A stretch of DNA of 64,000 bases. It comes from Saccostrea echinata (Eukaryota). The stretch is from NCBI RefSeq assembly GCF_033153115.1, contig NW_026889772.1, positions 930,001 to 994,000 on the forward strand, written 5' to 3'. Positions 1 to 64,000 of this stretch are shown here, piece after piece; position 1 is the first letter of the stretch, and every line of letters starts with the position of its first letter. The translations under genes and the position numbers were made by a program. The notes below the pieces were generated by a model. It saw nothing but the letters and a program-made list of their open reading frames with translations. It ran no database searches and had not been told where the DNA came from.

Positions 1-344
1 ATCTAGAGATAGATAAATAAGGATGATAGAAAAATCCAGATTTCTCAGATTTATATCTAACCTGATGTAAACGGTAAGCAGTTCAAAACGAGAATCCAAT
101 AGTTTTTTTTTCTTTTCTAAACATGTACAAGAATTCCTTTCATTTCTCTTTGATCCTTGAGGTTTCCAGTACAGGTATGATTTTAGCCGATAAAATGAAT
201 TTACTCATTTGAATGAAATTTGCAGTTTATCTGCAAAAGTGCATTTTCAGTATGTTCATACATACCCCCCCCCCTCCCCTTCATACAGTGATGACTTAGA
301 ATTCAAATATTCTACCTCTCTGTTCTTGTTTACGTTTAATTAAG

Positions 345-445
345 GAATAAATATAGGATCTCCCATGATTTGTAGTTGGATATGATTTTTATCCAACGAG
401 TTGTGTGTTTTTTTTATCCCCGAGCCTTGGCGAGGGGATAAAAAC
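345..445 (+). mobile_element. Left half of a palindromic interspersed repeat split by the 8.8-kb element (right half about 9254-9503)
   Basis: 357-420 is the reverse complement of 9254-9312; a related uninterrupted copy lies at about 61992-62230. Confidence 0.7.
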
Positions 446-1799
446 GGTTGAGGCTATCTGGTACCGCTTGCAGGGTGGCTGGCAGGAGTTATCTCTCCGT
501 AAGTGCGTACGAGTTATCTCGCCTTACAACGGTGATAACCATGGATTTGTACCCTTATCAAAAAGTTCCACATCAATCGTTTTCTAGAAAGATTAATGTT
601 TATTTATATGTAAAAAGTAATAATTAAGAGAGAGAAAGGGAAAGAGAAATTTATGTTTTCAAATTGTTGATCTTAAGATCTTATGAACTGGGGGTGGCAA
701 GGGGGAAGGGATGGGTCGTCACAATAATTTTAACATTTATGATTATAAAATGAAAACAAAGGTGTTTAACAGAGCTGTGCCCCCCCCCCCCCCCCAAACA
801 TATATACACGACGAAGTTTATTTACTTAAATATTTAATTATTTAATTTATTTATTTATTTACAATGTATTTAATTCATATATTTTGGCTTCTAACAGGAA
901 TTTCTCTTTGGTTGTGTCCACAAACTTTTTAATTAATATTGCCTAGAGAGCACAGTCCTGGATCAATGGAGAGCCGCGATTCCCAGACCAATAAATATCT
1001 AACCTCCCTCCCCTCCCCCCCCCCCCCCACACACACAGAAACACCCGCCTGATGCATGATGTGAAATTTTATGAACAGGATGCGTCTTGATATAAAATAA
1101 AGCATTACCAAAAAAATGTACATAGTTTAACGGGATAATTCTATGTATGATATTCCTATTTTAGAATTTATATATTTTTGCTGATACAAACAAAAACTTT
1201 TCATTCTAACTGATCGATATTTTTCAGTGAATAATTCTTCATTTCTTTTTTTATGCTTTGGCACCATTAGTCATTATCAAATGCATATAAAAAAAACCTA
1301 AGAGACATATAGACAAAAACATCGATTTATTTCATATCATTCGATATATTGGTGGTAAAGAGTGCTTGTGAAAGCAGAGAATGATTTAATGGTCAGAGAG
1401 CGACAACTATCGATTACATTCCCGCATCAATATATTCAAACTTTTGCACGCAGTAACTGGGTTAATGATATACTATATCCAAATAATTTAAATGCTTCAA
1501 CTATTTATATTAAAGTTTATATGAATTTGGCACTCTGAGAAATGTGGCCAAACATGAGATGATTGTTTTGAAAAATTCAGACATAACTGAGCAATCAACC
1601 CCTCATGCATTCTACTGAAATTAAAACAAAACATTAAGTAGGAAAAAAGTATCGAGAACTGAATAATTTTGAGGGTAATTTGGAAACAAATATTCGAACG
1701 GTATAATAAATATGCAAAAAACAAAAATAGGATAAGACATTTACGCAATATGATACAAAGATAAAAGACTCTACCACTAAGTGATAGCAGAATATGATG

Positions 1800-2495
1800 C
1801 TACCTATCTCTAACAGGTACCAGTTTTTAAAGCTACCTTCCTCTAACCGGTACCAGATTTCAAAGCTACCTACCTCTAACAGGTACCAGATTTTAAAGCT
1901 ACCTACCTCTAACAGGTACCAGATTTCAAAGCTACCTACCTCTAACAGGTACCAGATTTCAAAGCTACCTACCTCTAACAGGTACCAGATTTCAAAGCTA
2001 CCTACCGCTTACAGGTACCAGATTTTAAAGCTACCTACCCCTAACAGGTACCAGATTTCAAACCTACCTACCTCTAACAGGTACCATATTTCAAAGCTAC
2101 CTACCTCTAACAGGTACCAGATTTTCAATCTACCTATCTCTTACCGGAACCAGATTTCAAAGATACCTACCTCTAACAGGTACCAGATTTTAAAGTTACC
2201 TACCGCTAACCGGTACCAGATTTCAAAGCTACCTACCGCTAACAGGTACCAGATTTTAAAGTTACCTACCTCTAATAGGTACCAGATTTCAAAGCTACCA
2301 ACCTCTAACAGGTACCCGATTTTAAAGTTACCTACCTCTAACAGGTACCAGATTTCAAAGCTACCTACCTCTAACAGGTACCAGATATTAAAGCTACCTA
2401 CCGCTAACAGGTACCAGTTTTCAAAGCTACCTACCTCTAACAGGTACCAGATTTCAAAGCTACCTATCTCTAACAGGTACCAGATTTCAAAGCTA
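1800..2495 (+). repeat. 33-bp tandem array (CTACCTACCTCTAACAGGTACCAGATTTCAAAG) x about 21
   Basis: Read directly; explains ORFs 1794-2507 and 2141-2503. Confidence 0.95.
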
Positions 2496-3389
2496 GTCAA
2501 CAAATAGACTTGTAATAAACCAATCTCTGATGATTAGAAGTATTATTTTTTGCTCAAATGAAAGGCTACGCTATCTTTCAAGGGGAAATAATTCAGAAAT
2601 AGTGGAAACATGGTTGGATTTCTCAAAAGTTATTGTGCCAAAAAAGTTAAAACTTATATGTAAGGTTAGACAGTGTTGATTCAAGGTTATTTAAAGTTTG
2701 ATAATTAGGGATAGGTTTGAAAACCAATACAGAATCAAATTTATACTACGAATTTGTACTTTTTTTTCTTTTTTTTTTTTTGTGTGCAAAATCTTGCTTA
2801 AAAGACCAGCAGAACTATGAATAGACATATAATATGCAAACATCTTCAAGTAGTGCATATTCCACTTGTTCATAGCATGGCACTCAGGAGTAGGTATGGG
2901 GCTGCAATAAGATCCAAAAGAAAAGGTTTCAATAAAGCTGTATTTTGGCCCATGGTTTTTTGCCAAAAATGAAATTGGATTATCCACAAGTTTACATATT
3001 TTCATTATTTTCAACATGTCTAATTTTGTGCTGTATATTTTTTGCGAGAAAAAGTTAGGATAATATTGGAATAACCGATGGAAGCATGGTACCCTCAACC
3101 ACTTTAACATTGAGTATAAGGGAAAATGTTGGGGGGTTATGTTGTTTAACATTCTAGTACACCACGTGTTGCATTGAGAAACAAAACCATATTTTGATAA
3201 TTGATTACTTATATGTACAGGAATATTATACAGGAATATGGTTGTGGTTTGCAATGCAACACACACTAAGATACATGTACTAATGACTTTGCTAATTTTG
3301 CAATTTGTTGAGTTGTGGTTAAATCATTTAAATATTTAAAGTGATTGGTACATATCCATAACATGGTCCAATTAATCAAACAGATTAAT

Positions 3390-3782
3390 TGTACCCCCGC
3401 TACGAATGCGAGGGGGGGGGGGGGTAAACTGTTTCACCCTTATGTATCTGTCTGTTTGTCAGTCTACATAGCTGTGTGTCTGTCCGTAACAAATTTTCGT
3501 CGCAGTTTTCTCGGCAACTACTCATAATAGATGTTTGATACTTTTAGCACACTCTTCGTTTAGGCATGTCATACGGTGGGATTCATTTTTATATGAATCC
3601 AATGTCAACTTCCTGTGCGTCTGTCTGTACCAAATTTCCGTTGCAGTTTTCTCAGCAAATAGTCATTGCAGATGCTTGAAATTTAAGCACAATCTTTGTT
3701 TAGGCATGTCATGTAGTGGGATTCATGAAAGCCCGTCAGAGCGGGGTATTACTAGTAAGCATTGGCTTACAGACGTCTTGTT
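3390..3782 (+). mobile_element. Helentron/HINE-like non-autonomous element nested in the large transposon
   Basis: TACCCCCGC near the 5' end versus GCGGGGTA near the 3' end, a (GTCT)n-like microsatellite, a duplicated internal block and a 3' stem-loop. Confidence 0.55.
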
Positions 3783-5041
3783 ATGCGTTATGATGTCAAA
3801 CGTGGAAGAGAAATTTATCCTATTTATCATAACATGCCTGTGTCTGTCTGTGAGAAAAACCACAACTTTGACATTAGAGACGGTAGGTGCCATATGTAAA
3901 GATGAAGCTCAGACTTATAGTTTCACAGTAAACAAAATAATTGTTTAATGAAAATCCAGCTCAGTTTCATGATTTGGGTACGTTCATCACAGATTTAACG
4001 TACGTCTTTTTTCTGTAACGAAAACCAAATGCAATCAGTAGCCGGCTCTTTTCAACTTAATGTGAATTTGAATTTTGTAAACAAGATGTTGTTTATGATG
4101 TAGTTTTTACCTCGATCAGTCTAAAAGCTATTGCTCATATGACCAGTGGTCTTATCTATGCTTGAGTCAGTTGTATTTTTGAAAAAAGAATTGCTGAAAG
4201 CCCCTACTATAAGCTGTTTGTCTCTCCCTGGTGGTGAATTCGCAAGAAAGAAATATTTTCTGTACATTTTACACCTGGTGTGCAATCCAACGCGTATCTT
4301 GAGTGTTGCAAAGAGTTTTGTGATCTGCGACTGGAGGAGCACCTCAGATGTCAGGGGAGATTTTCTGAATGGTCATCCCTGGGACGTTGGTTTTGCAAAT
4401 AAATTATGAAATATAACAGAGGAAACATTACTAGACATTACTAATCAAATTAATTTAGAATTCATTATAGGCCAAAAAATAGCCTTATGGAAACCTGTCC
4501 TTTTACACGAGAATAAAACTGAAAAATCTTCAATATTCTCAGAATCAACAGGAGTAACATAATCGGCATTATTGCGCATTTATCATCACCCCTTTGTGTA
4601 GGATGGGGGGAAGAGAGGGGAATAACATTTTCATGGGAATATACAGAAAATTTGTACAAAAAAGTGTAATTGGAAGAATAGCAAGAAGGATTTATATCTT
4701 ATTTATATGCCAACAATCCATTACTTTGTAAATTAAAGATTTTATTAGATCATTGGGTCCCCTGAGTCATCATTTGTTTTATGTCCGTTACCTTCTGTCT
4801 TGCATCGGTCAAAAATTTAAACATTCTCATGCTGCTTCTTCTCATGAATGGCTGAATGAATTGCAATTTCAGTATAGAACATCTAGGGCAAAGAAAAACA
4901 AAACTTTAATAATTCATGGTTTGTTCTCCCTGGGGCCTAAGAGGTGGGGTCAAAAGAATAAAAAGGAATACAATCTTTAAAATCTTACTCTTGAACATCA
5001 AACAGTCAAACTGTTGGTATGATTATATCAAGCAATAAGAT

Positions 5042-5406
5042 CAAGGCCGTAACTAGGCTCAAATTTTAGTGAGGTAATGGTTCGGGTAGGGGGGACACCC
5101 TATTCCTAAGCGGGTCCAGGGTAGTGTCCTGACCGGGAGGGGGGTCCAAACCAGGATTTTAGCAAATTAAAGACTTTAATCTTCGAAAGTTTTCAGATGC
5201 ATTGAATTCTTTTTGTTACATTCCTCTTAAACTATAATGAAGCACCTGATGTACAGGAATTGAAACAAAAATTGAAAGTATTAATTTAGTACAAAGACAA
5301 ACATTATTACAGTTCAAAGTAAGCTTATTCACTTCTCAGAAAACTCTAAAGTCTTAGTGAGGCATTTGGCTCACTGGCCTAAATGGTACATGTAGTTACG
5401 GCCTTG
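5042..5406. mobile_element. MITE with 14-bp TIRs and 4-bp TSD AGAT
   Basis: AGAT|CAAGGCCGTAACTA ... TAGTTACGGCCTTG|AGAT. Confidence 0.7.
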
Positions 5407-5788
5407 AGATCTCAAGTAAAACTGTGGAAATCACGTCCCTAGGATCAGGGGTTCTGTCTACTCTTGGGTCTATATAATACATACTAAGTGCTTAGTTATG
5501 ATAAGCAAGGGTACCTCTTCCTAAATTGTGAAATATATGGCCTCTGGATCAGGGTTTCCGGTATTAGGGTTAGGCTCTATTGACTATTTGCTGGTTCAGT
5601 TGATTATTTAAAGTGACTCTATTGATTATACATGTATAGTGAACCTATAGTAAATCTCCTTCTCTACTCCTGTGCATCTAGGGTCAAACAAAGTACAAAG
5701 TTGTGATGAGTAACGGTGTTTTGTGAAGATTTGTGAAATTCTTGGCCACTGGGTCAAGCTTTATATTGCTAGACAGGACTGTGATGGT

Positions 5789-6089
5789 CAGGGACGTAGC
5801 ATCGTTTTTAAAAGGGGGGGGGGCAGCCAAAGAAAAAAAACTTATCTGAAAAAGCTTGACAAGCAAAAAAAAGGAATTTAAATTGACAAAACTCGAAAAT
5901 CCTAGGGGGGAGGTAAGGTTCTTTCAGTACCAATTTTTATTCATACCAATACTACATTACCCTTAACTGACTTAACTACAACAAAAAGGGCGGGGGGCAA
6001 CCAGCCTTTTCATAAAAATTTCAATAGTTATGCTGGGAAAAAAGTGGGGGACTAGGCCCCCTCTGTCCCTTCCTGTTGCTACGTGCCTG
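5789..6089. mobile_element. MITE (CAGGGACGTAGCA ... TGCTACGTGCCTG)
   Basis: Imperfect 13-bp TIRs, same style as 11685-11904. Confidence 0.6.
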
Positions 6090-6978
6090 GTGACGGCACA
6101 TATTGTCATTCTGTACATATTGTCGTCAGCGACAATATGTACCTACCCTCACTTGACGTATTATCGACTATCGGTACATATTGATGCGACAATATTTACC
6201 GAGCCTTTTTCCATCCTGCATAATAGACGACAAAATGTACAGTCGAGCATCGGCACATTTTGTCGTCGGCGACAATATGTACTAGTTGTGAACATTTGCA
6301 CATTTTGTGGCCGATATATTGTGTTGAGGAATATTTACTTAGGTTTTAGAGAGAGAGAGATTAACAAACACACACAGACAGAAGGATAGACTAAATGTAC
6401 GCAAGTTAAAAAAGTTAACAATTTTCATAACTCGCAATACAGTTAAGGGAGAAAATGTTTTGTTCAGAAAAATTGTGTCCAGGATTGATGTACATTATGT
6501 ACATCACTATATGTCAAGATACCGTAATTCTTGAGATATTTGATATCTGATAAACAGCCTATTCTTTTTTCCTTGCTATATATACTTGGAAATTGAAAAA
6601 AAGTTTAAGTTCATTAGTAATGTTTATCCGGAAATTATTTTTTGCGTTATTCTTATACAGATGTTCTGAAGTTATTGGTGTTTGGAGTCGACACTTTTTA
6701 TACATCAGTGAGGCAAAAGTGATGTAAATTCTTTTTTGACAGAAAGCGTTATTTGATTGAAGTTTCGGAGAGAGAGAGATTCCTGGTCTTTTTTGATGAA
6801 TTTATATAATATCATGTTATTTGCACTCGTCACAATAATACAAGTAGTTTGTGTCGCCGGCGACAATATGAACTGGACGACAATATGTACCTTGACAATC
6901 GCACTGCATAAAATAGGCTTTGACAGATATTCTTGTGTGATTTACACAACAATTACATTAAAAAAAAACTACAAAACA

Positions 6979-8097
6979 CTCTTACAGGTAGGTAGCTTCA
7001 TAATCTGCTACCTGTTAAAGGTAATGAGCTTCATAATATGGTACCTCTTACAGGTAGGTAGCTTCATAATCTGCTACCTGTTAAAGGTAATGAGCTTCAT
7101 AATATGGTACCTCTTACAGGTAGGTAGCTTCATAATCTGCTACCTGTTAAAAGTAATGAGCTTCATAATATGGTACCTTTTATAGGTAGGTAGCTTCATA
7201 ATCTGCTACCTGTTAAAGAGCTTCATTATATGATACCTCTTACAAGTAGGTAGCTTCATAATCTAATATTAGAGGTAGATTCATTATCTGGTACATAATA
7301 GAGATTAGTGGCAGTAGTAATAAAAGATAGTTTTGCAATCTGGTACTTGTAAGAGATAGGTTGTCCTGTAATCTAGTACCTGTAAGAGGTAGGTTGTCCT
7401 GTAATCTGGTACCTGTTAGAGATAGGTTGTCCTGTAATCTGGTACCTGTTAGAGATAGGTTGTCCTGTAATCTGGTACCTGTTAGAGATAGGTTGTCCTG
7501 TAATCTGGTACCTGTTAGAGGTAGGTTGTCCTGTAATCTGGTACCTGTTAGAGATAGATTGTCCTGTAATCTGGTACCTGTTAGAGATAGGTTGTCCTGT
7601 AATCTGGTACCTGTTAGAGGTAGGTAGCTTTGTAATCTGGTACCTGTTACAGGGAGGTAGCTTTAAAATCTGGTACCTGTTAGAGGTAGGTATCTTTGAA
7701 ATCTGGTTCCGGTTAGAGGTAGGTAGCTTGAAAATCTGGTACCTGTTAGAGGTAGGTAGCTTTGAAATCTGGTACCTGTTAGAGGTAGGTAGCTTTGAAA
7801 TCTGGTACCTGTTAGAGGTAGGTAGCTTTTAAATCTGGTACCTGTTAGAGGTAGGTAGCTTTTAAATCTGGTACCTGTTAGAGGTCGGTAGCTTTGAAAT
7901 CTGGTACATGTAAGGGGTAGGTAGCTTTAAAATCTTTGAAATCTGGTACCTGTTAGAGGTAGGTAGCTTTGAAATCTGGTACTTGTTCGAGGTAGGTAAC
8001 TTTGAACACTGATACTGTTAGAGGTAGGAAGTATCATCACTTGATATCTGTACATGCTACAGGTACAAGCTACGTTATGTAGTACCTGTTAGAGGTG
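6979..8097 (-). repeat. Reverse-complement copy of the 33-bp array, about 32 units in three variant blocks
   Basis: CTTTGAAATCTGGTACCTGTTAGAGGTAGGTAG units; variant blocks at 6979-7262 (66-bp dimer), 7340-7625 and 7626-8030. Confidence 0.95.
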
Positions 8098-8312
8098 GCC
8101 AGTTTCATTTTCTGGGGGTCGTAACATAAAGGGTACTTAAGTCTAACACCATGCTTAATGTACAGTGTTTAACTTAATACCGTAATTAAAAGCGTGCTAA
8201 GACTTGACAATCTTAACAAAACTTAGGCGATTAGAATATGATGACTAGAAAGCTAACAAAGAGTGTCTGAAAATTAGATTAAATGTAGAACACAGCAAGC
8301 ACAGATTGAGGC

Positions 8313-8463
8313 NNNNNNNNNNNNNNNNNNNNNNNNNNNNNNNNNNNNNNNNNNNNNNNNNNNNNNNNNNNNNNNNNNNNNNNNNNNNNNNNNNNNNNNN
8401 NNNNNNNNNNNNNNNNNNNNNNNNNNNNNNNNNNNNNNNNNNNNNNNNNNNNNNNNNNNNNNN
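8313..8463. other. Assembly gap (151 N)
   Basis: Run of N. Confidence 1.
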
Positions 8464-10467
8464 GACATTCAAAAACAAAAACACTTCCTTTCGACCCTTG
8501 ATTAAATTGTAAATAAGTATATAATAAAAGGTCTATGTAGAGTCTTTGCATACCGGAATTTGCTGATACATGGAGGGGGATTCAAAATTCTCTAATTTTT
8601 TGTTCTTTAATTTATGAGTTTCAATTTCAAGAAGAAAGACGTTCAGTTATCGTGCGATGTCTGCGAAAATGAAAAAGTGAGTGAACATTTGTCAAAAGAA
8701 AAGAATAATAACAAAAGGTAACTGAAAACATCGCAGTCTCGAGTGATAAACAAAAGGTGTGTATTTACAAAAATAAATAAATAAATAAAAATAAATATGT
8801 ACATAAAATAATATAAATATATATAAATAATTAAATAATTTAAAAAATAAACATAATCATACATTGGGGGAGGGGGGGGGAGAGAGAGCTCCGTAAGACA
8901 TCTTTCTTTTCAAGTGAATATGATATAATATTTGATAGAATGTTGTTGCCAATGTTTATAAAACTGTGACGATACCCCCCCCCCCCCCGCCCTCCACCCC
9001 CAAGTTCGAATGCACTATATGCTCCCAAATCAACAATTAGAGGACTTTAATTGTCTATCTCCCTTTCTTTTTCTTAATTATCAAGTTTTACATATTATAA
9101 ACATTAACTTTCTAGAGAACGATTGATGTGGAACTTTTTAATAAGGGTATAAATTCATGGTTATCACCGTTGTAATGCGAGATAACTCGTACGCACTTAT
9201 GGAGAGATAACTCCTGCTAGCCACCCTGCAAGCGGTACCAGATAGCCACGACCGATAAAAACACACAACGAGTTGGATAAAAGTCATATCCAACTACAAA
9301 TCATGGGAGATTCTTTTTATCCCTTGTTTAATACTTCACAACCAATGTTTTACACTGTTTTATATAGGACTCCACTTTATTTTACTTCATCACGCTAACG
9401 CAAAAACCATTGTGACGTCACAACTGCACTTAACTGTGGATTATGAAAAATTTATCCAATGAGTCATATCCACGGGATAAAGGGGTAAACATGGGATAAA
9501 ATAAGGTTCGGTACACCGAACCTTTATCACTTTCAATACATCAATACATTTCAGTATCGGAGAAAATAATTACAATCTTAATTCAAAAATAATAAGCGCT
9601 AATATCAATTAAGCAGTTTCTATTTATATTAGAAATTAGATGGAGAATATACCTCTGTCAACGTTAAATCCTATTATTGACTGGGTCTTTATTGTAGAAA
9701 CACGAGTCTTATTTCGCAATTCTTTAGTTATTGCTTCATTTTAGGTCTGAGTGAAGCATAAATGGACAATTCTTAAAGTGACCTAACAATATATATATTA
9801 ATTATAGTACATTGTTCCTAATTTTCACCAAAGAACAGTAAAAAACGGGAGAACCCCCGGAAAAGTTTCTTGTGTTTCTTACTTCAGTCAATTTTTAGGA
9901 GATATGTCTTCACTTTTATCAATAAAATCCACTTAATTTTTTTTAATAAAACAAATTCTAATCGCACATCAACTAATGATTTAATACAACATAATAATGC
10001 CTGCAAGTTCGAGCAGATTCGTGAGAAAACTTGAAAGTGATGAAGTAAAAATTGATAAATTGTCTGATTTAAATAAATAGTACACAGAATCCACGGCCAT
10101 TCTCGTATACGCTTATTGAGCGTATAAGCGTATCCGAGATTGGCCGTGGGTTTTCGACGATGACTTCACAGACGTTTTTTTTAATAAATTAAACCTTCAA
10201 ACATTTGCTTTAGTTAAACCTCATAAAAACCTGAACTCGCCCAAAAAGGGATAAAATTCGTCGTTTTTTTTTTGTTTTGTTTTATTATGTTTGCCTTTTT
10301 TTTTTTAATTTATTTATTAAAAAAAATGAAAAGCACCTTATTACCAAGAATTTGTACTTATAATTTATATTACCTATCAAAAATATCAAAAAGTCTTTGA
10401 TTTGGTTGTGTACACAGTTTTTTTTCCTTACTTATTTCATTCTTCTTTTGTCTGATTTTAGAATTAA

Positions 10468-11638
10468 GGTAGTACACAATGGATAGGCCAAATTTTCCTA
10501 CAAATTCAATTTTTTTGAAACTTTGCAATTTTGATCTAGGATACAAAATCCCTTTTTATATGTATATGAAGGAAATTTAATCACTTATTTTTTGCCCACA
10601 TATTTTGAAATATGGCCTATCGGACCCCTGTAAGAAAAATCTGAAATCAGACATTTCACTTGAGTTTGTGCTATATTCAAAAATTACCAATCTGTCTATT
10701 GCGAATTTGTGTGATGCTGTTTTTAAATACAACCTTTTCTGTTACTAAATTTCAGTAAATTATATTGATACCGGTATATTTGAGTAAAATATGATGAAAA
10801 ATAAAATATATACATAGCCCAGGAATTGGAAATTAAAACTCAGATGAAAATGTGTCAAAACGAGGAAAATTGAATCGACAGTTTTAGATATTTTGGCGAT
10901 TAAAAAAATATTCAATGCAAAAAAATTAAAAGAATCACTAGATGATGTCACAATATTTGACCTTTGACCTTTTAATATGACATCGACCTTTACTATTTAT
11001 AAAAGATGGAGACTCCTTATGAATATTTCCAAATATGAGGTCTCTACTGTATATGGATCAAAAGTTACTTTGCATTCAATAACAGTCGCCCGCTGGCGCA
11101 GTGGTTAGAGCGTCTGCTGTAGATCGAGTCGCGGAGTAAGGAGTTGATCAATACGTCGCGTGTTCGAGTTCCACTGCGGGACGTTGAGAGTTGTCCTTCG
11201 GATGAGACCGTAAAAAGCGAGGTCCCGTGTCGCAGTAGGTGCTGGCACAAAAAAGATCCCTCGCTGCGCAATGGCCCTCAGAGCCGAGTATAGGTCAAAA
11301 TTTGTAGCCCTCCACCGGCAAATGGTGGCGTCTCCATATGAGTGAAAATTCTCGAGAGGGACGTTAAACAACAAACAAACAAACAAAAAAAAAAGCATTC
11401 GATAACAGACTGTCATATCTCATGTAGATGGCATAAACACTTCTAAAATGTAGGCTCCCGAATGACCAATATATAAAATATCTCTAATTTTTACAAAATA
11501 TGGCAAAAACATATCACAGCTTTTTATTTTTCTAACAAAGATCATTGATTATTGACATTATAGTGATATTATTCTTTTTTCCTGGTGTACTTAATAAGAA
11601 ATGAGTTAAAACAGATTTTATGGGTGTTTTGTACTACC
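10468..11638. mobile_element. TTAA-flanked non-autonomous DNA transposon (Kolobok-type, GG termini) with a nested SINE
   Basis: TTAA|GGTAGTACA ... TGTACTACC|TTAA. Confidence 0.7.
11086..11394 (+). mobile_element. tRNA-derived SINE with V-domain-like core
   Basis: A box TGGCGCAGTGG, B box GTTCGAGTTCC, core CCTTCGGATGAGACCGTAAA..CGAGGTCCCGTG, (CAAA)n tail, TSD GCATTC[A/G]ATAACAG (11072-85 and 11395-408). Confidence 0.88.
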
Positions 11639-11684
11639 TTAAATGCTTACTTTTCCTAATAAACTACAAAAGGGTCAAAATGTA

Positions 11685-11904
11685 CAGGCCCGTAGAACGC
11701 GGGGGGAGGGCGCACATTTTTCTGAGTACTGTATTCTGCTATAGTAAATGTTCATTTAGATGATGGTTGTGCCTCCCCCCCTCCCCCCACTTTTGTAACT
11801 GTAAGGTCGAGCACTGTCAAAATTCAGGATTTGGACAGTTAAGGAGGGTTTTTTTTTATTGTGTCAGATTTCCCTCCACTTTTGAAACTGTTGCTACGGG
11901 CCTG
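11685..11904. mobile_element. MITE (CAGGCCCGTAG ... CTACGGGCCTG)
   Basis: Perfect 11-bp TIR. Confidence 0.65.
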
Positions 11905-12038
11905 ATGTCATTGAACATATTATTAAAAATTGTCAAAATGTAATACATTATCATGAAGGATTGTTTATGCTGTGTATCATGATCTTCTAAATGATTTTTT
12001 TTTTTAAATTTCCTAATTAATTATATTTTCTTGTAGAG

Positions 12039-12084
12039 ATGGGTCCTCTGTTTGTTCTGATATTCCTCAAATTCGCCCTGTTCG
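12039..12084 (+). CDS. Gene 1 first coding exon, signal peptide (MGPLFVLIFLKFALF)
   Basis: Acceptor ttgtAG just before the ATG at 12039, hydrophobic peptide, phase-1 donor GTGAGT at 12085 that joins in frame to 13557. Confidence 0.8.
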
Positions 12085-27000: not shown

Positions 27001-30000
27001 TCAAGAGGGACGTTAAACAAAATACAATCAATAAATCAATCATCTATGATTTTTCCTAAGCCCAGATTGATACTGACAGTAGGTTATTCGACTCAAGATA
27101 ATTATCTTAAGAGGTTTTATAATTATTTAAGGCCTGTAAATGGTTTTCCTGAACAACGTGTAACACTGAGACCTCTATAACTGTATTGATATGGTCATTA
27201 TATTTATACAATGATGTAATAAGTGAATAGCCCTATTCTTTGGTAATTTTTCCATTTTTAAGTAAAATATTAAACAGTTTTGTAAGAACTTCTTAAATGG
27301 TATTGTTGTTTGCTTTAATAAACTCATTTAAATTAAGTCAGGCCCAGCACTTTTACCATTTTTCAGTTTCAAAATGCTTTGTTTTATTTCATCTTGAGTA
27401 AACAAGAAGTCTATAGGATTTAGTACCTTATTTTGGTCAGTATACTTGTATTTTGAGGTCTTTGATTTATTTTCTTTCATCTTATTCAAGAAGGCTTTTG
27501 GGTTTTATGGTGAAAGTGATTCAATTTCTTCCCCAGTACGGTGATTATTTTAAAATTAAATAAATATTAATGAATATTAACTAAATAAAATTATAATACA
27601 TGTAAATTATAATAAATTCTACATGCAAACAGAAGTAGAATGCATGGTAGCAAAATGATGGATCATATTAAAGGAAATAAATGCCATCAGCAATTTCTTT
27701 AAATTTACTCTGACTTTGACCTTTGACGATCAACTTTCCTGATCAAAGGTCAAGAGTTCCTTCACAGGTGCTTTCATGTTTCTTCGACTCTTCGTTTAGA
27801 AGTGAAGAAAGCCTTTCAAAGAACTTGAATCTACCTCTTAAAGCTTCTGCCATAAATTGTCTCGAATCACTCTTGGAGGAACGTCAGTGATTAGCGTTAT
27901 TAGCACTTTTATTGCGTTCACCCCAAAGGTGGGCTAGAAAAAATTTCTTGTCATGAGATAGCATTTATAAGTATTCTCTATTTCTAGATAATTACTGAAC
28001 TGAACCATAAGACATGTATAATGAAACGCAAAAGAAACGCAACATCCTATTTTAGGGGGAAATATTATATAATGGATATAATTTTGCATCTAAAAAGTAA
28101 GGACATGTTCAACTTTGCAAATATCGGTAATTTAACGGTTGAATGATTTTCAAACCATTACCGGAAGTTAAGTTTGAGTCCGCTAAACAGAAATAAAAAA
28201 TTACATGTTTAACAAAACATTTGGCAATAATATGGGGTTTTAAGGGTTTGTGTCTGTCTATCATAAGTAATGCAGCAATATTCCGATAAATAAATTCCCC
28301 TGTCTTTTCCGTAAGCGATGCCAAGGCTTCCTGAAAATGACTTAAGTACGCATTTCCATTGCTCTAGCTGGAAAATCTTAAAATAAAGGCGATGGAGAGT
28401 TGCAGATGCAAATATGCACTACATCACGCCTCAACAGGCTCTTACGTATCATTAGCATGAATGACAGTCCTTGGACCGGAAGTCCAATTGTTACCACCTG
28501 CTCTAGGCTAGAGAAAATTCGACCTTATCATCTGAAAAATATGCATTTAAGGACATACGCAACGTAGTTTGAACTTTATTGTCTTTTCCCCTGGAGTTGA
28601 AGAGTTCCAATACTTAAAGGAATTGTGTGCTACATTTGTATGTCTATATATGCTGTTGTACACTTCTTCTAAACAAGTTTGGACAAACAAAACATCTAGA
28701 ATATGTGTTTAGTAATTTTTGTGTATTTTTCTTTGAATTATACAAGAATTTTCATCAATTTATATCTTTTCAAAACCCCTGGTAATGCATGCTGATTTTT
28801 TGTCGACGAACATCTGATGGCACTATAACCTTAAAGTAAGAATATCTTGAAAAATTATCAGTAGGTAAGGTACGTTGCGTATGTCCTTAAAAATGGCGAA
28901 GAATATTCCTTCTCTCAGATCTCGAGGTTGATGAACCTATTGCATCGTAGAAATCAAGCTGCAATTGTTGTGCATGGCAGTCTTGCACGCTGTAATTGAA
29001 TGGCCGGGGCGGGGGATGTTTTAACGTCATGAGTTACTTTCTAAAGTTAAATGATAATCATTTAACATTTTTATCAAATCTCTGATGTTTTTAAATCGAG
29101 TTTTAACTTACTGCATTCATTTTTGAAAATCATAAGATAAAAAATTCAAATATTTGTAGATTACTGCTTGTTGCGTTTCTTTTGCGTTTCAGTATATAAT
29201 CATATAAATAAATAATGTTTTAAAATCAATATTTATGTATCGAATACTACAAGATATAAAATATTACAAAATAGAATGAAATGTAGTAAGAAAAAATTTA
29301 TAACTACCAGAATTATGTAATATTTGCCGTGAAAACAATTTGAAGGATGTAAACTATTGAAAATCAATGAAACTGCTTATAAATAAATCACTAGAAAGAG
29401 GCTTGCATTTATTGAATAGGAGATGATAGTAACATCGTGCTTGTTGGCTTTAGATAAACAAAAGGGAAACGTTTATTAATAAAGAAAATTGATATGAAAT
29501 GTGCCTCTGTTCAAACATATTCAGGGTGTATTCAACTCGATAAAATCGGTAATTCTGCGTATTTTCTGAAAGGTTTTGTACGTTAAAAAATAACATTTTA
29601 TTTTAAATGACTTTCTCGAGAAAATTCTCATTAATTTGAACACATTTCCACGCTTTGTTTTGGTTCTCGTGTAGGTAGTCCAATCTTCAAATCCTGAAAA
29701 TCAGGAGTTGGGTAATTGAAAATGACCAAAAAATATGTCTTCGAATTTTCAAAGTAATATATATTAAACATGGTATTTCAACAAAATTCATCATTTACAT
29801 ATTATCATACCATGTATGGAAAATTATCAAATCTCAAATATATTTTCAGGAAATGCGAATAAAAGCACCCACTATGTATTTTCTAATTGAAAATTCATCA
29901 ACAAATATATTTAAGGATAAAAAACTATAGGCATTTGGAGAAAATTGCATGTTTTTTTAATACTTATACGGTACTTTAGTTCTTCTGTTTACTACAATTG

Positions 30001-33000
30001 TTATATTATATATATATTGTGTAAAACGTTTGTGCTATCATTGTGAGACTTCAAAGAACACTTCTAATTTCATATCAAGTAATACACATTGGTATATAAG
30101 GCTAGATTCAAGGAAATTCAATTTCTCTTAAATGTATTTATTTTTGTACTTTTATGGGGTTTAAATATCAACATTTTACAATATTGTTTCCAAGGCTTCA
30201 AAGAACCTTGGATCTATTGAGATGCATAAAATGAAAATTGTTGCACGAGACGATTTCAATTTCAAGCTTCATTTTGAGACTTTGTTAATTACATACTAAT
30301 TTTAAGAGTTATCCTTCCTGGCTGAGGAGCGATATCCTTAAATTATTTTCTTAATTTTTCATTCCATTCACCATACCATTATAGCTTTGACTTAGAGAAA
30401 ATGCATCTAGATGCCAAATATATTTTACCTTTCAAATGCTCGGAAGGATATTACGTACGTATCACTTATCTCAGAAAACGTGTAAATAATTAAAACATGA
30501 ATTTAATTTCCCGTCAAATACTAATGATGTACACGGAAACTTGATTGACAATTTTCTTGGTTTCACTTTATTTTCACTTTCTTCTCCTTAGGAATAGACT
30601 TTGTAATAGATATGATTAAATTTCGACAGTCTATTTGTACGTTAAACAGGAATTTGTTTACCTGCACCGAATAAAGATTTTGATCTAAACTAGAGATGGA
30701 TTCTTTTTAAATTGGTAAAGTGGTAATTGGAGCTGATATAGACTTGTCATCAGAAAATGTTTTCTGTTGGTTTAAGCAGCTTATCTTAATTAAATGCTAA
30801 TCATACAGGAATTTTTTAATCTATATATTTTATTAATTAGTTTATTTTCTTTTTTGTTGGACAGGTGAATTGCAGCGTTAGCGCCCAGTATTCTAACAGT
30901 GTACCTGGTTCAACATTTACAAGCCCTAAGTTCTTTGCTGGTGTCAAGGTATTCATAAAATCCATCCGCTTAATATGTTTATTTTCTCGAGATTTTACAA
31001 TGCAAGTTTTAGCTTTTAAGGATTCTTATCATAATTTGTACCGGAGTTTATTCATTTAAATTCGTAATAATTGAGAATGACTTTCAAAATTTGGTGTTGC
31101 TGGTTATTTTATATACTATGGAATCATTAATGTTCGGGGGGGGGGGGGCAATGTTTGTGGATTTCGTGGGTCATCCTTATCCACGAATTTACATCCCCAC
31201 GAACAATTATTTTGTTAACATATTTATTTATTGAATCTTCTGTATATACAAGTTACCCACGATATATTACGTCCCCACGAACCAACAAAATTTTGCTTGC
31301 CCACGAACATTGACCCCCCACGAATTAAAATAATTCCACATTACCTTTAAGCTCTGAAATTTTAATACCACGATAGAAGTTCTTTAAATATAAGTAATTA
31401 TTACATGTATACACATCTACAATGAACTTAAATTTATGTATTGTACATCTTTTTCATATTTTTGTGAAAATCTGTTCTACAGAATATGCTCAAATTTTAA
31501 TCTTATCTCCTAAGCAAAAGTTGAATTGAAGTTTCTCTTGTTATTAGGTAAACCAGACATTTGTAGATGTAGACGAAGGTCAAACAGTAGCCATAGAGGT
31601 CACTAGCACACTTCCGGTTGGTTGTAGTGTATCATTATCTGAGTCTGAGAAGGAAACTAATTGTAAGGGGACTTTGTACATAAGAACTACGGAGTATTGG
31701 CCGTGGTGCTGGAACGGAGTTAAATATCTGTCGGCAGCATTTCCCGACAATGGATGCCAGCTACATTTCTCGTACAAATATTGGTACGAACCTGTCCAAT
31801 TAAACATTACAGGATATATGGACGGAATGCGAAACTGGTGGTACAAGTCGACTGACATTAAGCTTGAGCCTGGCACTGACAGCAATCACCTCGCATGGGG
31901 GAACATGCAGTTTGATGATACCATTGCTGTACGAATCTTATGTTAAAATATGATAAACTAGAGAATAAAAACATATACAAATAGGTTGATTTTAAAGGTT
32001 ATCGACAGCAGCAAACTCTATCAGTTAAGAATTTAGTACTGGATCTTCCTATTTTTTGTACTTGTTTTTTCTCTAAAATATTACAGTTTGAAACATAGAA
32101 ATGTGTCAATCCCTTAATTGTTCTGAATTACTATAAGGATTTCTTGATTTCATTTTAATTGAAATTTATCATTTCTTCAGGTCAGAGTGCATGACAAAGA
32201 CACGAGTGGGGGAGGTATATGTAGCTCCTATAACGATCCTCATATGCAGACATTTGACGGAATATACTGGGAAAATCAACGCGTGGGAGAATTCGTCATG
32301 TATAGACACAAGTCTAAGCCTTTCTCGGTACGTACATGTAACTAGAGCTTCTGTTTGAGGGATTTAAATTTGAGATTAATTAACTTTACCTTAATTAACC
32401 AGTATATTCTACTCATAATCTTGTTACTTTACTTTTCTTTATAGTCTTGGAGTGTGAGTTTTAAAAAAATCACATTCTGATGTCAATGGGGGGTCGTGGT
32501 AAAATAACACACCCGAGTTTATATCTATTTTCTATTTTAAAGACATATTGCATTTTTTTAAGATGATATAGATAATATGTGCCCCCCCCCCCCCCAATAA
32601 AACAAATAGATTTTTTTCGGCATATGTATGTTCTATAATAGACGTTTTTCAACACAGCCCCAACATGGACGTCTGAATACGAATTTTAATACCCATATTC
32701 AAAGGCGATATAGGGTTGTTTAGACTCGTTGAAAGGTAAATAAAGTAACAAAATTATGAGTAAAACGTATGGTTTATTAATGGATACCATGCTTTTCACA
32801 GGGGAACGCATATAATACAAGAAATAATACCTGAAGCGAGCGTAAATCGAAGGTTTTTACAATGCTTGTATCTGTAGCTCTCCAGTTTTTCTGTCTGAGT
32901 TTTCTCAACCAGAGAGCTACAGTTCTGCAACTAAAAAATTATGTATAATAATATATTCATCAAGAATGTCATCTTTAGGCCAATATTTCTTTTTAATGAT

Positions 33001-36000
33001 TTCTGAATGTTGAAATTCAACCGATCAGTGAACTAAGAATCATTCTTGAAAATTACAATAGACTGTTTCGAACATAATGACTACAGTATCACAGGGCAAA
33101 TTGATTAGGGCTGTCACGAGTACCCGAAATAACCGAGAACCGCGGTCCAAGTTGTTCGGTTCGGTTCCGGTTCCATTTTTCCGGATTTCGGTTCGGGTCT
33201 GGTTTATATATTAGAGTCTGTTCAATACAAAAAATGGCGTCGAAATCAAAGGAATGATGACGATAACAGTGAAAAATAAACATCACAACTGAAATCTACT
33301 TCATTACATGACAAAACACTTGTCACGGAAGTATTAGATAATTATCAAAACGAGCAGGAATGGTCAGGTTGTGGCTAATAGTAGGCCAAGTCACCGATGT
33401 CTAGACGTTCGCATGGTTAAGACTTGTTTTCAATGTAAATTTAATGTAACAAATAAAGATTTTTCAAGTTAAATTCCTGAAATTAAGGTTTAAAATAAAT
33501 GTAAATACACGACCCGAAAAACCCGAAACCGAACCGAAAATTTACAGAACCGACCCGACCCGAAAAATTTTGGAACCGTGACAGCCCTAAAATTGATACA
33601 ATAGTTGTTTGGCACATTTTTGTAGGCAGATAATTAAATGACTTTTATTAAACAATCTACATGTATATTGGTTTGAATTGGGTTTTTCATCCTCAATACT
33701 ATATAAATTTTAGGTCCATGCCTTATTTTCTGCCTGTGTCCCCGGATTTGCAACCTGTAACTGCGGAGTAGCTGTCAAAAGTGGGAATTCACTGTATGTC
33801 GTTAGAACCTGCACTAGAGTGTCCGCCAGTCGGGTCCAACTCCTAAGTGTTCCGTATGAACTAATGGATGGATGCGATCCCGACGCCATTGCTGTGCAGA
33901 AAACCGGAAGTAGATACCGGGTTGGTTCCATTATTATTAATTATGATTTCTTATCATTTAATTACGAGGGATAGAAAATATGTTATATTGTCTTCAAGAT
34001 ATTTTTTATAATAACATCCTAAGAAGCATCGAAAAAGGCACTAACACGATATTTTCTAAGCATGTAATGCTAAAAGAAGACTTTTTTTGATTGAGAAGAA
34101 AGATTTTGGGTTACATATTCATTTATTTTTTGCCACGAAATAAACTTTTTCGTCCAAAATGATTGACAGGTTACTCTCCCTAATGGTGTAGAAGTGACAT
34201 TCGCCTTGAGTGGTTGGGATAACTGGATCTCGTACGTCCAGATTGTGGCGCCTTCGTCTGATTTTGATAAAACAGAGGGATTGTGTGGTACCTATAACGG
34301 GGATACCTCTGATGATTTCATTCCTAAAGGTCAACAAAGCCCTGTAGCTGACGAGAAAACTTTCGCCGTGTCTTGGAGGTAACTTGTATATAAAAATACA
34401 GATGATAACAAAGAAATAATAATTTGTTTACTTATATACAATTATTCTTTATTTCATATTATTTGGATTTAACCAGATATCCCAGGGCCTTACAGTCAGT
34501 TGAGTATAATACAACACAGTAATGGACCCATAGAAGTATAACATAAAACAGGGATGGGCACGATTACTGACAAATGTAATCGATTAATAATCGATTACTC
34601 AGAGAAATTTTGTGTAATCGATTAATAATCGATTACACTCATTTTTGTCCTGTAATCGATTGTAATCGATTACTTTGGAAGATGTAATCGATTAATAATC
34701 GATTACTTTCAAGTTTTTATCCCTTCAAATATCGAAGCAATATTTTAATGGTATATATGTTGATGATATCCACTGAAGTTTGATGTGTTCCTGCAGTTTC
34801 ATTTCAGATTCTTTTAAGGTTTTTTTCTGGTTTGGTTTCATATTTTAGACCTAGCATTCTCACTAAATGCCCAAATGAGGAATTCTCTACCATGGAAGGT
34901 GGAGAAATGATTCCTACAATAAAATATGCCAAGGAATTAATTATTCCTTTCAACCTTGGATCTGAACCTCCATATTTATTGACTTGTTGCAAAAAATATT
35001 TAATATTTTATTGTGAATTACTTCATAAGAAGTATTTGGGCTGTCTGTATGTTGACAATATACATTAAACATTCCTGTACGTGTCTTTTTCCAAAAAATA
35101 ATTAAATTAGAACTCTTAGTAATAAACATGTAAATGAAATGTGTCTTAAGTAATTAAACTAATAGCACAATTTCATTCTGTATTGAAGTAAGTGTTTTGA
35201 GAGCTTTTAATTGTTTTAATAATATTGTTCGTCTTCAATGGAATGAAAGTTAAACACTAGCCAGGTAGTTCACAGTTTACACCTCATTATCTGCAAATCA
35301 GGGATGTCTCTGTCAATTAATTAGCCAAGATAAGCAAACACAGTGACACTTACTCCCTCTCTTACAGACACTTATATAACCTCTCACTGATATAAAAGCA
35401 ACCTTACAATTTTGAATGAAAACATGAGAATGATTTTGCAAATTTTAAAGTTACTAAAACACAAGTTTGAAGTTTTTAAAACCTTTTCAGATATGAATAA
35501 GTGTTTCCATCTTCTTTTTTTTTTTTGGAGTACAATGTAGTTTACTTACCAAATTATTTATATTTAATACAGCACTTAAATCTGTTTTTGCTATTTATAA
35601 TTTTTATTTTCTAATACAAGACAAAGTTTTTCAACATTTGCAATGTGAAAAAGGATATATGCAGCAAGAGGACAGTGGGTCAGATGAAAAATCTGTATAT
35701 TTTATTAATAAATGGTTGAAATACACTTCTGAATTATTTAATACTAGACCAGATGGTCTATAATGCAAATTTTATTGAGAACATTATTAAACTTATGATA
35801 ATAAAAGTTAGGAAATATAAACATTACACCAGCTGGTTTATATTTGATATTTATGTGTGACTAGCTGGAAATAATTCTCCAAAATAACATCCATTTATGT
35901 ATAAAATAATCGAAAGTAATCGAAAAAGAAATTATAATTACATTGGAAATTTTAGCTGTAATCGATTAAATTACGATTACAAGTAATCGAAAATCTCTTC

Positions 36001-39000
36001 GATTACAGATTACTGTCGATTACTTGAAAAAAAGTAATCATTACAATCGATTACGATTACTCGATTACGATTACCCCATCCCTGACATAAAACAAAATAA
36101 ACTGATAGATGAAGATATGCTACCCAAAAGCAAGTGTAATAGGATGATCGGGGACTAACAATATAGTCTAGTACTCAGTTGTAAATCATAAAGTAGATCT
36201 AACTGTATAATACAGAGGTACAGAGAAAAAGATTATCAAAGAAATATTGCATTTTCACTATATACTCAATAGAGCTCCGTCCGGAGTACAGCAAGAATAA
36301 AATCATTTTAACCCCATATCCAACTCCAGTTAGATTCTACCCTATTTACATCCAAAAATCATGCAACTTGTTAATACTTCAAACAGAAACATTGCAAAGA
36401 TGCACATTATCTGAGAATCATTGGACATAAATGAGGACTATGATCATGTTTCAGTAATTATTCTCCGAAGAATACTAATGAGAACTACCAAAACGATTTG
36501 CTGGTCAACGTATTACAAAAATTAAAGTTGACTTTGAAAAAGTTTCAGATCTTGTTTCAGGTGATAGGTTTCCTCAAGAAAACATTACCTTTTTTGCTGT
36601 TTCTAGATACTGTTAGATTCATTCGTTGTAAACAGCCTTGTACAATGAAATACAAGCAGACGAAATCCTTCTGGAAGGCTGGTAGGAATTTGAATATTAT
36701 TATTCCATAACATTTATTTATATTTTATGGGCGGACCAAGGTCTATAGGAGATGAAGAGGGACTGATCAAAAAGAAATTTCTTATGCTAAATTTTGCAGT
36801 ACCTAACGAAACAATTTTGAAGAACTTTTCGTTTCCCAAAGCGAATAAATACAGGGTGCTTTTCACACATTCAGTGAGTCATATCAGTTGTGTGCAGATG
36901 TCAAGAGGGTGACTTCCGGGCTAGACAAACAAGGAGACGTAGATGTGTAATATTGGATATGAGAATGGAGAATGGAGAAATCCTTCGTTCGAAACAGGAA
37001 CCTTTTACAATAGAAATTAGATGATGTAGAAGTTGTGAAAGGTTTGTGCTTCGATGATGAAGGCATTGCGAAGAAAACTGAATTTAGTACCAAGCTAAAT
37101 GAGGTTATTGTATGTCTTAGGATGAATATTCGTAGGATGAGGGAATACAAGAAGGTGATATCTATACACGAGTATGGATTGCAGAAATTTTTATCCCTTG
37201 GTGAAATTGATTGGAGGAACTCTAACCATGCATATGCCATAAGTTGCTTACGTACAAACATATTTGATTCAACTGTAGCAGCAAATCAAAAACAACATCG
37301 TGAAGTCTTTATCCTTTGTCGGGAAATAAATAGTATTTAGAATCCCCTTTGTATCTTCACGAAGAAAAAGTGATAGTGACAATCAATACAAAATTTAGTT
37401 CGACTTACAGAGTGGACCGACGATTCTGATCCAAAAGAAACTAGGTTCATAAAGCAAAGATCATCTCTGTTGCATACACATTTTACTTGTGTTACAAGTA
37501 GTTCATACTCAATCCATTATGACTTCGAGGTCTGCAAGAACAGAAGAATATAGAGAAAAGAATATAGAGGGAAGTTCATGTCCAATTTCCTCTGATTTAG
37601 AGAAAAGGTTTACACATGNNNNNNNNNNNNNNNNNNNNNNNNNNNNNNNNNNNNNNNNNNNNNNNNNNNNNNNNNNNNNNNNNNNNNNNNNNNNNNNNNN
37701 NNNNNNNNNNNNNNNNNNNNNNNNNNNNNNNNNNNNNNNNNNNNNNNNNNNNNNNNNNNNNNNNNNNNNNNNNNNNNNNNNNNNNNNNNNNNNNNNNNNG
37801 CAAAATATTATCGATGTAGTTTCTATCTGCAAGCTTTGTTTAAAAGGGATGTTACCTTGTGAAAAGTAAATATGTAACACTTCTTGAATTGTCGCCTAAT
37901 GGTAACATCCGAGAAATCGAACAAAAGAGCCCTTATTACATAGAAAATGTATTGCCGCTGTTGAGATAAAGTATCCTTCTCCAAACCAAGGAGAGACCTA
38001 CACTCATTATTTTTATGCTTTTACCAGTCGACTTTGGGATTAAAATGAGGTAGAAAATTCTCTTCGGAGTTGGAAATGGGGATGAAATTATTTTATTCTT
38101 GCTGTACTTTTTTTCTTTTAGCAGTTCTATTGTCAATTTTTGCCTTTTTCTTGACTATTTGGTATTCCTTGATAAAAAGTAAGCAACAAATAATTTTATT
38201 GCCCACTTTAATTATGTTTTAATTATCCAACAAAGTGGCTAAAGATACGATAGATAAAGATTAGTTGCATTATGTTACTGATAATGGGAGTCGTTGTATC
38301 ATACGTTACCCCTAAAAACCCTAATTAAAAGCGATAAAATAAATAACTTCATTACAATTCTAGGGTGAAAGGGGAAAATAATGAATTTTCATCACGGTGA
38401 ACGTGAGTCAAATGCTGACTGACGTTTTTCATACTAATTGTTAGGCCATTATTTACACACTGAATTGTCGACGGATTTTTCCGTTATTTCCCGATCATGA
38501 CAAGGAGCACACGGCGGGTGTGACCGGTCGGCAGGGGATGCTCACTCCTCCATGGCACCTGATCCCACCTCTGATGTTTGGAGGTCCGTGTTTGCTCTGC
38601 TCCTATTTTGTATTGTTTGATGGACTTTTGAGCCTGAATACTGTTCCTTATCTTCATATATTTCTTCTGAACTTGTAACTTGATTGGGAAAAAGCTATAT
38701 GAATAAACTTCTAAGCCTTTTTATCATGAAAGTGAAAAGAGTTTAAGAAAACACTAGACATTGTATTTTGTATCAACAGATGTCTGTGGCATTCCTATAA
38801 TGCAACTTCTAACACATTTAGGGCTAATTTGCCTTAAAGAAAAACAAATACAACATTAACTTACCTTGGTCAAATTTTCAAACAAAACCCCCGTAAGGAA
38901 TCGTTTGATCATACGTTTCGGAATAGGTGCATCACAGTAATGCAATGGCACTGTGATTTTTATCATGAAAAAAAAGGTGGAGAAAACGATAAGTGGTCGA

Positions 39001-42000
39001 ACTCGATAAAAAGTACAAGTAAAAATCTCTGAATAGGGCTTTAAAAAGAACCCCGGGAATTCCAGAGATGGGATCAGGTCCCTAAGAGAAATAAGCATCC
39101 CCTGTCGTCCTATGATCAATAGAACCCTATCCTATCTACAGAACCCCTGATCCCGAGGCCAAGAATTTCATAATATTGGTAGAGGACTCAATGATTATAA
39201 CAATTATCAATAACTGTTTGATGTCCAGGAGTAAAGGAAAAGACTTTTAAAGACTGCATTAATTTTGATGGTTTTAGTTCCACCCCTCCGACCCGGTTCC
39301 ATGAAATTCATATTTTTAGGTGCTATGTAACAAAATTGGTTAAAACGGGTTCCAGAGAAACTGAAAATATTCAAATGTAAACACGACGCACGACGACGGA
39401 CAAAAACAGATTGGATAGGTCACCTGAGTCACCCAGGTGACCTAGAAAATGTATTTAATTTGTATACCATAACTCGTCGTGAAGAGAACACAACTGTAAT
39501 TAATGAAAAGTGTCAGAACATGTCAAATGAGCTTTTGAAACTAAAATGCATTACTTACATTTTCCTTTTTGAGACACATGGCATTGTCAACTTTCATATA
39601 AGCTTGAGATGGTGCCTTCTGACTGCAATTATATTACTCCTCGTCGGTTGTAGTTCATAATTACATTTTCAAAGCATTTTGTTGAAAAAAAAATATGCTT
39701 GCATTTTACGTAAATATTTTATGATGGAAATTGCCCAAAGTTCAGTTGTCTCATTAGTCATGAAAATGTTAAAGATATTTAAATTTTATAATCAAATATT
39801 ATGTATTGTATTATCAATGTAGCTTTCTATAGAAGATACTTTTTTCATCGAACTTGATAAAATCAGTACATAATATGGATTTAACGGAAATTACTATTTA
39901 ATCAATGTAATGAAATTACTTACAGAGTGGCTCAGGGCTCATCGGACAGTCTCTTCATAAACAGTCCAACCCTCAGCAGCTATTCATTGCCGTAAGTAAA
40001 AGTAACGTTTTGGCAGAAACTCGGATTTAAACATTTTGTCTTTACTAGATACATACTAGATGTTTTACTCCTCTCTGTAGATCTACCCCTACCACCACTC
40101 CTGCTACCCTCTATTGTACATGCTCCTCCTACCAATCTGCCAATCAAAATCCTGGTTACGCCCACTGCCAGCTGGAGTCTCCAACGGAACCATGTTCTGA
40201 GTATAAGAGCCAAACTGTTAGTGTGTGCACACAGAGTAGAAGAAAGAGGAGTACTTCCGGGACAGATGACGTCATAGATACACCAAGTTTCTCTTACGAT
40301 CCCGACTATGATCAGGAACTACAGGTTTGGTTTTCATAAATATTCACAGTCCATTACCACTACTTGTGTAAGAAAGCTCAACATTCCTGTAATATGGAAA
40401 AAAGAACTAAAATTCCCACTCTGTTTAAAGTTCACAATGAATCATTATTATGACACAATTCCTCACAGATAATAAATATCTTTACTCATGATTATGAATG
40501 ATGCTTTTGGATAAGGTGGCTACCTGGCGAAATGGTTGGAATGAGAGTGCTGCCACGGATTATTGCAGCAATGCGTTCACTAAGGACCCTGCTGTCACAG
40601 TCTGCATAGAGAAAGTCAATACCAGCGTAGCAGAATACACAAACAGTTGTATTACTGATATCAAGGTAACTCAACCTACAACCAAATTTGTTTTTTTTTT
40701 GTTGTTGTTGTTTTTGACAGTTAGACCTGTATAATAGATTCAGAATAAACAGCAGCTTAAATTCTCTCAAAGAAAGAATTTATCATGCTGAAGAGCATAC
40801 TGTAAACCAACTTTTATGCGAGAAATATTCGCGACTTTCGCGATCTATTTTAACTCGCGAATATCAATCGCCGCGAACTATTTAATCTGCTTTGTATTTG
40901 TAGAGAATGTTTCCTTAGTCACGAAAATTAATCGTCGCGGATTGATTTCAAACCGACTTATCGCGAATAAAAGTTGACGCGAATAATAGTTGGTTTACAG
41001 TATATTTGAGTACTTTTTGGGATATGTAATTTCGCCGAAGTAAAATTAGCGGTTGAAAATATAGAGCCATTTTATGTTGTGCTACCCTAGCACTGATTTT
41101 TTAATGTTAGAGATGACTTCTCAAATGGTCACTGCATTATATTTTTTTATTTATTCTTTTTTTTATTATCTGAACAGCTCCAAGGTGACACTGACTTCTT
41201 GAAAGCGACACTCGATACTCTAAAGAAGAAATGCATAACAACAGCATCACGTGACGAAAGTTTCCAGCAGACGAATACAACATCTAATGGCGTCAGCGTT
41301 TTAGATACTCTTTCCAGTTTAACTTGTCCAAATAACTGCTCAGGTCACGGGACGTGCGCTAACGGTGAGTACAAGTAACTGCCAACAAAACACCTAAGAG
41401 AGTCAAATCTCATTCATAATGAACATACACATCAAGAGATTAATAGCGTACTTCGATCGGACAACCCACGTTAACGCTTGTAGGCCAGATTTCTATTATT
41501 TTTTGTCCCTTAATACAGGTAGTTTAATCCAATGACAAAAAAGCACATGCACTAGAATGCAACAAGAGTTACTCTATTCAACCTTGATTCAAGGCAGGCT
41601 AAATCAACTAAGGATTAAATGTCAAATTCAACCTTGATTCAAGGCAGACTAAATCAACTAAGGATTAAATGTCAAATTCAAGACTGAGTGTGTTCTATTT
41701 TTCTGTAAATTATTTGACTTTGATTGGGAAGTGTAATCCAGGAAAGACTTTGACCGCGATTATTTAAAGAAACTGGTTTCATCTCTGTTTAATGATTAAT
41801 ATGGAATAAATGTTTTTGAAAGTCTCTGTCTAATCATGAATGATGTTGCAACCTCGGATAATTGATAAGATATGTACACCAATGATCCTATTCCTTAGAA
41901 AACTGTATAGTTATAGTTCACCACCAAAGTGCAAAAATATGGCTTGTTTGTCTTAAATTACACCTCCTGCTTCTATAAGTATGATGCCTGATGTCCAGTC

Positions 42001-45000
42001 TAATTATTTAAAGAGCGTTTCACATGATAAAACATTGTTTTAGAGACCTGTAGTTGTGATTCCAGTCACATTGGCGAGGATTGCTCACATGACTTACAGA
42101 CTCCCCCAGCAGAAATCAGCGTCCCTAGCCACGGGTTATGTGACACGAGAAACCGGCCTTGTCTGACACAAAACATCGTGGGCGTTTTCCATATAGCACC
42201 CTATGCCCTGGCTCAACATTTTAAGGTAAGAGGGGTTTTTTTTTATCCCATAGTATCTTATTCTAAACATGACCAAAAACCAAACAGATGAATTTCTTTC
42301 CTAAGGATGCTGATTGTACGGGGCAAAAATCATTCATTTTATTGATATTGGTTCTAAATACTATGATTGAAACACATTGCTAAACACTATGTTAAATAAC
42401 CCAGATATTTTTTTACACAAAAGTTTTATCAATATATAACATGTCAAATAAATGGTAGAGAACCTAGCAGATCAAAATATAGACCAAATAAGATCTTTTT
42501 TCATCATTTCAATATATTGTTGCCAAGTGACTCTCATATTTGGTATATAGCCTTATGGAAATGTAGTGAGGCACGGGGGAGTCATCAACAAAAATAAAAA
42601 TTAATAAATGTCAATGATTCCAGGGTTTTTACCTGAACATCATTTCACTTCTTCATTGTCCCTGACCTTTGCAATCTGACCTTTTGTTAGGGCATTGTTT
42701 TCACACTTACTATGACTACGGCTTACTACGTTTACATGATCAATACAGAAATCTTACGGCGGATGTGACTGGTCGACAGGGGATGCTTACTCCTCCCAGG
42801 CACCTGATCCCACCTCAGGCATGCTTACGATTCTTACTGTTTACAAGATTTAAGAGATCGATCTCATCTTCACCTTTTTAACCTCAGACATTTACACACG
42901 TACAATTAAACCAACTATCATTCACGGTTAACTTTTATATGCAATTTATCAGTTTGAAATCCATCGGCTATTATTTATTTATTTCTACTAAGGAAACATT
43001 CTACACAAATCACAATTAGATAGTTTTTTTTTACCAGCGATAATTATTAGCAGTAAAAGAAGGTCATGAATCTCCTGGATGTTTCTCGCAATAAAATGAA
43101 AGTCAAACCCCGGTCGATATACAGAGAATTATGACAAAACCAATATATATAACTTAACCGTGTTTGAGAGTTATAATAAATATAAATAAAGTGAAATAAG
43201 GGAATTTATACAATAACTCAATCTTCTACAGGCAACAGAAAGTGGTAAAGAGTACAGTAATTACAGCGTAATGGCGAACGTGACGTTACGCCAGCTGAAC
43301 CTTCTGACTGTTACCATACCAACCTATCCCACGTCGTCAAGGAGACGACGCTCCACAGACGGTTCAATACATGGTTGGGATTTAAGCTTTAGTTACGACA
43401 ATTCTACCTTCAGCAACTCTACTTCCGTTGTTGTGTACAATGGCGCCTCCGAATCGTGCGACTACACAACCTATACATGTACCAAGGTATAATTACAATC
43501 ATTTAGTGTGGAGCTACACGTATTCACTTGATGCTATTAATTTTCAAGGTTCTTTTATTTTATCACTTTTGGGACAATTTCTACTTAATTTGTACAGAAG
43601 AAAATTGTTCAAAAGAGATTGACATTTATTTGATTTAAGAACCTATAAGATTCTAAAACTTAACGAAGTCTAAACATAGCATTGAACTATAGTTGGTTAT
43701 TCATATCAAATAATATATGTATGTGTGCATGAATTTGGACTATATGCTTTGAATAAATATGAAAAAGCATGCAGATCTCTACATCATAGTATTTTTTCAT
43801 TGTATTTTGTTCATATTTCAGTTCACATCCGTTCAGGAGGAGTCAGGTAAATTCCACTAAATTCAATATATAATGTATATAATGGTACTATTAATTATTT
43901 TCATTTTCAAAATGTATACCTTTTAAGAACTTTAAGAACACTGAGTGATTGAATTCAGGAAGCTTGAGTTCTCAATATTGAATATATCATTTTTTTTTTA
44001 CAATTTTAATCCACCTTAATTCAAAAAAGGTTTATCCATTGTGGATTTCGACTCTTCCTATGAAATCAGTACAAGTTCAAGCGTGAGTATATACTAGTAT
44101 TCATTGTGTTATCAAAAGCAGTCCTTTGAATCGCAAAAAAAAACTTTTTGTATTTCCAGGCGACAATTCAGTTGCGGCGGCAGCAGCAGGTGGCGCTGTA
44201 GGTGTTGTGGTTGTCTTGGTGATCGTGGGAGTTATTGTTTATTATTTTAAAGTCATCAAAAAGTAAGACTTGAATATAATATTTATAATTATTATCATTA
44301 TTGATTATTATTAATATTGGCTCATCGGTTGTTAGTGCCTGTTTCCAGTTAAAATAAGAACTGGACTAGCATTATTCATTAATCAAAAACTCCGCGCCTT
44401 TTTGACTGTTGAACTGATATGGCCCAGAATTTTGTAAATACAATGTATTTGAAACTATAGTTGATGTATGTTGTAGTTGAAATTTCGAAAAAACAATAAT
44501 TTATTTAGAAATCTGCATAAATTTATCACTCACACAAACATATTTTTGTATACAAATATTACATAGATATGTTTTATTGAATTTGAATGTCCACACTTGA
44601 TAAGGAATAAGTAAAACTTTAGCATGACATCTGTTTTACAGTTTGTTCAAACCTGATCTTTTTCAGTAAAAAGTTATCCCTTTATAACTAGAGTTGTTGA
44701 CACCGCTCACATTTAAGTAACTTTATTTCATTTTTTCCCTTTGAGGCACGAGTTTCTTTTAAGCTTGTAATTATCAAAATTATGTTTGATAAGTTTGGTG
44801 AAGATAATAATATAAATACGTTGTATGCCTAGTAATTTTTTCTGTCAGTGAATGAACCGAGTGTTACAATGAAAAATCAACTGGGATAAATTCTATTAAC
44901 TATTTCCAGCAAAAGACCATCATCAGCTAAGGTTGGTAGCAGTGACAGGGAACTACTAAACTTAAAACAAGACGAGGAGGAGCCTCCCCGACCACCGACC

Positions 45001-45033
45001 GTCAACTCGTGGGTTTCAAATATGAAGAAATAG
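12039..45033 (+). CDS. Gene 1: membrane-anchored, mucin-like VWD + EGF (VWDE-like) protein, about 3139 aa; join(12039-12084,13557-20281,21058-21076,24757-25022,30865-30948,31548-31928,32181-32327,33714-33920,34170-34378,39926-39991,40081-40324,40516-40665,41178-41364,42044-42225,43232-43486,43822-43846,44160-44262,44910-45033)
   Basis: All junctions are GT-AG with compatible phases; the summed CDS is 9420 nt (divisible by 3) and ends in TAG at 45031-45033. Motifs: signal peptide MGPLFVLIFLKFALFAQA, VWD CSSYNDPHMQTFDG and TEGLCGTYNGD...[37 protein letters not shown], TM helix. Exon-for-exon paralogy with gene 2. Confidence 0.88.
13557..20281 (+). CDS. Gene 1 giant exon (6725 nt): 30 x 64-aa repeat followed by a Ser/Thr-rich stalk of about 280 aa
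   Basis: Open frame from the acceptor at 13555-56 to the GTAAGT donor at 20282. Same frame as listed ORF 19457-20332, which starts late because the repeat has no start codon. Confidence 0.88.
13688..19447 (+). repeat. Coding tandem repeat, 192-bp unit x 30 (CTYYTDHFGSSF[Y/S]GGSYSVGPCTDTTWYPSSSYPYTDSNGFT[H/Q]WTTTNSFYTDTNHYPYTSSSS)
   Basis: The TGT (Cys) anchor recurs at 13688, 13880 ... 19256, exactly 29 x 192 apart. Confidence 0.97.
20345..20760 (+). mobile_element. Degenerate Penelope-like retroelement 3' fragment
   Basis: Broken frame reads LTTKLYD..NIPLSPAYGVHVSQLIR**RACS..KLLTNKLMKQ, which I recall as the C-terminal RT region of Penelope-like elements; followed by the CAGGGGATGCT..CTCCTC..GGCACCT motif. 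Confidence 0.7.
21058..21076 (+). CDS. Gene 1 19-nt microexon (TSTPAI)
   Basis: Polypyrimidine tract plus AG and a GTATGT donor; converts phase 0 to the phase 1 needed by the next exon. Confidence 0.7.
22860..23190 (+). mobile_element. Helentron/HINE-like fragment with satellite-like internal repeat
   Basis: Duplicated GAAATTG[C/G]ATATGCAG.TATTTTACCAGA.AATACA.GTCA.GTT.GAATTT block and a GCGGGGGACATTAGTG..stem-loop..CTAGTT end. Confidence 0.5.
24757..25022 (+). CDS. Gene 1 exon, Ig-like/VWDE N-terminal region (VTVDPPTLSL...YNIQWYIN...RLNMN)
   Basis: ORF 24762-25064 trimmed to AG/GT; homologous to gene 2 exon 57417-57676. Confidence 0.88.
25801..26174 (+). mobile_element. tRNA-derived SINE, same core with a different head
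   Basis: GGTAGCTCAGTGGTAGAGC A box, shared core, (ATCA)n tail, TSD TCTATGTA. Confidence 0.82.
26781..27042 (+). mobile_element. SINE copy with internal deletion of the B-box region
   Basis: Same family as 11086; TSD TCTATGATTTTT(T)CC at 26766-80 and 27043-56. Confidence 0.85.
28551..28886. mobile_element. TTAA-flanked MITE (Kolobok-type)
   Basis: TTAA|GGACATACGCAACGTA ... TACGTTGCGTATGTCC|TTAA, perfect 16-bp TIR. Confidence 0.82.
30865..30948 (+). CDS. Gene 1 exon (VNCSVSAQY...FFAGVK)
   Basis: AG/GT bounded; homologous to 57854-57940. Confidence 0.88.
31116..31341. mobile_element. TA-flanked MITE, degraded (Tc1/mariner-type)
   Basis: CTATGGAATCATT ... AATAATTCCACA imperfect TIR with internal CCACGAA repeats. 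Confidence 0.55.
31548..31928 (+). CDS. Gene 1 exon (VNQTFVDVDEG...FDDTIA)
   Basis: AG/GT bounded; homologous to 58079-58462. Confidence 0.88.
32181..32327 (+). CDS. Gene 1 exon, start of VWD domain
   Basis: CSSYNDPHMQTFDG...GEFVMY matches the VWD N-terminal C-x-x-x-GDPH-x-x-TFDG signature. Confidence 0.9.
33106..33589. mobile_element. hAT-type MITE
   Basis: 8-bp TSD AAATTGAT; TIR TAGGGCTGTCACG / CGTGACAGCCCTA; subterminal ACCGA/TCGGT repeats. Confidence 0.88.
33714..33920 (+). CDS. Gene 1 exon, VWD middle (VHALFSAC...CNCGVAV...SRYR)
   Basis: AG/GT bounded; homologous to 58844-59053. Confidence 0.88.
34170..34378 (+). CDS. Gene 1 exon, VWD C-terminus
   Basis: TEGLCGTYNGDTSDDF...FAVSWR is the VWD hallmark. 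Confidence 0.9.
34549..36084. mobile_element. Non-autonomous hAT element, 1.5 kb
   Basis: 8-bp TSD ACATAAAA; TIR CAGGGATGGG / CCCATCCCTG; subterminal GTAATCGATTA(C) arrays at both ends. Confidence 0.88.
37619..37799. other. Assembly gap (181 N)
   Basis: Run of N. Confidence 1.
38402..38650 (+). mobile_element. Penelope-like 3' fragment
   Basis: Same family as 20580-20760. Confidence 0.65.
39120..39445 (-). mobile_element. Helentron/HINE-like fragment
   Basis: GACGCACGACGACGGAC tract and terminal hairpin TAGGTCACCTGAGTCACCCAGGTGACCTA. Confidence 0.5.
39926..40665 (+). CDS. Gene 1 exons 39926-39991, 40081-40324 (Cys-rich, RRKR) and 40516-40665
   Basis: Phases 2/2/0 are consistent; homologous to 62451-62510, 62613-62871 and 63081-63230. 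Confidence 0.85.
40800..41000. mobile_element. TA-flanked MITE (Tc1/mariner-type)
   Basis: TA|CTGTAAACCAACT ... AGTTGGTTTACAG|TA. Confidence 0.8.
41178..42225 (+). CDS. Gene 1 exons 41178-41364 and 42044-42225, encoding the EGF-like domain
   Basis: [28 protein letters not shown] spans a phase-1 intron. Confidence 0.88.
41576..41681. repeat. 50-bp direct tandem duplication, intronic
   Basis: ATTCAACCTTGATTCAAGGCAG.CTAAATCAACTAAGGATTAAATGTCAA occurs twice. Confidence 0.9.
42665..42830 (+). mobile_element. Penelope-like 3' fragment
   Basis: GACAGGGGATGCTTACTCCTCCCAGGCACCTGATCCCACCTC motif. Confidence 0.6.
43232..45033 (+). CDS. Gene 1 terminal exons 43232-43486 (RRRR), 43822-43846, 44160-44262 (TM helix) and 44910-45033 (cytoplasmic tail, stop)
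   Basis: TM segment VAAAAAGGAVGVVVVLVIVGVIVYYF is followed by basic KVIKNKR; phases 0/1/2 are consistent. Confidence 0.82.
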
Positions 45034-45269
45034 CTTATGATGGATATAAAAGAAATAGCTAGAGATGGATATTTAAGAAATAGCTAGAGATGATTATTAA
45101 TGAAATACCTAGAGATTTAAGAAATAGAGATGGATATGAAATTACCGTGTGCTCAAACAAGATATTCAAACTAAGCACTTAAATCATATATATGTTATTC
45201 TGTCCCTATTATTCGAATTATTTACTTTAAGATGTTTCTTTTTAATGTTCAATGTATTCTAATTATTAA

Positions 45270-45270
<1 letters not shown>

Positions 45271-45340
<70 letters not shown>
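45271..45340. repeat. Compound (CT)n(CA)n microsatellite in the gene 1 3' region
   Basis: Read directly. Confidence 0.95.
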
Positions 45341-45342
<2 letters not shown>

Positions 45343-45356
45343 TACAAAATGGTATC

Positions 45357-45362
45357 AATAAA
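45357..45362 (+). promoter_or_regulatory. Candidate polyadenylation signal of gene 1
   Basis: AATAAA about 325 nt after the stop codon; weak evidence in AT-rich DNA. Confidence 0.35.
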
Positions 45363-46034
45363 AAAATTATCATTCAATGTAACTGCACCATGAACTGCAA
45401 AAACAAGGTTTAAACAATCATAGGAACGTTTAAACAAGAACATGTAAATGTTTCATCTAAGGTCCATGAAAGAAAAAAAGATCTTGAATCTCCCCTCCCG
45501 ATTTGTTCTTTTCTGAATTGGATGTGGACTGAAATGAGAAACTATATGTAAACTTTCTAATTTTAACAGATTCTTTAAAATTTTGGCCGTGCTGATTTTT
45601 TATGAGATGTATTTGAAGGGTGGGGAGTTGATGATTATGTCATACGCTTTATTTTCGAGCACCTGGTTGACTTCAACGAAAAAAAAAAAGCTTGCATGCA
45701 TTGTTGAATGGCTGTGTGTTTCTTTATCTCTTGTTTCTTCTAAGATTCAAGAACTGTTTTACAAGATCTGAAAAGTCGTAGTAATTAATATCCACTAACT
45801 ACAGGTGAGCAATTTTAGTGAGAATATAAAGTAAAATTCAATACTGTACTGGCACCCGTGACCTTAGTTACTTTTTCTGTATGCTTCTAGTTAATATTTT
45901 TTTCTTCTAAAATTCATCTGGATGCATCATTGTAAAAAGTGTCAATCTCTGATTTTGTGTAGCGACTCGGTAAACACTTACCTCGATAGCCTTAAGATTT
46001 TCATTCAGTGGTGTAAAGCGTTAATCATTTTTGT

Positions 46035-46077
<43 letters not shown>

Positions 46078-47369
46078 ATGCACGATTGGATGTAATCATC
46101 ATTTTCATATCTTGGTAAAATATACACATTTGGTAACATGATACTCTTACTTATCTGCATTGTAGGTAGTTTTATGACAATTTGTAAAGGAGGGATTTTT
46201 TTTAAATTAAAATGCATTTGTTTTTGTACAACGTTAATTTTTGTTTTTGAACCGTCTTTCTCTTTCCAATGAATGACGGTAATATTTTAACTAAATGACG
46301 TCTGAAAAAGACATTTGTTGATAACTAAATTACGTCTGAAAAAGACAGTTGTTGATAGATCTAATATAATTGTATTATATTTCAAATGCAATGTTAATAA
46401 AATGATATCAAATTTTACGGTGCTGCTACCGGTGAATTGTCACATCGGGACATCCGTCCTTTGTTGGTTGTTACTCAAATTAAAGGCTGAACATTTCTGT
46501 TGTTAATGTAATTTGATGCATCATTATTAGACAAATAATTTCTGATGTTATGTTTGTTTTATTGACATAATTTAAATATATGCATTATATGTGACAAAGC
46601 AACTATTTAATACCTTTATCCGTCCTTTTTTTAACTGTATATATGGGAAAAGAGTATTATTTTATATTTGTTACTGTTTCTCTTAAAACGTTTGAAACGT
46701 TTATTTTATTTTAGATTTATTTTTATTTGAAACTGTTTATGAATAAACTTCTAATATATATTATAAATACTTCGTACAGCTGGTCTGTAATGATCACATT
46801 CCTAGTGTTGTGCTTGATTTTTATCTTATGTAAAATATAAAGGCACCGTGAAGGAGATAGGCAATACTGTTATCTTTTTAAATCTAACTCTCCGTGAAAA
46901 TGCTAGTATTAGGAAGTATAAAATTGTGTATTTTATAAAATATAAGAAAATTTATTAATTGTCGAGTCTTTTGTATTTATTCATTTTGTCAATTTGTTTT
47001 AAGAGTTTTATATATGTTAATACTTCCTTACAAATAAAAATTTTCTATCAAAAAGAAAACTAATAAATGAAACAGCTGGAACTTGTTAAAGCCTTTGCGA
47101 TTGGTTATCAATAGAGTATCAAACTTATGAGAAAAATAATGGATTAAAGAGAACTACTGCTGAAAGAAAGAGTTAAATTCCATAAAAAGTGGCGTTTCAG
47201 TGAAAGTCTTGCAATATCCCGATATTACAGAAAAAAAAAATTAAAGAGAGAGATTTAGCAGAAGACTGAATGACGTGAAGATAAAAAAAATAGTTATGCT
47301 CAATTGCTCAACGCCCAGTGAAACAATAAAGTTGTGAGCAGAGCAAAAACAGCACTCTGAAAATTTTCA

Positions 47370-48259
47370 GATTTGGGATCAGGTGCCATGGAGGAGTAAG
47401 CATCCCCTGTCATCCGGTCACTTTGCCGTGTGCTTTTGGAATGATCGAGTACACAGAAAAATCTGAAGACAATTCAGTATGAAAATTAATATGAAAGACA
47501 TCATTCAACGTTCAGCCTATTGACAGATCCATCCAGTAATTTGTCAATTTCCTGCCTCTTTTTAGAAATTGTTCATAAGAAGAACAATCAACTTGGAGAC
47601 AAAAACTTCATGTGCAGGTAATAATGATATATTGCTACATGATAAATAAGGGAAGTTGACGAAAGAAGAGTTAAAGTTGGTTTTAGTATGGTTATATATC
47701 TGTCCGTCAGTTTGTCGTAAAAAATGCGTATAGTTCACAGCTCAAACTCCCGTAATTAGAACACTTCAAGTATTCTATAAATGGAATATTTATGCATTTT
47801 TGATCTTCTACACAACTTTTGCGAGGTTTTCATCAATTAAAAACCCCTTTTTTCGAATTACTTATATTTTTGCCTTGCAAGTGCTTTTTATACAAGATGA
47901 TATGTAATTAAGCTACCTATGGACATGTATTTGTTCTCCGGCACTCAATGGATGCAATCTACTGTTTGATAACAATAACAGCTGAATAAAATCGCTTACT
48001 TTCTAATTAAATAATGTTAGAATATCATGACAAAGTTGGAGATAACGAACAGTGATCGATCTAAAAAAAAAATACAAACAATACAAATCTGTGAACAGGG
48101 CATATAAAACACGGAGCTCGGAAAATCTAGAGGTGGGATCAGGTGCCTAGAATGAGTAAGCATCCCCTGTCAACCGGTCACACCTTCCGTGAGCCCATTG
48201 CATTGATCAGATAAACGGAATGTCCGTAGTCAAAGGATGATTGCACTTAAGGACATGAA

Positions 48260-48290
<31 letters not shown>

Positions 48291-49515
48291 GTAAACTTTC
48301 AAAGCAAGCATTTTTCCTTTAATTGCAGGAGTGAACCAATATACAACTTTACGTAACTTCATTAAACAGTAATATATCTGTTTTCGTAAAAGGGGTCACG
48401 ATTTACGATTTCTTTACTGACATTAAAACACATAGCGCATTTTTGTCTATTGTTCTCTGTATAATTGAAGTTGTATAGTTGCATCAAAAGGAGTTTGATA
48501 GACAATCATGAGCTCTTAGTTTACAAGAGAAGAACTGCTTCTTCTTACAATTCCTAGCTCTTTGTTGTAATGAAGGGTTGTGACATGTTGAAAATTATAA
48601 TTTACCAATTGATCTCGTACTTCAGGAAACTTTGTGAATACTAAATTACGTCACGTGACTTGTGAGGTGGCATGTTTTGGACTAACGATGGCATTGTGTT
48701 TGAACAGTCAGTATTGATTTAAAGTAGTCTGTACTTACATGTACGTGGCCATATTGTCATTTTCGTCTAAAAACCTTTGTACAAAAAGAAAGAGTAGAAA
48801 GGGATCGAGGAAAGCGTGATCACGTATTTTTATACATTTCATTGTTATTTATGCTATTCTAAATTAGACCCATTCTTATAATGTAAACTCCATCTCTCAT
48901 GCATACTTTTATCAAGCTGATGTTCAATAAAGGTCAGGTAAATGTCATTTTTCTGTATTTGGAAGCAGTGAGGACAAAAAAAAAAAAAAAACAGAATTTA
49001 TTTATTGTATCACAGTCTAAAATCATTTTACATTTGAATTTGGTTTCAAATTGAAAAGATTCTTTGATAAATAAACAAAACTGAAATTAGCTTATGATAT
49101 AAAAGCAAAATAAGCAACACCAAAAAACAACAAAAAAACAACAAAAAAACAAACAAACAAACAAAACAAAACCCGGCGTTAAGAGCAGTCATCCTTTAGT
49201 ATAAAAACAAAAGTCTTACAATTGGTATAAAATATGTCAGACAAAATATGTCACAATGATAGATTATATTTACTAACAAGGTCATAATCATGACCATAGA
49301 ATTTACTGACTTTAAACGAGGTTGTTGAAATCCCCTAAATCAACTTATTTGTCAATAGCCTGCCTCTGATTTAAAATTGATCGCACTCAGAACATGCTAT
49401 TGAGTATCGAATAAGTTGAGAGACATAAACACCATATGCAGGTGATAGCGGAAATTACTTCATAAATAAGTGAAGTTGGCGATAGAAAAGTTAAAATCAT
49501 CTCGTTTATAGTCAG
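47370..49515 (-). mobile_element. Cluster of Penelope-like fragments (about 47370-47700, 48030-48235, 49290-49515)
   Basis: Reverse-strand 3' motif occurs twice; 49290-49515 reads (with frameshift) KRDDFNFSIANF...SPAYGVYVSQLIRYS. Confidence 0.65.
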
Positions 49516-52500
49516 TAAAACATCCAAATAAGAAACAGATGTGACAGACTATGTGGTGTCTTTTATTTCGAGTTCACTGGGATATATCGAGTCGACATAT
49601 AAATGGAAGTAACTATTGGTAATTGATAACACGTCGTCGACATATCTGAATGTAAAGTTGAAGACCACAACAAGTTTTTTTTCTTCTCATGTAAAAGTTT
49701 CTGAATAAATTTCTGCTTCATAGCAATATAAAACATGTCGGCTAATAAAAGAACACAACTACTGGTCGTCGTTATTCCAACAGTTTTTTGGAAGACCTCT
49801 CCAAAGACTAAATAGAACTACAGCATTCTTTTAATATCAACTTCAGAGTACTTGTGTGTAGAATCACTGATTTTTAACCACGTAATTTTGTTGATGATCA
49901 ATCACAAGATATGAAAATTTCGAGTTCCGTTTTTATTAAAGTCTTTGATATCAAACAGACATTTGGAAAATTTGGTGATTTTAAATTTTCTTAAAATTCT
50001 TTGAAGTTTTGAAGAATCCACATCTGATTTATATCACTTCTAGAATACACTGTAGCACAGGACATTAACATATGAAGTTTCTCCAAAACAGCAGTTAATA
50101 TTTTTGTAAGGAGAAAAAGTAGGGGCTAGGTAGAGCATTTGTTAGATCGACAATGTATCTTTATTTGTTGGAATTTTAATGAAATTAGAAATCCTGTATA
50201 GGTAGGATAATTCGAACTCATATTTGTTGTCTGGAATGTTAAAAGTATTAAACACTGTATCGTGATTTTGAAGAATATCATCCTTAGAAAGTAAACTGTG
50301 GGTAAAGTTTGATTTCAAAACGTAGAATTAAAAACCAAGTTTGTCTAAAATACAGTTATAATAAAGAAAATATTGTTGCAAGACTTGTTTGCTGGAACCA
50401 TAACATATTGTTCATATAGTCTTTTTAATTCTTTTATGACCTCCGATTTAATGAAAACGGAAGGATAGGCCTTTTAACTTTTAACACGATTCTTTAACAT
50501 ATTCCTGAACATCTAATCAATTCTGACAAAGTATTCAGGTCTTCTCCTTATTATATTGAGCCCCAACGTCTTGCATAATCTTCGACAGAATTCAAAACAG
50601 AAATGAAGTTCTGTCGCCAGTTAAAAGAACGAGGCTCCCTGAATTTAGGACCTTTAAGGTTATTTCTTTTAGGTCTTCATTTTCAAGTGCATGTATATTA
50701 AATCCCCGTTAATTATATGTCCAGCGGGACTGTAGTTGAAAGAAGAAGAAGAGCAAGGGCACTTAAGAGGATTTTGTTTTATATGTTCAATATCAAGGAA
50801 TTGTAATTTTTTTCTTAATAATTGAAAAGTTTGAAAGCAAGAGTTTGGGAATATCTGTAGGAATTGCAGGGTGTAGATTTCGACTTGAAATGTGGTGGAA
50901 TGCAAGATTGAACTTTTTTTATGATTAAGAATGTTACTAATATTCATAGCATCTATTCCTTAGTTGGCAAATTTAAGTTTAAAGAGCCGATGGGTTGAAT
51001 CAGAATTCGGCGAAATATATATATATATCTCGTCTTTGTCGACTAACCAAGGAGTGCACCCGTATCTTAAATTCTAGTTGGTCTGCAGTTACGTAGACTT
51101 TAAAAAGAATTTCAATAAACTCATCTTGAGTTTCAATATTCAGAAAACACAAATAAATTCTTCATTATTCAATCAGGTAATCGCGATCCAACAGGGAGAT
51201 TGGATCAACTCCCAGACGTTATGTTGTTCGGAAATTAAATGGTCAAGGTAAACATTTCAAATTACTGAATTTAATTTTGTTTTCCAAAACAGACTTATTT
51301 TATTTGATTTCCCACTAATGTACATAAATTTGTCGTGCTTTCCTTACTCCCATTGTAATTTAAGAATTCTCTAATTCACTCTTCTTCAATGAACTTTTGT
51401 ATCAGAATTTTGGAAACTGATAATTTCTAAAATCCAGATTAACTTAATTTTGAAAATATCTACAAAATATCTACGAGTAAGATGAAGTTGTATGAGCCTT
51501 ACTAATTGCTTCTCACTATTCGTTGACCATGAATTGACAGTGTGACTGTCTAGTCTGTTAAAAAGCATTAAAGCTCATGTTTCTTATTATTTGAAAATTG
51601 TGCGACTATAAATAAAAATTATTTGTAAACTTACTTACTGTGTAGAAGTTTGACGAACAATTATGTCTTTTAAGAAAATAATTGGGAAACCACACATAAT
51701 TATGGAAATGATACTTATATCAGGGTACAGAGATTTTTACTTTCAGCAAGTTTTCCTATCCATGAAGAGTATAGTAAAACTCCTTCAGTACGAACTTGGA
51801 TGTAGAGAAGTTTTTTTTTTTGGCATTCCTCGGCAAAATTCTAACAATTTCTTGTAAAATTTTACGGATATAACGTATTCGGATATAGCGAATTTTCGGT
51901 TATAACGAGCTGATTTTTTGTCCCCGATAAGATGAAATTAACGAAATTTACATTTCAATGGCGAAATTTCATAGATCTAAATTTTTTTTTAATAAATATT
52001 GAACTGACACATTAATTTTGTAAATTTTGATATTTGAAACTCAATTCATCTGAAAACTTTTGAACTCCAAGGCGCATTTTGTATTTTATTTTTCCCTAAA
52101 TACATTTGGTAGTCATACTTGAATGAAAAATCTATATTGCGAATTCGCTATGTATGCTTTAATAATTCGTTATACGGATATAACGATTTACGGATATACC
52201 AAAGTAAATTCGCAGGCCCCCTCTCAATCTACATTCATTAAGTTAAAATTTCTTTAAATTAATTTGTTGTCGTGAGTTCTTTGTTTTGAAACATATTAGA
52301 TATATATTTGATACATATTTGTCAAATTTCCTATGCCTGTAGATGAGCATAACGTGATTTATAGATATTAAATGTATGCTCCTATGATAAATAGTATTAA
52401 ACATTATTGCTTATCCTAATTAGAGCTGTAAATTTACAACAAAGTCTTAAACATTTCAACTAAAATATTTTTTATTTTGTGTCTGATTGTGATCTTTTCC

Positions 52501-52695
52501 TCCGCGTGAAATCATAAGGTCAGTACAGTATATGTATTCATTTTATTTAAAACCTGTTAAATTTAAAGTTACAATAGAGAAGAATAAACACTCAAACAAA
52601 ATAATCCATCTCCTTTTCCTGTCTTTTTAGTTAATTTGGATTGGGCTTATTTATGTATTTTCCCATTCAATACCAGGTTTTTAATTCCAGATAAC

Positions 52696-52759
52696 ATGTT
52701 TACCATAAGATGGTTGGTCGTTGTCTGTCTGTGCCTTTTGAGTTGTTGCCAATTCACAG
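52696..52759 (+). CDS. Gene 2 first coding exon, signal peptide
   Basis: ATG at 52696, hydrophobic core, phase-1 donor GTAATT at 52760 in frame with 53599. Confidence 0.8.
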
Positions 52760-55700
52760 GTAATTAACGCAGAGAATATAAGCAATTGATACCATGTCAT
52801 TATTATCATTCAAAAAAAGAAATAAGTTCTTAAGAAGAACGACTACATTTTGAATACACATTAATAAAGAAGTCACAATGCACGGCATAAGGCGGGTTCT
52901 TAGATAACATTCTTTTATGTATTGTTTATCCTATATCAAGCAGTACAAGGAATTTATTATTATCAATGATATAATTCCAACATCATGGCACCTACATATC
53001 ACAGAAAAGCTGCAGAGACAATTCAACATAAACAGAATTTTTAAAGAATTTTTGATTTTTAAAAAATATATATAATGACCTTATTAGCAAATATAATCTG
53101 TCATTAAGTCGAATGCTGACTGATTTTTTCATACTAATTGTTAGGCCATTTTTTAAACACTGAGTTATATACGGATTTCTCCGTTTGCCCGATCATGATA
53201 ATGAGCAAATGGTGCGTGTGATCGGTTGACAGGGGATGCTTACTCCCCCATGGCACCTGATCCCACCTCTGATCTTTTTTAGAGGTCCTTGTTTGGCCTG
53301 TTCCTGAATTTTTTCTTTCAATGGACTTTGGAGCTTGATAACTGTACTTGATAACTCTCCATATTTCCTATGAGAATATAACAGGAGAACCTAGCGTACA
53401 ATAACCAAGGAGTAAAACAGTATCTAATGTTAACTCAAAGTGATAGATTCTACATGTTTCTGCATTTTTTCATTGTCTTCTGACCGGTTAATTTTTGGTC
53501 ATATTTTATTACATTCTTCAAAAACAAAGTATTTTCACCTTAAATAGACGTGGACTACAGTATTTCTAACTGAACCCGTATCTAATTTATTTTTACAGAA
53601 ACATCATCAACGATAGATTACTTTACAGTTACAAATGCAACAAGTCAAGAAAACACAACAGAGATAATTTTAGATTCTACAAAATCAGATTACGCAACAA
53701 AAACGCCTGATATAGAAACAGAACAAACGGCATTTAAAGATGAATTATCTAGTATAGACTCTGTTACCACAGATGGAATGACAAAGATGACTAATCAGTC
53801 TGATAGTTCCACAGTGACTGAATATACGTCAACTGAATTTACGCAACGTATAGCTACAAATGCCTTATCATCATCTGTCACAGAGAACTCGAACACAAAT
53901 ATCAGTCCCTCAGCTTATGAATATACAACAGAAACGCCTACTCAAACTGACGATGAGTCAACGAAACATTCTACAGACTATGCAACGATGGAAGAATCAA
54001 CTACTGTCGACCAAGCAACATCAGAGGTTTCAATCGTTACCAGTGAGGTAACAACGAAAACTTCAACAACTTATGGCCATGCAACAATAGAGGATTCACC
54101 AACTACTAATAACCACGCAGCAACAGAATATTTATCATCTAAAGACCACACAACAACAGAATATTTATCAACTACAGATCACGCAACAACAGAATATTTA
54201 TCATCTACAGACCACGCAACAACAGAAAACTCAGCTACTACTGATCATGTATCAATAAAATACCCCATCAATACTGAACAAGCAACGACAGAATATTCAC
54301 CCAATATTGATCATGCAACAAGAGAATATTCAACCGCTACTGATCATGCAACGACAGAATATTCAACCAATACTGATCATGCAACAAGTGAATATCCAAC
54401 CACTACTGATCATGTAACAACAGAATATTCAACCACTACTGATCATGTAACAACAGAATATTCATCCAATACTGATCATGCAACAAGAGAATATTCAACC
54501 GATACTGACCACGCAACAACAGAATATTCATCCAATACTAATCATCAGACAACAGAATATCCAACCACTACTGACCATGTAACAACAGAATATTCAACCA
54601 ATACTGATCATGCAACAAGTGAATATCCAACCACTACTGATCATGTAACAACAGAATATTCATCCAATACTAATCATCAAACAACAGAATATTTAACCAA
54701 TACTGATTATCCAACAACAGAATATTCATCCAATACTGATCATCCAACAACAGAAAACTACAATCAAACGGACAGCACTAGAGGAGATCATAAAACCACG
54801 GACTACACACCGACGGAAAATAACGAAACAACGGAACACAATACAGCTGAAAACACAACCAAGGAAGATAATCCCACTGACTTTACAATGACAGAAGAAT
54901 ATAACTTAACTGACTACACAACAACGGAAAACTATAAAATCACAAACTACAAACTGTCAGAAGATTATAACACCACAGATAACAAAACCACGGAAGAATA
55001 TAACACATTAGGTTACACAACGAGGGAGGATTTCAACGTTACAGATTACATAACTGCAAAATATAACAAAACAGACTACACAAGCACGGAAGATTATCAA
55101 ACAATGGACGATACAACGACTGAAGATAATAACATAAATCATCCAACAACGGAAAATTATATCGTAACGGACAATACAACTGACGATTACAACGTCACTG
55201 ACTACAGAACCACGGTAGAATATACCACAATTGACAACACAACAACAGATTATCACGATACCAACCACACAAAGGAAGGATATAACACAACGCACTTTAC
55301 AACAACGGAAGATTTCAATACAACGAACCTGACATCGACGGAAGAGTATAACACAACAGATTACACAAAAACGGAAGATTACAATACAACAGATTACATG
55401 TTAACGCAAGGAAATAATTCCACTCAATACACATTGGACGAATTATACAACATTACGGACGACACAACCAGGGAAGATTATGGAACAACAGACTATACAT
55501 CGAAAGAAGTTTACATCTCATCGGACTACACATCGACGGAAGATTATAACACAACAGTCTACACATCCACGGAAGATTTTAACACAACGGACAACACATC
55601 AACGCCAAAATATAACAGCACAGACTACACATCAATTGAAAATAGTAACACAAATGACTACACAACGACGGAAGTTTATAATACAACAGACTACACAGCA

Positions 55701-58700
55701 ACGGAAGATTATAACACAACGGACTACACATCGATGAAAGATTATAACACAACTGATCACACAATGACGGAGCATTATAACACATCGGACTATACAGCCA
55801 CGGAAGATTTTAACACAACTGACTTCATATCGACGGAAGTTTATAATACAACAGACTACACAGCGACGGAAAAATTTTACATAACAGAATACACAACAAC
55901 AGAAGATTACAACACAAGTGATTTCACATCGACGGAAGTTTATAACACAACGGAATACACAACAACGGATGTGTTAAATGCAACTGAATACACATCGACG
56001 GAAGTTTATAACATTACAGAATACACAACGACAGAAGATTACAACACAACTGATTTCACATCGACGGACGTTTATAACACAACGGAATACACAACAACGG
56101 ATGTGTTTAATGCAACTGACTACACATCGACGGAAGTTTATAACACAACGGACTTCACAACGACGGAAGAATTTAACACAACGCAATACACAATGACAGA
56201 AGATTACAACACAACTGACTACACAGCGACGGAAGATTTTAACACAACGGAATACACAACGCCAGAAGATTACAACACAACTGACTACACATCGACGGAC
56301 GTTTATAACACAACGGAATACACAACAACGAATGTGTTTAATGCAATTGACTACCCATCGACGGAAGTTTATAACACAACGGACTTCACAACGACGGAAG
56401 ATTTTAACACAACGGAATACACAACGACAGAAGATTACAATATAACTGACTACACATCGACGGAAGTTTATAACACAACGGACAACCCAACGACGGAAGA
56501 ATTTAACACAACGGAATACACAACGACAGAAGATTACAACACAACTGACTACACAGCGACGGAATTTTATAACACAACGGACTACACAGCGACGGGAATT
56601 TATAACACAACGGACTACACAGCGACGGAAGGATTTAACACAACAGAATACACAACGACAGAAGATTACAACACAACCGGCTTCACATCGACGGAAGTTT
56701 ATAACACAACGGACTACACAGCGACGGAAGAATTTAACACAACGGAATACACAACGACAGAAGATTTCAACACAACTGACTACACATCAACGGATGTTTA
56801 TAACACAACGGTATACACAACGAGAGAAGATTACAACACAAATGACTACACATCGACGGACGTTTATAACACAACGGACTACACAGCGACGGAAGAATTT
56901 AACACAACGGAATACACAGCGACAGAAGATTACAACACAGCTGACTACACATCGACGGACGTTTATAACGCAACGGAATACACAGCCACGGAGGAATATA
57001 ATGTCACGGACTTTACAACACATGACAACACAACAAACATTCAATATTCAACAACGGAAGACTCTGCCGGAAATTATACTACATCAGGCAAATTGTCTAC
57101 TACTCTTGATGCACAAGGTATATGTATCTTCGGTATCTTAATTGAGCATCTTACGTTTTGCCAAATAATACAGTTCATAAGATTAACAACCTTTTTACCT
57201 TGATAATTAAGCAAACAAACGTTTGCATTTTAAGTGAATATTTTTTTTACATAGAACAAAATGACAACACATGAAAATCCTTATCAATAATTTTTTTATT
57301 CGTATCAATCTTTTATGTATCGCATTTATCCATGGATCTTTTACTGAATATTTCCGGTAAAGGATGATCGCAAGTTTTTACTGCCTTCACAAAGATATTT
57401 CATTTTATAACCACAGCAATGGTTGGGATACCATCAGTCATTCTATCACCTGAGGTTGTTGCCGAGCGACAGCTATCTGTAGACGGTACGAGATTCGAGC
57501 CAGTGATGCTCTGTCTTTTCCCGAAGCCCATGTCCGGCCTTTTTTACAACTTTAAATGGTTTATCAACAATAATCTATTAGAAAAAGCCTTATTTGATGA
57601 CGTGGCAGAGGCAGACATCAACACCACTGTACTCCGCCCTTGGCACTGGGCATCACGATATAGCATGAACATGAATGTAAGTGATGAGAAAATTAAAACT
57701 TAAGATAGCATGGCTTCAATTCCCAGAAATTATTCATTTCTAGTAATCTTTAATTTCACAAATAATTCTTGGATTTATTTTTATTTTTAACGTGTTTCAG
57801 TTGTTTCTGATAATTTATTTACCCCTAAGTTAGGATGGATATTTATTTTTAAGGTAAGATGTTCAGTGAGTGCCCAGTACGTGAAATGCAGCACTGCTGG
57901 TGAATCATTCAAAAGTCCAGCCTTTTTTGCAGGCATAAAGGTAAGCTACATCATTTAGCAAAAAATACACTAACTCATTTTTTATCGACCTAACTTTCTA
58001 AACATTCGATTTTATATGGAAAAGACTGATTTACCTTAAACAAATTAAATGTTTGGCGTGCATTTTATCGATTTTAAGTTTGGAACAACATGGACCTCTG
58101 TTGAAGAAGGAGAAACCGTTTCGGTGTCGGTTACCAGTACGCTTCCGGTTGGCTGTTCTGCCTCTTTGACCGATTCTGATAAAGAGGCGAAATGTAAGGG
58201 AAATCTACACATCCGCTCCCTGGATTGGCGTTGGTGTTGGAATGGCATCAGCAATTTGAATGTAGCATTTCCTGATAATGGATGCATGTTGTCCTTTCCG
58301 TTCAAGTATTGGAGGGAACCAGTACTCCTTAACATCACTGGATACGTAGATGGAAGACGCAACCGGTGGCGGAGATACGGAAGAATAAGGCTCGAATCTT
58401 CCACAAACCCGACAGATGCCTCTAACGCTTGGAAGAATATCAATGTTCCGCAGACCTTATGGGTACAACCATGATCTCTGTATAAAGCATTTAGTTTATA
58501 TTTTGAAATTGCAAGCACTTGTTCAAAGCAGATAACAGTTTCAATTTTTTTTCTTGAATATGAATGAAGAGAAATTGCATTTGGTAAATGTATAAATTCA
58601 TTCCGCAGGTCTCTGTCTATGATAAATCTGACTGGGGAGGACACTACTGCTACTCCTTCAGTGATCCCTATCTCTACACCTTCGATCGTCGTTTTTATTC

Positions 58701-61700
58701 CAACCAGAGAATTGGCGAATTCGTCATGTATCAGCATAAAAAGTTGCCTTATTCTGTAAGAGTCAATTTAGAAGTTCCAGATAACTCTCAAAATGGACAT
58801 TCATTGATTTGATTAGCAATCATGGTTTTTCTCTATTGTATAGGTCCATGTTTTGTACTCTTCATGTTTTCCTTGGAGGAGAGCTTCCTGTGCATGCGGT
58901 GTTGCAATTAGAAGCGGAAGTAGCTTGTATGTTGTTCGCACATGCGTAGAAATATCATACCGACGCAAAAAACTCCTGAGTATTCCTTTTGAAATGTACA
59001 GCGGCTGCAATGAGGACGAATTGGTTGTCCGGAAGAGATATTCCTGGTACAGGGTAAGTTTACGTTATATTTCATTTTATTCAGATATATAATTTTCTGT
59101 TGCAAAACTTTGGCAAAAAAAAAAAAAAAACGCTATAATGAGATGAACCAACCAAGTCCATACTGACAGATATAAAAATGAGTACGTTTCATCTGCGAGC
59201 TAGCACGTTTACTAGGGGCATTTACCCGTGACGATACAAATCCCCGTGGCTTGTTCTGATTCTAAACAGGTTACAAAGAGGTTAATCGCATAATAAATGA
59301 AGTCAGCGAAAAGATTCAAAGTCACAACAATTCTAATTAGAAAACAAAGAGCATAAAGTGTTCAGCAGAAATATTTTCACTCAACCTTTATACATATGAT
59401 ATACACATTTTATTTCGAACTCGACTCAGAACAAACCTGTGCTCGGTGTTTACGAAAGCTTTGAAGTGTGCACCTGTCACTGATTTCTTTTGTTATTCAT
59501 GACCAAGGGACCACACCTTCAAAACACAGCTTCGTAAGTTGTCCATTAATTTTGTTTGTTTGTATGTTGTTTAACGTCCCTCTCGAGAAATTTTCACTCA
59601 TATGGAGACGCCACCACTTGCCGATGGAGAGCTGCAAATTTTGTCCTATACTCGGCACTTACGGCCATTGAGCAGTGAGGGGTCTTTTTCGTGCCAGCAC
59701 TTACTGCGACACGGGGCCTCGGTTTATACGGTCTCATCCGAAGGACAGGTCTCCACGTCCCACAGTGGGATTCGAACCCGCGACGTAAGGATCAACTCCT
59801 TACTTCGCGACTCTAGAGCAGACGCTCTAACCACTGCGCCACGCGGGTGACCGTAAGTTGTCCATATCTATTGTTTGACATTTTCAGATGTTGACTCAAA
59901 TAATAAAGACATCAGTTAATAATATAATTTAACTCTTAAGGATTTTAATAGAGGTTCAAAGTTTGACGAGTAAGCTTTAGACCACAGATAAAACTTATCG
60001 ATGCTGCAATGAATTTTTCGCCATATTTTCATTAAATATGTCCTGTTTTTGCTTTGATACGTCCTGTATTTCGGCATCTTCCCAAGTCAAGGGTTTCTGA
60101 TCCACTCTGCTCCACATAAATATTTGACCGAATAGACTGACTTTGATGGAGTTTACAATCGCGCCATCTAGTGAGATTACACATTTTGAACTCTATTGAC
60201 CTCTGCTATTGACCAATCAGAGTAAGCGATTTAAATAGAGAATGCGAGGCAATATTGAAAGTCGGTTAAAAAATTCAGCTTAACTTTAAATCCTTGACTT
60301 GGGAAGATGGTGTTTCGGGCAATAATATATTTATTGGCTTCAACACGTGAAGTAATTCTTCTTTTTGGGGATCAACAAACTTTCCTTTCCTTGGCGCGAT
60401 GAAAAGGTACATATTTTTATTACAATGTATTTGATTTTATTTGGGGGCGCTACAGTTTTCTACTTTATTCTAGAATCTTCTCCGTTGATGTTCATTATAT
60501 GACATGAGTATGATTAACTAAAGGATAATGAAATCATTGATGTGTATTCTTTTAACATATGTCGACATTAAGAACCACTACAGAGAGGCTAGGAAATCAA
60601 AGTACCATCGTAATTATACTTCTAGAATTTTTTAAAGATCTAAATGAACTTTTGTTACGAATTCGATGTGTTTGCTCCGGACCATGTATACATGTATTTT
60701 AGGATTATCTAGGTAACACTGGGAAGTGGAACTGAAATAGGCTTCTACGTCAGTAGATGGTCCAAATGGATCACGACTATTCAGATTGTGTCCTCCACCC
60801 TGGATGCCCAGAATGTAGAGGGGCTGTGTGGGAACTATAACGGCGACTGGTACGACGATTTTATTCCAAGAGGAGAATCCAGCTCAACTTGGAACAAGAA
60901 TAAATTCACTCTGTCCTGGAGGTACGAGCAAATGTCAGTCTAAATTCGAATCTCCTATGGGTTGTGGTTTGATATGATTTTTTATTACATTTTCAACAGT
61001 GAAATATTATAATCTATTATTAAGTAAAACTGATATTCTGTCACAGAGTGAATAAATATCAAAGTGATATACTTTCACGGTGTGACAGAATTTAAGAGGT
61101 GCGTCAAAACTCTCTGTTTTCCTTCCCTTCATGAAGAATGTAAAATAAAATACTCCTTGTAATAAGAGTGAATAACCCATGCTGACAGCGATGATATATG
61201 GAGATAACAAACAGTAATCAAGCTCAAAAGTCCATTGAAACAATAAAAATAGAGAGCAGAGCAAACACGGACCTCTAAAAAATACCAGAAGTGGGATCAG
61301 GTGCCATGGAGGAGTAAGCATCTCCTGTCGACCGGTCAAAACCGCCATGTGTTCCTTCTCATGATGGGGCAAACAGTTCAGTATGTAAATAATGGCCTAA
61401 AAATTAGTGTAAAAACGTCAGTTAGGATTCGACTTAATGCTAGATTGTACTTGCTGACAAGGTTATCGTATCCACCATAGAACATACGAAATGTCGACTT
61501 TAAACGAGACTGTTGATATCCTTGTTTCATCACCTTGTTTGTCAACAGCTTGCATCGTTTTAGAAATTGTTCGTACCTGGAGCATGATCTTGTGTATCAA
61601 ATCAACTGGAAGATATAAACCCCATAATTAGGTGAAAAGAGACTAAATCAGCCAAAGTTTTTTTTTATTCCAAATACACGTTGTAGAAATCCATTTTTAC

Positions 61701-63935
61701 AATTCTTTCAATCTCACAATCGTTAAACTATGGCTTCTCAAACCCTCTTCTATGACGTCACACCTATATATGACACTGTGCTACAAAAAGACAGAGGCAA
61801 AGGGAAAATCAAAGATATGTAATAAACAGAACATTCAATGTTTTGTACTTGAATATAGAATTTATTGCACTCGTGAGACGAGATTATTTAATATTTTCAT
61901 TCGTGCTTCGCACTTGTAAAATTATCAAATAACCTTGTTTCTCTTGTGAAATAAATTCCACATCCAGCTTCAAGACATTGAATATCCTCTATTATCCAAC
62001 GAGTTGTGTTTTTATCCCCAGGCCTTGGCGAGGAATAAAAACACACAGAGAAGCCACATGCTTCACATATAGCTATTTTATGTTTTACACTGTTTTATAT
62101 ATGTTAATCCACAACATTTGACTTTATCAAATTCACATAAAAAACATTGTGACGTCATCACCGTGGATATGAAAACGATACCCTGTGAGGTATATCTACT
62201 GTACAAAGAAGTAAACATGTGACAAATAAAGCTTATTTAATGCTTTAAGCCAAAATTATCCGCTTCCGCTAGTATGATGCTACTTCCGGACGCATTGATC
62301 TGATTTTGAAACAGCAAAGGTGGAATCACGATAAGGATCCGGATAACTAGCAAACCAGTGTTGGGAATTTGGTATTTCTTAGCTCCTCATGTCTCTTTAC
62401 GATGAAGCAATAAATGTATAATATGTATATACATTCTAATGCTATTTCAGAGTACCTTGGAGAGACAGTCTTTTTGCAAAGAACCCAAAGGCTCTTTCTG
62501 GAGATGGATCGTATGTGTCTTTTTTTTTATTTTAACAAATGAAAATTTTTGCATAAATATTAAACAGAAATACATTATATGTTATTTTACCGCAAACTAC
62601 TCTTTATTTTAGAGTAATTAAGACTGATCCTGTTTACCATACAAAATTTTGTACATGTGCATCGTACTGGAGCGTTCGAAGTTCTTATTACCGAAACTAT
62701 GCCAAATGTAACCTGGAGGCTCCTACAGAACCCTGCTCCAGTCGCGTCAGTCAAACTGTTAACGTCTGCTCACAAAACAGGCGAAAGCGAGACACGGTAG
62801 ACTCTGATGACGTCATGGATGACGAGGAATTTGGCTACGACCCAGAATATAACGACACAATAGAACTACCTGTGTGTCATTTTGTTTTTTATGTTTAGAC
62901 ATAGCAAGTTGGCCATAACCTTAAATGTTAATCACATCAATTCTATAAGTAAAATTTTTTATAGAAGTTTCCAAAATATCATCAATAAAACCACTTTCAG
63001 AATACATGTAATTTAGTAAAATTCTGTAAGAATCACCTTTTTTTATCTGTGCACTGCGTGAAACCGACTTTGTATAACAGGAGGCCACGTGGACAAACGG
63101 TTGGAACGAGACAGCAGCCACGGACTACTGTAACAAGACTTTTGCCCTGGACCCAGTGGTATCCTTCTGTATAGAACAAGTAAACACCAGCATCACCAAG
63201 TATGTCAATGGCTGTATAAGTGATATTGAGGTAAGCAATTAAAGAAAAGGAAAGTATATCAATGGCTGTATAAGTGATATTGAGGTAAGCAATTAAAGAA
63301 AAGGAAAGTATATTAATGACTGTATAAGTGATATTAAGGTAAGTAATTAAAGAAAAGGAAAGTATATCAATGGCTGTATAAGTGATTTTAAGGTAAGTAA
63401 TTAAAGAAAAGGAAAGTATATCAATGGCTGTATAAGTGATATTAAGGTAAGCAATTAAAAAAAAGGAATTTGTATATTGGAGGGTGGTATTTTAAGTTTC
63501 ATTTGTAGACATATGTATATTATTACAAAGTTTAAGCAGGTGTGTTAAAAGATGTGTATCCTAAAGTTTATCAGATAAATAAAAGGTCTGAGACCTTTTG
63601 TGTCTGTATCTGTGATATGTAATAAATTATTTTTATCACTAATTGAATTATCTTGTGTATTGTACAATACAGTGTAGGAACTTATTAAACATAATATAAC
63701 ATATTGATTATCATTATTAAACATGTCCAGAAAATAGGAAACACAGACTTTGTGGAGGCAACACTGGATACTCTGAAAAAGGAATGTGTAACGACTGCGT
63801 CACGTGACGAGAGTTTCCAAAAGTCTGATAACTCTAGCTCTAACAGTACAGATGGCGAGAGTGTTAGTATCCTGGATGTGTTATCAACCATGGTTTGCCC
63901 AAAGAACTGTTCACAGAAAGGGGCCTGTGTCAATG
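52696..63935 (+). CDS. Gene 2 (3'-partial): paralogous VWD + EGF (VWDE-like) protein; join(52696-52759,53599-57117,57417-57676,57854-57940,58079-58462,58609-58755,58844-59053,60713-60921,62451-62510,62613-62871,63081-63230,63731-63935,...)
   Basis: Signal peptide MFTIRWLVVVCLCLLSCCQFT; GT-AG junctions at the same positions and phases as gene 1; VWD motifs CYSFSDPYLYTFD and VEGLCGNYNGD...FTLSWR; EGF start CPKNCSQKGACVN. Runs off the window. Confidence 0.88.
53085..53345 (+). mobile_element. Penelope-like 3' fragment in gene 2 intron 1
   Basis: Same family as 38402-38650. Confidence 0.65.
53599..57117 (+). CDS. Gene 2 giant exon (3519 nt): Thr/Asp/Glu/Tyr/Asn-rich repeats
   Basis: Contains ORF 53778-57203; acceptor ttttacAG at 53597-98 and donor GT at 57118. 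Confidence 0.9.
54110..57020 (+). repeat. Coding repeats: 33-bp/11-aa (TDHATTEYSTN-type, about 54110-54760), then 30-bp/10-aa (TEDYNTTDYT-type, about 54890-57020)
   Basis: Visible in both the DNA and the ORF translation. Confidence 0.92.
57417..59053 (+). CDS. Gene 2 exons 57417-57676, 57854-57940, 58079-58462, 58609-58755 and 58844-59053
   Basis: Each aligns by eye to the matching gene 1 exon and is AG/GT bounded. Confidence 0.88.
59547..59851 (-). mobile_element. SINE copy, reverse strand
   Basis: Reverse complement of the 11086 family; perfect 14-bp TSD CGTAAGTTGTCCAT (59533-46 and 59852-65). Confidence 0.9.
60075..60309. mobile_element. MITE with 18-bp TIR and 9-bp TSD
   Basis: GTATTTCGG|CATCTTCCCAAGTCAAGG ... 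CCTTGACTTGGGAAGATG|GTGTTTCGG (one TSD mismatch). Confidence 0.78.
60713..60921 (+). CDS. Gene 2 exon, VWD C-terminus
   Basis: VEGLCGNYNGDWYDDFIP...FTLSWR; not in the ORF track. Confidence 0.9.
61200..61640 (-). mobile_element. Penelope-like 3' fragment
   Basis: Reverse complement of the same family, including a degenerate RT end. Confidence 0.65.
61992..62230 (+). mobile_element. Uninterrupted, partly deleted copy of the same palindromic repeat family
   Basis: ATCCAACGAGTTGTG...GCCTTGGCGAGG.ATAAAAACACACA, then TGTTTTACACTGTTTTATAT and CATTGTGACGTCA as at 9346-9420. Confidence 0.65.
62451..63935 (+). CDS. Gene 2 exons 62451-62510, 62613-62871 (RRKR), 63081-63230 and 63731-63935 (EGF start)
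   Basis: Homologous to gene 1 exons between 39926 and 41364. Confidence 0.86.
63198..63467 (+). repeat. 54-bp unit x 5 spanning an exon end and its splice donor
   Basis: Units start at 63198, 63252, 63306, 63360 and 63414. Confidence 0.95.
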
Positions 63936-64000
63936 GTAGGACTGCAAATGTCTGATGATTTACTTGCATTATGTATCAAAAAATGACCAACCTTTTATGG

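Follow-up and report, generated by a model that had tools for sequence, protein, structure and literature searches.

Probable membrane-anchored VWDE-like glycoproteins of the oyster Saccostrea echinata that combine a shared scaffold with unrelated giant repeat cassettes

The locus analyzed here, a window of 64,000 nucleotides from the genome of Saccostrea echinata, raises the question of what kind of protein would attach giant repeat exons that differ from gene to gene to the same VWD- and EGF-containing scaffold. The current analysis suggests that the two genes in the window, G1 and G2, and their paralog G3 probably encode membrane-anchored, furin-cut VWDE-like glycoproteins of the epithelial surface, each with a giant single-exon repeat head. 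The features of this locus are listed in Table 1.

Table 1. Predicted genes, exons, and domains at the G1-G3 locus (window positions, unless noted otherwise)
Feature	Position	Strand	Remarks
G1, G2		+	Tandem paralogs, window of the Saccostrea echinata RefSeq assembly
G1		+	18 exons, 3139 aa
G2		+	16 exons, 2060 aa; extends 2.6 kb beyond window end
G3	~60 kb downstream		Third paralog; head is an ordinary Thr-rich mucin exon
G1 exon 1	12039..12084	+	ATG and hydrophobic leader (signal peptide); phase 1 end; donor TCG/GTGAGT
G1 giant exon	13557..20281	+	6725 nt; phase 1 to 0; AG acceptor, GTG/GTAAGT donor
G1 microexon, 19 nt	21058..21076	+	Phase 0 to 1; between giant exon and Ig exon
G1 Ig-like domain	24757-25022, 30865-30948	+	Two exons; weak Pfam Ig_2/Ig_3
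G1 127-aa beta domain	31548..31928	+	4 Cys; no Pfam family
G1 VWD	32181-32327, 33714-33920, 34170-34378	+	Three exons; Pfam VWD; begins NDPH
Assembly gap (N)	37619..37799		Inside G1 intron 34379-39925
G1 linker exon, 66 nt	39926-39991	+	91% match to C. virginica ortholog P0096
G1 Cys-rich exon	40081-40324	+	Furin motif 1 (RRKR/S)
G1 Vwde helical domain and single EGF	40516-40665, 41178-41364, 42044-42225	+	
G1 juxtamembrane beta-domain exon	43232..43486	+	Furin motif 2 (RRRR/S)
G1 microexon, 25 nt	43822-43846	+	
G1 TM exon	44160-44262	+	22-residue hydrophobic helix, then basic residues
G1 cytoplasmic tail and stop	44910-45033	+	Tail matches C. virginica ortholog P0096
G2 exon 1	52696..52759	+	Start codon and signal peptide; phase 1 end
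G2 giant exon	53599..57117	+	3519 nt; phase 1 to 1
G2 scaffold exons 1-5 in window	57417-57676, 57854-57940, 58079-58462, 58609-58755, 58844-59053	+	
G2 scaffold exons 6-9 in window	60713-60921, 62613-62871, 63081-63230, 63731-63935	+	
G2, five further exons beyond window	C23:994185-996650		

All introns in the gene models have GT-AG boundaries, each model has one terminal stop, and the scaffold exons of G1 and G2 are all intact. Nine of these exons are collinear between the two genes (48 to 62% identity), and the spliced scaffolds are 52% identical. The original prediction of tandem paralogs with one scaffold was therefore right about the scaffold but not about there being only two genes, given the presence of G3. 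It was also right that intron positions and phases are identical, with one exception: the aligned scaffolds of the three genes agree in column and phase at every intron but the one after the 66-nt exon of G1 and G3, an intron that is absent from G2. A multi-kilobase exon does come just after the signal peptide in G1 and G2, as had been proposed, but the exon lists missed the short exons of G1 (19, 66, and 25 nt) and the continuation of G2 past the window. In all three genes, splice sites and phases link the signal-peptide exon, the cassette, and the Ig exon; the slot for the cassette runs from phase 1 to phase 1, so that cassettes can be changed with the reading frame kept.

In G1, the phase-0 donor at 20281 does not fit the Ig acceptor, which is in phase 1. 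A one-base assembly error or a null allele was considered as the cause and rejected, because the frame is restored by the microexon at 21058-21076. This microexon has a strong polypyrimidine-AG acceptor and an AG/GTATGT donor and reads TSTPAI+V, the sequence found directly before the Ig domain in Crassostrea; without it, translation hits a TAA where the giant exon meets the Ig exon. The RefSeq start exon (22872-22919) was discarded as a possible linker, being unconserved in the orthologs and lacking a good phase-0 acceptor, and a direct join of 34378 to 40081 was superseded by the model with the 66-nt exon. Both microexons (19 and 25 nt) were placed solely by homology and splice signals. The exons flanking the assembly gap end and begin in phase 2, and the G1 protein continues over it with no residue lost compared to XP_061183306.1 and the Crassostrea orthologs, so no coding sequence is lost at the gap.

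The RefSeq protein XP_061183306.1 is a chimera of G1 and G2 that omits both giant exons. Its two halves are identical to residues 2265-2798 of G1 and 1714-2060 of G2, with the last seven G2 exons identical to its residues 552-898, and its Ig-exon junctions are the same as those of G1. It starts at an unconserved intronic ATG. The G3 model shows 100% identity to XP_061183307.1 over 868 aa.

G1, G2, and G3 have a common layout: a signal peptide and the cassette slot are followed by an Ig-like domain, a beta domain, VWD, a Cys-rich linker, the Vwde helical domain, and one EGF, and the proteins end in a juxtamembrane beta domain and a TM helix that leads into a short tail. According to the AF2 model of an orthologous scaffold (pLDDT 74), the Ig-like domain forms a confident beta sandwich, the 127-aa beta domain is folded, and helices at 546-613 make up a four-helix segment. 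This beta domain, a marker of the bivalve VWDE-like family, has no match in Pfam; a profile built from the G1 and G2 exons had 58 matches in 1.84 billion representatives, and all 31 of those whose source was looked up are either bivalve VWDE-like proteins or unnamed. The S. echinata genome has 16 copies (loci) of it. Queries in the database searches were individual exons or proteins already deposited. The G1 VWD exons match positions 1-37 and 117-151 of the Pfam VWD profile, and the domain is also recognized as PF00094 in the orthologs (3.6e-12), by Foldseek matches to the D3 assemblies of MUC2, MUC5AC, and VWF, and by a PDB profile match to FCGBP (E 2.4e-47). It starts with NDPH in G1 and G3 and with SDPY in G2. 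The Vwde helical domain is assigned from precomputed PF26129 matches on the orthologs P0096, P0103, and P0105 (Atlas clusters, 96%), and is followed by EGF_Teneurin/EGF_2 matches that correspond to a single EGF. The TM helix and the cytoplasmic tail are conserved, with a Pro-rich motif common to G1 and its C. virginica ortholog. Two furin-type motifs are present in all paralogs, all orthologs, and the 29-sequence family consensus. The first lies in the Cys-rich linker, which AF2 predicts to be disordered, and the second in a low-confidence loop between the strands of one beta domain.

The giant exon of G1 lies inside a single open frame (13541-20329, 2263 codons) and consists of a short head, the repeat array, and a Ser-rich tail, in the same order as in the C. 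virginica ortholog P0096. TRF identified 30.0 copies of a 192-bp unit with 98% identity at 13682-19440 (the part boundary is listed to 19441), in agreement with the 30 Cys-containing 64-aa units originally predicted. Each 64-aa unit has 2 Cys, 15% Tyr, and 41% Ser+Thr and, also as predicted, no N-x-S/T sequons. The whole cassette has 298 Tyr and 60 Cys, is almost devoid of Lys and Arg, and contains 42% Ser+Thr over 2244 aa; the pN/pS of the array, about 0.44, is a coding signature. A search of the S. echinata genome found the unit at this locus only, and no relatives were detected in Pfam or ESM Atlas; single-sequence AF2 gave a pLDDT of 33. Nevertheless, the claim that the G1 cassette is lineage specific did not survive, as the Cys/Tyr unit is also found in C. 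virginica XP_022327920.1 (2447 aa) and C. gigas XP_019929857.1, where it is likewise joined to the scaffold. The first 44 aa are conserved in both species, so that the unit consists of a 44-aa Cys-loop/Tyr core and a variable linker. Its length and copy number vary, from 64 aa times 30 in S. echinata to 57 aa times about 15 and 65 aa times 4 in the Crassostrea orthologs, and the Ser-rich arrays differ as well.

The cassette of G2 shows no sequence similarity to that of G1 (BLASTP E = 4), as expected from the original prediction, which also correctly described it as acidic and rich in N-sequons. Its exon, inside a single open frame at 53586-57200 (1205 codons), has a Thr-rich head followed by acidic 11-aa units with the consensus [STA]-T-E-[DV]-[YF]-N-T-T-[DE]-[YF]-T, which TRF reports as 33/66/99-bp repeats at 54112-57001. 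The exon encodes 67 N-sequons and 20% Asp+Glu, with a net charge of -201; 87 of the 123 Tyr residues directly follow an acidic one, and Ser+Thr make up 38% over 1174 aa. Array entropy is highest at third codon positions (0.89 vs 0.53 and 0.58), as expected of coding sequence. No ortholog of G2 or relative of its repeat was found, with the cassette search, weak at these length limits, returning only low-complexity noise. A constant anchor with chemically different polymers, the central idea of the original prediction, is thus borne out by the shared Ig-like/VWD/EGF/TM scaffold and the distinct cassette of each gene.

Judging by their sequences, G1, G2, and G3 are likely members of the bivalve VWDE-like family, anchored in the membrane as type I glycoproteins. 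They share with other members, such as C. virginica XP_022331704, S. echinata XP_061187077.1, and those from Mytilus, the beta domain of ~125 aa directly before VWD, VWD itself, the PF26129 helical domain, and EGF after it. Most of these proteins keep the furin motifs, and the G3-type orthologs already bear the VWDE-like name. In most of the family, however, the head is not a repeat polymer but D8C (uromodulin-like) or LDL-receptor YWTD. In the Crassostrea orthologs of G1, whose scaffold is 77% identical, the Cys/Tyr unit is followed by a Ser-rich array and the anchor. Their automatic names, "threonine-rich GPI-anchored glycoprotein PJ4664.02-like" for XP_022327920.1 and "serine-rich adhesin for platelets" for C. 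gigas XP_019929857.1/XP_034336338.1, are misleading. Many Logan contigs from Crassostrea runs contain these transcripts, and spliced contigs join the cassette to the scaffold in the orthologs (970 aa on a 3654-nt contig). In the phylogenetic tree, the mucin-head, G1-type, and G3-type clades are each supported at 100/100, and G2 is sister to the G3 type (93/94), on a branch of 0.54 vs 0.14 to 0.15. The three genes appear to be old duplicates, with Crassostrea orthologs for both G1 and G3 types; G2, given its long branch, could be decaying or fast evolving. The cassettes of the G3 type differ among C. gigas, C. virginica, and S. echinata. In the literature, gene identifiers, mollusc VWDE, and Crassostrea membrane mucins gave passing mentions only, and no paper on the G1 orthologs came up.

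Vertebrate VWDE is a secreted protein with many EGFs and without a TM segment or mucin head. The proteins described here differ from it, as known by description rather than by sequence comparison, in having a single EGF, a TM helix, and a cytoplasmic tail. MUC4 combines an N-terminal repeat polymer, encoded in one huge exon, with VWD, EGF, and a single TM segment and is cleaved into two associated subunits. The proposed likeness to MUC4 holds for this overall logic but does not extend to the domains: NIDO (PF06119) and AMOP (PF03782) had no match in P0059, P0072, and P0096. In addition, G1-G3 have one EGF, further domains (Ig-like, beta, and Vwde helical), and NDPH or SDPY in place of GDPH, a motif known to self-cleave; their cleavage is predicted at the furin motifs instead. 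G1-G3 resemble MUC4 in layout only and are not its orthologs. In SEA-domain mucins (MUC1, MUC16, and others) and the Notch heterodimerization domain, a juxtamembrane domain is cut in a loop and the chains are held together non-covalently. The AF2 model and the position of furin motif 2 suggest a similar arrangement here, although SEA mucins self-cleave whereas G1-G3 would use furin; Pfam scans detected no SEA domain, and no match of the juxtamembrane fold to the SEA or Notch domain was obtained. Gel-forming mucins and FCGBP contain repeated VWD-C8-TIL units and CK or other multimerization ends, as opposed to one VWD followed by a predicted disordered region with a short Cys-rich stretch in G1-G3. 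With their long Ser/Thr-rich repeats in one exon, signal peptide, and TM helix, G1-G3 show the sequence features of mucin-type membrane glycoproteins and probably represent a novel form of tethered mucin, built on the scaffold of the bivalve VWDE-like proteins.

Other readings of the locus have to be weighed. The giant repeats could be satellite DNA located in introns or between genes, or one of the two window genes could be a pseudogene; the real products would then be scaffold-only, as in RefSeq. Such an explanation would account for the lack of giant exons in XP_061183306.1 and for the TAA that G1 reaches without its 19-nt microexon; besides, a stop-free tandem unit by itself yields long open frames, such as the one of 270 codons that runs antisense to the G2 array. 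It is, however, highly improbable, given that the RefSeq model itself is a two-gene chimera with an unconserved start, that the signal-peptide exon, cassette, and Ig exon are connected through splice sites and phases in each of the three genes, that the arrays carry a coding signature next to intact scaffold exons, and that Crassostrea protein models and spliced transcripts show conservation of the G1 cassette and its junction at the amino acid level. The joining of giant exons to the scaffold in S. echinata is predicted from splice signals, phases, and orthologs. A function in gamete-surface recognition, with fast-changing heads contributing to species-specific fertilization, also seems quite unlikely. 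Zonadhesin, a type I protein on sperm, has a similar layout (mucin-like domain, VWD, EGF, TM, short tail), and the differences in cassettes between paralogs and, for the G3 type, across species, as well as the long branch of G2, would fit this role. On the other side, the G1 cassette is conserved across genera rather than fast changing, and Pfam scans revealed one VWD only, with neither the MAM domains nor the repeated VWD-C8-TIL series of zonadhesin.

It is conceivable, albeit doubtful, that these proteins are mainly precursors of secreted extracellular matrix (shell/periostracum or cement), in which the anchor serves for delivery only and furin releases the polymer into mineral-associated or cross-linked Tyr-rich material. 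The chemistry of the cassettes (acidic with Tyr in G2, Tyr with Cys in G1) and the two conserved furin motifs point in this direction, as does a C. gigas gene called "serine-rich adhesin for platelets" that is reported to be mantle-biased in a biomineralization module (PMC13664851), although its match to the G1 ortholog is by automatic name only. However, conservation of the TM helix and of the cytoplasmic tail with its Pro-rich motif favors a function at the membrane, and literature searches brought up no shell or cement proteome in which these genes are named. A related, tentative idea is that the cassette slot might be a general oyster way to mount non-mucin structural polymers: the G1 unit, with its 20-residue Cys loop and Tyr-rich stretch, would be a new small folded or cross-linkable module (through disulfides or Tyr/DOPA) and the G2 11-mer an N-glycosylated and Tyr-sulfated array of a kind not seen before, both furin-released for periostracum, cement, or specialized mucus.

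As membrane-anchored glycoproteins, the preferred reading, G1-G3 would reside on the epithelial surface, with the heavily glycosylated polymer extending hundreds of nanometers outward. Cleavage by furin in the course of secretion can be expected to yield a large outer subunit and a stub in the membrane, which would be held together by the split juxtamembrane domain until shed; shedding is plausible in view of the two conserved furin-type motifs. The exon slot would let repeat arrays expand, homogenize, and be replaced with the anchor untouched. The likely setting is the mantle or another mucosal epithelium, where these proteins may contribute to the glycocalyx or barrier and possibly to a released matrix component.

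While membrane mucins of vertebrates have been investigated extensively, those of molluscs have received very little attention. The mantle, gill, and shell-forming surfaces of these animals rely on glycoproteins, both secreted and tethered. Here, one anchor appears to carry three chemically different heads, including a conserved Cys/Tyr module without known relatives in G1 and an extreme acidic N-glycan array in G2. The RefSeq model at this locus merges two genes and leaves out ~10 kb of repeat-coding sequence; therefore, these proteins will be overlooked or misassigned in expression and proteomic studies of oysters. Work on mucus, shell matrix, and adhesion can draw on the corrected models for testable targets.

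The two tandem plus-strand paralogues in the window, referred to here as G1 and G2, each carry a giant repeat exon (cassette) right after the signal-peptide exon, and the two cassettes show no detectable similarity to each other (E = 4). The original observation held up and goes beyond chance. Tandem Repeats Finder identified 30.0 copies of a 192-bp unit with 98% identity in G1 (positions 13682-19440) and nested 33-, 66-, 99-, and 165-bp arrays in G2 (54112-57001); the arrays lie inside single long plus-strand open frames of 2263 codons (13541-20329) and 1205 codons (53586-57200), respectively. Read in register, the G1 array consists of 30 units of 64 amino acids, with 15% Tyr, 41% Ser plus Thr, and two Cys residues per unit spaced 21 residues apart (20 between), followed by a Ser-rich tail of 280 amino acids. 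As predicted, the G1 units contain no N-x-S/T sequons and the G2 units are acidic and sequon rich: in the G2 cassette, a Thr-rich head precedes 11-aa units of the consensus [STA]-T-E-[DV]-[YF]-N-T-T-[DE]-[YF]-T, and the exon has 67 sequons, a net charge of -201, and 123 Tyr residues, 87 of which immediately follow Asp or Glu. Both arrays bear a coding signature. Variants between the G1 units amount to ∼0.25 per synonymous site versus 0.11 per nonsynonymous site, and in the G2 array the third codon position varies most (0.89 bits versus 0.53 and 0.58).

The predicted architecture was largely right, but the number of genes and the exon content had to be corrected, as did the supposed lineage specificity (see below). 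There are three genes in tandem on the contig (C23), the third being G3 (LOC133191576), located ∼60 kb downstream. The scaffolds of G1 and G2 align in translated self-comparison as nine collinear exon pairs with 48 to 62% identity, and splice sites were positioned with oyster proteins as guides; individual exons or database proteins served as search queries. The resulting G1 model has 18 exons, a coding sequence of 9420 nt (3139 amino acids) with a single terminal stop, and exclusively GT-AG introns; the G2 model has 16 exons and 2060 amino acids, its final five exons lying outside the window at C23:994185-996650. An independently built G3 model was 100% identical to RefSeq XP_061183307.1 across 868 residues. 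The original picture of G1 had missed a linker exon at 39926-39991 and two microexons. The G1 giant exon ends with a strong donor at 20281 in phase 0, the Ig exon begins in phase 1, and splicing one directly to the other results in an immediate TAA. The frame is restored by a 19-nt microexon (21058-21076) with a long pyrimidine tract before it and an AG/GTATGT donor, and the resulting junction, TSTPAI-V-TVDPP, matches the TSTSPSIA-V-TVDPP of the Crassostrea virginica orthologue. The second microexon, of 25 to 37 nt, precedes the transmembrane (TM) exon in all three genes. The linker exon (66 or 63 nt) is present in G1 and G3, whereas its shorter G2 counterpart is merged with the next exon, so that one intron is not common to all three genes. 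All other scaffold introns occupy identical alignment columns and phases, in agreement with the prediction.

Positions 20289-20741 are occupied by a dispersed repeat that has thousands of candidate genome copies (70 to 93% identity) and begins 8 nt past the G1 giant-exon donor, within the 776-nt intron that precedes the 19-nt microexon. Given that the G2 and G3 cassettes are single phase 1-to-1 exons, this intron may have originated when the repeat inserted. In G2, five tandem copies of a 54-bp unit with 94% identity (63198-63468) consist of the last 33 nt of exon 63081-63230, a GTAAG donor, and 16 nt of the intron, creating five consecutive near-identical donor sites; only the first stays in frame, because the intron part of the unit contains a TAA. 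The final coding exon of G3, which encodes the cytoplasmic tail, recurs at C23:1069174-1069248, 4.4 kb downstream of its annotated position; this extra copy is ∼60% identical to the Crassostrea gigas tail and could be an alternative 3′ exon or the remnant of a duplication.

The N run at 37619-37799 falls within G1 intron 34379-39925, flanked by exons that end and start in phase 2. The protein across it (…SWR/VAQGSSDSLF…) is collinear with those of C. virginica and C. gigas and with RefSeq, with no residues lost. Either side of the first N run (8313-8463) lie 33-bp satellite arrays in opposite orientations (1799-2495 and 6979-8051), which give rise to spurious long open frames in both directions. 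A retroelement with reverse-transcriptase and endonuclease-like frames of 541, 154, and 223 codons is located between G2 and G3 on the minus strand (C23:1020682-1023922).

A G1-type scaffold was modeled with AF2 from a 29-sequence alignment (pLDDT 74).

Domains of the G1-type scaffold
Feature	Scaffold residues	Basis
Ig-like sandwich	1-118	AF2
Second beta domain	119-252	AF2
VWD	253-447	AF2
Disordered stretch with Cys-rich linker and furin motif 1 (residue 508)	451-520	AF2
Helical bundle (Vwde domain)	523-616	AF2; PF26129 from precomputed hits
Single EGF	617-668	AF2
Juxtamembrane beta domain; furin motif 2 (residue 746) in low-confidence inter-strand loop	669-797	AF2
TM helix	815-834	AF2

By sequence profile and fold, the VWD resembles the D assemblies of MUC2, MUC5AC, MUC5B, VWF, and FCGBP. 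It starts with NDPH in G1 and G3 and SDPY in G2, not GDPH; from these sequences, self-cleavage of the MUC4 or MUC2 type cannot be assumed. These proteins are similar in layout to membrane mucins but lack the NIDO, AMOP, and GDPH of MUC4 and are not its orthologues, nor are they SEA-type mucins, gel-forming mucins, or zonadhesin. Both furin motifs are retained in every paralogue and orthologue and in the family consensus. Furin could be expected to cleave the protein in the course of secretion, and the polymer-bearing outer part would then be held to the membrane stub via the split juxtamembrane domain until shedding. The chemistry of the cassettes suggests dense O-glycosylation in all three proteins. 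For G1 it also suggests disulfide-closed loops and plentiful Tyr, and for G2 closely packed N-glycans together with Tyr in acidic surroundings like those of sulfation sites.

G1, G2, and G3 belong to the bivalve VWDE-like family and contain its defining domains. The pre-VWD exon of G1 (127 amino acids, 4 Cys) matches no Pfam family. A search of 1.84 billion representative proteins yielded 58 relatives; the source was looked up for 31 of them, and each of these is a bivalve "VWDE-like" protein or an unnamed fragment. The 923-Mb S. echinata genome encodes 16 copies of this domain, three in tandem on C23 and the others clustered on C54, C29, C51, and C1. Counted by this domain, further tandem clusters are found at C54:46.07-46.19 Mb (4 copies), C54:59.00-59.05 Mb (4 copies), and C29:35.19-35.34 Mb (3 copies); RefSeq proteins of such loci have D8C heads, not repeats. 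In distant family members, the head is a D8C (uromodulin-like) domain or a YWTD propeller.

Scaffold identity is 52% for G1-G2 and G1-G3 and 55% for G2-G3, and reaches 77% both between G1 and C. virginica XP_022327920.1 and between G3 and C. gigas XP_034336322.1. The three types group in a single clade in a maximum-likelihood tree (support 100/100), and Saccostrea and Crassostrea group together within the G1 type (100/100) and within the G3 type (100/100), which places the duplications before the split of these genera. G2 is sister to the G3 type (93/94), on a long branch (0.54 versus 0.14 to 0.15); limited searches found no G2-type orthologue.

The G1 giant exon has XP_022327920.1 as its sole relative (E = 1e-263); there, ∼15 units of 57 amino acids are followed by a Ser-rich array unlike that of G1 and then the scaffold. 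In C. gigas XP_019929857.1, the units number four and are 65 amino acids long. Across the three species, the initial 44 residues of the unit hardly differ and the variable part is the final 13 to 21, so this cassette is not lineage specific. The unit was not found elsewhere in the S. echinata genome, has no Pfam family or Atlas relative, and gave an uninformative model in single-sequence AF2 (pLDDT 33). Cassettes of the G3 type consist of ordinary Thr-rich repeats and vary between C. gigas, C. virginica, and S. echinata; in the last of these, the cassette is a 330-aa mucin exon that fills the phase 1-to-1 slot, as in G2. Thus, a constant anchor bears a head that is conserved in G1, ordinary and drifting in G3, and unusual in G2, where no relatives were found. 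Cassette and scaffold are joined in the RefSeq models of the G1 type from C. virginica and C. gigas, and G1-type Logan contigs extend from the Ser-rich array to the end of the scaffold (e.g., 970 amino acids on a 3654-nt contig), which is only explicable as spliced mRNA. In S. echinata G1 and G2, the two parts are likewise predicted to share one transcript, judging solely from splice signals, agreement in phase, and uninterrupted frames.

The literature yielded no paper on these genes. A C. gigas gene that shares the automatic name of the G1 orthologue is listed as mantle biased in one 2026 paper (PMC13664851), but the same name need not mean the same gene. In RefSeq, the G1/G2 locus is represented by XP_061183306.1 (898 amino acids), which starts from an intronic ATG at 22872 (exon 22872-22919), follows G1 from the Ig domain to 40324, and then continues in G2 from 63081 to its end. 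Its residues 18-551 are those of G1 2265-2798 and its residues 552-898 those of G2 1714-2060, which confirms most of the modeled junctions. This protein is a chimera that fuses two genes and lacks both giant exons along with seven exons of G1 and nine of G2, and the G1 and G2 cassettes are unannotated in the S. echinata genome. Correction of this fused and truncated public annotation is the chief practical value of the current analysis.
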